Shown: positions 1 to 64,000, counted from the stretch's first letter. The stretch: DNA of 64,000 bases from a virus (IMGVR_UViG_3300035670_000045:62744-126743), one strand, 5' to 3'. Notes: generated by a model not told the origin, from the letters alone. Made by a program: numbers and translations.

Positions 1-108
1 GGACGTGGTCGCCTACGTGGCTACGAAGGCTCGACGTGCCGGAGAGATCTACGTCACCCGGGACCCGGCGGGCCGGGCCGGGTGGTCGAAGCTGAGTCAG
101 TTTTTCCC

Positions 109-405
109 ATGAAATGCCTGAACTGCAGCCGTGAGATGTCGCCCGACGAGGGCAAGCTGTTCGCGCAGGTCCTTGTCTGCCCCGAGTGTTACACACTCGC
201 GGTTCGCACAACGGAACGTATCGAGTCCGAGCTGCGTGCATGTCTTGCGCTGGTACGCGACCAGATTCGTGTGAAGCTCATTCAGGGGGAGCTCCGGGCC
301 CCACCTCAGGTGGAGACTCCGCCAATGAGCAAGGCGGACCTGTTACGCGCCATGGCCGAACGATACAGTGCAGGTCATGCAAGTACTCGCGAACCAAACG
401 ACTGA
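109..405 (+). CDS. Zn-finger hypothetical protein
   Basis: CLNC...CPEC pairs; ATG 109 chosen within ORF 82..405. Confidence 0.6.
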   Translation: MKCLNCSREMSPDEGKLFAQVLVCPECYTLAVRTTERIESELRACLALVRDQIRVKLIQGELRAPPQVETPPMSKADLLRAMAERYSAGHASTREPND

Positions 406-628
406 CGCGCACCAGCTTCGGTGCACGTTCTGCGGCATGACACAGCAGGTGGTGTACCCCCTTGGGTGCCGACTGCGTCCGGGCGACCCCGCCATTCTGA
501 TGGACGACGAACCTTCCGTAGGGAGATGCACCCGATGTTCGAGGACCGTGATGGTAGTGGAGGAAGCTCCGAGCCCGCCGCCGCCGGTGTCATACGACCC
601 CGTTGGGATACACAAGAAAATCAGGTGA
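368..628 (+). CDS. Zn-ribbon hypothetical protein
   Basis: CTFC...CTRC; overlaps neighbours in an operon-like chain. Confidence 0.55.
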   Translation: MQVMQVLANQTTDAHQLRCTFCGMTQQVVYPLGCRLRPGDPAILMDDEPSVGRCTRCSRTVMVVEEAPSPPPPVSYDPVGIHKKIR

Positions 629-1029
629 CCCTGCACCGGCGAGGTTGGGCCAGCTACGTGGGTAGAACGGGCAACTTCCGGTGCGTAGCAGAGCGACTGG
701 AGTGGGACTACGGCACCTTCACGGTGTACGAGGCGCGAGAAGTCCGTCTGAGCCAGATCGCTGCCTTGACATTGCTGCAGGGGGGCAGCCTGGTCGACAT
801 ATTCGATGGATCCTTCGCGCTGACGCCGGGGGCGGGAGGCAAGGCGAAGCCCATGCTGTTGGCGGGGGCAGACCCTCCAAGCCTGGTGCGTCCGATGCCG
901 ACCATCGCGAAGGTGGCGCTCGTCTCCGTGGTCAGCCTCACCGACGATGGGATCGAGCTCCACGTCCTGCGCGCCAAACTGTTCCACGATCTCGTGGCTC
1001 ACAACCTGTTCCGTCCTGGTGTGACATGA
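625..1029 (+). CDS. hypothetical protein
   Basis: GTGA overlap with previous stop and ATGA overlap with next gene. Confidence 0.5.
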   Translation: MTLHRRGWASYVGRTGNFRCVAERLEWDYGTFTVYEAREVRLSQIAALTLLQGGSLVDIFDGSFALTPGAGGKAKPMLLAGADPPSLVRPMPTIAKVALVSVVSLTDDGIELHVLRAKLFHDLVAHNLFRPGVT

Positions 1030-2222
1030 AAAAAGCCCCCGACCCGAAGATCGACCCGTCCGTCACGCTGAGCCCGGCGGCGATGAAGTACCTCCACAAC
1101 CGCCAAGACCGTATGGCGGCAGGGGCCCCGGTACGGCCTGCCACACAGGGTCCTCCGATTCCTCGGCTCGACCTGGCCCCCGAGGAAACGGGGGTTCCCA
1201 TGTCCATGGCACAGCACGCCGCGATGCAGCGGCAGCACCTCCCCCAGGCGCAAGGTGGGCCCGTACCTCAGTCCATCTTCGGCTCTCCAGGTGCCGCCCC
1301 GCGGACTGAGGCACCGGGGGCCGGCATCGAAGCGAACGACCTCTTGCCTCCGGAAGCGATGCGGGACCCGGAGTACCGCGACGGGATCAACGCCTCACTC
1401 GCGATCAACCAGCCGGGGCTCGCACACAAGTACGGGGTCGTGCGGAACGGCGTTCATATCCCACCGAAGGTGGTTCGGGGTTCGCGACCTGGTCAGCTCA
1501 GCGACGCCACCCTCGAGGGCCTGAACGCTATCCGGGAGCTCGAGCAGCAGCAGGCGCAGGCTGCGGCCTCCGCGCAAGCCCAGGACATCGACCGGCAAGC
1601 CACTGCAGCATCGCAGAGTCGGATCGGCGGTGGCGCGCCTCCCCCTCCCCCGACCCCTCCTCGGGACATCATGGACGCCATCGAGGACCAGCACGCGAAG
1701 CGGCGCATCGACAGCTTCGACTACGAGCGTCTCGTGGACCTGGTCACAAAGGACCTGCTCTCGAACGATGACGAGCGGATGGCGGTGGAGTCCCGACTCG
1801 AGCCCCTCAAGCTGGAGACCCTCATCCGGTTTGGGTACATCGAGCAGCGCATCCCGATCATTCCAGGGTCGTACGAGCCCACGTTCATCTCGTACGATGG
1901 GCAAGTCGACCTCAACGTGAAGCGTCTGATCTTCACGGAGCGGTTCCGGGATGGGCGGGTCGACCTCGAGGCAGCCGACCGCTACTACATCGACAGGTTT
2001 TCGATGATGGCGGTCGCCTGTGGCCTCTCCGCCATCAACGAGGTCAAGTACCCCGGAGTCACGGACCGGGACGGGAACTTCGACGAGAAGTTGTTCTACG
2101 CGAAGTTGGACAAGGTTCTCCGCCTCCCGTTCCACATGATCATCAGCCTCTCGGTGCACTTCCAGTGGTTCGACATCCGCGTGCGGAAGCTGTTCCAAGG
2201 GGCCAACCTAAAAAATTCCTAG
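1026..2222 (+). CDS. probable tail assembly chaperone (gpG-like) with Pro-rich N-terminus
   Basis: Ends LKNS* over slippery heptamer A AAA AAT (2210-2216); -1 frame stays open to 2611. Confidence 0.6.
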   Translation: MKKAPDPKIDPSVTLSPAAMKYLHNRQDRMAAGAPVRPATQGPPIPRLDLAPEETGVPMSMAQHAAMQRQHLPQAQGGPVPQSIFGSPGAAPRTEAPGAGIEANDLLPPEAMRDPEYRDGINASLAINQPGLAHKYGVVRNGVHIPPKVVRGSRPGQLSDATLEGLNAIRELEQQQAQAAASAQAQDIDRQATAASQSRIGGGAPPPPPTPPRDIMDAIEDQHAKRRIDSFDYERLVDLVTKDLLSNDDERMAVESRLEPLKLETLIRFGYIEQRIPIIPGSYEPTFISYDGQVDLNVKRLIFTERFRDGRVDLEAADRYYIDRFSMMAVACGLSAINEVKYPGVTDRDGNFDEKLFYAKLDKVLRLPFHMIISLSVHFQWFDIRVRKLFQGANLKNS

Positions 2223-2611
2223 AGACTCCCGAGGGGTGGGCGATCGCGACGCTTTTGGGCGCCACGCTTTCCCGGCCTCCAATCCCCGGCTCTGCTCGGG
2301 AGTCCGTCCTCATCGAGTACTACCTCCGACTCGACGAAATCAACTACGCGCGTGACCTCGCTCAGGCGCAGCTCGCTCTCGACCCCAAGGAGGGGGCCAA
2401 GCGATTCGATGAGTTCCGCCATGTTCAGTTCCCATGGCTACGCACTGCGCAAAAGCGGGAGCGAGAGAAGGTCGTAACGGAGCTCCAAAAGTGGGCCAAG
2501 AGTGGGCCGATCCAAATCTCACGGAATGCATCAGATGTCCCTCGGCAGAAGGTCGGGGTGAGCTACCTAAAGAAGGCCGAATATGACCGACGGAACCGCC
2601 GTACGCAGTGA
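2210..2611 (+). CDS. -1 frameshift extension (gpGT-like) of the chaperone
   Basis: Open -1 frame (FLETPEGWAIATLL...) with no convincing start or RBS of its own. Confidence 0.6.
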   Translation, partial: KKFLETPEGWAIATLLGATLSRPPIPGSARESVLIEYYLRLDEINYARDLAQAQLALDPKEGAKRFDEFRHVQFPWLRTAQKREREKVVTELQKWAKSGPIQISRNASDVPRQKVGVSYLKKAEYDRRNRRTQ

Positions 2612-3008
2612 TGGACTTCGACTCTGCCCCAACTGTGGGGAAGCCAACGTGGATTACACCCCGGTGGCGGGGCCCTCTGGGGATGCAAGCTGCCGCGCAT
2701 GTATGTGGCACGGCAAGGCGTACCAGCTCGTGATGGTGATGGGCACGGAGGGCGCTGGCTTGGCCGCGGCTCACACCGTACGCCTGGCGTTCATTCGGAC
2801 GGTGGGAACTGCGTTCGAGGCGAAGTTCGCAGAGTGGGCGATTCAGAGCGGGTTCCTCGACCCCAAGTCCCCCACCTTCCAGGCGGAGGCGCTACTCCTC
2901 CTCAAAGCGGGTATCAACGGGGCCTACTTCTCCATCCTGCAGCAGGTGGTGGAGATGAAGGACGCGGAGGCGGCGGCTCGCGCAAAGGCCAAGGAGAGTA
3001 CCCAGTGA
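2583..3008 (+). CDS. Zn-finger hypothetical protein
   Basis: CPNC...CRAC. Confidence 0.6.
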   Translation: MTDGTAVRSDGLRLCPNCGEANVDYTPVAGPSGDASCRACMWHGKAYQLVMVMGTEGAGLAAAHTVRLAFIRTVGTAFEAKFAEWAIQSGFLDPKSPTFQAEALLLLKAGINGAYFSILQQVVEMKDAEAAARAKAKESTQ

Positions 3009-3259
3009 GCGATGACGAGAGGCTCTTCTGCTACCGCGACCAGAACCGGCAGTGTGACGCCACATGCGTGGCGTACCTGGTGACACGCCCCGAAGGTGAC
3101 GACTACGCCAATGCGCCTTGGGCGCAGTGTGTGGAGCTCACCAGCGCGCACCGGTCGGCGAAGCACCTGACCATCTTGGCTAAGCTTGTCGACGACCGAA
3201 ACAAGAAGGACCACATTCGTAGCCAGGACCTGGCGCGGGTTGGGAGCACAAAGCTGTGA
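3005..3259 (+). CDS. Cys-rich hypothetical protein
   Basis: AGGAG RBS, GTGA overlap; C-x7-C-x3-C. Confidence 0.55.
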   Translation: MSDDERLFCYRDQNRQCDATCVAYLVTRPEGDDYANAPWAQCVELTSAHRSAKHLTILAKLVDDRNKKDHIRSQDLARVGSTKL

Positions 3260-3519
3260 AACTGGAGCTACTCGGAATCGCGATGTCCTACCCAGTGGGC
3301 GGGCAGCCTATCGGTGTACTGACCCTGTCTGTGGCGGGAGGTCCCCAGTTCGATGCCCTGACGACGGTCGACATCGCACATCAGCTGATCCAGGCATCCG
3401 CCGTGCCCCCGCCGCTTCCACCCGCCCCCACTACCGGGACGGCTACAGCGGTCAGCTCCCCTCCCGTGGCCCCCGCAGACGAAGAGGACCCGTTCGATGC
3501 GATCGGGGAGCAGGCGTAG
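3256..3519 (+). CDS. hypothetical protein
   Basis: GTGA overlap; acidic tail. Confidence 0.5.
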   Translation: MKLELLGIAMSYPVGGQPIGVLTLSVAGGPQFDALTTVDIAHQLIQASAVPPPLPPAPTTGTATAVSSPPVAPADEEDPFDAIGEQA

Positions 3520-3941
3520 TGCTGCTCTTTGCCTGTGCCGGATGCCCCATGGCGGTACGGTGCATGGACTTGCCCGACGGAGTGGTCCCAAGCGAGATCC
3601 CGAACAGCGCGGAGTGCACCAAGTGCGGGTCCAGCTTCAGTATGATTCCCGAGCGGATGGCGGCGCCTGAGGCCCTCAACGCGCTCGAGATTCGAGACCT
3701 GACGTTCGAGGAGCTGTACTACTGGAGCGCCACGGGCACGCTACCCAACGAGCGGCCCGCGGATACCGCCTCGGTCACTTCCGCTCTGGTCGGGCGGGCC
3801 ATCACGTCGATTGGGGTGGATCGTCGGGTGCAGGGCGCCACTGTGGTGACTCACCTCGTACTCGATGACGGTACCCGGGTATACTTCGGAGCATCCCCCT
3901 ACGGCGCAGTGGTGTACCGTCTGGCTGGAAAACTCACATGA
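3519..3941 (+). CDS. Zn-ribbon hypothetical protein
   Basis: CAGC...CTKC; abuts previous stop. Confidence 0.55.
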   Translation: MLLFACAGCPMAVRCMDLPDGVVPSEIPNSAECTKCGSSFSMIPERMAAPEALNALEIRDLTFEELYYWSATGTLPNERPADTASVTSALVGRAITSIGVDRRVQGATVVTHLVLDDGTRVYFGASPYGAVVYRLAGKLT

Positions 3942-4591
3942 AAGAGCTCTGGTTCCGGTACCAACGAGAAGGCGAGTTCTATTCCGGGGCGTTCTCCGAC
4001 GGCGAGGACAGTACCCCGCACCAGCTTGTCGTTCGAGTCAGCTGGGAGCAGCTGCTCCGTGCTTTGGCTCGAGAGATTGCTGCAACTCCAGCGGGTACCC
4101 CGCTGCTACTCGTGCGGGCCGACCACCCCGCGATGTTCCCTTCTCGCATCCCGGATGAGACCGTGGAGCTGTTCCGTACAGACCCCGTGTCCGCCATTCG
4201 GGAGTGGACCGTACGGTCAGCAGATTACCGCCGCGCGCAGGTGCCTCCTCCTGTTCCCGCGGGTCATTCCGTACTGGCCCGCATGTTTGGGGAGTACCTC
4301 TACCTCCCGATGGACCCAAAGCGCATGCGGGTAGAATCCCCGGTCACGGGGGAGATGGAGGAGGTGTCCAGCCTGCACTTCCGAGACGGGTCAGGGTGGA
4401 TCCCACTTCGACATGTGGCCCAGCAGTGGGTCTTGTGTTCTGTCGAAGATCTTCTACTCTCCTCGAAGGCAGACAAGTTCTACTTGCCACGCCCGTGGAA
4501 CGAGCATGGTGAGTGGATTTCCCGCTCCCAGCTGTGGGGCAAGTTGTCCCGTTACCGGACTGAGGTCCAGAAAGCCGTGGCTGACCTATGA
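3938..4591 (+). CDS. hypothetical protein
   Basis: ATGA overlaps at both ends. Confidence 0.6.
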   Translation: MKELWFRYQREGEFYSGAFSDGEDSTPHQLVVRVSWEQLLRALAREIAATPAGTPLLLVRADHPAMFPSRIPDETVELFRTDPVSAIREWTVRSADYRRAQVPPPVPAGHSVLARMFGEYLYLPMDPKRMRVESPVTGEMEEVSSLHFRDGSGWIPLRHVAQQWVLCSVEDLLLSSKADKFYLPRPWNEHGEWISRSQLWGKLSRYRTEVQKAVADL

Positions 4592-4959
4592 GCAACCCGT
4601 CACACCAACCCCGCCTCCCCATGCACGACGCTCCCCATTCCGCTTCGGCGGCGACGCAAGTGCAGGGCGCCGTGAAGATCGAGTACTACGCAGTCCAGCG
4701 GACCCAGGTCAACCCCCGCACCGGCAACGTCGAGAAAGTCCAAGAGATCTGCTTCGACTTCCTCGGCACCATGTTCGTCGTCCCGGGCTCGGCCGAAGCG
4801 CTCAAGCAAGCCCCTGCGTACACGCCCGAGATGCGCCGGGATGTGCTCCGTGCAGCCGATGCCACCGCGAAGCTCGAACCCACCACGCCGTCGATCGACC
4901 CCCCCGCGGCCAAATCGGGCGTCTCGGCCATCGCCATCGCGAACGCCGTCCCGCGATGA
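4588..4959 (+). CDS. hypothetical protein
   Basis: ATGA overlaps, GC-rich third positions. Confidence 0.6.
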   Translation: MSNPSHQPRLPMHDAPHSASAATQVQGAVKIEYYAVQRTQVNPRTGNVEKVQEICFDFLGTMFVVPGSAEALKQAPAYTPEMRRDVLRAADATAKLEPTTPSIDPPAAKSGVSAIAIANAVPR

Positions 4960-5282
4960 GCGTTCGACCCTACGGAGGCCATGTGCTGGTGCGGGAGCAC
5001 CCTCGGGCCAAGAAGAGCAAGGTGCTCGAGCTCATCACGAACGAGTCCAACGTGCTCACGGGTGAGGTGCTCCAAGTGGGCCCCGGCGCGGTGGGGAAGA
5101 AGGGCCGGGTGGCCCCCACCGTGCGGGTAGGGGAAAAGGTGGCATTCCTCCGCTGGCACAAGGAGCACCAGGCCGGACGCGCCGTGCAGCACGCCCTGGA
5201 GGGGGAAGGGGAAGGCCTGAGCATCCTCAGTGAACGAGACATCCTATTCGTCTACGACGGCGACATCGAGGTGGACACGTGA
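4956..5282 (+). CDS. groES: GroES/Cpn10-like co-chaperonin
   Basis: VRPYGGHVLV...GEVLQVGPG...VRVGEKVAF...ILSERDIL matches the Cpn10 pattern. Confidence 0.8.
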   Translation: MSVRPYGGHVLVREHPRAKKSKVLELITNESNVLTGEVLQVGPGAVGKKGRVAPTVRVGEKVAFLRWHKEHQAGRAVQHALEGEGEGLSILSERDILFVYDGDIEVDT

Positions 5283-5539
5283 AACTCGTAGTGCATGGCC
5301 TGGACGGGGTGCAGGTGAACTACATGTTCCTGCCTACGTTCATCGGGTTCAACGCCGTCGTGAAGACGGAGATCGAAACCAAGCTCGTGGAGAAGTTCGC
5401 AGGGCAGACCATGACGCCCAGCCTCCTCGAGAAGATGCACCGGTGGGTCCTCGCCTACTTGTGCGAGCGATTCCCCATCCCCGGTCTTCAAGAGTACTTG
5501 GAGGCAATCCGTCACGTCGACGACGGGGTGTCACCTTGA
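5279..5539 (+). CDS. hypothetical protein
   Basis: GAGG RBS, GTGA overlap. Confidence 0.6.
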   Translation: MKLVVHGLDGVQVNYMFLPTFIGFNAVVKTEIETKLVEKFAGQTMTPSLLEKMHRWVLAYLCERFPIPGLQEYLEAIRHVDDGVSP

Positions 5540-6039
5540 GTCAGAAGTCGGTTCAAATCCCTGCGCACTCCGGTGTGCAGGGGTTCCTACGCACCATCGA
5601 GCAGATCCTGCGTCTTCGCGGCCTGGGGTGGATTCGGGCGGACCGGACGGGGCTCGTCACGTACGAGTACGACTCGGGGGACGAAGACGTGTTCGCGCAG
5701 ATCGAGGATGCCGCGTCGCCCAAGGGGCTGGTGTCGAAAATCGATCTCATGGAGCTGGTGCTCGAGAAGGGGGAAGACCCTGTGATCCGACTGCTCGAAG
5801 AAGCGGACGGGCTCCACATGTACCCGACCCTGTTCTTGGCCAGCGACCCGCGGGACATTCAGCGCCGACTCAAGCAGGCGGTCAATGGCCGGTTTCGACA
5901 CACCATCCTGGGGGTCCCCATCGAGGCCTACAGCGAGATGGGGAAAGACCGCCTGGTGCTTTTCGCAGGAAAAGACGTGCGAGGCGACACGCAGTCCAGT
6001 ACAGCAGGATTCGCGGTCATTCTTCCAGACGAGGTGTGA
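5536..6039 (+). CDS. hypothetical protein
   Basis: TTGA overlap; start uncertain. Confidence 0.55.
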   Translation: MSQKSVQIPAHSGVQGFLRTIEQILRLRGLGWIRADRTGLVTYEYDSGDEDVFAQIEDAASPKGLVSKIDLMELVLEKGEDPVIRLLEEADGLHMYPTLFLASDPRDIQRRLKQAVNGRFRHTILGVPIEAYSEMGKDRLVLFAGKDVRGDTQSSTAGFAVILPDEV

Positions 6040-6040
6040 G

Positions 6041-6556
6041 ATGGGTCTACGCCACCTGATCGAGTCAATGGGTGTGTTGCCGGAAGGCACCATCGCGGAG
6101 CAGCGTCGATGGTGCCCGGATGACGTTCAGAGCGAAGAGGTGGGCGAGCTCACCACGAAGCTCAAGATCCTGACCCCGGAGCAAATTCGAGCCGAGTTGG
6201 CCCGCTTGGTCGACGAGCTCGGGTATGTCGCAATCCGAAAGACGGACCTCGATGCGTACGCTGCGTTTGCGCGACACCCCAAGGAAGGGGAGCTCGTCAT
6301 GTACGACGAGCGGGCTCGTGCGAAACGGAGCAAGGTCACCTACGCCCGGCACAGCGCGGGGTACCTGATCCATGTGCACGGCCTGACCCAGTCCGTGGTG
6401 GACGGCATGTTGTACGTCATGACCGACGGGAAGTCCCACCTCTGCATCGAGGAGGACACCCAGGTGTACTTCGGGGAGGGCTCGGAGGTGGTGTACCTCG
6501 GGGATGCGCCCGAGTTCCTCTACCTCAAACCCGCAAGCGTGGAGCAGTCGAAATGA
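6041..6556 (+). CDS. hypothetical protein
   Basis: GAGG RBS before ATG 6041. Confidence 0.6.
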   Translation: MGLRHLIESMGVLPEGTIAEQRRWCPDDVQSEEVGELTTKLKILTPEQIRAELARLVDELGYVAIRKTDLDAYAAFARHPKEGELVMYDERARAKRSKVTYARHSAGYLIHVHGLTQSVVDGMLYVMTDGKSHLCIEEDTQVYFGEGSEVVYLGDAPEFLYLKPASVEQSK

Positions 6557-6966
6557 GAACGGAGCAGGACCGCATGGTCACCACCCTGACGCTGGCGGGT
6601 GGCCTGGCAGTGTCAAACGTCGTGGAAGAGGGCGCCACCCTGGTGTGCACCGGCAGAGTCGAAAAGTCGGGTCAGCTTCGCTGGCAGAAGTTCCTGCACG
6701 AGCTGTTGGAGTCGGCGGAGCAGGCGCCGTGGAGCGTGGATGTCAGCCTCGCGTACTTCCTCTCGGAGGACAAGTCCCTGAAGTACAATTGGCGCTTGAT
6801 CTTCCAAGGTCCTTGGGCCGGAGTGCTCGCGCGGTTCGAGCCACGTAGCCAGACGCCTTTGGAGGAGCTCGAGCTGGTCCCCGCGCCTGTCCGTGGCGTC
6901 AGCGGCACTGGCAAGGGCATCCAACCTGCTGACCCGTCCGCGTACACAGGGGGTCAACGTGGGTAG
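6553..6966 (+). CDS. hypothetical protein
   Basis: ATGA overlap, GGAG RBS. Confidence 0.6.
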   Translation: MRTEQDRMVTTLTLAGGLAVSNVVEEGATLVCTGRVEKSGQLRWQKFLHELLESAEQAPWSVDVSLAYFLSEDKSLKYNWRLIFQGPWAGVLARFEPRSQTPLEELELVPAPVRGVSGTGKGIQPADPSAYTGGQRG

Positions 6967-7603
6967 GTACCAAGAGCTCACCACCAAGTTCCTCGAGCTA
7001 CAGCGCGACCCCGATGCCCAACGAGAGGCACAGAAAAAGGAAGAAGCGCTCACGGAGAAGCGCCTCGAGAAACTCGGGCATGGCAGGTACAAGCTCGAGC
7101 TCATGTTCGGCCCGGACCGCCGCCAAGGACAGTCGTACGTCGGTCAGCTCCAGTTCTTCGAGTCCGGTGCTTGGGTGAGTGGGCAGGGCGACATCAAGGT
7201 CTACCTGTGCCCGGGCAAGGAGCGGAAGGGGAACGGCTGCGAGGCGTTCATCCCGTCGGAGTCCAACCAATACGACCAAGCGTACTGCGCTGCCTGCGGG
7301 TCGGTGTGGTCCTCCGAGGAGCTCTACGGCGAGATCGTGGGCAAGTTCTCGACGGCCCGCTGGGCGGACCTTCTCGAGAAGTACTTCAACCGCTTCCACC
7401 GCAACTGCGACATCTACGTGAAGCACGTCACTGGTGACCTCCAGGGCGCAACGCGCACGGAGATCAACCGGCAAGCGGGGGGTGACGCCATCGAATCGGC
7501 GAAGGAGAAAGTCGAGACCTCGATGTACCTTCTGCACCGAATTATCGCGGACTCCCGCTACACCGGTGTAAACTCGGTGTTCAAGGCATTCCTCAACGGG
7601 TGA
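6959..7603 (+). CDS. Zn-binding hypothetical protein
   Basis: CPG...GC...CAAC; GC-rich third positions. Confidence 0.6.
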   Translation: MGRYQELTTKFLELQRDPDAQREAQKKEEALTEKRLEKLGHGRYKLELMFGPDRRQGQSYVGQLQFFESGAWVSGQGDIKVYLCPGKERKGNGCEAFIPSESNQYDQAYCAACGSVWSSEELYGEIVGKFSTARWADLLEKYFNRFHRNCDIYVKHVTGDLQGATRTEINRQAGGDAIESAKEKVETSMYLLHRIIADSRYTGVNSVFKAFLNG

Positions 7604-8055
7604 CCATGGACAGCGAGTACCTCCGCCTCAACTACGAAAAGGCCGTCATTGCGTGCTTGGCGGAGCATCTTCGCGCGTACGTGGGGGAGCGGCCCAAAAC
7701 GATCGAGGCTACGGACCTGCCCATCGCGAACGCCCAGGTTCCGGAGAGCCTGGTCATGGACATGCTCCGCCAGCTTCATCGGGAGGTTCACCTCCGAGAG
7801 GACAAGTTGGCGGAGTTCAGGCTCGCACGGAAAGAGACAAAGCCCCTGTTCTCGGACTCGCCGGACGAGCCTGCTGCCCCGAGTCCACCGAAGAAGAAAA
7901 AGAAGAAAAAGAAGGCGTCTACCGCCGACACCGCACCACCGAGCACAGGTGTTGCGGACGTTCAGGAGCTGCACACCGATGGAATCGACCCAAGAGAAAG
8001 CACAGTCGAGCTGCGAGACGACCCCGAGCTCGAGCCCAAGTCCGCAGCCGGGTGA
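7600..8055 (+). CDS. hypothetical protein with poly-Lys tract
   Basis: GTGA overlap; eight consecutive Lys at 7891-7914. Confidence 0.55.
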   Translation: MTMDSEYLRLNYEKAVIACLAEHLRAYVGERPKTIEATDLPIANAQVPESLVMDMLRQLHREVHLREDKLAEFRLARKETKPLFSDSPDEPAAPSPPKKKKKKKKASTADTAPPSTGVADVQELHTDGIDPRESTVELRDDPELEPKSAAG

Positions 8056-8350
8056 GATCGAGCAACTTCGGAAGCGAGTCGGCCACGTCGCGGACGCCGT
8101 CAACCACAACGCCCAAATCGCGTTCGAGTGCGTTGTCGCGCTTCAGGTCCAGAACCGAGCCCTTCGGATGGCGATCGAGGACATGGTCTCGGGCCGTATT
8201 CGGGTAGTCAGCCCCGGAGTCTACGACCACGAGGCGTACGTACAGGACGCGGTGGCCGCCCTGAAGGCGGAGGATGCCGAGCGTACCTCCACCATGGCGC
8301 CCCCCAACACGCCGACGCCGGTCCCGCCGTCAGCGGACCTTCAGAAATAG
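7979..8350 (+). CDS. hypothetical coiled-coil protein
   Basis: Helical segment EIEQLRKRVGHVADAVN...; start uncertain. Confidence 0.45.
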   Translation: MESTQEKAQSSCETTPSSSPSPQPGEIEQLRKRVGHVADAVNHNAQIAFECVVALQVQNRALRMAIEDMVSGRIRVVSPGVYDHEAYVQDAVAALKAEDAERTSTMAPPNTPTPVPPSADLQK

Positions 8351-8806
8351 GGCGTCCTCGACCTGGTCCCGCAGCGGCCGTTGCATCACCCAGCTGTCGC
8401 TGTCTTCCCCGACGATGTGGAGCCCGTTCTTCAAGTAGAAGTGCATGGCTCCCGTGTTGTTCTTGCGAACATGCAACGTCAAGTACCCCACCGACGCCTC
8501 GCGGTCGTGCTCTCGCAGTAGGAGCTCCAGGAGGGCCTGCCCGACGCCCCTCCGAACATGGGTAGGGACCACTGCCAGTCGGGTGATCTCCAGGAGGCCT
8601 TCGTCCCGACGTGCTAGCAGGTACCCCACGATACGACCTTGCACCCAGACGGCGTACCCGGAGCCCTTCTCGAGCTCGACCCTGACTTGTTTGGCGTCGA
8701 AGCCGTTGTCGAACATAGTGAGGTCCAACACGGACACTTCGTCCGCATGGGTCACATTCAACGGCCCGAATTTCCACGTCTCTTGGGAGGCAGCTGTGTC
8801 CGACAT
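8330..8806 (-). CDS. GNAT (RimI-like) acetyltransferase
   Basis: IVGYLL...ITRLAVVPTHVRRGVGQALL (motif A)...LHVRKNNTGAMHFY. Confidence 0.85.
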   Translation of the reverse strand: MSDTAASQETWKFGPLNVTHADEVSVLDLTMFDNGFDAKQVRVELEKGSGYAVWVQGRIVGYLLARRDEGLLEITRLAVVPTHVRRGVGQALLELLLREHDREASVGYLTLHVRKNNTGAMHFYLKNGLHIVGEDSDSWVMQRPLRDQVEDALFLKVR

Positions 8807-9041
8807 CCAGGTTACCGTACCACGACCTTTGACCCCCCAGCAGCTCAAGGCGGCGGTGGAGGAGGAGCTGCTCGAGTTCGACACGGAGTTCCAGTCCTTG
8901 GGCAACTCCCCCGTCATGGCGTACGAGAAGGCCATCCTCCGCACCTACCTCCTCCTCCGCCTGGCTAAAAAAGAGGACGACCCAGCCGCCGCCCCCGAGG
9001 GGGCGGCAGCCGGTACGGGTCAGGGTCCGACTTCGACCTGA
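8796..9041 (+). CDS. hypothetical protein
   Basis: GGAGG RBS then GTG; ...YEKAILRTYL; head-to-head with the GNAT gene. Confidence 0.5.
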   Translation: MSDIQVTVPRPLTPQQLKAAVEEELLEFDTEFQSLGNSPVMAYEKAILRTYLLLRLAKKEDDPAAAPEGAAAGTGQGPTST

Positions 9042-9550
9042 GCCAACCATCCGCGGGCCGTGTACTCGTGGGGTCGCACGGGCAAGGGCCCGTCGGCACC
9101 CGGAGTGACACGCCGCAGGCGAGCGGTCATCAGCAGCTCGTCGGAGGGCATCACCCCCGTCGGGCGTTCGATGGTCAGTTTGGCGATGTGTGGCACCACG
9201 AAGAACCGACGAGCTCCAGCCACCTGAAGCTCGAGCACCCCTTCCCCTTCCACACGCACGGGGATGGGTGTGCCGTCCTCCTGCTCCCCGGGTGGCAAGT
9301 CCACGGCGAGCAGAACGGCGCCATCGCAGGGGCGCCACTGGGAGGACACCACCAGGCGGTCGTTCCTGACGGCGACATCCCCGCCGGCCAGGAGGATACG
9401 CGACCCGTGCCACGTGGTCGGGGCGATGTGGGCGATCTCCCGAATCACCCGCTGCAGGGTGTACGCATCGAGCGACACCTGCGTATCGTGAGGTAGTGCG
9501 ACTTCGATACCAGCGTGCAGCCCCTCGTCACTGATTGTGTAGAACTCCAT
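9020..9550 (-). CDS. hypothetical protein (cassette gene)
   Basis: Behind GGGGATAAG motif and duplicated leader. Confidence 0.65.
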   Translation of the reverse strand: MEFYTISDEGLHAGIEVALPHDTQVSLDAYTLQRVIREIAHIAPTTWHGSRILLAGGDVAVRNDRLVVSSQWRPCDGAVLLAVDLPPGEQEDGTPIPVRVEGEGVLELQVAGARRFFVVPHIAKLTIERPTGVMPSDELLMTARLRRVTPGADGPLPVRPHEYTARGWLAQVEVGP

Positions 9551-9598
9551 GTGTTTCTTCCGTACAGGCAGTACGGCTCCTTCAATTCTCTTATCCCC
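9548..9598 (-). repeat. ~50-bp leader/promoter repeat, copy 1
   Basis: Near-identical to 10099-10147; contains CCGTAC-loop-GTACGG hairpin. Confidence 0.9.
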
Positions 9599-9606
9599 GG
9601 TCAGCT

Positions 9607-9662
9607 AAAGAAGTGGACACTGAATCGGGCCGCTGGCAGGCGGCCCGTCAGGTCACTTCTTT
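9607..9662. terminator. long stem-loop, probable bidirectional terminator
   Basis: AAAGAAGTG...CACTTCTTT enclosing GGGCCGC/GCGGCCC. Confidence 0.65.
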
Positions 9663-9666
9663 CGGC

Positions 9667-10101
9667 TCAGGACGCTGGCGCCACTTCCTGGGGTTTGGTG
9701 ATTTCGATGGCCGCGTCCAGCCCCGCAATCACCCCTTTACCGAACGCCTCTTCCGCACGTTCCTCCGCCGCCTGTTTCTTCTCTTCGACGATCTCGTTGC
9801 CAATCGCACGCCCGGCCATGGTGCCGATGGCGAACCCCACGACGGCACCCGCACCAGCGCCCAGGTTTGCGCCGATGGTCGTCACCGCATTGGCCGTGTC
9901 TTCGCTCACGCCTTCGCCGTCGTGCAGCTTCGGGAGGAGCGTAGCGGCCGTCACCGCTGCACCCACCACGGACCCCACCAGCATGCCGATGGTAGCCCCG
10001 CCGAGTCCGCCCGCGCCGGCGAGGGCCGCACGCCGCATCTTCGCCTCGTTGACCTCGCTCGAGACCATCACGCGCGCCTTCACACCATTGAACTTGCTCA
10101 T
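9667..10101 (-). CDS. glycine-zipper membrane protein
   Basis: Two hydrophobic GxxxG-repeat helices. Confidence 0.7.
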   Translation of the reverse strand: MSKFNGVKARVMVSSEVNEAKMRRAALAGAGGLGGATIGMLVGSVVGAAVTAATLLPKLHDGEGVSEDTANAVTTIGANLGAGAGAVVGFAIGTMAGRAIGNEIVEEKKQAAEERAEEAFGKGVIAGLDAAIEITKPQEVAPAS

Positions 10102-10147
10102 GTGTTTCTTCCGTACAACCGTACGGCTCCTTCAACTCTCTTATCCC
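10099..10147 (-). repeat. ~50-bp leader/promoter repeat, copy 2
   Basis: Near-identical to 9548-9598. Confidence 0.9.
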
Positions 10148-10206
10148 TGACTTGGTACGTGTATTGCGCACATACCTAAAGAACCGGCACTTGCCGGCTG
10201 GGCGGG

Positions 10207-10494
10207 TCAGAGGCCGCCCCCCTCACGCAGGTCCTGCTTGGCCACCAGCTCCCGAATCAAGTAGATGCCTTCACCCTTGGATAGCTCCTGCAGGTCTTCC
10301 TTGGTGAATTGGACGGTCAGGACGACTTTCTCCGTCCGGACCTGCTCCTTGAGTGCATTGAGTGCCTCAGGCGAAAGGGCGCTCTCGAGCGCCGTTTTCG
10401 TGCGCTCGACCACCATACGGCGCCGAGCCATCGACCACACCATCGTGCCCGTGTTGACCAACCGAGCCACCGCAAGCATCGTCTGAAAAATCAT
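10207..10494 (-). CDS. hypothetical protein (cassette gene)
   Basis: GGAGG RBS; GGGGATAAG at 10512-10520. Confidence 0.65.
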   Translation of the reverse strand: MIFQTMLAVARLVNTGTMVWSMARRRMVVERTKTALESALSPEALNALKEQVRTEKVVLTVQFTKEDLQELSKGEGIYLIRELVAKQDLREGGGL

Positions 10495-10560
10495 GTGTAT
10501 CCTCCACTATTCTTATCCCCGGTTTACTCTCCAACCGGTGGAATATGTAAGGGCACACCT

Positions 10561-10590
10561 AAAAAGAAGGGGGCTCAGGCCCCCCTTCTT
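10561..10590 (-). terminator. intrinsic terminator
   Basis: AAGAAGGGGG-loop-CCCCCTTCTT with T-tract on the minus strand. Confidence 0.8.
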
Positions 10591-10967
10591 CACTTCGCGC
10601 GGAGCATGTTCCGCGCGAACCGGGCGGCCGATCCTCCGAGGACCGCGCCTGCCGTGGCACTCGAGGCGATGATGGACTTCCCGCCTTCCGTGCGGGGGAT
10701 GGCCGTACCGTCCTCGGCCGTGGCCGAGGTCAGCTTGGCGCCGATGGCCGCACCGATGGCCGCACCGAAGAGCGCACCACCCATGGTGATGGCGCTTTCC
10801 GTGGCCACTTCGCGCCGGGTGGGCTCGAGGCGGGCGAGGCGGGCGTGAACTTCACGCACCTCGTGCCCGACGATGCGCTCGACCGTGTCCGAGACATCCC
10901 GCACGATGCGGTCGTGCTCGGGGATGGTGGTCTCGTTTTTGGTGAACTCTTGCTGGGTCTGCTTCAT
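10590..10967 (-). CDS. glycine-zipper membrane protein
   Basis: AAGGAGG RBS; GGALFGAAIGAAIG; an in-frame upstream start at 11150 also has an RBS. Confidence 0.65.
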   Translation of the reverse strand: MKQTQQEFTKNETTIPEHDRIVRDVSDTVERIVGHEVREVHARLARLEPTRREVATESAITMGGALFGAAIGAAIGAKLTSATAEDGTAIPRTEGGKSIIASSATAGAVLGGSAARFARNMLRAK

Positions 10968-11196
10968 GTGGTCCTCCTTGTTGTCCCCGTTAGGGGTTCC
11001 TTCATGTCTCTTATCCCTGGATTGACCGGGATTTTGCGACTTCGGCATGGCGTACGTGTCCGCCATGGACGTCATCTCTCCTGCCCAGATGACCCCGCGA
11101 CGCGGGTTGCGGTTTCGGGGGGTGCTCCGTGCGTGCTCCTGGGTATGCATGTGTATCCTCCATGCTTCTTATCCCCGAAACTCGGCGGACATAGCT

Positions 11197-11224
11197 AAAG
11201 AGGAAGGCGTCTGTGCCTTCCTCC
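11197..11224 (-). terminator. intrinsic terminator
   Basis: GAGGAAGGC/GCCTTCCTC stem then TTTAGCT on the minus strand. Confidence 0.7.
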
Positions 11225-11227
11225 GCT

Positions 11228-11572
11228 CTACGCCGAGAGCACCACCCTGCGCATCACCGGGGAGTACCTGGTGACCGTGTTGACGATCTCCACGTACAGC
11301 CGGTGCACATCCGCTGGGATGGGTGCCGACGACCACATGCGGACTTCCTGCCGGGCGTGGTCCACCGTGGCGGAAGCCACGGGTGTCGCCCCTTTCAAGC
11401 TCACGTCCACCGTTGTCCAAGTGAAGATGGCAGAGGGCCGTACGCTGAGCTCCCACGCGCCAGCGTGCGCTACAACTCCACCGTGAGGGGTTCGCTCGGC
11501 CTCCTTGTGCATCTGGAGCACCCGAACGAGTACTCCAGCCAACATCTCGTCCCGTACTTCGTCCATTTCCAT
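11228..11572 (-). CDS. hypothetical protein (cassette gene)
   Basis: AAGGAG RBS; GGGGATAAG at 11620-11628. Confidence 0.65.
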   Translation of the reverse strand: MEMDEVRDEMLAGVLVRVLQMHKEAERTPHGGVVAHAGAWELSVRPSAIFTWTTVDVSLKGATPVASATVDHARQEVRMWSSAPIPADVHRLYVEIVNTVTRYSPVMRRVVLSA

Positions 11573-11656
11573 GGGCGTACTCCTTCAAGGCCCCGAAAAG
11601 TCGGGGGTGTTCTACTTCTCTTATCCCCGAAAGGAGGGCACCGCGGGCAGTGGTGT

Positions 11657-11752
11657 AGCTAAAAGAAACGACGCCAGGAGCCACCCTGACGTCGTTTCCG
11701 AGACCCTACGACCCGAAAGGAGGAGGAAACACCGCCGCAAAGCCTCTCACAG
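11657..11752 (-). ncRNA. candidate small RNA containing an anti-Shine-Dalgarno tract
   Basis: GATAAG motif at 11755-11760, no ORF with an RBS, CCTCCTCC tract, terminator GAAACGACG/CGTCGTTTC plus T-tract. Confidence 0.4.
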
Positions 11753-11823
11753 CTCTTATCACCACACCCCACCTGCTTTTGCAGCGGTGGAATATGTATC
11801 CGGCCCCAGGGGGTAAGGCGCGT

Positions 11824-11840
11824 GGTACCCTTAGGCCATG
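11824..11840 (+). promoter_or_regulatory. leaderless-type -10 element (GGTACCCT-N6-ATG)
   Basis: Same geometry before six other genes at 20-32 kb. Confidence 0.55.
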
Positions 11841-14800
11841 CCGTTTTTGACTGCCGCTGATGCCATCGCGGGCATGAACGCTGCCCAGCACACCTCCATG
11901 TTGAACGGCCTGATGCCGTTCAACACCCAGGCGGAGCAGCTCGCTGGCGGCCTCATGTCCCGCGGAGCGGCGGTCGGGTCTCCCTTGATGGGGGCGGCGA
12001 GTGGCCTTCTCGGTCTGGACCCGTTGTCCATCGGCATGCGGATGGGCACAGCCGCGTATAGCTCCAACATGGTGGGGTTGGCGGGTGCAGCGGGCATCGG
12101 AATCGCTGGCGCAGGTGCAGCGGGCATCGCCGGAATCGGTGCGTCCTACATCGGCGGCCAGATGCAGATGGGCGCCCAGCAGCAGATGCAACTGAACCAG
12201 GGCTTGCGCCAGAACTACAACTTCATGAACGCCCAAGGCGGAATGGGGTTCACTTCGAATCAAGGGTTTCAGATCGGCAGCCACATCCGGTCCATGACGG
12301 AGCAGGCTGGCCCGGGCGGGGAGCACTACGGGTTCGATGAGCTCTCGCGCATCGCACAGAACATGGGGCGTATTGGGGGTGGACAGGGGGTTCGGACCGT
12401 CGAGGAGTTCCGATCCAAGTTCAAAGAGACCCTCGACACCCTGAAAAAGGTCAGCCACGAGCTCGGGGGTACGCTCGAGGACGCCATGAAGGCCATGCAG
12501 AGCATGAAAGGCTCAGGCATCTTCAAGGCGGCAGACCAGGCCAAGATGGCGATGGACATGCGTGTGGGCGCCGTTGCTGGTGGAATGGCTACCAGCGAGC
12601 TCGCAGGCATGGCGTCCATCGGGTCCCAGATCTCTCGAGCGATCGGAGGCCTGGGCAGGTCGGGCGCGAACGCCGGGATCCGGACCATCTCGCAGATCGG
12701 GTCTGCACAGGCGGTGGGTGCCCTCTCGGAGGAGGACATCTACAACGCCACGGGGTTGAACGGGGCGGAAGGCAGGCAGGCCTTGGCGACCTCCCAGCTG
12801 CAGCAGAGCGCCAGGTTCCTCCACTCCTCCAAGGGCAGGTACTTCCTGGCATCTGTCGCCGGGAAAGACGGCCAGTTGAACGAGAACGCGGTGGGGGAGT
12901 GGATGGCCGGCGGCGCCATGACTACGGGGCGTACGGCCGAGATGGCACACCAGAACCTCGCGGGCGTCGGGCGGGCGAACTTCATCCGAAACGAGGGACG
13001 CCTACGCGGGGAAGCCCTGAGTAAATTCGGGGGCCTGGCCCAGTCGATGGCCCTTCAGCAGTGGTTGGCCTCCCGGGGGCATGACCCGAACAACATGGAC
13101 GACAGGTCCATGCTGGCGTTCCAGCGGTTCACCGGGATGGGCCGAGACGAGGCGGACGCGGCGATCAAGCAGATCAACCACATGCCCGAGATCCTCGCCA
13201 ACATGCGGGAGACAGAGCGTGGCCTGGGTGTTGCGGATGCCATGCAGCGCCAACGTGCGACCACGGGAATCGAGGGCCTCAAGAAGAAGGCGGAGCACCT
13301 CAAGGAGCACACGAACAACGCGTTCCAGCAGGCCGGGGCTCGCGTCCTCAAGGCAGGGTCCAACGAGCTCGAGCGTTGGTTCAACGCCATGTCGGACGTG
13401 TACACCCAGACGGTGACCGAGGGCCTGGACCAGGCTGTGCGCCAGATGGAAACGTCCACCGATAAGGCGCAGACGATGAAGGACTTCCGGCGCTCCTTCG
13501 GCTCCGGCGGGCATCGACCTGGCGGCTCGGCTGCAGACCGCGCAAACGGTGCAGCGGGGACCGCCCTTCGCGCCGCAAACAGTGGCTTTGGCGGATCTGC
13601 GTCCATGGGGCTGGGCGCTGCCAACAGCGACATGATCAAGCGGGCGTCCATCGGCGCGTCGTTCGACCCGAACGACCCCAACGGGGCGGACAACGCCCTC
13701 TTGGCGTTCCAGAAGGGGCTAAGCGGGGATGTGCTGAGTCAGTTCCAGGCGATCAAGAAGCGGGAGGACCGTATTGGGTTCATGCAGAACCTACAGATGG
13801 GTGCTGGGGTGAACTCCGACGCCACGATGGCTGCCACCCTGTCCCGTCGGAAGATGCAGTACGGCGGACCCACAAGCGGTTCGAGGTCCGAGGCGGATGC
13901 CCTCGATGAGCAGGCGGCCCTGCTCTTCGGTCGTCGGTCCCGCACCGACGGGGTGCGCGAGGCCGACATGAGCACTGGGGAGCGCCTCCTGACCGACATG
14001 TTCACTGGAAACGCGGTGGTCGGAGGGGCCGTGGCCAGCCTCTTCAAGGGCGGGAGGGGTGCGCCCTCCGTCAGCGAGTCGCGCACCCGTACGGCTGGCG
14101 CGGTTTCCCGCTTCTACGACCGCATCACCGGTCGGGCAGAGTACGACGAGGGCGCTGCCGGCCTCCTGAACGACCGCCGGACCAAGGACATGATCGCCGA
14201 CCTCTACCAGGGGGACGACGACGACAAGAAGCTCGCACGCAGTCGGATGTACGACGAAGTTCAGAAAATGCGGACCGGGGCTGCAGGCGGGAAGCTGAGC
14301 AACGCGGACCAGGGGAAGGTGGCAGCTTTGTCTGCCATGGCTCTGGCCTCGGACCCCGAGTACAAGAAGCTGATGGAGGACATGAACTCCGGGAAGGCGT
14401 CTCCGGCGGACTCCTCGCGCGTTGCCGAGGAGATGCGCCGTCTGACCGGGAACCCAAGCTTGAGTGACTCCGACGTCAACAAGCTCGTCGGGGTGGGCCT
14501 CAACGGGGGGTCGATCGCTGTCCGTGACCGGCAGGCAAAGGACTTCGAAGCCTACGCCTCGAAGCTTCGGGTACGTACGGAGGACGAGAAGAACCGACTC
14601 CAGAGCTACGGAAGTGCGGTGCGTGGAAAGGACGGCAAGCTCACCGTCACCGGCGTGGGCAAGGAGCGGTCGGACTTCACCGACTCCATCGCCTCGGACA
14701 TGACCAACATCCTGAATCGCTCGAACGTCACGTCGGATGACGTTCGCGGGACGTTGGCTGCCCAAGACGACTTGAACGCCAAGATCGCCGGCGCCTCCAT

Positions 14801-15317
14801 GAAGGACCGTGAGCTCGTCGCGCGGAAGTTCGTCGGTACGGCCGCGGGAGATGCAGCTGCCCGCTCGCTGAGCGCGGAGCGCCGGTTCAAGGGAGCGGCC
14901 AAGCGGTACGGCAGCATCGGCGGAGCTGTCGAGTCGATGTTCGGCTTCGACATGGACCAGTCGGAGGCGGCACGCCTGAAGGGTATGAGCGCGGACGAGC
15001 AGTCCGGGTACCTCGCCCAGAAAATGGGCCTGTCGAAGGAAGAGACCGAGCGTCTCAAGTCGGCCATGGGCGAGAAGAACGACGGTCTTCGCGCGTCGCG
15101 CCTCGAAGAGCTCAAAGCCGGCCTCAAGGGCAAGGCGGCCGAGCAGCTCAAGGAGCGCGAGGAAGGAAAACGGGACCCCAACGTGGTACAGCTCGAGAAG
15201 ATCCGCGAGAACGCGGAGAAGCAGTCGGGGTACCTCAAGGCGATGGCCACCATCGCCGTTGGTTCGGACCAGAAGCTCCAAGAGCTCGTCAACAAGAAGG
15301 ACCCGGAGAAGACATGA
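11838..15317 (+). CDS. tail tape measure protein
   Basis: 1159 aa, Ala/Gly/Met/Gln-rich, no Cys, upstream of baseplate-like genes. Confidence 0.75.
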   Translation: MPFLTAADAIAGMNAAQHTSMLNGLMPFNTQAEQLAGGLMSRGAAVGSPLMGAASGLLGLDPLSIGMRMGTAAYSSNMVGLAGAAGIGIAGAGAAGIAGIGASYIGGQMQMGAQQQMQLNQGLRQNYNFMNAQGGMGFTSNQGFQIGSHIRSMTEQAGPGGEHYGFDELSRIAQNMGRIGGGQGVRTVEEFRSKFKETLDTLKKVSHELGGTLEDAMKAMQSMKGSGIFKAADQAKMAMDMRVGAVAGGMATSELAGMASIGSQISRAIGGLGRSGANAGIRTISQIGSAQAVGALSEEDIYNATGLNGAEGRQALATSQLQQSARFLHSSKGRYFLASVAGKDGQLNENAVGEWMAGGAMTTGRTAEMAHQNLAGVGRANFIRNEGRLRGEALSKFGGLAQSMALQQWLASRGHDPNNMDDRSMLAFQRFTGMGRDEADAAIKQINHMPEILANMRETERGLGVADAMQRQRATTGIEGLKKKAEHLKEHTNNAFQQAGARVLKAGSNELERWFNAMSDVYTQTVTEGLDQAVRQMETSTDKAQTMKDFRRSFGSGGHRPGGSAADRANGAAGTALRAANSGFGGSASMGLGAANSDMIKRASIGASFDPNDPNGADNALLAFQKGLSGDVLSQFQAIKKREDRIGFMQNLQMGAGVNSDATMAATLSRRKMQYGGPTSGSRSEADALDEQAALLFGRRSRTDGVREADMSTGERLLTDMFTGNAVVGGAVASLFKGGRGAPSVSESRTRTAGAVSRFYDRITGRAEYDEGAAGLLNDRRTKDMIADLYQGDDDDKKLARSRMYDEVQKMRTGAAGGKLSNADQGKVAALSAMALASDPEYKKLMEDMNSGKASPADSSRVAEEMRRLTGNPSLSDSDVNKLVGVGLNGGSIAVRDRQAKDFEAYASKLRVRTEDEKNRLQSYGSAVRGKDGKLTVTGVGKERSDFTDSIASDMTNILNRSNVTSDDVRGTLAAQDDLNAKIAGASMKDRELVARKFVGTAAGDAAARSLSAERRFKGAAKRYGSIGGAVESMFGFDMDQSEAARLKGMSADEQSGYLAQKMGLSKEETERLKSAMGEKNDGLRASRLEELKAGLKGKAAEQLKEREEGKRDPNVVQLEKIRENAEKQSGYLKAMATIAVGSDQKLQELVNKKDPEKT

Positions 15318-15577
15318 GATCCCTACTCTTCCAAGGCCAGAGCACCCTTCGCGAGCCGGTGAACTGTGGTCCTGGGCGCCAGGAGGTCGAGACCGCGGTC
15401 ACGCACCAGGGCCGTACCTACCGCATGATTCTCCGCGACAAGACCGTGGAGCTCGACCCGTACCTCGTCCTCGTCAAGGCGGCGGCGTTCGCGGTCAAGA
15501 CTGGCGAGCCCTACATGGGCAGGCCAGTCACTCGGGACGTGCGCCGAATCTACACCCGTAACAGCACTTCGAGCTGA
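15314..15577 (+). CDS. small hypothetical protein
   Basis: GGAG RBS, ATGA overlap with tape measure stop. Confidence 0.55.
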   Translation: MRSLLFQGQSTLREPVNCGPGRQEVETAVTHQGRTYRMILRDKTVELDPYLVLVKAAAFAVKTGEPYMGRPVTRDVRRIYTRNSTSS

Positions 15578-15585
15578 GGATCACC

Positions 15586-17178
15586 GTGGCGGTCTACATC
15601 GAACTGGTCACCGAGCTCGGGAAACAAACCAACCTCTCTGGCAAGGAGAAGGCGGGGAAAGCATCTGTTCGACGCCCATTGCGTGGCATCGAGCTCAAGG
15701 AGGACGCCTACGCCTACATCAAGCTGGTGAAGCGGGATGGTACGGCCATCGAGCTCTTGGACTCGAGCGCGTACTCCGGGAAGAGCGAGGAGTACTCGAA
15801 CTTCATCCTCACGAGCGTCACTGACCAGCGGATGGAGAAGCAGCAGCTCATCGAGACCTTCGGAGCGGACTACCTGATGCTGTTCGGGGAGGCGCCGCAC
15901 TTCCTCCAGGTCTCCGCCATGCTCTTGGACACCCACGACTTCGACTGGAAGGCGGAGTTTCTGGAGAACTACGACAAGTACCTTCGTGGGACGAAAGCCA
16001 TCGAGCAAGGGGCACGGGCGTACCTCTTCTACAACGGGGCCATCGTCGAAGGGTACATGCTGAACACCAGCATTGCCGAGGATGCGACCCAACAGCACCT
16101 CGTCCCCATGAGCTTCCAGTTCTTCGTGACGAACTACCAGGTGGTGCGAGTCACAGAGGACTCCGGGAACTTCCCGGTGCGCTCGAGCGTGGTGCTGCCC
16201 GACGGCATCACGGTGGACGACCTGCGCTCCCCCCTGAGCGGAGAGCTCATGGACGCCCTCTTGGCCAATGGGGACGGAGCCCAGTCCGGGTTCACCAACC
16301 AATCCTTGCCGTTCGACCAGCCGTTGCGCAGTCGAATCTCTGACAACTACGACGAGTACACGGCCCCTCCGCCCAAGCTGCCAAGCCCCAACGAGGGGGA
16401 CGAGTTGGCACGTCAGCTTCAGGAATCGGCCGAGAAGCTCGACAAGATGCTGGGTGATCTGCAGCAGGCGTACGGCGTGGACCCGAACCAGTCCCACCAC
16501 CCTGACACCATGCGTGGGCTCGGGTACGGCCCTTCGTTTGGCCGAGCGGGCGTGGGCATCGGGGCGTTCGCGAGCGCTCGGGTAGGGGCATCGTTCGGGG
16601 CTCGGGTGGGGGCATCCGTGGGTGTGCGTGTCGGGGCTTTCGCTTCCGCCGGTGTCCGATTGGGGTTCAATGCAGGGGCCGGGGTGAGTCTCGGAGCAGG
16701 CGCCCGCGTGGGGTTCGGGGTAGGGGCCAGTGTTGGGGTTCGAGCCGGGGTCAACGTGGGCGGCTACTCGGGCTATGGGATGGGGATTGGGGCTCGCGCG
16801 GGTGTGGGCTTTGGCGTTGGCGTTGGGGCTCGTTTTGGGGTGCAGCCCAGTCTGAGCTCAGGGGCCTCGTTCGGGGCCGTCCCCTACGCCTCCCCGGGGG
16901 TGTACGGCGGGTCGTACGCCAACGCGTACCTCGGACAGTCTGGGTTGGGCGGTGGGTACGCTGGGGCGAACGCCTCCCTGGGACCGTTGGGCGTCCCCGG
17001 GCTCATCTCGCTTGGTAGCTCGTACGCAGGGTCAACGGGACTGGGTGCCAGCATCCACGTGGGCGGGACACCAAGCGCATTCGGGTTTGGTGCGTACGGC
17101 GGAGCCCTTACCAACACGGGGATACCGCCCCGCCCCGCGATCAACCTGTACTCGAACTCGTGGGGTTGGCACTCGTGA
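15586..17178 (+). CDS. putative tail/baseplate protein with Gly-rich periodic C-terminus
   Basis: Follows tape measure; globular N-terminal domain then GARVGASVGVRVG-type repeats. Confidence 0.55.
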   Translation: MAVYIELVTELGKQTNLSGKEKAGKASVRRPLRGIELKEDAYAYIKLVKRDGTAIELLDSSAYSGKSEEYSNFILTSVTDQRMEKQQLIETFGADYLMLFGEAPHFLQVSAMLLDTHDFDWKAEFLENYDKYLRGTKAIEQGARAYLFYNGAIVEGYMLNTSIAEDATQQHLVPMSFQFFVTNYQVVRVTEDSGNFPVRSSVVLPDGITVDDLRSPLSGELMDALLANGDGAQSGFTNQSLPFDQPLRSRISDNYDEYTAPPPKLPSPNEGDELARQLQESAEKLDKMLGDLQQAYGVDPNQSHHPDTMRGLGYGPSFGRAGVGIGAFASARVGASFGARVGASVGVRVGAFASAGVRLGFNAGAGVSLGAGARVGFGVGASVGVRAGVNVGGYSGYGMGIGARAGVGFGVGVGARFGVQPSLSSGASFGAVPYASPGVYGGSYANAYLGQSGLGGGYAGANASLGPLGVPGLISLGSSYAGSTGLGASIHVGGTPSAFGFGAYGGALTNTGIPPRPAINLYSNSWGWHS

Positions 17179-20100
17179 CCGGCATCGCACAGCGAATCAA
17201 GATCCGACTCTTCGTCGAAGGCGTCGAAGTCCCGTGCATCTCTGCTTCCGTACAGGCCGCGCCGAACAGCCCGGTCATGTGCTCCATGCAGATCCTGCCA
17301 CTTGCGGAGGCAACCCGCTTCGCACCCCGGTCCCTGGTACACCTGTTCTTTGTCGACGAGTTCGACACAACCGTGCCGAATCTGCGCACGACCAACACGG
17401 ACAAGTCGCCCGGCCCCACCGTGTACGAGCAGGTGAGGGAGCGACAGGGGCGTGAGCCCAACTTGGAGTTCGCGGAAAGCGACCTCAACGACTTCCGGCT
17501 GCAGAAGTACAAGCTGATGTTCGTTGGGGAGATCATGGGGTTCTCCTGGACGAAGACCCCGCGGAATCGCGCGGTCGTGCTGCAGTGCGCCGACCTGTCG
17601 AACTACTGGGACTACGCGTACCAGCACAACAATACGGACTTGTTCGGCCCTGGGTACAAGGCGATGTTCTCCGGCGGGTCCACGAACCTGTTCACGGACT
17701 TCTTGAGCTCGCCTGGCGAGATCATGTCGAAGATTCTCCAGACCCCCAGCGCCAGGTACCCGGGGCTCAAGGGGTTGCTGGGCGGCATCGTCCACATGCT
17801 CGAGGCCATGGGTGGCTCGTACTACTACGACAAGAAGTTCGCGGGGCAGAACATCTTCTTCTCGATCGCGGAGCTCCGTCTCCACCTGACCCAGATGATC
17901 ACGGCATTCGAGAAGGACCCGACGAGCTCGAGGCTGATGGGCGGTGGATGGGACCCGTTGTTCGGGAGGTCCTTGGGGAATCTCGGGGACCAGGCCAGCT
18001 TCCGCACCTGCGTCAGCAAGCTACAGAGCTTCATCTTCCATGAGACCTACGGGCAGCCTTGCCCACGATTTGTCCCAGGGACCGGGGGCTCTACGAGCGG
18101 GTTCAAGCGTACCCGCCTGAAAGAGATCCCGGAGCTCGTCGAGTTCTTGGTCAGTGCACAGGCTCTTGCATCCACGCTGCAAGCTACCGTGGATGCGCTG
18201 GGGTCGGACGCCCCTGCGGAGACCCAGAGAGAGATCATCCGCCCGTTGATCGACCAAATCCGAACCGCGGTGACGGGGTGCCAGACCATGGCGCGCTCTG
18301 CGGGCAGGGTGTCCGGAGAACACAAGGAGGTCGGCAAGAAGATCTCGGGTGTGTACTCCGCGGCGTCCACACTTCTCGGGCAGGTTCGTGCCCTTCTGGG
18401 CGGGGGTACCTCCCGGGCGTTGATCAACCCAAAGGATCCAACACGCCGGAAGGCGATCGGGCTCCTGCAGAAGGTCATCGCACAGCTCAAGACACTCGAG
18501 CGGATGGAGTCGAACGTCACCCAGCGAAAGAACGCTATCCCGGCCACGCTGAAGCAGCAGATCTTCCGCCCGGACGTGTGGTTTTCCGCACCTCCACGCT
18601 GCAACGTGATCTTCCCCGACCACTACATGCAGCTCAGCTACAGTCGGCAGTTCATGGCCGAACCCTCTCGCCTATCCCTGAAGACCCATGACGAGTTCTT
18701 CGGGGAGGACGAGCTCTTCGACAACTTCTACTTCGCTCCGAAGTCTCCGACGGTACGTGAGCAGAAGAACACGCTCGCCAACATCCTCAGGAACGACCTG
18801 ATGGACCACGAGCTCTTCACGGGGATCCTCCCCGTGTTCGAGAAGATGGGGGAGTTCAACATCTTCGGAGCTCGTGCGGGTGTGGTCGACGGCAAGGTGC
18901 CCAAGATCGGAATGGCCCAACGCACGACGAACTTCCTGTACTTCAAGTACCGGTTCGCTGCCCGTCAGTTGAGTGTGAACTGCCGGTTCAATCCCTATGT
19001 GGCGGTTGGGTTCCCAGGGCTCATTCTGGACCGGCACGTCGACGTCTCCACTCTCCGCTCGTACTCCCAGGCGAAGGGGGCCACCGCGCAAGGGGAGGCG
19101 TACGCCTCGAAGCTCCCCCCTATGCTTGGGACCCACTTCCTCGCGAACTTCACCGAGGTCTCCCACCAGATCGACCAACGGAACGGGGCAACGACGATCA
19201 ACTGCTCGTACGCTCGAGAAGCAAACGAGTCTGTCGAATTCCTCGGAGCGAAGCAGGAGTCCGTGACAGGGGAGCGTCCGACGGACGAAGCGAAGGGCTT
19301 TCGGTCCACGGACGTGGCCGCCTTGTTCCCCCCGTTGATTGGGTCGATGGGTCCTGGCCAGGGTCGAATCACGGTCGTGGAGGATGTCACGTCGACGTAC
19401 ACCGTTGGTGGGTCGTCAAAGGCGCTACCCCTTCTTGGGGCCGACCGGGACAAGAAGACCAAGCAGCTCACGCTGACCGTGCCTGTTGGGCAGCGCCTAC
19501 TCGCGAAAGAGTACGGGGCTGCGGTCGTGCCGTACATCGGAGACGAGAACATCTTCGCCGAGTTCCGGGCGTACAAGGTCACGGAGACGATCACGAAGCA
19601 AACGCGTGAGACGGTGTACCTGCCACCCGAGGAGTACATCCGCCCGGGGTGGTACGGTGACTGCTGGGCCCCTTCGAAGATCAGCGAGGTCTACTACGAC
19701 TTCTTCGGGGTGGGGGCGATCACCGAGGCCACCCAGATCCAGAACACGGACGGGAACTTCGAGGGCGGCCTGTACGGCACGAACGATGCGGCGTCTCAGC
19801 TGCGTCAGATTGCGGATACCAACGAAGACCTGAAGGTCGCGAAGGACCAGATCATCGCGTTGTCTCAGACGAAGGATGCGACGATCGCTGACGCTGTCGC
19901 GCTCCTCGTCCTGACCTACAGCGTGGCGAAGCACGGGTCGTTCGACATTGAGGCGTTGATCAAGGCGTACACGTGGCGGCCCATCGCCACGCTGCTGGAC
20001 ATGTTCGGGTCGAACGACCTCATGCTCACGCCCGACGGGCTTGACGTCGCGCAGGGCATCGAGGGGTTCCACTCCCGTGCGTTCGGGCCATGGGACAACC

Positions 20101-20252
20101 TCTTCGGATTGGTGCCACCGGAGATCAACGACATCCTCGACATCAAGGAGGGGTCGGCGGCGTCGAAGCGGGCGGACACCCGGAAACGTAAGCGCGACCT
20201 GGTGCTGGCCTACAAGGCTACCCTCGAGTTGGGTCGGGTCATCCTGGGCTGA
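17175..20252 (+). CDS. putative baseplate hub-like protein
   Basis: IRLFVEGVEVP N-terminus, LMFVGEIMG, FNPYVAVGFPGLI; position in tail module. Confidence 0.55.
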   Translation: MTGIAQRIKIRLFVEGVEVPCISASVQAAPNSPVMCSMQILPLAEATRFAPRSLVHLFFVDEFDTTVPNLRTTNTDKSPGPTVYEQVRERQGREPNLEFAESDLNDFRLQKYKLMFVGEIMGFSWTKTPRNRAVVLQCADLSNYWDYAYQHNNTDLFGPGYKAMFSGGSTNLFTDFLSSPGEIMSKILQTPSARYPGLKGLLGGIVHMLEAMGGSYYYDKKFAGQNIFFSIAELRLHLTQMITAFEKDPTSSRLMGGGWDPLFGRSLGNLGDQASFRTCVSKLQSFIFHETYGQPCPRFVPGTGGSTSGFKRTRLKEIPELVEFLVSAQALASTLQATVDALGSDAPAETQREIIRPLIDQIRTAVTGCQTMARSAGRVSGEHKEVGKKISGVYSAASTLLGQVRALLGGGTSRALINPKDPTRRKAIGLLQKVIAQLKTLERMESNVTQRKNAIPATLKQQIFRPDVWFSAPPRCNVIFPDHYMQLSYSRQFMAEPSRLSLKTHDEFFGEDELFDNFYFAPKSPTVREQKNTLANILRNDLMDHELFTGILPVFEKMGEFNIFGARAGVVDGKVPKIGMAQRTTNFLYFKYRFAARQLSVNCRFNPYVAVGFPGLILDRHVDVSTLRSYSQAKGATAQGEAYASKLPPMLGTHFLANFTEVSHQIDQRNGATTINCSYAREANESVEFLGAKQESVTGERPTDEAKGFRSTDVAALFPPLIGSMGPGQGRITVVEDVTSTYTVGGSSKALPLLGADRDKKTKQLTLTVPVGQRLLAKEYGAAVVPYIGDENIFAEFRAYKVTETITKQTRETVYLPPEEYIRPGWYGDCWAPSKISEVYYDFFGVGAITEATQIQNTDGNFEGGLYGTNDAASQLRQIADTNEDLKVAKDQIIALSQTKDATIADAVALLVLTYSVAKHGSFDIEALIKAYTWRPIATLLDMFGSNDLMLTPDGLDVAQGIEGFHSRAFGPWDNLFGLVPPEINDILDIKEGSAASKRADTRKRKRDLVLAYKATLELGRVILG

Positions 20253-20275
20253 CAGGGGTGTGGTAGACCTAAGGG

Positions 20276-23200
20276 GTGAGCTCGAAGAAAGACTCCCCTC
20301 AGCTGCAGCCGCACCAGCAACGAGTCGTCGATCGGATCTCCCGCGACGATCAGCCGGGGCTCATCGTGGCGCATGGGCTCGGAAGCGGGAAGTGCGTCCG
20401 AGGCGACACACCTATCCTCACGGACAGGGGTCTGCTGCAGATCCAGGACCTGTTCCCCAAAGGTATGGAGGTGGACGCAGAAGTCACCCTAGATGGGGGA
20501 GGCTACCAAGTCCTATCGCTCGTGAACGGAAAGACCCGGTGGTCAGCTGTGCGGGCCAGGTACGCGCAGAGGCTTAGCGCATCGGAGCGAACGATTCACG
20601 TCGTTACGGAACGAGGGTCAGAGGTGTGCGCTACGGGGGCGCACCCGCTCCTCGTGCTTCGCGCTGGCGTACCCACTTGGGTGCCCGCTCGTGAGGTCGC
20701 AGTTGGTGAGTGGGTTGTGATGCCAGACCTGGTGGATGGGTCCCCGTCCCCTACCCGGTTGGACTCGTCGTTGGCGGTATGCGCGGCTTGGCTGACCACA
20801 GAGGGCTGGGAGGACTCCAAGAAGCGCGGCAGCTTCGTGATCACTCAGCACGGTAATCGGCCCATGCTCGAGAGCTTGCATCAGTGGTTGCGAGCTACCT
20901 ACGGCGTTGGGCGGATCCGCGAGTCCGGGCATGACCTGGTTGCCTGCAGCAGGGCCCTGGCCGACGACCTGCAGGCCTGGGGGCACACCTGGGGGCTCAA
21001 GAGTGCGCACAAGAGGCTCCCGTACAGCATGCTGTCGGGGGGCTTCAGTATGACTCGGGAGGTCTTGCGCATCTGCTGGGAGGCTGAAGGTCACATCTCC
21101 GCTGCCAACGCGGAGATCACTTCAGCTTCTCGCTTTCTTATGGAGCAGTACCGGTACCTGCTTTTACAGCTTGGAGGCAGGTCCTCTTGCAGGGCGAAAT
21201 GGTCGATCGCCAGCAATGGCACCGGGCCCTATCGGGAGTACTGGAGGTCCTCGGTTTCCGGGGAGGACCTGGAGGCTCTAGCCCTAGCAGTCCGAGGCAC
21301 CAAGAAGGGTCGCAAGTTGGAGGTCATCGCTGGCCGCAAGCGGAACCCAAACACGGGCGTCCCCGTCGACTGGCTGTACAAATTCTTGGACTTGAGCCCC
21401 AAGTTCTTTGGGTGCACTGCGAATAACAGACGTAGCGTGAGCAGAGCGTCCGCACTGCGAATGCTAGAGAAGTTGCAGTGGTTGGAGACTGGCACCGCGT
21501 TGGACTCGCTGCGGCTTGCAGTCAGCGGTCTAGGCGGTACCGCGCGCTCCTACGCTCAGAGGAACTTACGTGTGGCTGAGCGTAGATCCGAAGTTCGGGT
21601 CGCCAGGGAGCGTCTGTACGCCATCGTCTACGGCCCCTACCGATTCGAGCAGGTCGAGTCGACTACCCCCGGATCCGCTGGCGGGCTGGTCTACGACGTC
21701 GAGGTCGACTCGGACGTGTACGATCACAAGAACTATGTGGGGGGTTACGGTGGGTGGTACCTCCACAACACGCTCACGAGCATTGCCGCGCAAAAGGCGC
21801 TCGGAGTCCCTTCTCAAGTCGTAGCGCCGGCGGCCTTGCTGGGGAACTACTCGAAGGAGCAGAAGAAGCACTACGGGAAGGGTGCCAAGCCGGCGGACCT
21901 CGTGTCCATGCAGCAGGCCGCTCGTACAGGGGAGCTCGAGAACACCGCGCTTCGCGTCGTCGACGAGGCACATCGAGCTCGAGACCCCGGCACGGCCACC
22001 TACCGTGCCCTGCGGGATTCGCCGGCCGAGAAGCGGCTACTTCTTACAGGCTCCCCCTTCTACAACCACCCCAGTGACATCGCACCACTGCTGCGCATCG
22101 CCGCCGGGACCAGTCTGGTCCCGGAGGACAAGGCCGAGTTCACGAGCCGCTACATCTACGACAAGCCGGTCAAGCCAGGGTTGTTCGACCGATTCGTGCA
22201 CGGGGCGACCGGGGGCACAGTAGCCACTCTCCGCCCCGAACGTGCAGAGGAGCTCCGTGGAATCTTCTCGAAGTGGGTGGACCATCACCCCGGTACGCGT
22301 GAGCACTTCCCCGAGGTGGAGCATGTCGACGTCGATGTGCCGATGAGTGACGGACAACGACGGGTGTACGACACGGTGATGGACGCGGCCCCGTCGTGGG
22401 TTGCCGCCAAAGTGCGGCGGGGTCTTCCTCCCGACAAGCAGGAAGCGAAGCAGCTCAACGCGTTCCTGTCTGGAGCTCGTCAGATCAGCAACTCCACCGC
22501 CGGGTTCATCCCCGAAACTGACAAGGCTGAGGGGCCCAAAATCCAGAAGGCCTTCGAGAACCTCAAGAAGGAGCTCGACTCGAACCCCCGCTCGAAGGCG
22601 GTCGTCTACTCCAACTTCCTACAGGCGGGCATCAACCCGTACAAGGCCCACCTCCAGTCAGCAGGGATCCCGTTCGGTGAGTTCACCGGCGAGATGGGAC
22701 GCGCGCAACGTGACCAGCTCGTTCGCGACTACAACGACAACAAGATCCGAGCTCTCCTACTGTCGTCCGCCGGTGGCGAGGGCCTGGACCTCAAAGGCAC
22801 GCGGCTCTTGCAGGTGTTGGAGCCCCACTGGAACCGTGAGAAGCTACGGCAAGTCGAAGGCCGAGGTGCACGTTACATGAGCCACGCCGATCTACCCGAA
22901 GAAGAACGCAAGCTGCGCATCGAGAACTACATGTCTTCCCTGCCGGAAGGTACCATGGGGCGGCTCTGGCGCACCGTGTCCGGCCGGGAAAAGGACAAGT
23001 CGGTCGACCAGTACTTGGCGCAGATGTCGAACGACAAGGATGCGCTCATTGGTCAGTTCAAGGGACTGCTGCCCCAACACTCGAACGAGAAGGCTGCTGC
23101 AAATCGGTCGGTCAAAGAGTGGCGAGCACTCAACGCTGCGGGTGACACCGCAGGTGCAGACCATCTAGCCAAAGCGTATGGGGGTCTAGGCAACCAGCCT

Positions 23201-24220
23201 CGTTACCTGCGGGACATCTCGATCGGCGGCAGTGAGGCTGCAGTCGACCAGATGATGGGACGCGTGCAGAACCCAACGACAGGCGCGGTCAATGAGTCGG
23301 GGTATGTCGCCCGAAAGCTGTACAAACCTGACTCGGACATCACGCGAGGGGAGCACACCAACCAGATGCTGCACCAAAAGCAGCAACTGACCGACGAGGC
23401 TCGCGCACTATCCCCTCAAGCCAAGTCGATGGTCCCTGACATGTACGGGCACAAGACGATGGGGTCCGGCGGACTTCAGCGTACGATTAGTGACCATGAG
23501 TACGTGCCCGGGCTCACGGACATCAGGGGCTCCAGGGTGCAGACCCCTCAGGGGGCACAGTGGTCACGCACGCCCAACGCACGCCGAACCGACCTCGAGG
23601 CCGTGCAGTCCACCGTCTTGAAGCCAATGGAGTCTCGCGGCAAAATGATGGCAGACACCATTACTGCGCAGGGTACGAACTACGGGAACGTACTCAACTC
23701 CCCATCGGGACCGAAAGTCATGGACTTCCTCCCGATTGTGGAGGGCCAAAAGGACCACATCTCTGACTCCTATCGGAAGTACGCCCCGACTTCTCCGTCA
23801 AAGTACACGGAGGGTGCGGCGGGTGCCAACCCCAACAAGCTGCAACGGGAACTGCGGCGTGAGGTATTCCGTCCTCAACAAGCAGTTTCGGAAGCCCCGG
23901 CACACATGCAGATGCAAGCGGCGGCTCACTTACGTGGGGAAGGCCCTGCACCTACCACCGCACCAGCAAGGGCTCCTACGTCTTCCGTGTCTACGGCAGG
24001 TGCCCGCACCAGTGCGCCTGCGGCCCGAACCAGCATGCCGGCCCAGACGTCAGTACCAACTGTACGCCCCGCCCGGGTGAGCATCCACACTCCTGCGCCT
24101 ACGATGCCTACCGTGCGGCCCAGTATGGGTGCAGCACTAAAGGGTCTGCAGACAAAAGCTACAAGCGTCCTCGGACGCGTTGCGACACAGGCCGGGAAGG
24201 CGGTTGCACATGCACACTGA
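20276..24220 (+). CDS. SNF2-like helicase with intein and C-terminal kinase-like domain
   Basis: HGLGSGK[intein]T, VVDEAH, LLTGSP, SSAGGEGLDL, QVEGRGAR; C-terminal VARK/HEYVPG/NVL/VMDF. Confidence 0.85.
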   Translation: MSSKKDSPQLQPHQQRVVDRISRDDQPGLIVAHGLGSGKCVRGDTPILTDRGLLQIQDLFPKGMEVDAEVTLDGGGYQVLSLVNGKTRWSAVRARYAQRLSASERTIHVVTERGSEVCATGAHPLLVLRAGVPTWVPAREVAVGEWVVMPDLVDGSPSPTRLDSSLAVCAAWLTTEGWEDSKKRGSFVITQHGNRPMLESLHQWLRATYGVGRIRESGHDLVACSRALADDLQAWGHTWGLKSAHKRLPYSMLSGGFSMTREVLRICWEAEGHISAANAEITSASRFLMEQYRYLLLQLGGRSSCRAKWSIASNGTGPYREYWRSSVSGEDLEALALAVRGTKKGRKLEVIAGRKRNPNTGVPVDWLYKFLDLSPKFFGCTANNRRSVSRASALRMLEKLQWLETGTALDSLRLAVSGLGGTARSYAQRNLRVAERRSEVRVARERLYAIVYGPYRFEQVESTTPGSAGGLVYDVEVDSDVYDHKNYVGGYGGWYLHNTLTSIAAQKALGVPSQVVAPAALLGNYSKEQKKHYGKGAKPADLVSMQQAARTGELENTALRVVDEAHRARDPGTATYRALRDSPAEKRLLLTGSPFYNHPSDIAPLLRIAAGTSLVPEDKAEFTSRYIYDKPVKPGLFDRFVHGATGGTVATLRPERAEELRGIFSKWVDHHPGTREHFPEVEHVDVDVPMSDGQRRVYDTVMDAAPSWVAAKVRRGLPPDKQEAKQLNAFLSGARQISNSTAGFIPETDKAEGPKIQKAFENLKKELDSNPRSKAVVYSNFLQAGINPYKAHLQSAGIPFGEFTGEMGRAQRDQLVRDYNDNKIRALLLSSAGGEGLDLKGTRLLQVLEPHWNREKLRQVEGRGARYMSHADLPEEERKLRIENYMSSLPEGTMGRLWRTVSGREKDKSVDQYLAQMSNDKDALIGQFKGLLPQHSNEKAAANRSVKEWRALNAAGDTAGADHLAKAYGGLGNQPRYLRDISIGGSEAAVDQMMGRVQNPTTGAVNESGYVARKLYKPDSDITRGEHTNQMLHQKQQLTDEARALSPQAKSMVPDMYGHKTMGSGGLQRTISDHEYVPGLTDIRGSRVQTPQGAQWSRTPNARRTDLEAVQSTVLKPMESRGKMMADTITAQGTNYGNVLNSPSGPKVMDFLPIVEGQKDHISDSYRKYAPTSPSKYTEGAAGANPNKLQRELRREVFRPQQAVSEAPAHMQMQAAAHLRGEGPAPTTAPARAPTSSVSTAGARTSAPAARTSMPAQTSVPTVRPARVSIHTPAPTMPTVRPSMGAALKGLQTKATSVLGRVATQAGKAVAHAH
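20393..21769 (+). mobile_element. intein (459 aa) with LAGLIDADG-type endonuclease region
   Basis: CVRGDT start, CATGAHPLL block B, LVYDVEV block F, LHN/T junction; WLTTEG and CWEAEG blocks; inserted in Walker A. Confidence 0.9.
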
Positions 24221-24671
24221 CGAAAAAAGTGAGAGTGAGAAGCTGCGGGAGGTGCTCGAGCGCATCCGTACCCGCACTGAACGTACGGGCAACACGATCC
24301 CCTGGCATGACCGGGATCTGCGTGACGACAAGAACGAGTACGACCACATACCTAACAAGCTCGGGTCGGACCACCTGATGTTCCAGGCCTGCTTCGCCGA
24401 GCTCACGAAGACGGCGGGCAAAATCGTACGAGAGACCTCGCTGGCGATGACACGCTCGGGCAAGCGGCCTATCTCCGTCCAGAAGTTCCTCCAGAAGCTC
24501 GACAAGGGGGAGCTCGGGTGGAAGCTTGCGACCAAGTCCGGAGACGGAGATCCCACGCAGGAGTGGCCGCCCACCAAGCCGTTGCCCCAAAACGCGGTTG
24601 CCGGGGTCGACAAGGTCGACACCGCGCGGGTGTCCCGCCAGACCTTCACTTTCCCCGTGCTCTCTCGCTGA
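24210..24671 (+). CDS. hypothetical protein, possibly virion-associated
   Basis: Overlaps helicase stop; contains FAELTKTA. Confidence 0.55.
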   Translation: MHTDEKSESEKLREVLERIRTRTERTGNTIPWHDRDLRDDKNEYDHIPNKLGSDHLMFQACFAELTKTAGKIVRETSLAMTRSGKRPISVQKFLQKLDKGELGWKLATKSGDGDPTQEWPPTKPLPQNAVAGVDKVDTARVSRQTFTFPVLSR

Positions 24672-24686
24672 GGTAGGATGGTCCGC

Positions 24687-25040
24687 ATGTCCCCCATCGA
24701 TCCGCGTGTCCTTCAGGCGTTCAGCGAGGCCCTCACCAAGGAGGGGAGCGCGGGTGGCTACATGTCGCGCTTGGGGCAGCACCTGAAGGCGTCACCTCGT
24801 ATGGGGCGGGTGGCTACCCACCTGGCGGACCATGGGCACGTCTACGACCTGGCCGGTCTTGGCGGGATGATGGGGCTCGAGGCAGCCCACGCCGCCCACT
24901 CCCTGAAGAAGGACCCCATGACGGGCAAGCGGGACTGGCGGGGTGCCCTCGAGTCGGGGGCCGAGGGTGCCTTCCTGGGCACGCTGGCGGCCCCAGTGGC
25001 GGCGAACCTCCTCCTCAAACGGCCAGGCGGGGCTCACTGA
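24687..25040 (+). CDS. hypothetical protein with hydrophobic helices
   Basis: GGTAGGAT-N7-ATG; AFSEALTKEG. Confidence 0.55.
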   Translation: MSPIDPRVLQAFSEALTKEGSAGGYMSRLGQHLKASPRMGRVATHLADHGHVYDLAGLGGMMGLEAAHAAHSLKKDPMTGKRDWRGALESGAEGAFLGTLAAPVAANLLLKRPGGAH

Positions 25041-25747
25041 TGGTGTACGAGTACTTGCTCAAGTTCGCGCACGACGCCGGGCACACGAAGGCCGCTGCGG
25101 TTTCGGAGCAGGAAGCACGCGCGTCTCTCGACAGACTCGAGAACCTCGAGCGTGCTAAGCCGTCTGGCGCCCAGGTGGGCCGCTACGCTGCCGTGGGTGG
25201 GGGTGCAGCCGTGGGGGCCACCGCGCTGAAGGACCTGATCGCCAAGGGGCCTCGGGACGTTCTCGGGGGGCCTGGGAAGCGCTTGCGCACGGTGGCGGCC
25301 AACGCGGTCGCGGGCGCCCTCACCTCGGGTGCAGTCCCGCTCGTCCGATCCCATCTCGACCAGGAAGCGGAGAAGCACAAGATCCGTGCGTTCCTGAAGC
25401 AGCCGGGGACCCCGACCCCTGGGGGGTCCCCCAAGGTCGCGGGGTGGGTGGAGTACGTCAAGCTCGCGGCCGGAGCCCCGACTCGCGGAGGGTTCATGAT
25501 GGCGTCGGAGGTCCCTGCGTTCCGGCACCCGGACATCCAGCGCCCGATGCACCACACGCGCCCTCAGCAGATCGTCGAGAAGATGGGCTCGGCCACCACA
25601 CCCGCCGGCCGACTCTCGGCGTCTCGTCGTGTGGGCCTTCCGAAAGTGACGGCCCCGCCTGGGCCGGCCATCGCAGATACGGTGCCCACGTTCGGGCAGC
25701 GTCTGCCTGGTGCAAACAAGACGACCATCGGGAAAATGGGTGGGTGA
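25040..25747 (+). CDS. hypothetical protein, possibly virion-associated
   Basis: TGATG overlap; repeated K-x-A motifs. Confidence 0.6.
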   Translation: MVYEYLLKFAHDAGHTKAAAVSEQEARASLDRLENLERAKPSGAQVGRYAAVGGGAAVGATALKDLIAKGPRDVLGGPGKRLRTVAANAVAGALTSGAVPLVRSHLDQEAEKHKIRAFLKQPGTPTPGGSPKVAGWVEYVKLAAGAPTRGGFMMASEVPAFRHPDIQRPMHHTRPQQIVEKMGSATTPAGRLSASRRVGLPKVTAPPGPAIADTVPTFGQRLPGANKTTIGKMGG

Positions 25748-25817
25748 AAACGGCGTGATGTACCGCGGATAAGACTTGTGAGCGGCTGCCACGTGGCTCC
25801 GCCACAAGGAGGTACAC

Positions 25818-26411
25818 ATGACCATCAACGCCCCCGTCTACGTTTTTCCGCAGCAACTGACCGAAGAGCAGCAGAAGGCCGTGTTCGCGTACACCCACCT
25901 GTACGCGAAGCTCGCCGCCTCCCTCTACGCGCTCGGGCCCCTCACCCACAACACCTCGCAGGAAGGAAGCGAGGTGGTGCAGATGAACGAGTGGCTCGCG
26001 GAGATCCAGATCCGCTACACCAAGTTCCGCGACGGGTTCGAGTCGCTCGACCCGCAGGTCGTGCATGACCAGTCGTGCCCCATCAAGTACATGGGGGAGA
26101 TCGCGGACCACGGGCACGTCATGCGTGGGCGCATCCAAGCTCTCCGGGAGGGTTCCACGAAGTTCGAGCTGAACGCCGAGCTCACGGCCATCGAAGCCGC
26201 CATCAAGAAAGCGGAGTCCGACGGGCTGGACTCCGACATCAAGTGGCCCCTGTTCCAGCAGACGTGGGCACGGCGTGCGAACGAGTTCCTGCGTGACAAC
26301 GCTCACGTGTCCCGGGCGTTCAGCTTCTTGACCCTGACGGAGTACTTCGTCAATACGGCGAAGTTGCCCGCGCTGGCGAAGCGCATGCTTACCCATCCCT
26401 TGGGGGTATAA
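25818..26411 (+). CDS. hypothetical protein
   Basis: GGATAAG at 25767, leader hairpin, AAGGAGG RBS. Confidence 0.7.
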   Translation: MTINAPVYVFPQQLTEEQQKAVFAYTHLYAKLAASLYALGPLTHNTSQEGSEVVQMNEWLAEIQIRYTKFRDGFESLDPQVVHDQSCPIKYMGEIADHGHVMRGRIQALREGSTKFELNAELTAIEAAIKKAESDGLDSDIKWPLFQQTWARRANEFLRDNAHVSRAFSFLTLTEYFVNTAKLPALAKRMLTHPLGV

Positions 26412-26418
26412 TCCGGCC

Positions 26419-27180
26419 ATGTCCAAGGTCGACGAGTTCCTGGAAGCGAAGCTGGCTGCTGGTGAAAAGCGGCGGCAACAAGAGCTCCAACACCTCGAGC
26501 AATGGCGGGAGTCGAAGGACCCTGCGCACCTCAAACCCTTGCTCCAGTCGTACGCCCCGGTCATCGCCGGGGCGATGCGGATGTACAAGGCGCCCGACGT
26601 GCCCGAGTCGGCCATGCGGGCGGAGCTCACGGAGATCGCGATCAAGGCTTTCGAAAGCTACGACCCGACGCGTGGAGCACAGCTCAACACCCACGTTCAG
26701 AACCACATGAAGAAGTCCATGCGGTTCAACGGCAAGTACCAGAACGTGGGGTACATCCCGCCGGAGCAGACCCAGTGGATCGGCAAGATCCAGCGCGCGC
26801 AGTCCGACTTGCAGGACTCGCTGAACCGTGCTCCGACGGACCACGAGATCGCCCAGCACGTAGGGAACGGGTTGACCCCCCACATGGTCACACGCGTCAA
26901 AGGCAACCTGCGGGCAGACATCAACACGTCCGCGTTCGAGGAGGACCCGTTCGAGCATGACGGGGCACGGGACCAGGAAGTGCTGTCCCTCCTGCCTTTG
27001 GCACTCGGGCCCAAGGACAAAGAGGTGTTCGCTTACCTCTACGGGGACAAGCAGGACAAGGCCCCCATGCTCGGGGGTCGAGTCAACATGGGGGCGTTGG
27101 CGAAACAGCTCAACATGAGCAGCTCGCAGATCTCCCGATCCCACAAGGTCATCAAGGACACCTACAAGAAGTACAGGTAA
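26419..27180 (+). CDS. sigma-70 family (FliA/WhiG-like) sigma factor
   Basis: AFESYDPTRGAQLNTH (region 2), LNRAPTDHEIA (region 3), C-terminal HTH; TATAAT 6 nt before ATG. Confidence 0.85.
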   Translation: MSKVDEFLEAKLAAGEKRRQQELQHLEQWRESKDPAHLKPLLQSYAPVIAGAMRMYKAPDVPESAMRAELTEIAIKAFESYDPTRGAQLNTHVQNHMKKSMRFNGKYQNVGYIPPEQTQWIGKIQRAQSDLQDSLNRAPTDHEIAQHVGNGLTPHMVTRVKGNLRADINTSAFEEDPFEHDGARDQEVLSLLPLALGPKDKEVFAYLYGDKQDKAPMLGGRVNMGALAKQLNMSSSQISRSHKVIKDTYKKYR

Positions 27181-27210
27181 CCGAGGATAAGAAAGCTGGA
27201 GGATTCCTAC

Positions 27211-27402
27211 ATGCAACTCGCCAGCTTTCTCTGCCTCGATGCCTACCGATTCACCGCGAAGCATGACCGCGCTGGGTACACCGTGACCGCTGTGCCCAAA
27301 AATCCGGGACCCGGGAAGAAAGGGTACGTGGTGTGCGCGGCCGACCTGGAAGCCGCGAGCAAGGAGCTCTACACAATGCTGGGCGTTCCTGTCCAGAAGT
27401 AG
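27211..27402 (+). CDS. small hypothetical protein
   Basis: GGATAAG at 27185, GGAGG RBS, terminator follows. Confidence 0.6.
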   Translation: MQLASFLCLDAYRFTAKHDRAGYTVTAVPKNPGPGKKGYVVCAADLEAASKELYTMLGVPVQK

Positions 27403-27409
27403 CGCTTCG

Positions 27410-27441
27410 AGCGCGCACCTCCGGGTGCGCGTTTTTTAGCT
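27410..27441 (+). terminator. intrinsic terminator ending TTTAGCT
   Basis: GCGCGCACC-TCCG-GGTGCGCGT plus T-tract. Confidence 0.8.
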
Positions 27442-27471
27442 CCCTCCGGGATAAGTCCCCTGGAGGTGCAC

Positions 27472-28587
27472 ATGCACAACGATCCGACGTACGTGGCGAA
27501 GATGGTTCAGCGGTTCTTCGAGGACGGTGAGGCCCAAGCGAGCAAGCTTGTCGCCAACATCCGGGAAACGGTCATTCAGGACTACCTCGTGGCGCCGAGT
27601 CAGATGACGTTCCAACGCATGGAGAACGAGCAGCTTGGGCTCATGATCCCGATCCCAGGTCGACCCGTGACCCTGACGGTCCACAGCCATGCGCTCAGCC
27701 AGCTGTGCCAAAAGGTGGAAGTGCCCGGCGCGTACGTCCGGAAGCTGCTCCAGCGTGAGGCCAAGTGGGCGACGTCCCTGGCCGCTGCGAACCTCCAGGT
27801 GTGCTACCAGAACACGCCGGTCCCCCCGAACACGAAGTACCTCCACCGCGTCGTACGCGGAGAGCTCCGCGGGTTCCTGTCCCGTCGGTACAACCGGGAC
27901 CTGGCGTCCGGGCCTCTCCTCGCCAAGTTCATGTCGGTCTGCCAAGAGGTGGGGGCCCGGCCCGTGAACGCCCGGTTCAACGCGGTGAAGAACGCCCTGA
28001 TGTGTGCTCAGCCCCAAGCGTACGACGTCGGCGGGTCGTCCCCCGTCCTCATGGGGGTGGAGTGGGCGAACAGCGACTTCGGCTCGGGCCGGCACACCAT
28101 CTCGTTGGCGGTTTGGACCACTAGCGGGAGCAAGTGGGTGCTGCAGGACGCGCTGAGCCAGGTACACATCGGCGGCATCATCAAGGACTCCGAGCTCGAG
28201 ATGTCCGACCAGGTGCACGCTGCGGAGCTGGAGGCCCAATCTCTGGCCACCCGGGACGTGATCCTGCAGCAGCTCAGCCCCGAAGGGATCGAGCGCGTCC
28301 TCGACGGGCTGAGGAAAGCACACGAGGAGCAGGTGGGGTGGGCCCAGATTCGCTCCACCCTGGCGGGGTACCTCAACACGACGCAGCTTGGGGAAGCGAA
28401 GAACCTGTTCGACGAGGGAGTCGAGTACCTCCCCCCAACGAGGAACGGAAACACCTCCATGGCGTGGGCCCTCGAGGTGCTGGGGCACTTCGCCAAGAAG
28501 CAAGACTCGGAAGAGCGCAAGACCGAGCTCGAGGGTGCGGCGGGAATGGTGCTCGGAAAGTACATCCAGGTGAAGCAAGCGAGCTAG
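27472..28587 (+). CDS. DUF932-like protein
   Basis: HALSQLC...P..Y, LRGFLSRRY, NSDFGSG; GGGATAAG and GGAGG upstream. Confidence 0.65.
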   Translation: MHNDPTYVAKMVQRFFEDGEAQASKLVANIRETVIQDYLVAPSQMTFQRMENEQLGLMIPIPGRPVTLTVHSHALSQLCQKVEVPGAYVRKLLQREAKWATSLAAANLQVCYQNTPVPPNTKYLHRVVRGELRGFLSRRYNRDLASGPLLAKFMSVCQEVGARPVNARFNAVKNALMCAQPQAYDVGGSSPVLMGVEWANSDFGSGRHTISLAVWTTSGSKWVLQDALSQVHIGGIIKDSELEMSDQVHAAELEAQSLATRDVILQQLSPEGIERVLDGLRKAHEEQVGWAQIRSTLAGYLNTTQLGEAKNLFDEGVEYLPPTRNGNTSMAWALEVLGHFAKKQDSEERKTELEGAAGMVLGKYIQVKQAS

Positions 28588-28597
28588 TATGCTGGGC

Positions 28598-28819
28598 ATG
28601 TCCCAAGCAGACCGAGACAAACGTCTGGACGAGCTTCTCGCGGCCGTGAATACCTACGCGGACAAGCGGACGAAAGAGATCAACGACCGTGTGGCCCTTG
28701 CGAAGCGCATTCTGAAGGGCCGTACGGGGTCAGAACGCCTTGCAAACGCAGCAAACAACGCTGCCAAATCAGCGGTCATCGAGTCCATCGATGACTTCCT
28801 AACCGGAGGAAACGGATGA
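28598..28819 (+). CDS. hypothetical protein
   Basis: TAGTAT-N7-ATG. Confidence 0.55.
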   Translation: MSQADRDKRLDELLAAVNTYADKRTKEINDRVALAKRILKGRTGSERLANAANNAAKSAVIESIDDFLTGGNG

Positions 28820-29082
28820 GAAAAGTGGAGTTGGAAGATGTGGATCGCACGAAGCTCGAGAACCTCCGGCTTCGTGGTCGAAACCTGGAGCTCGAGATGC
28901 TCCAGCTCCGGAACCAGTCCACCGCCCTTGCCAAGAAGCGGGAAGATCTGCTCGTCGAGATGCAGGTCGTCCGAAAGTCGTTCCAGGAGAAGTACCAGAT
29001 CGATTTGGGAACGGAGATGGTCAACGACCAGGGGTACGTCGTCCCCAACCCTGTCCCGCTCGTCGATCCCCAGGTAAAGTAG
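28816..29082 (+). CDS. coiled-coil hypothetical protein
   Basis: GGAG RBS, ATGA overlap, heptad pattern. Confidence 0.6.
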   Translation: MRKVELEDVDRTKLENLRLRGRNLELEMLQLRNQSTALAKKREDLLVEMQVVRKSFQEKYQIDLGTEMVNDQGYVVPNPVPLVDPQVK

Positions 29083-29086
29083 AGGG

Positions 29087-30076
29087 ATGCTCACCACGGT
29101 CCTCTCCCCCAGCACGCACCAGATCGAGCTCCACATCGCCACCCCACTGTCGGAATGGCAGGGAAAGTGGACGCATGTCGAGGTCTGGCGCTCGGTGCTG
29201 GGGGAGGGGGGTCCGTACGAGCCCCTTTTTAGCCATACGGAGCTGCCTGCCAGGGTGCCCGTATACGGCGGGGACCGCACCACGCTCGATGGGGACACCG
29301 TGGACCTGACCGGGAAGACCCTCTCGTTGAAAATCGGGCAAACGCCGTGGGAGTTTGCTTACCCCGGCCCCTACCCGATGACCGTAAAGGCGTTGGCCGT
29401 ACAGCTCGAGCTCGCCTTGCCCGTTAGGGCTTGGGTGGACTCTGACCGCCGCCTCGTACTCGAGACGATTCAGGTCGGTGGGACCGCGCTCCTGGAGGTT
29501 CTACCGAGCGAGGCAGCAACGCTCCTTGGCCTCCCTACGTCCTCCCCGTCGAACATCTCCGCTGGAAAGCGCCGACCCTACGCGCTCGACCCTATGGAGC
29601 AGGAGCTCGTCGTAGCGGACCCGTTCGGAGACGATTCGTACTTCTACCAGAGCAGGTACACGGACGGGGCCCTCGTCAGCGCCTGGTCCACCCCGGTATC
29701 TGGGCTCACGTCCCGACGGGAGGTCCCCGCCAGCAGCCTGGCGGTCGGGTACGTGCGCCTCTTTCAGGCGGGGGTACCCACCGCCGGACGTCGCGTTGTC
29801 GTACACCCCGTCCGAACACCGGATCCTGAGGGGGATTGGGCGGAGATCCAGCTACCCTTGGAGGGGCTGACGGATGGGGACGGGCGGGTGGAGTTCCAGT
29901 TGATGCGTGGACGTACGTACGACGTGTCCATCTCGGGCACGGGAAGCATCCGACGGGTCCGAGTCCCCATGACGGGGGCCGGGCCGTACTACCTCCTGGG
30001 GCCCGAGCTCGCTGTCGATGACGGCATGAGCATCCACAAGCTCGACATCGGATACGCTGACCGCCGAAACCCCTAG
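29087..30076 (+). CDS. putative virion protein with C-terminal beta-sandwich domain
   Basis: TDGDGRVEFQLMRGRTY motif shared with next gene. Confidence 0.55.
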   Translation: MLTTVLSPSTHQIELHIATPLSEWQGKWTHVEVWRSVLGEGGPYEPLFSHTELPARVPVYGGDRTTLDGDTVDLTGKTLSLKIGQTPWEFAYPGPYPMTVKALAVQLELALPVRAWVDSDRRLVLETIQVGGTALLEVLPSEAATLLGLPTSSPSNISAGKRRPYALDPMEQELVVADPFGDDSYFYQSRYTDGALVSAWSTPVSGLTSRREVPASSLAVGYVRLFQAGVPTAGRRVVVHPVRTPDPEGDWAEIQLPLEGLTDGDGRVEFQLMRGRTYDVSISGTGSIRRVRVPMTGAGPYYLLGPELAVDDGMSIHKLDIGYADRRNP

Positions 30077-30084
30077 GAGGCCAC

Positions 30085-30954
30085 ATGTACTCGACGGTCA
30101 ACCTCTACGCGATCGACAGCGTGACTCTGCTGCCTCTGCCGAACGCGGTGTTCAAGGTCTTGGATGCCACGAACCAGCAGCCGGTGGTGCTGCAAACGAG
30201 CTCAGCGGACGGGTCCGTGGGGCTCCTCCTCCCCGTAGGCGAGTACGAGGTGCGCGTGTTCCACTTCGGGACCGACTTTCACGGACCTCGACGGATTCAG
30301 GTGCAAGCAGACATCGAGTCCTTCGACTTCCCGGGAGAGAGGTATCACCCCACCGCGTCTCTCGATGCTCGCCTGTGTGTCGTGCACGGGCACTTTCGCC
30401 ATTCCGACGGGCGGCCCTACAAGAACCTGGACCTACATGTGACCCCGCTGTTCGCGCCGATTTTGGTGGACGATGCAGCCGTTATGGGGGAGGACATGGT
30501 GGTCCGGACGGACGAGCGAGGCTGGGTACGCCTGCCCCTGATTCGTGGGGCAAAATATCAGATCGATCTCGAAGGATACGACCACGGCCAAAAGACCGTG
30601 TACATTCCAGATGCAGCTCAATGGAATTTGCCGGACATCCTCTTCCCCCGCGTAGTGGCCTTGGAGTTTACGGACGCCGTCCGCCCTGTAGCGGTCAGTG
30701 TGGGGGAGGATGTCGAGCTGGATGTGAGTGTGGTGCTGTCCGATGGGCGTCGGGTCCCGCCTACGAGCCCAGACGTTCAATGGGCCAACAGCGATTCCCA
30801 GAAGCTGTACTACAGCTTTACGCCGACCTCCGTCATCCTTCGCGGCCTGGCTGCGGGGGATGTCACGCTTACAGCAACGTGCACCGCAACGAGCGTGTAT
30901 TCCATCCCGCATCGGGACCTAACGGGGTCGCCCATCGACATTCGCGTGGCGTAA
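30085..30954 (+). CDS. putative virion protein with carboxypeptidase-regulatory-like and Ig-like domains
   Basis: TSSADG...LPVGEYEV; TDERGWVRLPLIRGAKY; C-terminal VQWANSD...GDVTLTA. Confidence 0.6.
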   Translation: MYSTVNLYAIDSVTLLPLPNAVFKVLDATNQQPVVLQTSSADGSVGLLLPVGEYEVRVFHFGTDFHGPRRIQVQADIESFDFPGERYHPTASLDARLCVVHGHFRHSDGRPYKNLDLHVTPLFAPILVDDAAVMGEDMVVRTDERGWVRLPLIRGAKYQIDLEGYDHGQKTVYIPDAAQWNLPDILFPRVVALEFTDAVRPVAVSVGEDVELDVSVVLSDGRRVPPTSPDVQWANSDSQKLYYSFTPTSVILRGLAAGDVTLTATCTATSVYSIPHRDLTGSPIDIRVA

Positions 30955-30968
30955 CCCCCACCACACTC

Positions 30969-31652
30969 ATGAATTGGGAGCGCCAACTCCTGAGCCTGCT
31001 GTTCTTCGACTTGGCGCTGCGCGTGTCGGACTTGCTCGTTCGGGTGACGACGCCATTGCCGGACACCCTTCCGCCTGCACCTCCGATGTCCCAGTCGGAG
31101 GTGCTAGCGCTTTGTGCGGACGTGGGTGACCTACGAGAGACCCCGAAAAAAGCACGGGAGCGCTCCTCGAAGAGAAGAAAGGCGAGCTCAGCGCCTCCAA
31201 GTGATAGGTCACCTCCCCTGCCAGAGACCCCGGCGTCCGACCTGAGTGATTCGGACCAACTGGTACAAGACGCCGTGGGGGCTAGGACTCTGCTGGTCGA
31301 GGTCATGAAGCGTGCGGCATACGATTGGGTGCTGTACCGCTCGAGCACCCGGTTGCCGCAAAAGAAGCTCGCGGAAGACGCTTACATCTGGCTTTTCCTG
31401 GAGCAGGAAGGGCACCTTCACTGGCGGCAGCGACAAGACTCCGAGAAGCAGGTCACCTCGTTCCTGGCCATCTGCGAGGTGTTCGACCTGGACCCAGAGG
31501 ACATGCGTCGCAGATTTCGTACGCTCACACCAAGTAGGGTGCTGTCGTTCGGGCGGCCACCCAGCAAGACGCGAGACGAGGGGCATGGTACGGAGCTCCG
31601 GTCGTTCGTCGACTTGCCTCCCGAAAACGAAGAGTTCTTCGACGGCGGTTAG
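30969..31652 (+). CDS. hypothetical protein
   Basis: LLVEVMKRAAYDWVLY...SFLAICEVFDLDP. Confidence 0.55.
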   Translation: MNWERQLLSLLFFDLALRVSDLLVRVTTPLPDTLPPAPPMSQSEVLALCADVGDLRETPKKARERSSKRRKASSAPPSDRSPPLPETPASDLSDSDQLVQDAVGARTLLVEVMKRAAYDWVLYRSSTRLPQKKLAEDAYIWLFLEQEGHLHWRQRQDSEKQVTSFLAICEVFDLDPEDMRRRFRTLTPSRVLSFGRPPSKTRDEGHGTELRSFVDLPPENEEFFDGG

Positions 31653-31667
31653 CGGTAAGATGCCCCC

Positions 31668-34600
31668 ATGTTCTCGGACGAGGAAATCCAGTCGGTCGTA
31701 GAGAAGTTGCTCCCGTCGACCGTCGCCCGTGGGTACACCGCGCTCGGGACTCGACGCACCAGCCAACAACTGAGTAAGATCCAACAGTCGGCGGCTGCAG
31801 TACTGCTGCTCTACCCTGACAGCCCCTACTACCTGGCCAGCTTGCTCGCGTCCGACATCGTGGGCGACGTTCGGGCACTGGGGGAGCGGTGTGCTCGGGT
31901 CACTTCACTGGTCGCCGCATTGCGACGACGCAGTGTGCCCGTGAACGACATCTCCGCAATGAGCAACGCCCGGGCAGCTCTTGTGGAGCTCGAGTCCGTA
32001 GTCCAGGGAGAATCCCCGTCGGACATCTCGAAGGTCCCGTCGTTCAATCGGTTCGAGCTCAACGTCAACCGGTTCCTGAAGAAGGTCGCCAGCAACGTGC
32101 GACAGAAGGGCCAGGTGGTCTACACCCGAGAGGAGGCCCACCAGCTGCTCCCGTCAGAGATCGAGCAGCTTTTGAGCTCGTTGGAGGCGCTGATTCAGCG
32201 GGTAGACGACCTCGCGAACGCACAGGCGGATTACCACGAGGTCGACCTGGCGCGGCGTGTCAGTACCCAGGTAGTCCAAAACGCGCGCTCCGTGCTGGCC
32301 GCCCGGGAGGCAGAGCTCTCTGCGCTGGGGCCCCAAGAGCGACTCAGCACCCTGCGGGAAGCAGTTCTCGAGCTCCTCGCGGTCAAGGGTGTCGTACGCA
32401 CGTTCGGGTCGTTCCCGAAGCCGTCTCAGGGCATCGAGCTGTTTGGCCAGGGTGGCCCGTTCGCGGACAGCACCCGCCCAGCTACGGGAGGGGAGATCAC
32501 CTGTCGGCCGGGCCCGTACTACATGACGCGTGGGAACACCGAGGGGGACAGTCGTAACCTGCTCTACCTGCGCCTGGGCGGCCCCGTGCGGCGGATCGCC
32601 CTCACGGCGTCCATCGCTGGCGCCACTGTCACGAGGGGGAGTGGCAGCTTCCTCTCGGATGGGGTTGCTGTGGGGGACCGCGTCTACGTGACCTCGGGCC
32701 CGAGCGCCGGGGCAGTCCGACGGATCGACTCCGTAGGGGCCACTACGCTGACGTACTCCGGGGCCGTGCTGCCTCCGGGTAGCGCATCGATCTCCATCAT
32801 CGTTGCGCCGGATGTGTTGTTGTACCTTCCGGCTACCCCGTTGCCCACTCTGCGCGGATCCGCATTCGGCACGCTCACCGTGGTCGCCGGTACAAACGAC
32901 AGCATGCGGTTTCGAGTCAACGGAGGTGCGCCGGTCAATGCCACGTTCCCGGTTGGGCCTCAGACCACAACCACCTTGGCTACCGCCATTGCGACAGCAC
33001 TGACAGGCTCTCCGTTCACTGCCGGTACGTACTTCTTGACCATGGGGTTCGAGGGCCCCGTGATCGTGTCGGGCAACAACTTGACACTGAGCTACGGGAA
33101 CTTCCCGCCGCTCATGCAAGTAGGCGACAGGGTACGGTTCATCGTGGGAGAGAACGCTGGAATCGAGCGTACGGTGACTGCGCTGTCGCCCAGCCCATCG
33201 AACTGCACCACGGTCACAGTCAGTGGGGGTGCCCTGAGCGCGGCACTAAGCGACCACATCCAGATTGGAAGGGACGAAGCCATCTGGGTCTACCCCACCA
33301 ACCCGCTGACCTCGCTGCTGAACGACGACCGAGTCCTGCTCGAGCCCGTGGCTACAGCGGAGCAGGGTGCGGGGGTGCTGCTCGGCATGCCAGGCAGTCA
33401 GCTTGGCCGTGGGCAGCCTGCGTCGACCTCGCTTTTGGCGGAGTACATCAACGCCAACAACGCCAAGGTGAGTGCTCGCGTTGCGTACACATCGATCTCC
33501 AACGGGCATGTGCTCCGCTCGGACACGTCCGACACCCGTAGGATCGTCGCGGTTCGCGCTAGCGGGCGAGTCACCTTGCCAGCCGGCACCTCCATGACGT
33601 TCTCCGATGTGGGTCAGGTACGAAATTCCACGCCGATGAGCGGGGACCGCCTGATCCTACGCAGTGGGCCGAACCTTGGAGTGTGCGGGACGGTGACAGG
33701 CGCTACAGCAACGAGCATCACGGTCACGTTCGACTCCCCTATCGGCGCGGGGGAGCACAGCTACGAGCTGGGGTCGTCCTTCTCCGGGACTCTGGCGCGG
33801 GGGATGGCCGTACTTGTCCCCGAAGGCGTGAACTCGGGCTCGTACCTCATCAACGAGATCAACCCACAGGCTCCGTTCGAAGTGACGATGCAGAGCTCGC
33901 TGGCCGTGTCGCGTGATTTCAACACCCACGTCACAGTTCCTGGGTACTTCGCGACGGAGCAACTCGTACTGTCAGCACGCTCCAAGGTGTTCCCTGCGTC
34001 CATCGCTCTGTTCAATCCAACCGGCACCTTCGCGCTCACACCCGAAGGTACGACGGCGTACGGCGTCACCCATCACTTCCGTGTACCTCAGGCGAATCGC
34101 AGCCTGACCCAGGGCGACCTACTTCAGCTCTACACCAGCAGCACAACCACGCCTGCGGTAGAGGCGGTGGTGGAAGAGGTTGGCAGTGACCTCGTGCTTC
34201 GGCTGGACCGCGAGGTGTCGGAGTTTCCACTCTTGTACACGTTCGCCGGGGCAGACGTTGCGCCTACTCCGAGTGCTCGAGCGCAGAACGCTCGCACGTA
34301 CGACTTCCGTGCATTCCGCGAGCTCCTGCTTCAGTGGCGAGACACGTCCCCTGCGCGTAGCTTCGCCGCGTACAAGGCGGAGCTATCCCGTGTCACCAAC
34401 TTGGCGCTGCGTAGCTCAAACCCCACACAGCTCGAGTGCGGGGATGTCGACACGACCATTCAGCAGCTGTACGAGACGCTGACGGAGGTAGGTGCGGCAC
34501 AGGGCGGCGTCCCTGTTACCGGGTGCCTCGAGTCCATCCTCGGCACGTACCAGGTCGAGAAGGAGACGGAGGTGGAAGCGTTACTTCGGACCTTCAAAGA

Positions 34601-34859
34601 CCAGGGCGCGAACCGGGCGTACGACATGCTGTTGGGGTGCAAGTTCACGCAGTTCTTTGGCGTGTCTGGGGCGGACATGAGCTACGGCGGAGCAATGCAG
34701 TCTGCTATCCGCGAGATCTCCATCGAAGACATGCCTGTGGACAAGTTCGATCGATCCAACGCCTCGTCAGGAGACTTGGTGTCGTCGAGCCCCAGCGCGG
34801 ACTACGAGTATGACGTGTCCGATTCCGACAACGTGGGTCACATCGACACGCCAGAGTAG
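31668..34859 (+). CDS. large putative virion structural protein
   Basis: 1063 aa; helical ends, Thr/Gly/Ser beta-rich core; GGTAAGAT-N6-ATG. Confidence 0.6.
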   Translation: MFSDEEIQSVVEKLLPSTVARGYTALGTRRTSQQLSKIQQSAAAVLLLYPDSPYYLASLLASDIVGDVRALGERCARVTSLVAALRRRSVPVNDISAMSNARAALVELESVVQGESPSDISKVPSFNRFELNVNRFLKKVASNVRQKGQVVYTREEAHQLLPSEIEQLLSSLEALIQRVDDLANAQADYHEVDLARRVSTQVVQNARSVLAAREAELSALGPQERLSTLREAVLELLAVKGVVRTFGSFPKPSQGIELFGQGGPFADSTRPATGGEITCRPGPYYMTRGNTEGDSRNLLYLRLGGPVRRIALTASIAGATVTRGSGSFLSDGVAVGDRVYVTSGPSAGAVRRIDSVGATTLTYSGAVLPPGSASISIIVAPDVLLYLPATPLPTLRGSAFGTLTVVAGTNDSMRFRVNGGAPVNATFPVGPQTTTTLATAIATALTGSPFTAGTYFLTMGFEGPVIVSGNNLTLSYGNFPPLMQVGDRVRFIVGENAGIERTVTALSPSPSNCTTVTVSGGALSAALSDHIQIGRDEAIWVYPTNPLTSLLNDDRVLLEPVATAEQGAGVLLGMPGSQLGRGQPASTSLLAEYINANNAKVSARVAYTSISNGHVLRSDTSDTRRIVAVRASGRVTLPAGTSMTFSDVGQVRNSTPMSGDRLILRSGPNLGVCGTVTGATATSITVTFDSPIGAGEHSYELGSSFSGTLARGMAVLVPEGVNSGSYLINEINPQAPFEVTMQSSLAVSRDFNTHVTVPGYFATEQLVLSARSKVFPASIALFNPTGTFALTPEGTTAYGVTHHFRVPQANRSLTQGDLLQLYTSSTTTPAVEAVVEEVGSDLVLRLDREVSEFPLLYTFAGADVAPTPSARAQNARTYDFRAFRELLLQWRDTSPARSFAAYKAELSRVTNLALRSSNPTQLECGDVDTTIQQLYETLTEVGAAQGGVPVTGCLESILGTYQVEKETEVEALLRTFKDQGANRAYDMLLGCKFTQFFGVSGADMSYGGAMQSAIREISIEDMPVDKFDRSNASSGDLVSSSPSADYEYDVSDSDNVGHIDTPE

Positions 34860-34884
34860 AAACCCACCCGCGATAAGAACTACG

Positions 34885-35388
34885 ATGGCAGAAAATCCTG
34901 TGCGGTACTTCTGGGTCATACGCGCTGGAGACGCCGCAAACCCACGGTACGTCCGAAAGCGGCGGAACGGTTCTCTGGTGCGGTTCACGTACCGCAAGTG
35001 GCGTCGTCGTAGGTTCCACACACGCAAGGCGGCACGCAACTTCCTCGCGTGCGTTCCACCCCCTGCGTGTGTTGTACGTGTAAAGGCTCGTACGTACGCG
35101 TACACCCCGATGCTCAATGGCGGATCCCTAGGGGACTATCCCCACCGCAGAGCGGCAGCTGAGGTGCTGGCGCGCGCGGTCCTGGCCCTGGTCCCCACCA
35201 TGCGGAAGGGTCGAGCCTCCGAGGTCATCCACCGGTACAACCGCCGAAGGAACGCGGGGTCAGCCGTGGCGTTCATCTCGGTCCGACGGGTCATCCCGAT
35301 CACGTCCGACGGGGCACCCTCTTCCGACGAAGAGAGAGCTCCCGCCACACTTCTTCGAACGAGTCCCCGACGTAGAGCTCGGACGTGA
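34885..35388 (+). CDS. highly basic Arg-rich protein
   Basis: GATAAG at 34872; KWRRRRFHTRK. Confidence 0.45.
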   Translation: MAENPVRYFWVIRAGDAANPRYVRKRRNGSLVRFTYRKWRRRRFHTRKAARNFLACVPPPACVVRVKARTYAYTPMLNGGSLGDYPHRRAAAEVLARAVLALVPTMRKGRASEVIHRYNRRRNAGSAVAFISVRRVIPITSDGAPSSDEERAPATLLRTSPRRRART

Positions 35389-35507
35389 GAAGGTCCACGC
35401 CCATCCACCGGTCATCCACCTGTTCGATTTCCAGCCAAAGGCTGAACACGGCCCGATTGCTGTGTGACATCGACCCCATCATCCCACAGCCAGGAGTACG
35501 AGGAAGC

Positions 35508-36131
35508 ATGAACACCCGAATCGTCGTGCGAAGCCTTCGGATCCATGCGGAGTCGGGGCGACGGGATGCCCCTGACCCCCTAACCGCATCCCAGCGGGTG
35601 AATGGACCGGAAGAGATCCGCGCTCACCTGTACCGGGCGTATGCCACCCACCTGCAGCGGGAAGGCCTGTTCACCCCTGGGGTTCACCCACGGCTCCTGT
35701 TCACGAGCGCTGCCAAGTCCCTCCGCCAACAGATGCGGGAGGAGGAGCTCGTGTGGTCGAAGGCCCACGAGGAGGCGTACGGGAAGAGGCCCAACAAGCG
35801 TGCGGTCAACGCGTGGACGACGGCGTACCGTCGCCGCACCTTCCTCCCGCTGCTCTACACGGCGCGCGGCACGGGTGTCTGGACCCTCGCCGTGGACCTC
35901 CTCGTCCAATTCGAGGCGTACACGCCAGAGCAGGGTACGTGGTGGCAGGACGCGGGAGCGTACCGATTCCACCTCGAGGGCATCCCCCTGCCTCCCCCAG
36001 CGTCCTGGTGCATCTTCCTTTGGGAGTACGGGCAGCGACGGGCACAGGAAGGGGAGCAAGTCCTCAAGTTGGCCCTGAGCCGTACCCCGGTCACCCAGGA
36101 ACGCCACCTCCGCCTCGTGAAGTCAGAGTGA
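35508..36131 (+). CDS. hypothetical protein
   Basis: GAGGA RBS before ATG 35508. Confidence 0.55.
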   Translation: MNTRIVVRSLRIHAESGRRDAPDPLTASQRVNGPEEIRAHLYRAYATHLQREGLFTPGVHPRLLFTSAAKSLRQQMREEELVWSKAHEEAYGKRPNKRAVNAWTTAYRRRTFLPLLYTARGTGVWTLAVDLLVQFEAYTPEQGTWWQDAGAYRFHLEGIPLPPPASWCIFLWEYGQRRAQEGEQVLKLALSRTPVTQERHLRLVKSE

Positions 36132-36162
36132 AGCGCCCCTACGGGGATCTTCATTGGGAGAG

Positions 36163-36446
36163 AGCTCGGTCTGGGAGCATGCCGATTCGGCATCCCGCCA
36201 ACCGAGCTGTTCCCCACACAAAGAATCCTTCAACACTACTTTCGTACGCGACTTTTTTCTGAGAGAGCTCTCCTCTCTATACAGATCAAGTACTTACGAG
36301 TGGTTTTTGTGTCGTTCTGCCCGAAAATCGACCCAACGCACTTCCTTTTCAGAAGGTGCCTCTGGGAGGTTTTTTGGTGCTCCTGTCGTCTCTCGCGTTC
36401 GGAAAAACGCCCGAGAGACCAAAACAGGAACCTTCTGAAAAGGAAG
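36163..36446. other. structured AT-richer intergenic region (candidate ncRNA or cis-element)
   Basis: Perfect 17-bp inverted repeat 36341-36357/36430-36446 with nested stems; second hairpin 36163-36208. Confidence 0.6.
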
Positions 36447-36453
36447 CGATCTG

Positions 36454-37080
36454 ATGGCGAATCGTGGCAAGTCGTTACCGTTCGCGGTGCCGTTGCCCAT
36501 GCTGTGGGCGGCGATGTACCACCTGTCGGCTCTCCTGCGTGGGGATCACCCGCTGGAGGGGCGGGAGGTTGACGTGCTGAAGGCCACCTTGGCGGTGCTG
36601 GTGTTCGAGATTCACCGGCAGTCGGTTGTCTGGGGCCCAGACTCGCTCGAGCTCCTGCGGAAGTTCCAGGCGTTCGGGTGGGGCTCGAGCGAGGTGGCGG
36701 TGTACCGCATGGCGGGGGAGGCGTACTGCCTCCGGGGCAAGAGTCAGCACGCCAGGGTGTTGGCTTCCGTGAAGGACCCGTACAAGCCCGACCGTCGGAT
36801 GCTACGCGCTGTCTTTCGTCCTGACGACATTCGCCGGATGGGGGAGCTGCCCTCCGTGGGAGTGCCCCACACGGAAGTCGTCTTGGAGCTCGTATCCGAC
36901 GCCGGGGTGTTCCCCCATGTGCAGCACCTTCGCACGGTCACCACCCTCTTGCTGCAGCTGCAGCAGTTCCCTCCCCCCGTATTCCCGACGGAGGAGGCTC
37001 GAGCGGAATACGCCGCTGCAGTCCTCGCCACCCGGGAAGCGCTGTCCACCACCCTTCAAACCCTCGAGGTCCCCCCATGA
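36454..37080 (+). CDS. hypothetical protein
   Basis: AAGGA RBS. Confidence 0.6.
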   Translation: MANRGKSLPFAVPLPMLWAAMYHLSALLRGDHPLEGREVDVLKATLAVLVFEIHRQSVVWGPDSLELLRKFQAFGWGSSEVAVYRMAGEAYCLRGKSQHARVLASVKDPYKPDRRMLRAVFRPDDIRRMGELPSVGVPHTEVVLELVSDAGVFPHVQHLRTVTTLLLQLQQFPPPVFPTEEARAEYAAAVLATREALSTTLQTLEVPP

Positions 37081-37349
37081 GCGCCTTCGGTCGATTCGTC
37101 CTGTTCCTCGGCCACGTCAAGCACCTGGCCAAGCTCTACGCTGCCCCGGACCCCGAGACCGTGTTCCTCGAGATTGGGGACGGCCCACCCACGCCGGAGC
37201 AGCTTACCCGGCTCGAGCACCACGTCATCCGCACCTCCGGTGACTACCGCGCCGGGCTCCAGACCATCTGGACGATCGCCCGCACCCTCCGGGTCCTTCG
37301 CCCTACCACGATCAGCATGCCGAGCTCCTCCAAGGACGACCTAAACTGA
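37077..37349 (+). CDS. hypothetical protein
   Basis: GAGG RBS, ATGA overlap. Confidence 0.55.
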   Translation: MSAFGRFVLFLGHVKHLAKLYAAPDPETVFLEIGDGPPTPEQLTRLEHHVIRTSGDYRAGLQTIWTIARTLRVLRPTTISMPSSSKDDLN

Positions 37350-37429
37350 CAACCCCGTAAACTTCATTCGATCGAACGCTTTTCGTTCGATTGGGTGGGG
37401 GTAGGTCATTTGATCGAAAGTTGGGCCGT

Positions 37430-38077
37430 ATGATCCAAGGAGTTTCCTCCGATCTGTCCGTCGGGCTTCAGCCGTATGCCGACGTGGTAGTGGAGTGGGT
37501 ACCCAACCCAGGGGTACAGCTCAGCGAATTTCCAGGCGATCTGTCCGTGTGCCTGTCGATGTACACGACTATGCCTGGGTACGGTGGGTATGAGATCGCC
37601 GTGTTCACCGCACATGCCGTGAGTTCTGACCGCACGCGGGAACGGGCCGTTGTGGAGTGCTTCCCCTACGCGCACTACGAGCGGCTCGGGGCTTCCGAGG
37701 GGCTGTACCACCACTTCATGCGAACCTTGGAGCATGCCGAGCTCCTTGGGCAGGGGACGCTCAATCAGTACTTCGGGGATGAGCCTCTTCACTACGGCAC
37801 TTTCCAGAGTCCGTTTCACCGGATGCTGCAGCAGCTCCTGGAGGTGGAGGAGTACCCGTCACACCCCGTAGTTGACATCGAGGCAACGCTCGCCTCTTTC
37901 CGCGAGAACCCACTCAGGATGCTCGAGCATCTCGAGTTTCGTCATTGGCGAGGATTGGACCCGCATGGGACGTGCCCTAGCGGGTTCACACACCCTTCCC
38001 ACCTCTTTGGCCTCGAAGGGTGTGTTTGCATGACAGAGCTCGGAACGTGGAACCGTACCTTGTGGGGAGACATGTGA
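37430..38077 (+). CDS. Cys/His-tail family member 1
   Basis: CPSGFTHPSHLFGLEGCVC. Confidence 0.7.
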   Translation: MIQGVSSDLSVGLQPYADVVVEWVPNPGVQLSEFPGDLSVCLSMYTTMPGYGGYEIAVFTAHAVSSDRTRERAVVECFPYAHYERLGASEGLYHHFMRTLEHAELLGQGTLNQYFGDEPLHYGTFQSPFHRMLQQLLEVEEYPSHPVVDIEATLASFRENPLRMLEHLEFRHWRGLDPHGTCPSGFTHPSHLFGLEGCVCMTELGTWNRTLWGDM

Positions 38078-38661
38078 TGCGCATCCCCTACGACATGTTC
38101 AACGCCGTCTGCCACGAGTTCTTCCAGCGTAAGGTGCCCTACTTCTCCCCAAGTGTGGCAGACAACGCGGAGGATCTGGTCCTGTGCAGTATCCAACGGT
38201 TCAAGCGAAGTTCCGTTCTCTTGCAGATGTACGTCCAGATCGAGCCGGGGTGGAAGGACGGTACCTTCAATGTGGCCACCGGCTCTTACATCTGGGTACT
38301 GCCAAGAGACTATGGGCAGGGTGTGGCCGCATCTATCGCTAAACACTCCCGAAGGCTGGACCGCGGGAGGTATCGTCCAGCGCAAAACACACTAACGTTC
38401 ATCTCCCGTCCGTACCCGAGGTTGGTGGCCGCTTGCGTGTACCGGGATTGGTTGAAGTTCGATCAGCTTCTTTGGGCTGCCGTAACTCGACCGTCCCACG
38501 TGATCGATCTTACGTGGTCCGACAGGCCGTCTCACGTGTACCGCGAGGGTTGCCCGGAAGGACTCCTGCACCCGGCGCATTACGAGCGTGGTGGGTGTCT
38601 CTGCTCCACTTCGATGGACAGTGTTGCCCGGGTTTGCTGGGACCTGGAGGACTTTCCGTGA
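38077..38661 (+). CDS. Cys/His-tail family member 2
   Basis: CPEGLLHPAHYERGGCLC. Confidence 0.7.
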   Translation: MRIPYDMFNAVCHEFFQRKVPYFSPSVADNAEDLVLCSIQRFKRSSVLLQMYVQIEPGWKDGTFNVATGSYIWVLPRDYGQGVAASIAKHSRRLDRGRYRPAQNTLTFISRPYPRLVAACVYRDWLKFDQLLWAAVTRPSHVIDLTWSDRPSHVYREGCPEGLLHPAHYERGGCLCSTSMDSVARVCWDLEDFP

Positions 38662-39305
38662 ACACGATAGATAGCGCATGCCAGTTACGGCACCGGTCGG
38701 AGTCGGACGAGCGGTACGCTCAGTGGCTGGCCGGCCTACAGGCGTTCTCTTTCGAATTCTCTGAGGCGCCTGCTGCCAGTAGTCACCCCGCCATCGGGCA
38801 GTACGTGTACAGGCCCGTGCGTGTTGTCACCGCAGGTACACACCTCCCCTCGGTCATGGTGTTCGCCGTCGACATCCTACGGTTCTCGCGCAAGTCACGT
38901 GCAGGCACTTTCCACGGGCACTACCTCGTTGCATCCGTACTCAGTGCTGCGCTGCTGCCACCGCACGTGATTCTTCACGCGGAAATCCTCTACGAGAGTC
39001 GGAGGCCGTTCGCGAAGACCCAGAAGGTCAAGAGCAAGTACCGGGAGCTCATCAAGTACCTGAGCCGACTACCTTGGGAAGCCCACAAGGTCTCCGTGTC
39101 GGAGGAGTGTTACATCCAACGGGCATACGCGGCTAAGATCTACGTACCCGGTGTGCCCGGAGGCGAAGACGTGCGCACTTCCGGCCCCTGCCGTACTGGT
39201 GTTACGCACCCGTACCACTTCAACGCGCTCGGGGTCTGCCTGTGTGGGGTGGACACTTCCGAGACGCTGCACGGTCCGATTCACGCGGCATGGGGGGTAC
39301 ATTGA
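38658..39305 (+). CDS. Cys/His-tail family member 3
   Basis: CRTGVTHPYHFNALGVCLC. Confidence 0.7.
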   Translation: MNTIDSACQLRHRSESDERYAQWLAGLQAFSFEFSEAPAASSHPAIGQYVYRPVRVVTAGTHLPSVMVFAVDILRFSRKSRAGTFHGHYLVASVLSAALLPPHVILHAEILYESRRPFAKTQKVKSKYRELIKYLSRLPWEAHKVSVSEECYIQRAYAAKIYVPGVPGGEDVRTSGPCRTGVTHPYHFNALGVCLCGVDTSETLHGPIHAAWGVH

Positions 39306-39979
39306 TCCCGGTGATAGGAGAGCGTCCGTTGGAGCTCAGACCAATCGAGAAGCACGAGTTCATTCAGAAGGTACACAGCGCAATTGGGCCCATGTACCGC
39401 AGGAGCGGTACGTGGCCCTCCTACGTGTCCTCGATACGGGTCAACGCAGAATGCGCGTACGTGCAGTGGGTCCGTATGGAGGAGTACCACTGGTTGATCG
39501 CGTGTGACGTGTTCAGCGACCATGACGAGGGGTTCATTCACGTGTGGTACCTAGGGGCGGTACCACGTGCTCTCGAGTACGAGCCAGTCGAGGGGGTGCC
39601 CCAGCTGTCCGATAGGCCCGCCATACTCACCACGGCGGTAGTTCGCGGCAGGAAGATGTGTCCGACGGCCGACTCTATTCGAGAGGTCTTCAGTGACTTC
39701 CGAGCTATCGTAGATGGGATCGTCGCGGGCTACTCCGTGTATGACTTGGAGGGCGCATCGGGCAAGCCCAGCACCCTGATCGCCTCCAGGTTCCCATTCT
39801 CCCGTCGCAAGCACTTCACGCTGGGCTGGAGCGGTTCCCCGGATGCACCCACGGCGTGTAAGCGCGGCATCGCACACCCCCATCACTTCGACCATGAGGG
39901 GAGGTGCAGATGCTACTCCAACGCTCTCTGGCATGTGCCTCTATTCATGTCGTGGATGAAAGAAAGCGTGGTGGACTAG
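39302..39979 (+). CDS. Cys/His-tail family member 4
   Basis: CKRGIAHPHHFDHEGRCRC...HVPLFMSW; start uncertain. Confidence 0.7.
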   Translation: MIPVIGERPLELRPIEKHEFIQKVHSAIGPMYRRSGTWPSYVSSIRVNAECAYVQWVRMEEYHWLIACDVFSDHDEGFIHVWYLGAVPRALEYEPVEGVPQLSDRPAILTTAVVRGRKMCPTADSIREVFSDFRAIVDGIVAGYSVYDLEGASGKPSTLIASRFPFSRRKHFTLGWSGSPDAPTACKRGIAHPHHFDHEGRCRCYSNALWHVPLFMSWMKESVVD

Positions 39980-40639
39980 ATGACTCCCTTCCGGTTTGAC
40001 CCATCAGAGCTGGGGCCTCTCGTACAGTCACTCCGTCAGGCAGCAATGTCTGTTGCCCTCGATTACGGCGCACGCGTAGTACTTCCGAAGGCCAGTCTAA
40101 GCGCTTCCACCTCCCCCACGGTGTACGACGTCTACGGGAAGTCGTTCCGATGGTCGATCGTGTACGAGCGGGTACTCCACTGGGAAGGTGACCCCAACTC
40201 GTTCGACGAGCACCTGTACCTGCTCACGCTTCCGCGGGGTCAAGTCCCCACGACTGTTTGCATGTACGCGAAGGCGTCGTTCTCGTGTGCCCTCATCCCA
40301 CCGCCTGACGCCTACGTGCCGTTGCTCCGGAAGGTGTTCTCCGACATCCATCGGTTCGATTCTGACCCCGTGGCTATCCACGCGCTGGACACGGCCAGGT
40401 CCCCGATTTCTCCCATCGGGGTCAACACCCGCAGCGGTTGGAGTGCTGTGGACTACATCGACTTCGTTCGCCGTATGAAGTTGACCAGTTCCAGTATGGT
40501 TCGTGTTGAGTGTACGCAAGGCATCGTGCACCCTCACCACTTCGATGGCTTCGGGAACTGCAGGTGCAGCCGGTATGCCGCCCATCACCGGCCTTTGCTG
40601 CGGCAATGGGGCAGGAGGTTTCTTTCCGTTGATCCGTGA
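39980..40639 (+). CDS. Cys/His-tail family member 5
   Basis: CTQGIVHPHHFDGFGNCRC...HRPLLRQW. Confidence 0.75.
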   Translation: MTPFRFDPSELGPLVQSLRQAAMSVALDYGARVVLPKASLSASTSPTVYDVYGKSFRWSIVYERVLHWEGDPNSFDEHLYLLTLPRGQVPTTVCMYAKASFSCALIPPPDAYVPLLRKVFSDIHRFDSDPVAIHALDTARSPISPIGVNTRSGWSAVDYIDFVRRMKLTSSSMVRVECTQGIVHPHHFDGFGNCRCSRYAAHHRPLLRQWGRRFLSVDP

Positions 40640-41249
40640 ACAAGAACGCCTACGCGCGCTGGACGTCGTGCGCGAGGTACTTTCTCGTACTTCAATCCCT
40701 GACAACATCTTCTGCCGCGTAGCGGACACCGTTACACGCCCATCGGATTACTCCGTAGAGCTGCTCACGGTGTACGGGCACCAGTACCGTTGGGTAGTAG
40801 AGTACTCTCCGTCTGGAAGGTTTGGGATCCCATCCGGCGTGCTACATCTAAACGCACAGGCGGCCTGTACGGGTTCTGCGTGGGGGGATCCGCCCAACCA
40901 TGTGATCTCTCTCGACAAGTACTCCTCCTACTCCCAGAAGTTGGATGGTACTGACGGGGAGTTGTCCGTCGAAGTAGTGCGCGCCGTACTCCGCTTGGTG
41001 TTTCTCCTTGAGGAGGATGAGTCGCGCATCTACGCCCCGCCTTGGACGGTGGAGGGTACCGACGTTACTTTCCATGGGGCTAACGGCACGGGTGCCGGGT
41101 GGGGGGCGGTAAGCCCTCCCCCTCGTCGTGGGGGGAGTTGTCTCTGTGGCGTACTTCACCCCCATCACTTTGACGTGTTTGGCGGGTGTCGGTGCTCGTT
41201 GGACGCCCTGATGCATTTGCCTCTCTTGCGGCTGTGGGGGGTAGCATGA
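40629..41249 (+). CDS. Cys/His-tail family member 6
   Basis: CLCGVLHPHHFDVFGGCRC...HLPLLRLW; AGGAGG before TTG. Confidence 0.75.
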   Translation: MIREQERLRALDVVREVLSRTSIPDNIFCRVADTVTRPSDYSVELLTVYGHQYRWVVEYSPSGRFGIPSGVLHLNAQAACTGSAWGDPPNHVISLDKYSSYSQKLDGTDGELSVEVVRAVLRLVFLLEEDESRIYAPPWTVEGTDVTFHGANGTGAGWGAVSPPPRRGGSCLCGVLHPHHFDVFGGCRCSLDALMHLPLLRLWGVA

Positions 41250-41851
41250 GGAATCGAGGATGGGACCAGGCTCTCTACCTCGAGGTTCGAGAGTTCATTC
41301 TGGACGCGGTGTGGTGCCAGTTGGCTTCTACACTCACTCCTGTGGCCTACCGCACAGTGTTGAGCGTGAGGAGAGGGCCCGAAGGCGGCTGGCTTGTCCT
41401 CCGTGTCTTCGGGAAGCTGTACACCTGGGGTCTCCTGTACTCCGCAAGTTTGGGTAGGGACATGTTTCGTTGGGAAGCTACCCCTGCCCACTGGGCGGAT
41501 GACGACCCTCCCGCCCCGATCACTCCGTGGTACAGCGCCCAGAGGAGCACTGCGCCAGGTCACTCGCGCGTAGCCGCCGCCCAGGCCGCAGTGCGTGATC
41601 TGCTCGCGGATAGGGCTGACCTCGATGGGGATGTGATGGTGGTTTACTTCCGGAGCTACGACAACTCGGACTCCGCTTCCTTACGTGGGCCGGGGTGGGA
41701 TGCCCTGCGGTTCGACGGTCGCCGGGTAAGCCCGATGCGACCTTGTGCGAAGGGCATCGTGCACCCTCACCACTTCGACCGGTACGGGGCATGCCGGTGT
41801 GCTTGTAGCGCCTCGCACCATGTCCCGCTCCTTGAGGCGTGGGACTTCTGA
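41246..41851 (+). CDS. Cys/His-tail family member 7
   Basis: CAKGIVHPHHFDRYGACRC...HVPLLEAW. Confidence 0.75.
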   Translation: MRNRGWDQALYLEVREFILDAVWCQLASTLTPVAYRTVLSVRRGPEGGWLVLRVFGKLYTWGLLYSASLGRDMFRWEATPAHWADDDPPAPITPWYSAQRSTAPGHSRVAAAQAAVRDLLADRADLDGDVMVVYFRSYDNSDSASLRGPGWDALRFDGRRVSPMRPCAKGIVHPHHFDRYGACRCACSASHHVPLLEAWDF

Positions 41852-41868
41852 CCTTGGAGGTCGGGCCT

Positions 41869-42540
41869 ATGCATGATTCATCAGAGCGTGTGCAGGAGTT
41901 CGTGGTTTCCCACGTGACGCAGACCATGCGCGGGGTCATGTACTCCGTGGTTTTGCCGTACATTCCCCACACTCACAAGGTATTGGGGGATGCGCGCGTA
42001 GTGCTGGGCATCTTCTGCTCCGAGTTCCGTTGGAGCATCACGCACCACATGCGCCACATCGCTCGATCAGTGGGGGACCGCCTCCCATCTCCTATCGTCA
42101 TGCACAGTTTTGGGCTATGGGTCACGTCCAACGCTTCGGTAGAGTCGGGCGTACCTGATGACTACCCGAGCCCCATGTTTGGGACGGCCGTATTTGCATC
42201 AAGTCTGGCACCTATCGACCCATGGGTCATTGGGTTGGACATACTTCTCGACTTCATCGTGGAGTGCGAGCTCGATCCAAGTCACATCCACACACTGGAC
42301 GGTGCGCAGGGCGTTGCCCACCTTGATCGGGGCCAACCCAACTTGGAGGTAGTCCGTCCGGCAAACTCCTTCAGTGGATGGGATGCCCGGACGTACGGGT
42401 TTGGCGTCCCATTCCCACAAGAGCCCCCGTGCGCGCTCGGGGTGACCCACCCTCACCATTTCGACCGTGCAGGGAACTGCCGGTGCCCCCCATGTGCCAC
42501 CAAACATCAACCCCTACTCCGAAACTGGGTGCGACTTTGA
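41869..42540 (+). CDS. Cys/His-tail family member 8
   Basis: CALGVTHPHHFDRAGNCRC...HQPLLRNW. Confidence 0.75.
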   Translation: MHDSSERVQEFVVSHVTQTMRGVMYSVVLPYIPHTHKVLGDARVVLGIFCSEFRWSITHHMRHIARSVGDRLPSPIVMHSFGLWVTSNASVESGVPDDYPSPMFGTAVFASSLAPIDPWVIGLDILLDFIVECELDPSHIHTLDGAQGVAHLDRGQPNLEVVRPANSFSGWDARTYGFGVPFPQEPPCALGVTHPHHFDRAGNCRCPPCATKHQPLLRNWVRL

Positions 42541-42543
42541 GCT

Positions 42544-43173
42544 ATGTACTTGCGGTCTGAGCTCGACACGGATGAAGAGGAGCAGGCGTACGCAGCCCTC
42601 GAAGAGGTGATGTCTCTTCCGGAGTTCGGTCATCTGAACTGCAGATGGCCAGGACCTTGCGGTGCTCCGGGGGAGGTGCACCTTCTACGCGTGTACACTA
42701 ACTTGTACGTTTGGGATGTGTTCTACGCCAAACCCAGTCCGGACGTTTCCCGTGTGGTGACGTTGCACTGCGGAATCCAGCTCGGTACACGGCACCCATC
42801 GAAGGGGCCTGGCCCAGTTGTGTTTGACATCTGGATGGAGGACCTGCCCGGCTACCATAGCCTCACGTACATCAGCGCGCTGGCTGGCATGTTGCGTGCC
42901 GTGTTACGGCTCATTGTGCGTCTGGAGTCCGACGTTCGCGCCCTCTACTGGCGGGTACCTCGGGTAGACGGCACCTGGGCGAACTACCGGGGGCGCGATC
43001 TCGTGTCAGCCCACTGGGAGCGTGAGGTGTTCGGGGCTGATCTTCGGCGGCGGTGTGCGCAGGGTGTAGTCCACCCCGACCACTTCGATGTGTCGGGTCA
43101 TTGCAGGTGTTCCCCCGATGTGGATCTTCATCTGCCCTTGATGCGGGCGTGGGGGTTACGTTCCCATGTATAA
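42544..43173 (+). CDS. Cys/His-tail family member 9
   Basis: CAQGVVHPDHFDVSGHCRC...HLPLMRAW. Confidence 0.75.
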   Translation: MYLRSELDTDEEEQAYAALEEVMSLPEFGHLNCRWPGPCGAPGEVHLLRVYTNLYVWDVFYAKPSPDVSRVVTLHCGIQLGTRHPSKGPGPVVFDIWMEDLPGYHSLTYISALAGMLRAVLRLIVRLESDVRALYWRVPRVDGTWANYRGRDLVSAHWEREVFGADLRRRCAQGVVHPDHFDVSGHCRCSPDVDLHLPLMRAWGLRSHV

Positions 43174-43831
43174 GAGGTCGGAGCTGCCCATCACCCCCAA
43201 CGAGGCCCGTACGCTGGAGCGGCAGATCCGGGAACAGGTCACATCCCAAGTCTTGGGCTCGAGTACGGCGGGTCGGCCAGGCGTTCATGTGGTTGGCGTC
43301 AATTCGGACCGCCTCTCTCCCAAGTCGATTGTGTGGATACAAGGCGCACTCTTCCTGTGGTCGATCTCCTACGAACGATGTGAGGAGCTATGGGTCGGCC
43401 CTGGGGAGGACGTCTTCGGGGGGAAGTTCGAGATGCTGGCGTTGGGTGCCAACGCCCTGCGGGAATCACAAGACGGCGTTGCGTTGGTGAGTGTCCGAGT
43501 CGCTGTCGCACAAGACCAAGTAGGCGCGGCAGTCCTTGGCCCTGAGCTGAGCAAGCTTGTCCACCTCATTTCTCGTTGCGAGCTTGCGCCCGAGCTCATT
43601 CACGAGCTCGAGCAGTCATGGGGAGGCTCCACCGCGCTTAACGAGGCCCCGTTCCTCCAAAGTCAGTTCGAGGACGGGTGGGCAGCACACGCTCCTTCAG
43701 AGAGGAAAGAGCCATGTCGTTGCTCCCGCGGGATAGTGCACCCGTTTCACTTCGACATGCGGGGTCACTGCCGATGTGACTCCAACGCCACGTTCCACAA
43801 GCCACTTCTTCGTCACTGGCTCCGCACTTAG
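43166..43831 (+). CDS. Cys/His-tail family member 10
   Basis: CSRGIVHPFHFDMRGHCRC...HKPLLRHW. Confidence 0.75.
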   Translation: MYKRSELPITPNEARTLERQIREQVTSQVLGSSTAGRPGVHVVGVNSDRLSPKSIVWIQGALFLWSISYERCEELWVGPGEDVFGGKFEMLALGANALRESQDGVALVSVRVAVAQDQVGAAVLGPELSKLVHLISRCELAPELIHELEQSWGGSTALNEAPFLQSQFEDGWAAHAPSERKEPCRCSRGIVHPFHFDMRGHCRCDSNATFHKPLLRHWLRT

Positions 43832-43841
43832 GAGGTGCACC

Positions 43842-44474
43842 TTGTCGTACCGCACCTTGACCCCATTACCCACAAGTGTCGGCAGCCGTATTGCGGAAGA
43901 GCTCATGGAGGGTGTACAGGCGAGGGTGGGTGAGTTCATCCCCTCTTTCTTCTTCAGTGAGTACCGCGTGTCTATCGAGGTCAGCGGTCGCCACTTTCTG
44001 TGGTCCATTGTGTACGAGATGTGGTGCTCGGATGAGGATACGCACCCTGGCATCGGGGACGGCATCCTGGAGCTACGCGCCTGGCCTTGGGGGTACAGCG
44101 GCAGTACCCCAGCGGTAGTGGCACGCGTGCCCGTCCCAATTCGAGATGGTCACCGTGACTTCTCGCGGTTGGACAGGATCTGTAGCGCTCTGACACGGTG
44201 CGATGCCGACCCGCGGAACATCCACCAGTACGAGGGTACGGGGCGGTACCCCCTGTTAGTGTCAGAGATTCCGGGCATCCTCCGTACTGCCCCCGGGTGG
44301 CGAGCCACGGGGAAACCTCCGAGCCCACCCACCCCTTGTCCGAAGGGTGTAGCCCACCCTTTTCACTACGACTGCTTCGGTTCGTGTCGGTGTGCTTCCG
44401 ATGTCGTCATCCACTACCCGCTGCTCCAGCAGTGGCTAAACCCCACCGTGGCACCCCCACGTGGCTCTCCGTAG
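43842..44474 (+). CDS. Cys/His-tail family member 11
   Basis: CPKGVAHPFHYDCFGSCRC...HYPLLQQW; AGGAGG before TTG. Confidence 0.75.
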   Translation: MSYRTLTPLPTSVGSRIAEELMEGVQARVGEFIPSFFFSEYRVSIEVSGRHFLWSIVYEMWCSDEDTHPGIGDGILELRAWPWGYSGSTPAVVARVPVPIRDGHRDFSRLDRICSALTRCDADPRNIHQYEGTGRYPLLVSEIPGILRTAPGWRATGKPPSPPTPCPKGVAHPFHYDCFGSCRCASDVVIHYPLLQQWLNPTVAPPRGSP

Positions 44475-45060
44475 TCTGACCCCTCTGCCCCGCAGTGTTC
44501 GCAGGTACATCGCGGATGTTATCGAGAGGGGCCTCCCATCGACGGTGTGGGGGAGGTATTTCGTCAACCCCCTCATCTCTTCCGAGAATCGCGCGGGAGT
44601 AGAAATCTCGAGTCGGTACTTCCTCTGGTCCATCCTGTACGAGATGTGGTGCTCGGATGGGGACACCCACCCCGGGGTTGGTGATGGCATTCTGAAGCTG
44701 TGGGCCTGGCCGTGGGGGTGCGCACGCACTACCCCCGCTCTCGTCGCAACTGTTCCCGTGAATAGCTCCCGTGACTTTTCCGGGCTGCCCCACCTATGCG
44801 ACGTCCTCCTCGCCTGTGAAGAGAATCCGTGCCACATCCACAAGTTTGAAAGCGCACATCTGCACTCTACTAGGGTGCAGAGTATCCACGGCATACCGGT
44901 GGTGCACTCGGGGTGGCAAGCTTCCGGCAAAGTCGGGGTGCCGCCCTTCGCTTGCCCCCACGGGCTTGTCCACCCCTACCACTATGACTTCTTCGGCCGG
45001 TGCCGTTGTGAGTCGAACGCCGTCATTCACTACCCACTGCTTGTCCAGTGGGGTTTCTGA
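44461..45060 (+). CDS. Cys/His-tail family member 12 (close paralog of 11)
   Basis: CPHGLVHPYHYDFFGRCRC...HYPLLVQW. Confidence 0.75.
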   Translation: MALRSLTPLPRSVRRYIADVIERGLPSTVWGRYFVNPLISSENRAGVEISSRYFLWSILYEMWCSDGDTHPGVGDGILKLWAWPWGCARTTPALVATVPVNSSRDFSGLPHLCDVLLACEENPCHIHKFESAHLHSTRVQSIHGIPVVHSGWQASGKVGVPPFACPHGLVHPYHYDFFGRCRCESNAVIHYPLLVQWGF

Positions 45061-45076
45061 TTTTTGGAGAAAGAAC

Positions 45077-46474
45077 ATGCGCCCCATCCACACCATCGAG
45101 CTCTCGAACCTGCGCTTCTTCGAGTACGCCAAGATCGCGTTGCCCGCACGAGACCCGCGGGCGGTCATCCAATTGCCGCCGGGCATCGCCGTCCGCGAGC
45201 TGCACGACCATCTGTACCAAACGTACACGGAGGACTCCAACGTGCTGCCACACAACACGCTCGGGCAGCCTACGACCGTCGCCTTTCGGGGTAAGAAATG
45301 GCACGTGACCCTCGTCCGGGAGCGTACGAAGCCCACCCCCCTCATGGTTCGCTATGGGGTCCAAGCCGGGGATGTCACCCCCATGGTGTCCGTTCTCGAT
45401 CCCGTCTCCTTCAACTTTCGATCGGGGTACCTCGAGCGCGAGCTCGGGGACGACTACGCGAAGTTCGTCCAGCTCCTCCCCCAAGTGGCCGCTCTGTTGG
45501 CCAACGCGGTGATCTACAACCTCTTCGTGCTCCACGTGCCTGGGCAGGGGGTCACCATCTCCCTCCAGCGGAAGGAAAACCCAGGCCCCGTCGTGTGGCT
45601 CCCCCTCGAGCACGCGGATGCCCACCTCCAGCGGGCGGTCATCGCGGCGGCCCACCTCCTCTGCCTCTTCTTCCTCCGGGAACGGGCCCAGGACCGCCAT
45701 TGGTCCCTCAACGACACCCGCGGGCTCATCCTCCTCACCACGGGACGCTACCGCATCCGCCCCACCGGGCTCGGGAAGCTCATCTCCCCCTCCAACCCCC
45801 GCCCCATCCAAAACATCCATCTCGCCGAATGGGATGACCCCCTCGCGGGCCAAGAACCCTCCTTCCCCTCCCGCCTAAGCCACCTCACCGTCCTCAACCC
45901 CTTCGTGCCCCCTCCCCCCGCCGTGTACGAGTCCGACCCCTCACCCCCGGAGGAGCCCACCCCTGACGTGGAGGTCTCCGAGCAGCCCTCGAGTGTAGGT
46001 GAGGGTGAGGTGGTGGAGTGTGAGGAGCCGAGTGATGTGGAGCCAGTGGTGCGAAAGGAGGAGCATGTGGTGACGTACCACGCAGACGTTGATGTGGTGC
46101 CGGTGGGGTTCGAGCAGTTGCTGAAGGCGTTGCCCGACTTGCTGTACCCGGGTGATGTTGGGGCGTTCATGTCGCAATGCACGGCGTACAGTGGTGTGTA
46201 CAGCAAGTACTCGAACATGCCGAACTACGCGACGACTGCGGGGCTTGCGCTGAAGTTCGCGTTGGGCTCGGTGGAGCGATTGGGCTCGTACTACCACGAG
46301 CAAGCGACCGCGCGTGTGCTCCTGGAGGTCTCGAAGCTAGTGGCACGGAACTCGCGCACACTCACGCTCGAGTACGTAGACGCTGGGGGCGCTCCGGCGC
46401 CTTCCCAGAGTCTGGAAGCCCAGGCCAAAACTCCGAAAACGAAGGACGCCCGTATTAGCTTGCGGCAGGGATAA
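45077..46474 (+). CDS. hypothetical protein with degenerate ABC/AAA_21 ATPase-like N-terminal domain
   Basis: IHTIELSNLRFFEYAKI start; no Walker A/B; Pro/Glu linker. Confidence 0.5.
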   Translation: MRPIHTIELSNLRFFEYAKIALPARDPRAVIQLPPGIAVRELHDHLYQTYTEDSNVLPHNTLGQPTTVAFRGKKWHVTLVRERTKPTPLMVRYGVQAGDVTPMVSVLDPVSFNFRSGYLERELGDDYAKFVQLLPQVAALLANAVIYNLFVLHVPGQGVTISLQRKENPGPVVWLPLEHADAHLQRAVIAAAHLLCLFFLRERAQDRHWSLNDTRGLILLTTGRYRIRPTGLGKLISPSNPRPIQNIHLAEWDDPLAGQEPSFPSRLSHLTVLNPFVPPPPAVYESDPSPPEEPTPDVEVSEQPSSVGEGEVVECEEPSDVEPVVRKEEHVVTYHADVDVVPVGFEQLLKALPDLLYPGDVGAFMSQCTAYSGVYSKYSNMPNYATTAGLALKFALGSVERLGSYYHEQATARVLLEVSKLVARNSRTLTLEYVDAGGAPAPSQSLEAQAKTPKTKDARISLRQG

Positions 46475-46542
46475 GAGTACGGGAACACCCACCGGGGCTG
46501 TGAGTACTTCCGCACGCCGGGGTACTCACAGCCTTTCCTTTT
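46468..46542 (+). promoter_or_regulatory. GGGATAAG motif followed by strong hairpin and T-tract (attenuator or sRNA)
   Basis: GGCTGTGAGTAC/GTACTCACAGCC 12-bp stem then TTTCCTTTT. Confidence 0.55.
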
Positions 46543-46553
46543 AGGAGAGTCAC

Positions 46554-47069
46554 ATGGCCAAGTCGAACTTCGGCAACATCGTCCCCAATCCGCATCCGAA
46601 GACCGTTCCAGTCATGAAGTTGCCCGTGTCGTTCAGGCACATCTGTGAGGTCTTCCCAGAGCTCTCCGACATGTACGTGGGGAACTTCATCGACTGGGCC
46701 GGCGTTGGGCAGTACAACGGGCTGTACCATTCCTACCGCTGTGTGTCCGGGGCCAAGCTCACGTTGCTCGACGCGTTCCGTGCGGTCGAGCGGATCGCCA
46801 AGGAGACCGACGAGCTCCGCGCATCGTCCGGGGAGATTGCGTTGCGGTTTCACACGCTCTTGGTGGACATCCCAAAGCAGATTCTCGAGGAGTACGAGCA
46901 GCGGTGCCAGAAGCGCATCGAGTGGGAGGTGGTGGAGGACATGCGCTCGTTTGCCAGTGAGGAGTTTCACGGGCGCGGGTGTAGCAAGAGCACGTGCTCC
47001 GAGGATTGTCTGTGCGCCCCCTGCCGCGCTCGAGTTGCGCTGCAGCGTATGGCGGAGAACGTGCCGTGA
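46554..47069 (+). CDS. hypothetical protein with Cys-rich C-terminus
   Basis: AGGAG RBS; CSKSTCSEDCLCAPC. Confidence 0.65.
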   Translation: MAKSNFGNIVPNPHPKTVPVMKLPVSFRHICEVFPELSDMYVGNFIDWAGVGQYNGLYHSYRCVSGAKLTLLDAFRAVERIAKETDELRASSGEIALRFHTLLVDIPKQILEEYEQRCQKRIEWEVVEDMRSFASEEFHGRGCSKSTCSEDCLCAPCRARVALQRMAENVP

Positions 47070-47809
47070 GTCGTAGGGCGCGGATGTTCTGGCCCCTGAC
47101 GTTGGGGGACGAAGTTCTGAAGTTTGACTCGGAAGCCATGTTCGCGGAGTACCAGGAGGGCGTGTGGTTCGTCGTTCGGTTTCGACCAAGTGGCCGCACA
47201 CACTTCGTGTGCGACGTTCGTAGGTTGGATCTTTCGGAAGTCGAACCGGGCGATGTGCAGTGTGCGCTGCGCTCGTTTGGGTACGTCATGGGTCACGACG
47301 AGGACATCCGAGCGTTGGGGAAGGGCGTTCGGCCCTACTACCCGCTGGACGGGCAGAGCGTCCGTCTTGGGAAGGACGGCATCGCCCTGAAGGTTGCTTG
47401 TGCGATCGAGTACGGGTTGGGTGCAGTGATCCACACGGCTATGGGGCACACTCGGCACGAAGTGCTCAACTCGGCGATCATTGCCGCCAACCGGCTGATG
47501 GACCGCCCCTCGGAGCTCGAGGAGGTGTTGGACCTTTCGCACGAGTGGTACGGGGGGACCGTTCGGGAAGTCGGGGCGGGGTACTTAGGGTCCCCGAAAG
47601 AGCAGCGGGTGCTCGAGTACCACATCGACCCCTTCCCGGGCTGTACGCTCGGCATCCTTCACCCCACACACTACTGGCCCAACCGCAGGTGCAAGTGCTC
47701 GGATCGGGTACATCGTGACGTGATGCACGAGCTTGGGTGGTCCGACCTCGTGACGTTGTCCTCTATTCCGTTGCGCAAGTTCACGCCGGAAGACACGAGG
47801 GTGCTGTGA
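47066..47809 (+). CDS. Cys/His-tail family member 13
   Basis: CTLGILHPTHYWPNRRCKCSDRVH. Confidence 0.75.
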   Translation: MSRRARMFWPLTLGDEVLKFDSEAMFAEYQEGVWFVVRFRPSGRTHFVCDVRRLDLSEVEPGDVQCALRSFGYVMGHDEDIRALGKGVRPYYPLDGQSVRLGKDGIALKVACAIEYGLGAVIHTAMGHTRHEVLNSAIIAANRLMDRPSELEEVLDLSHEWYGGTVREVGAGYLGSPKEQRVLEYHIDPFPGCTLGILHPTHYWPNRRCKCSDRVHRDVMHELGWSDLVTLSSIPLRKFTPEDTRVL

Positions 47810-48552
47810 GCGGGAAAGTTGGCCCCACCAAGGATTGGCAGTTACTTCCGAAGCCAGGGCACGGGTTTATCGGGCAGCCCGACACGTACGCTCGGCGGCA
47901 TGGTGCGGGGGTTTGGTACATACTTCGATTCCGAAAGCCGCACCCACAGGACATCGACCAGGGGTCCACGTGCGACGTTCGTCGACTGGACCTGTCGGAG
48001 ACGAGCAAAGAGGAGCTCGAGAAGGCTCTTCACTTTTGCGGAATCGTGAAGGACCGCGTGGGGCGCTTGTGGGTAGATCCGGGTCATGGGGCCGAGCTTG
48101 TCGGGAACTACCGAGATGTCATCGAGGCCATCGAAGTGGCCTGCGCAAACCGGTACGGGCTTGGTGTGTTGCTGCGTACGATTCACCGGAAAGACCCGGC
48201 GAAAGCATACCGGGAGGCTCGTCGTGCTGCTGAGCGGTTCATGTCCAGCCCGGCGACGCTTGAAGCTGAGCTCGATCGACTTCTCGAGCATGACGTGGGG
48301 AGCTATCTGCGGGGGCTCGGGATCAGCCTTACCCATATGGTGGAGACCCGCAGAATGGGCCCCGCAGTCATGCCCCCTAGTTGCACGATGGGCATCACTC
48401 ATCCGAAGCACTACTGGCGGAACGGCAGCTGTAAGTGCGCAAACAAGGTACATCGAAGTGTGATGCTCGAGCTCGGGTGGGTGGGCTCGCGTAGGCTGCA
48501 GCACATCCCTGTGCAGCCGTTTTCACCAGAGGTGATCAGGCCATGGCGATGA
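47806..48552 (+). CDS. Cys/His-tail family member 14
   Basis: CTMGITHPKHYWRNGSCKCANKVH. Confidence 0.75.
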   Translation: MSGKVGPTKDWQLLPKPGHGFIGQPDTYARRHGAGVWYILRFRKPHPQDIDQGSTCDVRRLDLSETSKEELEKALHFCGIVKDRVGRLWVDPGHGAELVGNYRDVIEAIEVACANRYGLGVLLRTIHRKDPAKAYREARRAAERFMSSPATLEAELDRLLEHDVGSYLRGLGISLTHMVETRRMGPAVMPPSCTMGITHPKHYWRNGSCKCANKVHRSVMLELGWVGSRRLQHIPVQPFSPEVIRPWR

Positions 48553-49367
48553 ACTACGTGCGTGCGCCCCTCTTCTGGGAGATCGTCACTGGGGTCCCTC
48601 GTCCTGGTGGGTACCAAATATGGTCGATGGGCCCTGGCGAGTACCAAGGGGGCGTGTGGAAGCTACTGCACACTGGGAGCACGTGGGTGGTCATCCGGGT
48701 TGGTGAGTTCGGCACGGGAGCCGACATGAAGTTCCATGCCACGGCTTACTTGATTGATCTGCGTGAGACACCCGACGCGGTGATCGACTACGCTCTTCTA
48801 CAGGCTGGGATCCTTCGCGGTCCGAACGGGGATTTGCACTACGTGAAGTGGGGCCTTGCATTGGCCCCAGTGCCTGGGGGGATGATCTGTCGATGGCCTG
48901 GAGCATCGCGCGTCATCGTGGCCTCCATGGCTGCCAGCAGCATGGGGGTGTGGTTGCACAGTTGTGGCGGCCCCAGTGCGCAGTCTGTATTCGACGTCGC
49001 CCAGGATCAGGTCGATGTGTACCTCCGTGACCCGGTTACCCTCGAGGCCCACTTGGAGTCCAAGTACTCGCATTCGGGTACGACTCACCGGGAGGCGGCG
49101 GCGGGGTACTCCGTTGACCGTTCGGGCTGGGGGCTCTCGCACATTAAACCGCTGGGACGGCCAGCCCGCCCCCCTTGCCCTCTTGGTGTCACCCATCCCG
49201 GGCACTACTGGCAGGACGGCTCCTGTCGGTGTGACGACCATATGCACCACGAGGTCATGGGTCAGTTGGGGTGGAAAACGTTCGATGCGTCCAAACTTCC
49301 GCCCCGCAAGAAGTTCTATCCGCGGCTTGGCCCGCTTGACTGCATTACCTCTACGGTACCCTCATGA
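48543..49367 (+). CDS. Cys/His-tail family member 15
   Basis: CPLGVTHPGHYWQDGSCRCDDHMH. Confidence 0.75.
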   Translation: MAMNYVRAPLFWEIVTGVPRPGGYQIWSMGPGEYQGGVWKLLHTGSTWVVIRVGEFGTGADMKFHATAYLIDLRETPDAVIDYALLQAGILRGPNGDLHYVKWGLALAPVPGGMICRWPGASRVIVASMAASSMGVWLHSCGGPSAQSVFDVAQDQVDVYLRDPVTLEAHLESKYSHSGTTHREAAAGYSVDRSGWGLSHIKPLGRPARPPCPLGVTHPGHYWQDGSCRCDDHMHHEVMGQLGWKTFDASKLPPRKKFYPRLGPLDCITSTVPS

Positions 49368-50185
49368 GTAAAGTCACTGGCATTGCCCTGCAGAATGTCT
49401 ACCCGTTCGCCGACTACGCACTCACGTTCCTCAGTTCTTTCACCCCGTTGTTGGTCATGCCCGTCGGGGTCAATCCGGCGTTCTTGGCGAACATTGTGGG
49501 CTGGGCACTTCGGAGCCGGGATGGCGAATCCGCTCCGCGTCTACCCCGGAATGATCCAGCACTTCCTTCCACGGTAATTGTGGCCGGTAAGGGGTGGTCC
49601 GTGTCGGTGGTGACTGAGCCAAGCTCCACGTCCTCCACAGCCAGGCATAGCTACAAGGCCTCCATGCCCCCTACTGTCACCTACGAGCCCGCGTTGCGTC
49701 CACGCGATTGGGGGCATGTTGCCGGTGATTGGCGGAGGGTCAACGAGTTGCGTAGCATCCGCGAGCGCGTGCTCAACACTCTGTGCCCCGCGTACGGTGG
49801 GTACCGCGTAGGTCTGCGTGACATCGAGTGTGCCGACGGTGGGCCGCCTGAAGTACAAGCCGCGTTGGTTCAGAAGCCGGCTGCCGTTCAAGTCGATGAT
49901 CCGAACTTCCTGGACTGGGCCATCCTGTCTCCCCACCTGAAGGACTCGGTGTATCTCGCACATCGACTCGCGGTCCGCTACATGAACTGGAACAGCAGTG
50001 GCCGGCCCGGTAGCTGCATGACCGTGGTGACCTACGGCGGCTTCTTGAACCCGAAGACCATCGCCAAGGCGTTGTGCCCAGATCGCCCGCCGAGCGTGCA
50101 GGTCATCCACTTCGCGGAAGAGGAGGGCACCCAGCCTGCACTCAAGGTGACCCCACAGCATCTGCCTATGAGGAAGGTCACGTGA
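49364..50185 (+). CDS. degenerate ABC/AAA_21 ATPase-like protein
   Basis: KVTGIALQNVYPFADYALTF...TPLLVMPVG; LSPH; VQVIH; catalytic motifs absent. Confidence 0.45.
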   Translation: MSKVTGIALQNVYPFADYALTFLSSFTPLLVMPVGVNPAFLANIVGWALRSRDGESAPRLPRNDPALPSTVIVAGKGWSVSVVTEPSSTSSTARHSYKASMPPTVTYEPALRPRDWGHVAGDWRRVNELRSIRERVLNTLCPAYGGYRVGLRDIECADGGPPEVQAALVQKPAAVQVDDPNFLDWAILSPHLKDSVYLAHRLAVRYMNWNSSGRPGSCMTVVTYGGFLNPKTIAKALCPDRPPSVQVIHFAEEEGTQPALKVTPQHLPMRKVT

Positions 50186-50673
50186 GCCGCAGCAAGCCGA
50201 TCCGAGTGCCCAGGTATGAGCTGTGCCTCAAGCGGGTAGGTACCATCTCGCTGCCTCTCCTCAGAGTGAGCACGCCGATGGATGCCGCAGAGGTCATCTA
50301 CCACGCGATCGGGATGTCCCCTGTGGAGGTGGCTTTGCTTGTTGGGTGCAACGGGCAGGGCCACGTAGTAGGCCTCTCACGGATTGCCTCTACCGCTTCA
50401 ACCAGCGTCCTCCACTTGGATGCGTGCGGGCTTGTGCGCGCAGCCCTCAACTTCCCGACTGCGGTGAGTTTCATCTGGGCGCACAATCATCCGGCGGGCG
50501 ATCCCTTCCCGAGCTCGGCGGACTTTACGGTGTTCAACCGGGTGAGAGAGCTCTTCAAGCTCGTCAACCTCCCGCTTCAGGACCAGGTGATCGTGTGCCC
50601 GGATCCGGAGAGGTTCTGGAGCGAAACGTGGCACGGCACCAAGAGCTCCACAGACGAAAATCCGAAAACGTAG
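50182..50673 (+). CDS. RadC-like JAB domain protein
   Basis: E...HNHPAGDPFPSSAD...LQDQVIV. Confidence 0.85.
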   Translation: MSRSKPIRVPRYELCLKRVGTISLPLLRVSTPMDAAEVIYHAIGMSPVEVALLVGCNGQGHVVGLSRIASTASTSVLHLDACGLVRAALNFPTAVSFIWAHNHPAGDPFPSSADFTVFNRVRELFKLVNLPLQDQVIVCPDPERFWSETWHGTKSSTDENPKT

Positions 50674-50727
50674 CGGACATAAGACCCTCGGAGGGCCTCT
50701 ACGGCCCTCCATCCCCAAGGAGGGCAG

Positions 50728-51090
50728 ATGCAACAGACCTGGAAAGTCGTCAACAAAGGGCGGGTCATCGAAGAGCACCCCACAGCCGTCCAAGCCCACA
50801 GGGCGATGCTGGTCCTCGCGGCTCATGACCTTCGGAACGGGCGGGTGTCCCACGCTTCGGTCACGCCGCAGGACTACCCGTTGCCCGCCTGGAAGGAGCT
50901 CGACATGCCTCCGTGGGCGGAGGAGGTACTGCTCGGGGAAGAGCTCCCGGAAGGGCCCATGCCCGAAGCGAAGCGGTCCCAGGCGGCGGTGGATACGATC
51001 CTCGCAATTCGGGAGGTGTCCAAGACACTTGGGGAGGAGCGAACGCAAGCTCTCATCCAGTCGAGGGAGTGGAAGCTTCCCGCGCCCTGA
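50728..51090 (+). CDS. hypothetical protein
   Basis: CATAAG variant motif, leader hairpin, AAGGAGG RBS. Confidence 0.65.
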   Translation: MQQTWKVVNKGRVIEEHPTAVQAHRAMLVLAAHDLRNGRVSHASVTPQDYPLPAWKELDMPPWAEEVLLGEELPEGPMPEAKRSQAAVDTILAIREVSKTLGEERTQALIQSREWKLPAP

Positions 51091-51093
51091 GGT

Positions 51094-51124
51094 GCACCCC
51101 GCTTCGGCGGGGTGTTCTTTTTTT
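51094..51124 (+). terminator. intrinsic terminator
   Basis: GCACCCCGC-TTCG-GCGGGGTGT plus T-tract. Confidence 0.85.
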
Positions 51125-51142
51125 GCTACCACGAGGTGTGTA

Positions 51143-51508
51143 GTGCACAAGTTCCCATTGCCTGGGTCGCCCGAACGGGCCGAGCTCCAGGGGAAGTACA
51201 CGTCCTCTCTGAAGGAAAAAGGCCGCATCACACTGGGCGAAGCGATCCGAATCGCGCATGCGCTCGGGATGCCCGATCCCCCGTCTGCAGCGCTGGTCGT
51301 GATCCACACGTTGCCCCACGTGCGGATGTTCGCCGTGGACTACGAGGGGGAAGTCCCGCGGGTACTCCGTGGGGAGGAGCTCTCCGAAGCCTTCGAGTCC
51401 CTCCTGGACAAGACCGCTGCTGCCCAAGCCCGTGCGGAAAGCATCGAAGTCGTGTTCTCTCTGTCTGAAGTAGCCGCGCTGCCACCGCGGCTGGAGAAAT
51501 CGCCATGA
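51143..51508 (+). CDS. hypothetical protein
   Basis: GAGG RBS after terminator; start uncertain. Confidence 0.5.
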   Translation: MHKFPLPGSPERAELQGKYTSSLKEKGRITLGEAIRIAHALGMPDPPSAALVVIHTLPHVRMFAVDYEGEVPRVLRGEELSEAFESLLDKTAAAQARAESIEVVFSLSEVAALPPRLEKSP

Positions 51509-51738
51509 ACAACATGACCCCGAAAGAGCTCGCGAACATGCTGCGTGCTGCAGCGGACCGAGTGGAGGCGTGCGGGCACGTCAGTGGGAGGCTCGCCCTT
51601 GGCATGTCCCGCAAGGTCACCTACAACACGATCTCCGGGAACCTGGACAAGCACGGGGAGGGTACCCTGCGGCTCACTTGTTCCCTGACGGGCACGTTCC
51701 CCATCCCCACCACACCCCCATCGTCCGAGGGCAAATGA
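51505..51738 (+). CDS. hypothetical protein
   Basis: GGAG RBS, ATGA overlap. Confidence 0.55.
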   Translation: MNNMTPKELANMLRAAADRVEACGHVSGRLALGMSRKVTYNTISGNLDKHGEGTLRLTCSLTGTFPIPTTPPSSEGK

Positions 51739-52070
51739 GCTACAGAAAGTCAGAACCACCGCCGGGTCTCGTGGATGCTCAGGCCGCATACATCAAGGCC
51801 GAGAAGCTTGCAGAGGCCGCTGCAGCCGACCAGCAGACTGCGGAGGTGGATCGTAAGGAGGCTGCAGGTTTCCTGCGGGCGTGTGCAGTCCTCCTGTGCA
51901 TCGGGTTTGCGGGCGCGTACTACTTCATGCACCGGTGGCAGCCCTCCGTGTGCATCGACACCGCCCACTACAGGGAGTCGGGGGTGCAGTGCCCCCCGGG
52001 TGCCGTGATCGAAGTACCCAACTTCGACTACGTGGTGTGCCGCTGCGTCCGGAAGGACGACGCCAAGTGA
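51735..52070 (+). CDS. single-pass membrane protein
   Basis: Hydrophobic helix then Cys-rich tail. Confidence 0.55.
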   Translation: MSYRKSEPPPGLVDAQAAYIKAEKLAEAAAADQQTAEVDRKEAAGFLRACAVLLCIGFAGAYYFMHRWQPSVCIDTAHYRESGVQCPPGAVIEVPNFDYVVCRCVRKDDAK

Positions 52071-52072
52071 CG

Positions 52073-52489
52073 ATGCGCATCGTGGGGATGTGTCCGCGTA
52101 AGCGGAAGGTCTCCGTGTGCGTGCTCGACTCCCACCCCGATGGTCTGCGATTCGTGAAGGCGGGGTACCACGACGTCACCCGCGAAGCCATCGCTGCAGC
52201 TCTCTCCGTGTTTTCCGGGAAGGAAAGTCGGCGGTTGATCGCCGTGGAGGTCAGTCCGAAGTACCCCGTGGTGTCCGGGGTCTGCATCGGCCTTTCGTGG
52301 CCCAACCAAGTCGGCCTGATGGTCTCCAGCGAGCTGACTCGTTCGATGACGATGCTGCTCGATGTCGAGAAGGTGATGCGGGACCTCATCCCGGATTGGC
52401 CCCCGAAGTTGAAGAACCACTTCCGTTCGGCAGTGCTCGCTGGACTGATCGAGCACAAGGTCAGAACGGACGAGGAGAAGCCCAAATGA
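52073..52489 (+). CDS. possible degenerate RuvC/RNase H-fold protein
   Basis: MRIVGMCP...VSVCVLD...LIAVE; first catalytic Asp position is Cys. Confidence 0.35.
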   Translation: MRIVGMCPRKRKVSVCVLDSHPDGLRFVKAGYHDVTREAIAAALSVFSGKESRRLIAVEVSPKYPVVSGVCIGLSWPNQVGLMVSSELTRSMTMLLDVEKVMRDLIPDWPPKLKNHFRSAVLAGLIEHKVRTDEEKPK

Positions 52490-53061
52490 AGCTGCGCGTA
52501 GAGTACAGTGTGACCACGGACAACGCGATGATCCCGAACGTGCTGCCGTGGGCGCCAACCTTCGAGGATTGCGAGGATTCCGAAGTGATGGGCGGCCGAG
52601 TAATGGGTCAAGTGCGTACCCTCATCTCGGCTGTGAAAGCTGCAGCTGCAGCCCCCGACGACCCCAAGGCCCAGGCCCGGTTGCGCACCGCCGTGACGAA
52701 GGTGACCAAGGCGGAGAACGCGCTCATCAAGTTCGTCAGCAAGCCCGCCCAGGCGCAGAAGAAACCCAATGGCAAGCCGCAGAAGACCCGAGATAAGAAG
52801 AGCGGTACCCCGAGAGTCAGGTACTACATCAACTCGTACGACGACGTGTTCCCTCTTGTCTCTGGTGTGACGAGGGAGCTCGAGATGCCGAGCAGCGCCG
52901 TGATGCGGACGTTCGCGAAGGTTCTTCGTCGGCTGTTGAACGCGAAAGACCTCGCAGAAATCCGCATTGCGAGCGCACAGCTTCGGTTGGTCGAAGCTGC
53001 CGCCATCCGGTCGGTACAGGCAAAGGCAAAAGAGAACGGCACGTTCAGGGAGTGTAGGTAA
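52486..53061 (+). CDS. hypothetical protein
   Basis: GAGGAG RBS, ATGA overlap. Confidence 0.55.
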   Translation: MKLRVEYSVTTDNAMIPNVLPWAPTFEDCEDSEVMGGRVMGQVRTLISAVKAAAAAPDDPKAQARLRTAVTKVTKAENALIKFVSKPAQAQKKPNGKPQKTRDKKSGTPRVRYYINSYDDVFPLVSGVTRELEMPSSAVMRTFAKVLRRLLNAKDLAEIRIASAQLRLVEAAAIRSVQAKAKENGTFRECR

Positions 53062-53471
53062 TGGCCCTGTTCAACTTCACATGTGTCAGCGTGGATCCCG
53101 AGGGCCCCGCGATCAACGTCGAGGCGGAGGACTGGGAGACTGCGGTGCAGCTCTACCAAATCCACCCTAGCCATGTTCGGCCCATCGGTCACGGGCGTCG
53201 AGTCCCGAACAGCAACGAGCTCGCCGTGTTCGCCACGATTCGGTGGACGTGCGAGGACGGTGAGCAAGGGGAGTCACTCTCCCGCGCGTTCTTCCGCGCT
53301 ATCCCTCGCCGTGGTGGGGTGATGATCAAGGGGGGTATCGAGCCTCTCGCCTCCTTTGCTGAGCGCATCGGGTGGGAAGGCAAGCCGGAGGAGCTCTTCG
53401 CGGAATGGGACGGGCAAGAGAGCTGGGATGAGGCCGAAGTTAGGACCGCCCGGGAGAGGGCAAAGAAATGA
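53061..53471 (+). CDS. hypothetical protein
   Basis: TAATG overlap. Confidence 0.55.
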   Translation: MALFNFTCVSVDPEGPAINVEAEDWETAVQLYQIHPSHVRPIGHGRRVPNSNELAVFATIRWTCEDGEQGESLSRAFFRAIPRRGGVMIKGGIEPLASFAERIGWEGKPEELFAEWDGQESWDEAEVRTARERAKK

Positions 53472-53803
53472 GCGACCCGTCATCCCCGTTCGGCCACAAG
53501 CAAGTGACCGTGTGGGTTGTGGACGACGACAGCTTCCGCCTCCTCGAAGATGGGCCACGTACCGTCACGGGGGACTTGAACCAATCGGGGTACGTCATCA
53601 CCCCCGCGCGGTGGCTCAAGTTGGGGGTGCAGTGCTTTCTGACGGAACAGGAAGCGGCGGACGCGGGGCAGTGCTGGGTGGAGCGCGAGCTGCGTCGGAT
53701 GGAAGTCGAAACCGAACGGCTGCATCGGGCACAGCGCGCCCTGGAGATCTGGGCCTCACGCATACCGAAACCGAAAAGAAAGGAAGGCACGGATGGCAGG
53801 TAA
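53468..53803 (+). CDS. hypothetical protein
   Basis: ATGA overlap. Confidence 0.55.
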   Translation: MSDPSSPFGHKQVTVWVVDDDSFRLLEDGPRTVTGDLNQSGYVITPARWLKLGVQCFLTEQEAADAGQCWVERELRRMEVETERLHRAQRALEIWASRIPKPKRKEGTDGR

Positions 53804-54356
53804 GCTGAAGCTGGTGTGGCTCGATTTGGAGACCACGGGGCTCGATCCGGAGAAGGACTACATCCTGGAGATCGCGGGGTCGGTCGCCGACTTCGAGGCA
53901 CCGTTTCGCCCGTTGTGGGAATTCCACGGGGTGTTCGCAGTGACCCCCGAGAAGTTGTCCCGCATGGACGACCACGTGTGGCGGATGCACACGGACAACA
54001 AGCTCCTCGAGGAGTGTGACAAGTCCATCCTGTCCGTGCAGGAAATGTCGGCGAGCCTGGCCGCTTACTTCCCGCCGGCCCACCCGGACGAGCGACCCAT
54101 TCTCGCGGGGTCCAACATCGGGTTCGACAAGGCGTTCCTGAAGCACCACATGCCCGAGTTCCACTTGCGGCTGTCCCACCGCCTCTACGATGTCAGCTCG
54201 ATCAAGCTCTTCGCCCGGTCGTTCGGGATGCCGAGGATCCCGCAGACGCACACTCACCGCGCGAAGGCGGATGTCGCGGAGAGCATGCAGCATGCGCAGG
54301 ACGTGGCCAACTACTTCCTCCACGCACGCTCGGAAACCGAGAAGGGCGCAACATGA
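53793..54356 (+). CDS. orn: oligoribonuclease (DEDDh exonuclease)
   Basis: LVWLDLETTGLD...ILEIA, MHTDN, LAGSNIGFDKAFL, DVSSIK, HRAKADVAES. Confidence 0.85.
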   Translation: MAGKLKLVWLDLETTGLDPEKDYILEIAGSVADFEAPFRPLWEFHGVFAVTPEKLSRMDDHVWRMHTDNKLLEECDKSILSVQEMSASLAAYFPPAHPDERPILAGSNIGFDKAFLKHHMPEFHLRLSHRLYDVSSIKLFARSFGMPRIPQTHTHRAKADVAESMQHAQDVANYFLHARSETEKGAT

Positions 54357-54601
54357 GCTACCAAGTAAGTGCCGCCACCCTGCTTTTCGTCAACCTGACC
54401 GACGAGGAAGCCAAGCAGCTTCAAACGGACGTGGAGGCCCTCATCCTGAAGGGGGAACGCGGCCCCATCAACTCGACTGCGTTCAAGATGTGGGCCACCG
54501 TGTGTGGGTACTCCGAGAACCAAGAGCTCCTCATGTACTCCACGGTGTATCCGCAGCGTGCTCTTCTCTCGCTCTTGCTTCGCAAGGAGGAGAAGGGGTG
54601 A
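54353..54601 (+). CDS. hypothetical protein
   Basis: ATGA overlap. Confidence 0.55.
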   Translation: MSYQVSAATLLFVNLTDEEAKQLQTDVEALILKGERGPINSTAFKMWATVCGYSENQELLMYSTVYPQRALLSLLLRKEEKG

Positions 54602-54825
54602 GCTCCACTGAGGTCCCCAGTGTGGCTCTGTCCGCCGGCGGCGGGGAATTCCCGGTGCTCGCGGCGGGGGACCGTGTGCACGCGATCGGTACCCCACACA
54701 ACCAAGTCGGTGAAGTGATCTCTGTTCTGGGCCCCGAGTACATCGGGTGGGCGTACGTGCGGTGGCCGGATTGTACGGACTGGGCGCTGGCGTCCACTCT
54801 TCGGGTGGTGAGCTATGCCCGTTAA
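54598..54825 (+). CDS. small SH3/KOW-like protein
   Basis: GDRV...VGEVISV...AYVRW...LRVV. Confidence 0.45.
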   Translation: MSSTEVPSVALSAGGGEFPVLAAGDRVHAIGTPHNQVGEVISVLGPEYIGWAYVRWPDCTDWALASTLRVVSYAR

Positions 54826-55576
54826 GCTCGTCGAAAGCAATTCTGACGGAGGGTGGTGCCCCACCGGCTGGTTCCCGTTGCCTTCCATTTCGGTCAGGCG
54901 GCCTGTCTACGGAGATGACGCGATGTGGGCGCGTCGTATGTGGGATGGCTCGTACTTCGTGCTGAAGATCCAGAAGACCAGTCGAATCCGTGCGGTGTTC
55001 AAGTGTGTCCTCGTACGCATCGATCTTCGGGAAACCACACAGCAAGCGCTGAATCGTGCGCTGGCACGCCTTGGCTCCGGCTTCCGTTTGCGGGGCAAGC
55101 AGCTTTACACGCATTTTCGGAATGAGCTGGCGTTTCCCCGTCTGAGTGACGTGCGGCTCAAGTGCCTGGAGGCGCTGGCTCAGGACGGCCGCGGGGCCGT
55201 ATTGCATACGGAGGTCGGTAGAGTCGCAGGTCGGGTTTTGGCGAAGTGCGAGCGCGCAGCGTACGGGCTCGAGCACGACCCCGTTCGTCTCGAGCGCGAG
55301 CTCGACAAGCCGTGGACCTACCATGCGACCATTTGGACAGGCACCAACCGTGAGTACGGCGCTGGCGCAGGCGACCAGATGTTTCAAGTCCCACTTGCCA
55401 CGCGTACGTGTAGAGCGGGTCTTCTGTTTCCAGAGCATTACTGGGCCAACGGGGGGTGCAAGTGTGGCGACGCTGTGCACCGTCAGACTCTGCTGTGGTG
55501 GGGAATCCCGACGGACGATCAGTACAGGGAAGTCCCACCCCCTTCCATTCGGGATGTTGTTCAATGGGACGTCTAA
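54815..55576 (+). CDS. Cys/His-tail family member 16
   Basis: CRAGLLFPEHYWANGGCKCGDAVH; RIDLRET. Confidence 0.7.
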   Translation: MPVKLVESNSDGGWCPTGWFPLPSISVRRPVYGDDAMWARRMWDGSYFVLKIQKTSRIRAVFKCVLVRIDLRETTQQALNRALARLGSGFRLRGKQLYTHFRNELAFPRLSDVRLKCLEALAQDGRGAVLHTEVGRVAGRVLAKCERAAYGLEHDPVRLERELDKPWTYHATIWTGTNREYGAGAGDQMFQVPLATRTCRAGLLFPEHYWANGGCKCGDAVHRQTLLWWGIPTDDQYREVPPPSIRDVVQWDV

Positions 55577-56058
55577 AGCCCAGGCCTAGTGTGAAGTTGC
55601 CCCGGAACTCCAGTTCCGTCTGCGTGTCACCCCACTCCGCGACGTCCATCGAACTCCTCGGCGGGGTGACCCGTAACGGGGTCACGGTGTCCAAAGGCGA
55701 GTTCGAGGCGATGCAGCGCCTCTACCGCATGAAGAAGGAGAAGCAGGTGAAGCGTCCGCCGGAGCCCGTGCCTCCGAAGAGCTCCGCGTTCCCAAGTGAC
55801 CGAGAGTACGCGCAGGCTCTCTCCCAGTACGAGGAGGCCCACGCCCGTTGGCGAAAGTGGGAGGACCCCTCGGTCCTCCTCCAAGCGGGCGCGGACGTGG
55901 GCACGTTCCGCTGCGCAGAAGAAGACGGTCTACGCATGGTCGCGTGGATCGCCAAGTTCGCGTCACCAGGGGAAGACCCGCTGAAGGTCCTGGTGCGGAT
56001 GGCTGCAGACGCTGGACTAGACGCCTCTTCGGATCTGGAGTGGGCAGAGGAGGAGTAG
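55564..56058 (+). CDS. hypothetical protein
   Basis: GC-rich third positions; start uncertain. Confidence 0.5.
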   Translation: MGRLKPRPSVKLPRNSSSVCVSPHSATSIELLGGVTRNGVTVSKGEFEAMQRLYRMKKEKQVKRPPEPVPPKSSAFPSDREYAQALSQYEEAHARWRKWEDPSVLLQAGADVGTFRCAEEDGLRMVAWIAKFASPGEDPLKVLVRMAADAGLDASSDLEWAEEE

Positions 56059-56065
56059 GGTCAAC

Positions 56066-56452
56066 ATGAGCGACAAAACCACCAACGACATCAGCATCCC
56101 GGCCATCGACAACTGGGTCGTCGTCCACATGTGCAACGGGAGACGGTACATTGGGGTCCCCGACAGCCCTGGGCTGGTGCGTGAGGTCACGATGCACACG
56201 GCGTACAGCCCCCTGCTTCCGGTGACCCTCGAGATGACGTTCGAGCTCTTCACGGGGGACATCCCCCAGGGCGCACCTCACGCGCTCATGCTTCGAGGTG
56301 TCGACGGGATCCACGGGCCTGTCACGATGCACCTCACACCCATGGCGGTCTACGCCTGCACGGACTTGTCCACTCGAGCTCGAGCCCAGGTGTGGGGGCT
56401 GCTGCAGGCTGCAATGCGGGCATGTGCCGAACCCAAGGAGGCGACACCATGA
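56066..56452 (+). CDS. hypothetical protein
   Basis: GGAG RBS. Confidence 0.55.
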   Translation: MSDKTTNDISIPAIDNWVVVHMCNGRRYIGVPDSPGLVREVTMHTAYSPLLPVTLEMTFELFTGDIPQGAPHALMLRGVDGIHGPVTMHLTPMAVYACTDLSTRARAQVWGLLQAAMRACAEPKEATP

Positions 56453-56703
56453 GCGACCGAAAAGATCCCCAAGGATTCGAGGTACGTGTGACCTACCTCG
56501 GGGGTGGCAACGGGTACGGTATACGCGTTATCCGCGATGGGAAGATCTGGCGGGAGACCCGCGTGGACAGCAAGGGCGACATCGCTGCAGCCATCAAGTC
56601 GGAGCTCCGCTGGATCGACAAGGGCGGTTCCCCCTCCGACATGGCGAGCGCCTCCCGTGACCGGTGGTACAAGAAGTGGCTGCGGCGTATGGGGATGCTG
56701 TGA
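56449..56703 (+). CDS. hypothetical protein
   Basis: AAGGAGG RBS. Confidence 0.6.
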   Translation: MSDRKDPQGFEVRVTYLGGGNGYGIRVIRDGKIWRETRVDSKGDIAAAIKSELRWIDKGGSPSDMASASRDRWYKKWLRRMGML

Positions 56704-56987
56704 GCACTCGGTTCCCAACCATCACGGACCTCTTGGAGCTCTGGCTGAAGACGCACTACGCGGGCAAGTACGCGGTTGTCTTCCACGGCCCGTTGCACGG
56801 AGACGAGTGTGTGGAGCGTTCGATCACCAAGTGGTTCCCATCCGCGTCTCACGAGCTCATCTTCTGCGAGGCTGCAGTCCTCGAGTGTCCCACGCACGAA
56901 GCGGCGATAAGTACCCTGAGGGACACGAAAAAGGACCACCCCTACCTCACGGTGTGGGACGGTACTCGAATCGTGAGCCATCACTGA
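56700..56987 (+). CDS. hypothetical protein
   Basis: GTGA overlap, terminator follows. Confidence 0.5.
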   Translation: MSTRFPTITDLLELWLKTHYAGKYAVVFHGPLHGDECVERSITKWFPSASHELIFCEAAVLECPTHEAAISTLRDTKKDHPYLTVWDGTRIVSHH

Positions 56988-57001
56988 CAGGAGCCACCCC
57001 C

Positions 57002-57045
57002 GAGCCGCTCCCCACTTCGGTGGGGTCAGCGGCTCTTTTCCTTTT
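57002..57045 (+). terminator. intrinsic terminator
   Basis: GAGCCGCT-CCCCAC-TTCG-GTGGGG-TC-AGCGGCTC plus T-tract. Confidence 0.85.
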
Positions 57046-57054
57046 GGTAATCAC

Positions 57055-57507
57055 ATGAGCAGACACAGTAATTACGCCACACAGAACATCCCCCCGTGCA
57101 CGGGATGTGGCGGACCCAACAGTTATTGGCACACGGCACACTACTTGTGCCCGAGGTGCTGGTTCCTCCTCTGTCGTGAGCGTCGCGTCCATTTGGAGGA
57201 CGCGACGGACCAAATGGTGTCGCTGTACGGTGTAACGTGCTCGGGGCACGTGGGCAGCGGACCGTTCTTCCTTGCGTCCCGAGACATCGTGGGTGCGCGC
57301 ACAGAGTGGCTTCACGGGGAGATGTTCCCGTTCGGCGAGGGGCAGCAGCGCTTCGTGGGGATGAGGTGGGAGCGCGACGTGCTCAAAGCCTTCCGCTTCC
57401 GTACGGAGGAGGAGGCGCTTCTCGCTGCCAAGTCCCCTGTCCCCATGTACCTCGATGGGTACGTGGACTACAAAGTGCGGGTGATCCCGCACGCGGCGGT
57501 GAAGTGA
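57055..57507 (+). CDS. Zn-finger hypothetical protein
   Basis: CTGC...CPRC. Confidence 0.55.
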   Translation: MSRHSNYATQNIPPCTGCGGPNSYWHTAHYLCPRCWFLLCRERRVHLEDATDQMVSLYGVTCSGHVGSGPFFLASRDIVGARTEWLHGEMFPFGEGQQRFVGMRWERDVLKAFRFRTEEEALLAAKSPVPMYLDGYVDYKVRVIPHAAVK

Positions 57508-58142
57508 GTCTATTACCCCCGTGGGGTGGGTCGCTCTTTCAGTCGGACCCGTGGAGGTCCTACCCCCCTATGCACCCCCCGTTCCTCCACGTGTGGCACC
57601 GGTCCATCTCGTACTACAGCACACCCATTGGGGAGCACCTCGTGGCGGACATCCGCAGGTTCCCAGGCGCGATTCCTGAGTACCTCGGCGTGTTGACCTA
57701 CGTGAATCTGCAGGTCGTCACGGAGGACTACTTGGCGGGGATCGCTCACCGGTACGGGTACAACTACACGTACCACTCCCCCATCCTTACCCCCACGCAG
57801 CATCACTGGCCGTACTGCCCGCTGACGACACTCGCCGCATTCGCGGCCATGACCAACGACCACCCGCAGGTGGAGAGGATCGCATTGCCGAGTGTGGACG
57901 CGGTGCGTGCACACCTGGAAGAAGCCGCGGATGCACTCATCATGTCCCCCATGCAGCTGGAGGACCGGGTCCGCGCTTGGTACCCAGACGGGTTCTATCC
58001 TGCACCGGAACGCATCCCGAGGCGCACATGTCCGAGGGGTGTACTGTACCCAGGGCACTACTCCATCGATGGTGGATGCCGGTGTGTAGAGCCCTTGCAT
58101 ACGCGTGCGGGTCAACAGCGTTGGGGTATCATCCTGGGATGA
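57504..58142 (+). CDS. Cys/His-tail family member 17
   Basis: CPRGVLYPGHYSIDGGCRCVEPLH. Confidence 0.7.
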   Translation: MSLLPPWGGSLFQSDPWRSYPPMHPPFLHVWHRSISYYSTPIGEHLVADIRRFPGAIPEYLGVLTYVNLQVVTEDYLAGIAHRYGYNYTYHSPILTPTQHHWPYCPLTTLAAFAAMTNDHPQVERIALPSVDAVRAHLEEAADALIMSPMQLEDRVRAWYPDGFYPAPERIPRRTCPRGVLYPGHYSIDGGCRCVEPLHTRAGQQRWGIILG

Positions 58143-58495
58143 AAACCGCCGAGCTCCTGTCCCCGGACGCTGTGATCCAATTTGCCCGTGAGCCCAACGG
58201 TAACCGACTCGCCGTCATGCATTGCCCTGGGTGTGGGGAGCGCCACTTCGTGAGAGTGGACGGCCCACACAAGTGGGGGTTCAACGAGGACGTGGCCCGT
58301 CCTACGTTCAGCCCGAGCGTGCTCGTCCGAGCTCGAGCTTCCGACCCCACCGACCCCGACGCGGTTGCGATCGAGTCCGTGTGTCACTTCCACGTTCGTG
58401 AGGGCAACATCGACTACCTGGGGGACTGCACGCACAAGTTGGCGGGCACATCCCAGCGTATGGTGCCCGTGGTTGCGTGGCCTTCACTGGGATAA
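58139..58495 (+). CDS. DUF6527-like Zn-binding protein
   Basis: HCPGCG..H, W.FN, PTFSPSVLV, CHFHVREG.I.YLGDCTH. Confidence 0.7.
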   Translation: MKTAELLSPDAVIQFAREPNGNRLAVMHCPGCGERHFVRVDGPHKWGFNEDVARPTFSPSVLVRARASDPTDPDAVAIESVCHFHVREGNIDYLGDCTHKLAGTSQRMVPVVAWPSLG

Positions 58496-58512
58496 GACAT
58501 GTGAGGTGATCG

Positions 58513-58824
58513 ATGCGTGACCTGCCGTGTATCCCTGTGTTCGCTTCCGTACGGGAGGTGCACACCGTGTGCCTCCCAAGCTTCCCTTGCCTACTTGGGG
58601 ATCCCAGTGCCGATGCGTTTTGGGCGACTTATTTGGTCGTCCCCGACGCTAGGAAGTACAGCGTGATTCGCATTTCCGGTCTCGGTGTTGCATCCACGGA
58701 GGTACGTGGGGTGACGCTTCAGGGTGCAAGGGCGTTTATTCGCAAGCATTCCCCATCCCCGTGGCGTCCGATTTCCGACGAAGAGTTGACCAGAAAAATT
58801 GGGAAGAAGAGGAAGGCTAGGTGA
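58513..58824 (+). CDS. hypothetical protein
   Basis: GGGATAAG at 58489, GAGG RBS. Confidence 0.55.
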   Translation: MRDLPCIPVFASVREVHTVCLPSFPCLLGDPSADAFWATYLVVPDARKYSVIRISGLGVASTEVRGVTLQGARAFIRKHSPSPWRPISDEELTRKIGKKRKAR

Positions 58825-59135
58825 CCGTGAAGGACTTCGCGAGTGTGTTGTTCTCCACCGAGTCGGCGTTGCTCGTGATGGCTACCCTTCTCCTGCTCGT
58901 GTCCCACTTGTTTCATGTGCGGCTTCGGCAGTACCGGCAGTGGCAGGCCCACTGCACACATATCGAGAGGCAGATCCGGGACCTGGACCGACTCATTCAT
59001 CGACACTGGGTGCTGTACCTCACCTACCTGCACCGTGGGGAGGACAAGAAGGCGATGGCCGAGTTGGACTTTATCGAAAAATGGGAGGCGGACGTGCAAG
59101 GGCTGGAGATCGAGCTCCGCTACTGGACGAAGTGA
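58821..59135 (+). CDS. membrane-anchored hypothetical protein
   Basis: N-terminal hydrophobic helix. Confidence 0.55.
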   Translation: MTVKDFASVLFSTESALLVMATLLLLVSHLFHVRLRQYRQWQAHCTHIERQIRDLDRLIHRHWVLYLTYLHRGEDKKAMAELDFIEKWEADVQGLEIELRYWTK

Positions 59136-59929
59136 TGGGGGCGTCTCGTCATCCAAGTTTCAAACGCATCATTTCTGCTCTTCGAACATCTCCGGCAGGC
59201 CTGTCCAGGCGGATGGATTATCTACTCTCTCCCGACTGGGATCTGTTCCGTGACGGGTTCTCTCCGAGCGATGTAGCCGTCGATCCGAGTGGGAACACGT
59301 TGAGTTTGTATCCTCTCTCGAACACGGAGTGGTACGGCGTGCTGTACCACGGCAGCAAGCACACCGCCCTCTCTGGGGATTGTCATGTCCTGCGGGTTGA
59401 CTTGACCGAAGCTCACCCAACCAGGGTGCAGTCCGCTATCCGCAAGCTCGTCCAAGACAGCCTGTCAGGCCCTGAGGTCGTGGACGCGGCGAAAGCCGTT
59501 TCCGCTGGAGTAGTAGGGCGTGCCCTTGCCCGGAACGCCGTGGGTGCCGTCGTTCTTCACGAGCACGCATTCGCTACACTGGCGTACTTCGCTACCGGAC
59601 CTATGTACGAAGTTCTGGGGGCTGCGAGGGAATCGGCCAGGTACTTTCTCCGTAGCCCCTACAGTGTAGAGCAACTGCTCGAGCAGGTGTCCGGACGGTA
59701 CACCATGCGGGACTACGGTACGTTTCCGTACCGTAGGGACTCGCCACCGAAGTCCAGTGTGCAGGGTACGAGTGCGTGCCCTCTTGGGATCACAGCCCCC
59801 CAGCACTACTGGGTGGACGGTCAGTGCAAGTGCGGGGACGTTGTGCATTCCAGGTCAATGCAAGAGCTATGGTCCATTCAGTCCTCGGCCCAGAATCAAC
59901 GGTATGTTGTCCGGTCACCGCGCCGGTGA
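59135..59929 (+). CDS. Cys/His-tail family member 18
   Basis: CPLGITAPQHYWVDGQCKCGDVVH; RVDLTE. Confidence 0.7.
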   Translation: MGASRHPSFKRIISALRTSPAGLSRRMDYLLSPDWDLFRDGFSPSDVAVDPSGNTLSLYPLSNTEWYGVLYHGSKHTALSGDCHVLRVDLTEAHPTRVQSAIRKLVQDSLSGPEVVDAAKAVSAGVVGRALARNAVGAVVLHEHAFATLAYFATGPMYEVLGAARESARYFLRSPYSVEQLLEQVSGRYTMRDYGTFPYRRDSPPKSSVQGTSACPLGITAPQHYWVDGQCKCGDVVHSRSMQELWSIQSSAQNQRYVVRSPRR

Positions 59930-60201
59930 TCTTCACGAGGTTTGTCATGGAAAAGGATGTGGCTCGTCTCGAGTACCGGCTCATGCTGCTGGTGCTGCTG
60001 GTGTCGTACGTGTCGATCATCATCGGGCAGGCTTCATCCTGGCTCGAGTGGGGTTGTGGTTCCGTGGTGCTACTCCAGCTGACGATCGGCGTGTACGTCG
60101 TGTTGGGGGACATCCGGGACATCTGCCGCGTTTGGGTTCTGCACGAGTTGCTCCAGGAGCTGCACCGCCCTCTGTGGCAAGGTAGGTCGGCTAGTGAGTA
60201 G
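59926..60201 (+). CDS. small two-helix membrane protein
   Basis: Two hydrophobic segments. Confidence 0.45.
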   Translation: MIFTRFVMEKDVARLEYRLMLLVLLVSYVSIIIGQASSWLEWGCGSVVLLQLTIGVYVVLGDIRDICRVWVLHELLQELHRPLWQGRSASE

Positions 60202-60925
60202 CCGTATCCGGGACCGGCCCGACGCCGTCACACTTATTGACGAGTGGGGGACTATACTCCCTTCGCAGGTCACGCGCGGGTGGTCGCGCACAACTTTCGG
60301 CGATTCGTTGCCCATATACTACCGAGACGATCCTCCGGCTCCGTTGGTGGTGCTTTGCCTGCGGGAGGAGACAGCCCACGGGTTCGCTGTGGAGGTCCAC
60401 GTCGTGCCCTACATCCTCATCAACAAGGCATCCGGGGCAAGGCTTGTACGCGAGTACCAGAAGAAATGGCGGGTGGAACTGAGTAAGGATACGCAGGAGC
60501 GCGCGCTGTTCTCCCAGATGCTTCGAGAGTTCGGCAACTTTAGCGCTCACAGTCGTGTTGTGTGCGGCAAGACACTACGCGAGGCGAAGACGGCTGCGAT
60601 GGTGGAGGGGAGACGTCTGCAGGCCAACCTGGAGTGGCTTTTCACTCTTTACTGCCAACACCAGCCTTTTGTAGCGGAAGAACGCCCAGTGGCGTGCCCT
60701 GCTGGGATCATTCACCCCACTCACTTCAGCACGGGCGCAAGGTCCTGCATGTGCGGCATTTTCGAGTACGAATCAACACAGCGCAAAGTGTGGGGTGCCC
60801 CCTCGTGGGTGGGGAGGTACCGTAAGCACCTTGTCCGTACATGGAGAGAGATGCGCAAGCTGAAGGTGCTTGGTGTTGACTTTGGTAGCCGCGAGCTCGA
60901 CAAGCTCGATGATCGGAGCCCATGA
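60194..60925 (+). CDS. Cys/His-tail family member 19
   Basis: CPAGIIHPTHFSTGARSCMC. Confidence 0.7.
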   Translation: MSSRIRDRPDAVTLIDEWGTILPSQVTRGWSRTTFGDSLPIYYRDDPPAPLVVLCLREETAHGFAVEVHVVPYILINKASGARLVREYQKKWRVELSKDTQERALFSQMLREFGNFSAHSRVVCGKTLREAKTAAMVEGRRLQANLEWLFTLYCQHQPFVAEERPVACPAGIIHPTHFSTGARSCMCGIFEYESTQRKVWGAPSWVGRYRKHLVRTWREMRKLKVLGVDFGSRELDKLDDRSP

Positions 60926-61740
60926 ACCGCGACAAAAAGAACCCCCCTTCCATCGGGGAGATGCTCACCGACATTCGGGAAGAGTGGGTCACAACACCTC
61001 CTGATCTGCTGTGGCAATTGGGTCCGCCCGCTGGGGCGACGGACGAAGAGTCCAGCGGCTGGGAGTACCCCGTGTGGTTTTTCCCGTTGCAGCACCATCC
61101 TGGTGGGTTCGCGCTACTGCGGGGGTATGCTCACTCGGGCCTCACGAACGACTGGGGTGAGCCTCTTGTGCAGGCCACGTTGAGCGTGTTGTTCGTGGAC
61201 GAGGTGCACTACCTCACCGTAAAGGACGCTCTTGACCGTGCCCGCATGGAGATGACGCTCGACCACAGGTCAACTTACGGCGTCTCCATTCACCCTCGGC
61301 ACACGCGTGCACCCGTTGGGCTCACATACACCCAGCGACTTGCGCTGATGCACGCGCTGGTGAAGTACGGGCACATGGGGGAGGGACTGCTGACGACGCG
61401 TACCCATGACCTGGCGGCACTTCGGGAGCAGGTTTGTGAGAAGGTGCGTGAATGGTCTACCCCGGAGGGGCTCTACCGGTTGGACAGACAGCTCGAGCAG
61501 GCGCTCTGCCTCTCGTTGCTAGGGGGCCTGGGCCCCACGGACGTCGGTTGCCCCAATGGGGTTGTTCACCCGCTGCATTGGAGGGGGTACACCTGCCGTT
61601 GCTTGGACGTGCGCCACGCACCCGTAGCAGGCGGGTGGTGGGTGTTGCAGCCTGAGGGCAGGTGTGTGCGCCCACTGGGGGGATCGGGGTGGCGGGAGGT
61701 GCTGGACCTTCACTGCCCCGAAGTGGACTTCGTACTCTGA
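60922..61740 (+). CDS. Cys/His-tail family member 20
   Basis: CPNGVVHPLHWRGYTCRCLDVRH. Confidence 0.7.
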   Translation: MNRDKKNPPSIGEMLTDIREEWVTTPPDLLWQLGPPAGATDEESSGWEYPVWFFPLQHHPGGFALLRGYAHSGLTNDWGEPLVQATLSVLFVDEVHYLTVKDALDRARMEMTLDHRSTYGVSIHPRHTRAPVGLTYTQRLALMHALVKYGHMGEGLLTTRTHDLAALREQVCEKVREWSTPEGLYRLDRQLEQALCLSLLGGLGPTDVGCPNGVVHPLHWRGYTCRCLDVRHAPVAGGWWVLQPEGRCVRPLGGSGWREVLDLHCPEVDFVL

Positions 61741-61804
61741 CGTCTTTCCACTTTCATTGCGGGGATAAGACTCGGGGTAGTCTACCGCTACTCGAGGAGG
61801 CGAC

Positions 61805-62101
61805 ATGTGCGAAGTGAGTGAAGATGTCCACCCTGTGTGCACCGACGAGCAGCTCGCGACGATGCGAGCTCGTGGCGGGAGATGGGCCGGTTACCAGTGC
61901 AAGGCGCTGGACAGTAGCCAGGCGGGTACCTACGTGTTCCTGAAGTTTGGGCCTGGGTGCACGTACGAAGCTCCCCCCATGCATGCGCCCGACGGGGTCT
62001 ACGGTACGGGCTGGAAGTTCCGGTTGCAGGGCGAGCTCGACCTGCACACGGGGCAGCTTCGGCCGTGGCGAGATGCGCCCGCAGACGGGGTTCAGTCGTG
62101 A
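61805..62101 (+). CDS. hypothetical protein
   Basis: GGGGATAAG at 61761, leader hairpin, GAGGAGG RBS. Confidence 0.65.
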   Translation: MCEVSEDVHPVCTDEQLATMRARGGRWAGYQCKALDSSQAGTYVFLKFGPGCTYEAPPMHAPDGVYGTGWKFRLQGELDLHTGQLRPWRDAPADGVQS

Positions 62102-62469
62102 ACCCGCCACGGCCTCCGCGTGCGTGTACCCACCCCATCACGGAAGCGACCCGCAGGGCGCTGAACGAGCAGCTGGGCGAGGCCATCCGGGCGGTGCTGA
62201 ACCGCCCCGTGTCGACCCCCGACAAGGAGGTGAACTACGAGGGGCTGACGTTCGAGGAGTGGCTGCGGGCTGCCGTCCCCGGGTACAACAAGGACGCCAC
62301 GTTCCTGCTGTGCCTGGTGCGTGAGTGGGAGGCAGGAGTCGATCCGACCGAGCTGCGCTTCAGCCGGCATGCCTCCCTTCGTACGCTCTCCGTGCACGAT
62401 CGTCTGGCGGAAGCCAAGCAGCGGCAACGGGACGAGAAGGACTACCCCACGAAGGAGCCCGGGAAGTGA
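62098..62469 (+). CDS. hypothetical protein
   Basis: GTGA overlap. Confidence 0.5.
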   Translation: MNPPRPPRACTHPITEATRRALNEQLGEAIRAVLNRPVSTPDKEVNYEGLTFEEWLRAAVPGYNKDATFLLCLVREWEAGVDPTELRFSRHASLRTLSVHDRLAEAKQRQRDEKDYPTKEPGK

Positions 62470-62603
62470 CTCGCCGCGCCGACCGACCGATGCGTAGCCC
62501 ATTCGTCCGCGCGTGCATGTGCTACTACCTCTACAACCTGCCCCGTTCATGCTGCGTGTGCGGGCGCCAGACTGCGAAACGTACTACGGAAGAGGACACC
62601 ACA

Positions 62604-62927
62604 ATGGGCTACATGCCGTCAGGATTCGAAGACTGTGAGGCTGCGACCGAGGTAGTGGAGGAGCTGCGGCGAGCTCGAGGCCGCTTCCCCACGTTCCACT
62701 CGGCGCACGAGGGCGCTTCCATCTTGCGGGAGGAGTTCGAGGAGCTCTGGGACGTGGTGAAGCAGGGTGGGTCCAGCCCTCGCTCCGTGAAGGCCATGCG
62801 GAAGGAAGCCATCCAGGTCGCGGCTATGGCCCTCCGGTTCATCGAGGACGTGTGTGACAAGCCGGAAGTCGCGGAGGTGGGTACCCGTGCCAAGACGAGG
62901 AAGCCGCGTGGACGCCGCCCAGCCTGA
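62604..62927 (+). CDS. MazG-like nucleotide pyrophosphohydrolase
   Basis: ILREEFEELWD...MRKEAIQVAAMALRF. Confidence 0.65.
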   Translation: MGYMPSGFEDCEAATEVVEELRRARGRFPTFHSAHEGASILREEFEELWDVVKQGGSSPRSVKAMRKEAIQVAAMALRFIEDVCDKPEVAEVGTRAKTRKPRGRRPA

Positions 62928-63165
62928 CGCGCAGAAGGAAGCGCTCACGGCAGCCATCAAGAAGCTCGGTGTCGATCATCCGGAGATCGACGCCAAGCAG
63001 ATGCTGCGGGACTTCGAGGAGTTCTATGCGGAGTGCCCGCACGTGGAGGCCGCATACTCGTACATCATCCACAACGCGGAGTCGTACATGCGGAAAGAGG
63101 GGCCTGTCTCCGAGCAGATCGGGTTGACCCTCGCGGGCATGTTCACTCCGCGGTCCCGAAGGTGA
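62908..63165 (+). CDS. hypothetical protein
   Basis: GAGGA RBS. Confidence 0.5.
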   Translation: MDAAQPDAQKEALTAAIKKLGVDHPEIDAKQMLRDFEEFYAECPHVEAAYSYIIHNAESYMRKEGPVSEQIGLTLAGMFTPRSRR

Positions 63166-63863
63166 GCCCGATGGTTCGGGTCTACCAGAGCGACCAAACC
63201 GCGGAGGAGTGGGTCCAGCACTGGCAGCTCGGGTTGGTTCGGTTCCGGGGCGTCGCCATGAGTGGCACACTGCGCAGCACGCACTGTGATGTGCTTGACG
63301 TGCCTCCTGACGTTCGAGCCAAACTCCAGAACCGTGACCGTCTTGTGTGGGCGCGACCTTGGGATCTAGCCCGCTCCATCATGGGGGTCGTCGTAGTCAC
63401 GTACGAACACCCTAGCGGCGTACGTCTGTGGTACAGCAACCCTTCGGTGTCCGCGCAGGTCCCACGGGACGAGTTTTTCTACGGGTCTAACGTTGCGGGG
63501 GTGCAGGACGCTGTGCACCGGGTGCTGTATCCGGGGGATGATGCCACTTTCGAGCTCTCAAACGCCGAGTGGTTTGCAGAAGCGAACAACGCCGCTAAGG
63601 GGCGAGTGGGGCGTACTCTGCACTTGATCGGACAGTTGGAAGAGGGGGTGGAGTACTACGGGGACGAGCCCCCCGATCCGGAGGATGCCGCACGGTTTGG
63701 ATGTCCTCGCGGAATTGTCCACCCGCTGCACTACGGCGACATGTGGGCGGGGTGCCGCTGCCGTAGCAATCTTCACCTCGTACGGTTGACGGGCTGGGGT
63801 GACCCTGAGGCGAGCCGTACCTTGGTGCAACGTTCGATTCCGTATCTTCCGTTGGTGACCTGA
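63162..63863 (+). CDS. Cys/His-tail family member 21
   Basis: CPRGIVHPLHYGDMWAGCRCRSNLH. Confidence 0.7.
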   Translation: MSPMVRVYQSDQTAEEWVQHWQLGLVRFRGVAMSGTLRSTHCDVLDVPPDVRAKLQNRDRLVWARPWDLARSIMGVVVVTYEHPSGVRLWYSNPSVSAQVPRDEFFYGSNVAGVQDAVHRVLYPGDDATFELSNAEWFAEANNAAKGRVGRTLHLIGQLEEGVEYYGDEPPDPEDAARFGCPRGIVHPLHYGDMWAGCRCRSNLHLVRLTGWGDPEASRTLVQRSIPYLPLVT

Positions 63864-63882
63864 TTTCAGAAGGGGGAGTCCC

Positions 63883-64000
63883 ATGTCAAGTCAAAGTGAT
63901 CGAGTGAGTTTCGAGCTCATGACCGAAGAGGAGCAGGAGCTCTACCTGTTGACCCACTTGCGGGTGCACAACGCGGTTGGTCTCCTTGCGCTGGCGGACT
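63883..64000 (+). CDS. hypothetical protein (runs off window)
   Basis: GGGAG RBS, ATG 63883, open to window end. Confidence 0.45.
   Translation, partial: MSSQSDRVSFELMTEEEQELYLLTHLRVHNAVGLLALAD

Follow-up and report, generated by a model that had tools for sequence, protein, structure and literature searches.

A 21-member phage gene family joining diversified N-terminal domains to a constant Cys/His module: candidate modular binder proteins

The window analysed here, a 64,000-nucleotide stretch of a viral contig, contains 21 open reading frames (ORFs) of 194 to 274 amino acids (aa), all on the plus strand between positions 37430 and 63863, which share a Cys/His motif near the C-terminus. When the expression C..G...P.H.{3,9}C.C was run over all six frames, 21 matches were obtained, on the plus strand throughout and extending from 37973 to 63761, while each of 50 base shuffles of the contig returned none; the count given in a preliminary description of the locus was exact. 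Scanning the entire 126,743-bp contig with the same expression yielded these 21 matches and no additional copy. Likewise, an HMM of the 21 tails detected no 22nd copy in any stop-to-stop frame of the contig, where the next-best frame scored E 0.004 (13.9 bits). Gene starts were set at the stop of the preceding gene; with these starts, the motif opens at residue 159-215 and leaves 14-56 residues after it. For 12 members, lengths agree with independent gene calls in public catalogues.

Twelve of the genes form an array that runs unbroken from 37430 to 45060, with stops and starts that overlap or abut. Its first three members, m01 (215 aa, 37430..38077, motif core 37973-38029), m02 (194 aa, 38077..38661, core 38551-38604) and m03 (215 aa, 38658..39305, core 39189-39245), carry singleton N-domains and have the orthologues P0026, P0018 and P0019, respectively. 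They are followed by m04 (222 aa, 39311..39979, core 39857-39913), which combines an A-type tail with an N-domain that is marginally A-like (HMM E 0.049), and by the eight overlapping or abutting genes of subfamily A (m05 to m12, 199-223 aa, 39980..45060), located at 39980-40639, 40629-41249, 41246-41851, 41869-42540, 42544-43173, 43166-43831, 43842-44474 and 44461-45060. Three further tandem genes at 47084-49367, namely m13 (47084-47809), m14 (47806-48552) and m15 (48543-49367), encode proteins of 241-274 aa with a B-type N-domain and the module (subfamily B); a non-family gene of 171 aa (46554..47069, plus strand) lies just upstream of m13. The coordinates agree with the two tandem groups first described. 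The remaining six genes had been called dispersed, and all lie outside the arrays, but two of them adjoin (60194-60925 and 60922-61740). These six are m16 (253 aa, 54815..55576, subfamily B), m17 (212 aa, 57504..58142, singleton N-domain), m18 (264 aa, 59135..59929, subfamily B), m19 (243 aa, 60194..60925, singleton N-domain with a 56-aa extension past the module), m20 (272 aa, 60922..61740, singleton N-domain) and m21 (230 aa, 63171..63863, singleton N-domain). Because m21 is the last gene called before the end at 64000, the family could run past that point.

Alignment of the tails identified C9, G12, P16, H18, C25 and C27 as invariant in all 21 members. The first His of the HP pair is substituted in three, as had been noticed earlier, by Phe in the gene at 54815 (m16), Tyr at 57504 (m17) and Ala at 59135 (m18); C-x-C follows the invariant His after 5-7 residues, not after the 4-6 given previously. 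A later His is kept in 18 of the 21 tails and is missing from those encoded at 37430, 38077 and 60194. No 19-residue hydrophobicity window exceeded 1.69.

Profile and sequence searches of Pfam, PHROGs, NCBIfam and the PDB sequences returned no match to the tail, in line with the initial impression that the motif is not a named domain. In Pfam, no two of the 21 tails matched a common family (RINGv reached E 0.062 in one), and the 10 full-length proteins of the 21 that were scanned matched zero families at E ≤1. Homologues were nevertheless present elsewhere. When the six frames of the contig were searched with a profile (A4) made from 11 stand-alone proteins of foreign origin, 19 of the 21 tails scored E<0.01, m15 being the best (E 1e-12); m03 scored weakly (E 0.06), m01 was not recovered, and no non-family frame fell below E 1. 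The reciprocal search, in which the profile was built from window tails only, recovered foreign proteins with a best E of 3.7e-12. We conclude that the tail is a genuine and autonomous domain that has not been named.

Across 65 sequences from the window and from foreign proteins, the only invariant residues are C193, H202, C209 and C211 (m14 numbering), with G207, W223 and G224 conserved in at least 90%. Because only these Cys and His residues are invariant, the module is probably a CHCC zinc knuckle of the form C-x8-H-x5-7-C-x-C. A zinc ribbon, with two CxxC/CxxH knuckles and two beta-hairpins, was considered and rejected: here C and H stand eight apart and are followed by C-x-C, no CxxC pair was found in the module alignments, and there was no Pfam zinc-ribbon match.

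Outside this clade of phages, the module occurs in 255 protein clusters of 31-161 aa, all "hypothetical" or unnamed. The stand-alone forms are about 70 aa long and acidic, with a median pI of 5.4 and a net charge of -3 across 117 proteins, properties that suit binding to protein better than binding to DNA; one of them, encountered in BFVD, is UniProt A0A6J5R738 ("uncharacterized protein, uncultured Caudovirales phage"). The module is also borne by 30 longer proteins. In half of these (15/30) it lies C-terminal to a "CWHGH" domain, and in nine it accompanies a B-type domain, which is N-terminal in six and C-terminal in three; six other partner groups occur once apiece, one of them represented by the close pair P0093/P0094. 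Among IMG/VR loci, eight encode CWHGH plus module and one encodes B-type plus module, and the B-type domain was found without the module in 4 of 41 pattern-matched loci. With linkage defined as BLASTP E 1e-3 or better on the non-module part, m13, m14, m15, m16 and m18 cluster with nine foreign proteins (P0023, P0069, P0074, P0076, P0082, P0083, P0085, P0088 and P0095), while the other 16 members do not; relatives of subfamily B number just 7 in 5.8 billion proteins. The earlier view of the tail as a discrete and constant module was borne out by its occurrence alone and in other fusions.

Five of five near-complete phage records searched (118-392 kb) contain the module, with one match in four of them and two adjoining matches, the second weak, in the fifth. 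A tblastn search of 50,697 GenBank phage records with two stand-alone homologues gave no match. Among the phages searched, the 21-copy state is confined to one clade, which consists of uncultured large phages of about 175-185 kb. In a tree of tails, the 21 window sequences fall on one side of a branch (SH-aLRT 89, unstarred, 43 columns) and 69 others on the opposite side, a topology that would allow all 21 tails one common origin.

Although the window tails and the stand-alone family share the invariant C, H, C and C as well as W-G, the former are a divergent branch of the latter and not typical members. They occupy long branches in the tree, lack the extra N-terminal strand region (FGTLHPDGS.T.VR.IKQSD) of the stand-alone proteins, and have C..G and HP in place of stand-alone residues; HYR.DG, C.C.D and M..WGY, which are at least 90% conserved in the stand-alone family, are mostly absent. 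Non-ligand residues conserved at this level in the stand-alone proteins are P, I, Y, R, D, D, M, W, G and Y, from which the window tails retain only P (shifted to HP), the aromatic after His, and W/G, with R, D, D and M not conserved. Since most of these residues (Y, R, D, D, M, Y) have been lost, the window tails may not have the partner of the stand-alone proteins, or any single partner, in common. Moreover, tail types follow the N-domain subfamilies (HPHHFD...PLL..W in A, HYW..G.CKC.D.VH in B), a match that could mean co-evolution within each protein and not a common hub.

At least 10 groups of N-domains can be told apart, with no detectable sequence similarity between them, and hhalign probabilities were ≤4.8% for all 45 pairs of groups. 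Their description as far more variable than the tail holds, with the qualification that m05-m12 and m13-m16 plus m18 are two recognizable subfamilies; the eight members outside these show no detectable similarity to them or to one another. A recent duplicate pair is seen in m11 and m12 (N-domain BLAST E about 1e-49). Between sister phages, the N-domains also change much faster than the tails: in 10 of 18 pairings that were full length with at least 150 aligned N-domain residues, N-domain identity was at least 10 points below tail identity. For m04, m07 and m10 and their sister proteins the values were 77-80% versus 100%, and for P0017, a mosaic relative of m19, they were 37% versus 86%.

Substitutions between sister-phage proteins cluster in patches, and contigs from other runs carry blocks of about 111-121 nt in the N-domains of m01, m09 and m10 that are equal in length but diverged. 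Gene content varies as well. Contigs from three runs in three studies skip m12, and in one run a 2,596-nt joint deletes m13, m14 and most of m15. In P0010, the C-terminal 32 residues of the 171-aa neighbour protein are fused in frame to the m15 tail, and P0041, catalogued as a relative of m18, departs from m18 within the motif and reads into the next ORF. A search for a diversity-generating retroelement found no RVT_1 match in the 126.7-kb contig (68% complete), and no near-identical repeat pairs to the diverged patches were found in 35000-64000.

Structural models of m14 and m05 were examined. The AF2 model of m14 reached a pLDDT of 81.2 and a pTM of 0.78 over both domains, the latter of which may mean that the tail packs against its own N-domain; its tail blocks scored 84-93, compared with 46-60 for the blocks covering residues 161-190, and a low-confidence stretch separates N-domain and tail in both models. 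Confidence was low for m05 (pLDDT 65.5). The modelled N-domains show an antiparallel sheet flanked by helices, as do small alpha+beta binder folds such as PsiB, the T4 MotA C-terminal domain, the TriTu immunity protein and the FP domain. In VIA-align searches, however, the best Z scores, 5.6 and 6.4, did not reach the 7-8 that is usually noise for this tool, and all four of these folds scored under that level and lack sequence similarity; for PsiB and the m05 model, 113 of 137 residues were aligned (Z 6.4, rmsd 3.9). Because the matches lie at noise level, the word "binder" is without structural support. Eight PDB entries appeared in the top-50 lists of both model types, A and B, which hints weakly at one general alpha+beta arrangement shared by the N-domains.

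We tentatively propose, with a probability of about 0.42, that the family arose by lineage-specific expansion of soluble, modular proteins acting as binders or effectors, in which a zinc-stabilized, constant docking module is tethered to diversifying domains. Each protein would consist of a variable alpha+beta N-domain (about 150-200 aa), a linker corresponding to the 20-30 or so residues that the models place at low confidence, and the constant module (about 45 aa), predicted to form a short hairpin and then a helix. Zinc binding is suggested by the invariance of four Cys/His residues and by a tail model that is compact and confident, and the metal would serve solely to keep the module in shape. 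Its surface would act as a docking or anchoring element that takes varied N-domains to one kind of partner or one place in the infected cell, while the N-domains would bear specificity and gain diversity as genes duplicate, are replaced in patches, are deleted or, occasionally, enter new fusions. Binders engaged in an arms race, whether for host takeover or against host defences, would be expected to show such a pattern; like zinc binding, the docking, the protein (as opposed to nucleic-acid) nature of the partners and a role in host conflict are inferred.

A variable target-binding domain joined to a short constant C-terminal module is also the layout of F-box, SOCS-box and poxvirus ankyrin/PRANC adaptors, which form multigene families with quick turnover and whose modules are helical and metal-free. 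To our knowledge, the ubiquitin-ligase scaffolds on which those modules dock are absent from bacteria. No F-box, SOCS-box or PRANC profile in Pfam matched the 10 full-length proteins scanned or any of the 21 tails, and the resemblance is one of architecture only. A stronger form of the docking proposal, in which the module is a phage-specific hub-docking domain, the counterpart of an F-box or PRANC tail, and the 21 N-domains each capture a different host protein, seems unlikely. If it were true, the hub would be a single conserved machine of the infected cell and might be a host protease, the RNA polymerase or the fused polymerase of the phage, captured host proteins such as a defence component would be degraded, sequestered or re-targeted, and the 70-aa forms of other phages would simply block the hub.

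Polymorphic toxin cassettes, which have a constant N-terminal trafficking part, a variable C-terminal toxin and an adjacent immunity gene, were also considered and set aside. The polarity here is reversed, the genes of the 12-gene array abut with no interleaved small genes, and no toxin family was matched in Pfam by the 10 of 21 members scanned.

Rather than docking, the tail could staple each protein together as a metal-stabilized cap or folding nucleus on its own N-domain, without a partner, so that the family would comprise 21 old paralogs, each with a function of its own; the tail would be the one part unable to change without unfolding. The conservation of just four putative ligands and Gly/Trp-type positions across the superfamily would suit this reading, as would the tracking of N-domain subfamilies by tail types, the pTM of the m14 model, a tail tree compatible with one origin and, as a weak hint, the PDB entries recurring for both model types. 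We nonetheless regard it as rather unlikely, since the module exists alone in the 255 clusters with strongly conserved surface residues, is found both before and after the B-type domain as well as joined to unrelated partners, and is parted from the N-domain by the low-confidence stretch, while the B-type domain exists without it. Duplicates in decay, that is, transient neutral products of tandem duplication that keep the motif by chance or through recent origin, receive very little credence from us. Third-position GC (GC3) is indeed lower in the family than in its neighbours (0.716 versus 0.805, p 1.5e-5), which could equally signal relaxed constraint, members are lost in relatives, and P0041 runs out of the motif; yet 21 of 21 frames are open, and the duplications are old, because inter-copy DNA identity at the motif is just 60-73%. 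In 20 of 21 full-length sister-phage pairings the tails are 82-100% identical (P0016, 74%), values that together with the six invariant motif residues indicate purifying selection.

The phage encodes a multisubunit-type RNA polymerase (fused beta-beta') in one 2,998-aa ORF, and the module could be a DNA or RNA zinc finger in a battery of transcription or nucleoid factors for that enzyme. Tail pI exceeds 8 in 14 of 21 members and a basic residue occupies C-[RK]-C in 16 of 21. A precedent comes from Bacillus phage G, for which section 3.4.3 of Iyer et al. 2021 (PMC7824862) describes a lineage-specific expansion of about 35 zinc ribbons that the authors guessed to be specific factors or DNA binders. 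As that section presents it, phage G is likewise a large phage that has multiplied a small Cys-based metal-binding domain into tens of paralogs; its ribbons have two CxxC knuckles, however, whereas the module here is C-x8-H...C-x-C and forms the tail of two-domain proteins of 200-270 aa. We find such regulators distinctly unlikely: the stand-alone homologues are acidic, no DNA-binding finger family was matched and no CxxC knuckle pair is present, N-domain pI ranges from 4.9 to 9.8 without a trend, and gain and loss of members among near-identical strains would be unusual for core regulators. Architecture alone, with its short constant module tethered to variable effector-like domains, would also suit a tag that loads proteins into the capsid or tail for injection as early effectors. 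This role is highly unlikely, as the family sits among genes for replication and accessory functions (SNF2 helicase, exonuclease, RadC) with the structural block far away, no link was found between the tail and any head protein, and stand-alone 70-aa forms would be tags without cargo.

In 52 viral loci, no gene recurred consistently next to the module. Within the window, a GC-rich hairpin followed by TTTCCTTTT (46489..46545, plus strand) precedes the 171-aa gene and is terminator-like as judged from its sequence. Comparable T-tracts occur near positions ~36342 and ~57038, and all of these sites together would divide the region into three co-directional units.

A search of all six frames with the Cys/His motif returned 21 copies, all on the + strand between 37973 and 63761, and none elsewhere in the contig or in 50 shuffles. 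Each copy lies near the C-terminus of an ORF of 194 to 274 amino acids (aa), in agreement with the number and size given in the preliminary description; gene starts were placed at the stop of the preceding gene, and gene calls in the public catalogue have the same lengths for 12 members. All 21 proteins (m01 to m21, in window order) share one architecture, a variable N-terminal domain followed by a tail of about 45 aa, with no variation among the 21 aligned tails at the residues C, G, P, H, C, and C. The layout was as described for an unbroken array of 12 abutting or overlapping genes (37430-45060) and for three tandem genes (47084-49367), but the six members said to be dispersed (54815-63863) include two that are adjacent. 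Third-position G+C is 0.716 in the family, compared with 0.813 in 66 non-family contig genes (p 3e-9) and with 0.805 in 12 non-family genes interspersed in the same region (p 1.5e-5), and is lowest, at 0.685, in the tails. Directly after the 12-gene array, positions 45071-46474 (frame open from 44771) encode a protein of about 470 to 570 aa that matched no family apart from a sub-threshold hit to HTH_17; in several sequencing runs this gene has loose ends and contains a joint of 474 nt.

The source belongs to an uncultured lineage of tailed phages. The window (G+C about 62%) covers the final 64 kb of an IMG/VR virus record of 126,743 bp, for which CheckV estimated 68% completeness. The contig encodes a large terminase, no more than 27% identical to that of any of 50,697 GenBank phage records, and, upstream in the contig, a DnaB-like helicase with a homing-endonuclease domain (contig 2074-4533, − strand). 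A 2,998-aa single ORF outside the window (contig 17607-26603; L010:607-9603 in locus numbering) encodes a fused beta-beta' multisubunit-type RNA polymerase, with Rpb2 domain 6, Rpb1 domains 2 and 5, and a LAGLIDADG intein, and a 1,314-aa SNF2-type helicase (window 20276-24220) is likewise split by an intein with a LAGLIDADG domain; the genome therefore has at least three insertions of an intein or endonuclease. Interspersed among the family genes are a RadC-like JAB protein (50074-50673, E 4e-14), a DnaQ-like exonuclease (53793-54356, PHROG 192, E 4.5e-20), and a DUF6527 protein (57977-58495, E 3e-11). Near-identical array DNA was found in 16 runs from 7 studies (word share 0.26 to 0.97; one run may be the source sample), covering subsurface, aquatic, wastewater, soil, and activated-sludge metagenomes. 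Contigs of one metatranscriptomic library match a large part of the array (likeness about 90%), although DNA can occur in such libraries and the contigs do not in themselves show a transcript.

The tail is named by none of the libraries searched, which bears out the earlier statement that the motif is not a recognised domain. Pfam gave no family for 10 of the 21 full-length proteins, the 21 tails, 10 foreign homologues, or the partner domains described below; NCBIfam gave none for 4 of the 21 members and six other proteins, and PDB sequences gave none at E ≤10 with a profile of 11 foreign stand-alone module proteins (A4). In PHROGs there was no relevant match, the sole one being an unrelated family of unknown function on the N-terminal part of P0078, a protein catalogued from another sample. 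No description of the motif or family was found in full-text literature, which is weak evidence of absence, as the motif cannot be searched for as such. A profile HMM of the 21 tails, a check proposed in the preliminary description, matched only 32 of 1.84 billion representative proteins at E 1e-3 or better. By inspection and alignment, these are 21 near-orthologues from sister phages, the 281-aa protein P0023, and ten proteins of 57 to 92 aa that comprise little beyond the module itself.

A profile of the small stand-alone proteins widened the family considerably, finding 52 IMG/VR loci, 255 protein clusters (31 to 161 aa), and 30 longer proteins. This profile includes no window sequence and still recovered 19 of 21 window tails at E<0.01, with no further match in the contig; the case for homology of the tails does not, therefore, rest on circular reasoning. 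In an alignment of 65 sequences, only C193, H202, C209, and C211 (m14 numbering) are invariant, with G207 and a W-G pair nearly so; the later His noted in the preliminary description is often missing from stand-alone proteins. In an AlphaFold model of m14, the tail (pLDDT 84 to 93) turns at HP-x-H and then forms a short hairpin, with C-x-C at its end, followed by a helix. We infer a structural zinc site from the four invariant Cys/His residues on a compact 45-residue unit, a pattern typical of such sites. Relatives were not obtained by megablast of window 37000-61900 against GenBank phages, by tblastn searches of those phages with two stand-alone homologues (at E 1e-3 and again at E 1), by IMG/VR pattern scans with two subfamily alignments (A2 and A3) and P0023, or by a metagenome scan with m05 in a set from which records very near the genome of the window may be absent.

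Outside this genome the module is autonomous. Stand-alone proteins (n=117) have a median length of 71 aa, a median pI of 5.4, and a net charge of −3; besides the ligands, at least 90% of them share P, I, Y, R, D, D, M, W, G, and Y. Half of the longer proteins (15 of 30: P0066-P0068, P0071-P0073, P0075, P0079-P0081, P0084, P0087, P0089, P0090, and P0092) carry an unnamed domain of about 140 aa ahead of the module, here called CWHGH for its conserved 'AVCWHGH..FM', which is followed by 'AC.C' and always precedes the module in these data. Nine others carry the N-terminal domain of m13-m16 and m18 (B-type), placed before the module in six and after it in three, while the other six represent five to six further partner groups (P0070, P0077, P0078, P0086, P0091, and P0093/P0094, a close pair counted as one group). 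Among the IMG/VR loci, eight encode CWHGH with the module (L019, L022, L031-L033, L038, L049, and L056) and one encodes the B-type domain with it; in a pattern scan, the B-type domain occurred without the module in 4 of 41 loci. As the two occur separately and in both orders, the module and the B-type domain are independent evolutionary units, freely combined by phages. The partner domains had no annotated PHROG match, and no gene family recurs as a neighbour of the module across the 52 viral loci, among which the largest cluster was an antisense artefact. Five near-complete phage records (118 to 392 kb) all contain the module, four with one match and one with two adjoining matches, the second weak; the 21-fold expansion is peculiar to the present clade.

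The N-terminal domains are far more diverse. BLASTP without motif and tail linked m05 to m12 (A-type) with one another and m13-m16 with m18, and nothing else; profile searches gave the same grouping, with m04 marginal (E 0.049). In profile-profile comparison of ten N-domain groups, all 45 pairs scored probabilities of 4.8% or less, and at least ten kinds of N-domain are therefore present at the sequence level. The AlphaFold models of m14 (65-row alignment; mean pLDDT 81.2, pTM 0.78) and m05 (mean pLDDT 65.5) both show a sheet-plus-helices domain, then a low-confidence stretch, then the tail; in m14, blocks spanning residues 161-190 have pLDDT 46 to 60. With the full-length model, Foldseek found no match to m14 at E 1e-3 or better in PDB and BFVD. 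ESM Atlas gave nothing. Best Z scores in the wide VIA-align search were 5.6 for m14 and 6.4 for m05, the latter to PsiB (113 residues aligned, rmsd 3.9), both below the noise level of 7 to 8 for this tool. Eight PDB entries are common to the two top-50 lists, a weak hint that the modelled A-type and B-type domains may share a general arrangement. Two family-wide characters were rejected: a membrane or secreted nature, as none of the proteins contains a hydrophobic segment like that of a membrane helix, and acidic DNA mimicry as a family trait, as N-domain pI spans 4.9 to 9.8.

Motif copies are 60 to 73% identical at the DNA level, and the duplications are therefore old. In a tree of 43 tail columns, one branch separates the 21 window tails from 69 foreign modules (SH-aLRT 89, unstarred), a topology compatible with a single origin of the window tails; these have long end branches, and those of B-type members do not group with foreign B-type fusions. 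Constraint on the two parts is asymmetric: compared with sister-phage proteins, N-domains are 63 to 100% identical and tails 82 to 100% (74% in P0016), and the N-domain substitutions cluster in patches. A mosaic relative of m19, P0017, shows 37% identity to it in the N-domain and 86% in the tail plus extension. The repertoire also turns over between strains. When contigs of three other studies were aligned at ≥80% likeness, joints of 616, 621, and 624 nt, with sides of 96 to 255 letters, skipped m12 in three runs, and a single 2,596-nt joint skipped m13, m14, and most of m15; joints at such likeness can stem from repeats or other organisms, but the m12 joint is the same one in all three runs. 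Blocks of about 111 to 121 nt, equal in length but diverged, lie within the m01, m09, and m10 N-domains in contigs of other studies. Stretches that these contigs left uncovered were not counted as evidence. In P0010, the last 32 residues of a neighbouring 171-aa protein are in frame with the m15 tail, which would be a natural new fusion unless the gene call is partial. P0041 tracks m18 up to a point inside the motif, changes frame, and continues into the next ORF (59776-60201), which in the window lies in a different frame from m18, overlaps its end, and encodes a product with two long hydrophobic stretches. A diversity-generating retroelement was not indicated, as no reverse transcriptase was found in the 68% complete contig and no template repeat in 35000-64000.

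We tentatively favor, at a rough probability of 0.42, a modular-binder model. The constant module, stabilised by zinc and held on a flexible tether, would serve as a docking or anchoring element, the diversifying N-domains would be the specificity parts, and the whole family would form an accessory battery deployed in conflict with the host. The main alternative, in which the module acts purely as a structural staple and lacks its own partner, is rather unlikely but draws on three observations: tail types track N-domain subfamilies, window tails have lost surface residues conserved among the stand-alone proteins, and the pTM of the model is high. An uncontrolled complex prediction of m14 residues 1-165 with its own tail (186-248) and Zn scored 0.27, 0.32, and 0.00, and favors neither reading.

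A multiplied family of small zinc-ribbon proteins, of a kind known in giant phages, occurs in phage G, and nucleic-acid binding is proposed for it (PMC7824862). Nucleic-acid-binding regulators of this sort seem improbable for the present family and are a poor fit to the acidic stand-alone proteins. There is little in the data to favor the tail as a tag for virion cargo, which we consider quite improbable, and little to favor neutral decay of the array, which is very improbable.

Batteries of fast-evolving paralogs are common in large phages, and their roles are almost entirely obscure. The present array offers a handle that other paralog arrays lack, as its constant part can be isolated as a small, probably zinc-stabilised 45-aa domain with hundreds of relatives, stand-alone forms, and at least eight other partner groups outside the clade. 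A single partner, if found, would explain both the 21 genes and an unnamed family in wastewater, sludge, aquatic, and subsurface phages. What is new is this unnamed domain family, which has hundreds of members and combines freely with other unnamed domains placed before or after it, together with direct evidence that natural strains diverge patchwise and gain and lose members; at least three domain families (the module, B-type, and CWHGH) are new to databases. Should the tails prove partnerless, the array would still be a record of accessory genes being gained, lost, replaced in patches, and joined into chimeras at the strain level.

Within the region, a GC-rich hairpin followed by TTTCCTTTT occurs at about 36342, 46535, and 57038, in each case intergenic and on the + strand, and the latter two sites immediately precede a start codon. 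Apart from the copies at these three sites, TTCCTTTT is absent from the + strand of the 126.7-kb contig. Judged by their hairpin and T-tract, they are probably terminators or unit boundaries; if terminators, they would split the region into three co-directional units, with m01-m12 in 36454-46474, m13-m16 in 46554-56987, and m17-m21 from 57055 to the end. A 21-nt inverted repeat (36341-36361 and 36426-36446; 95% complementary, arms 64 nt apart) sits within the 322-nt gap that precedes the gene at 36454.
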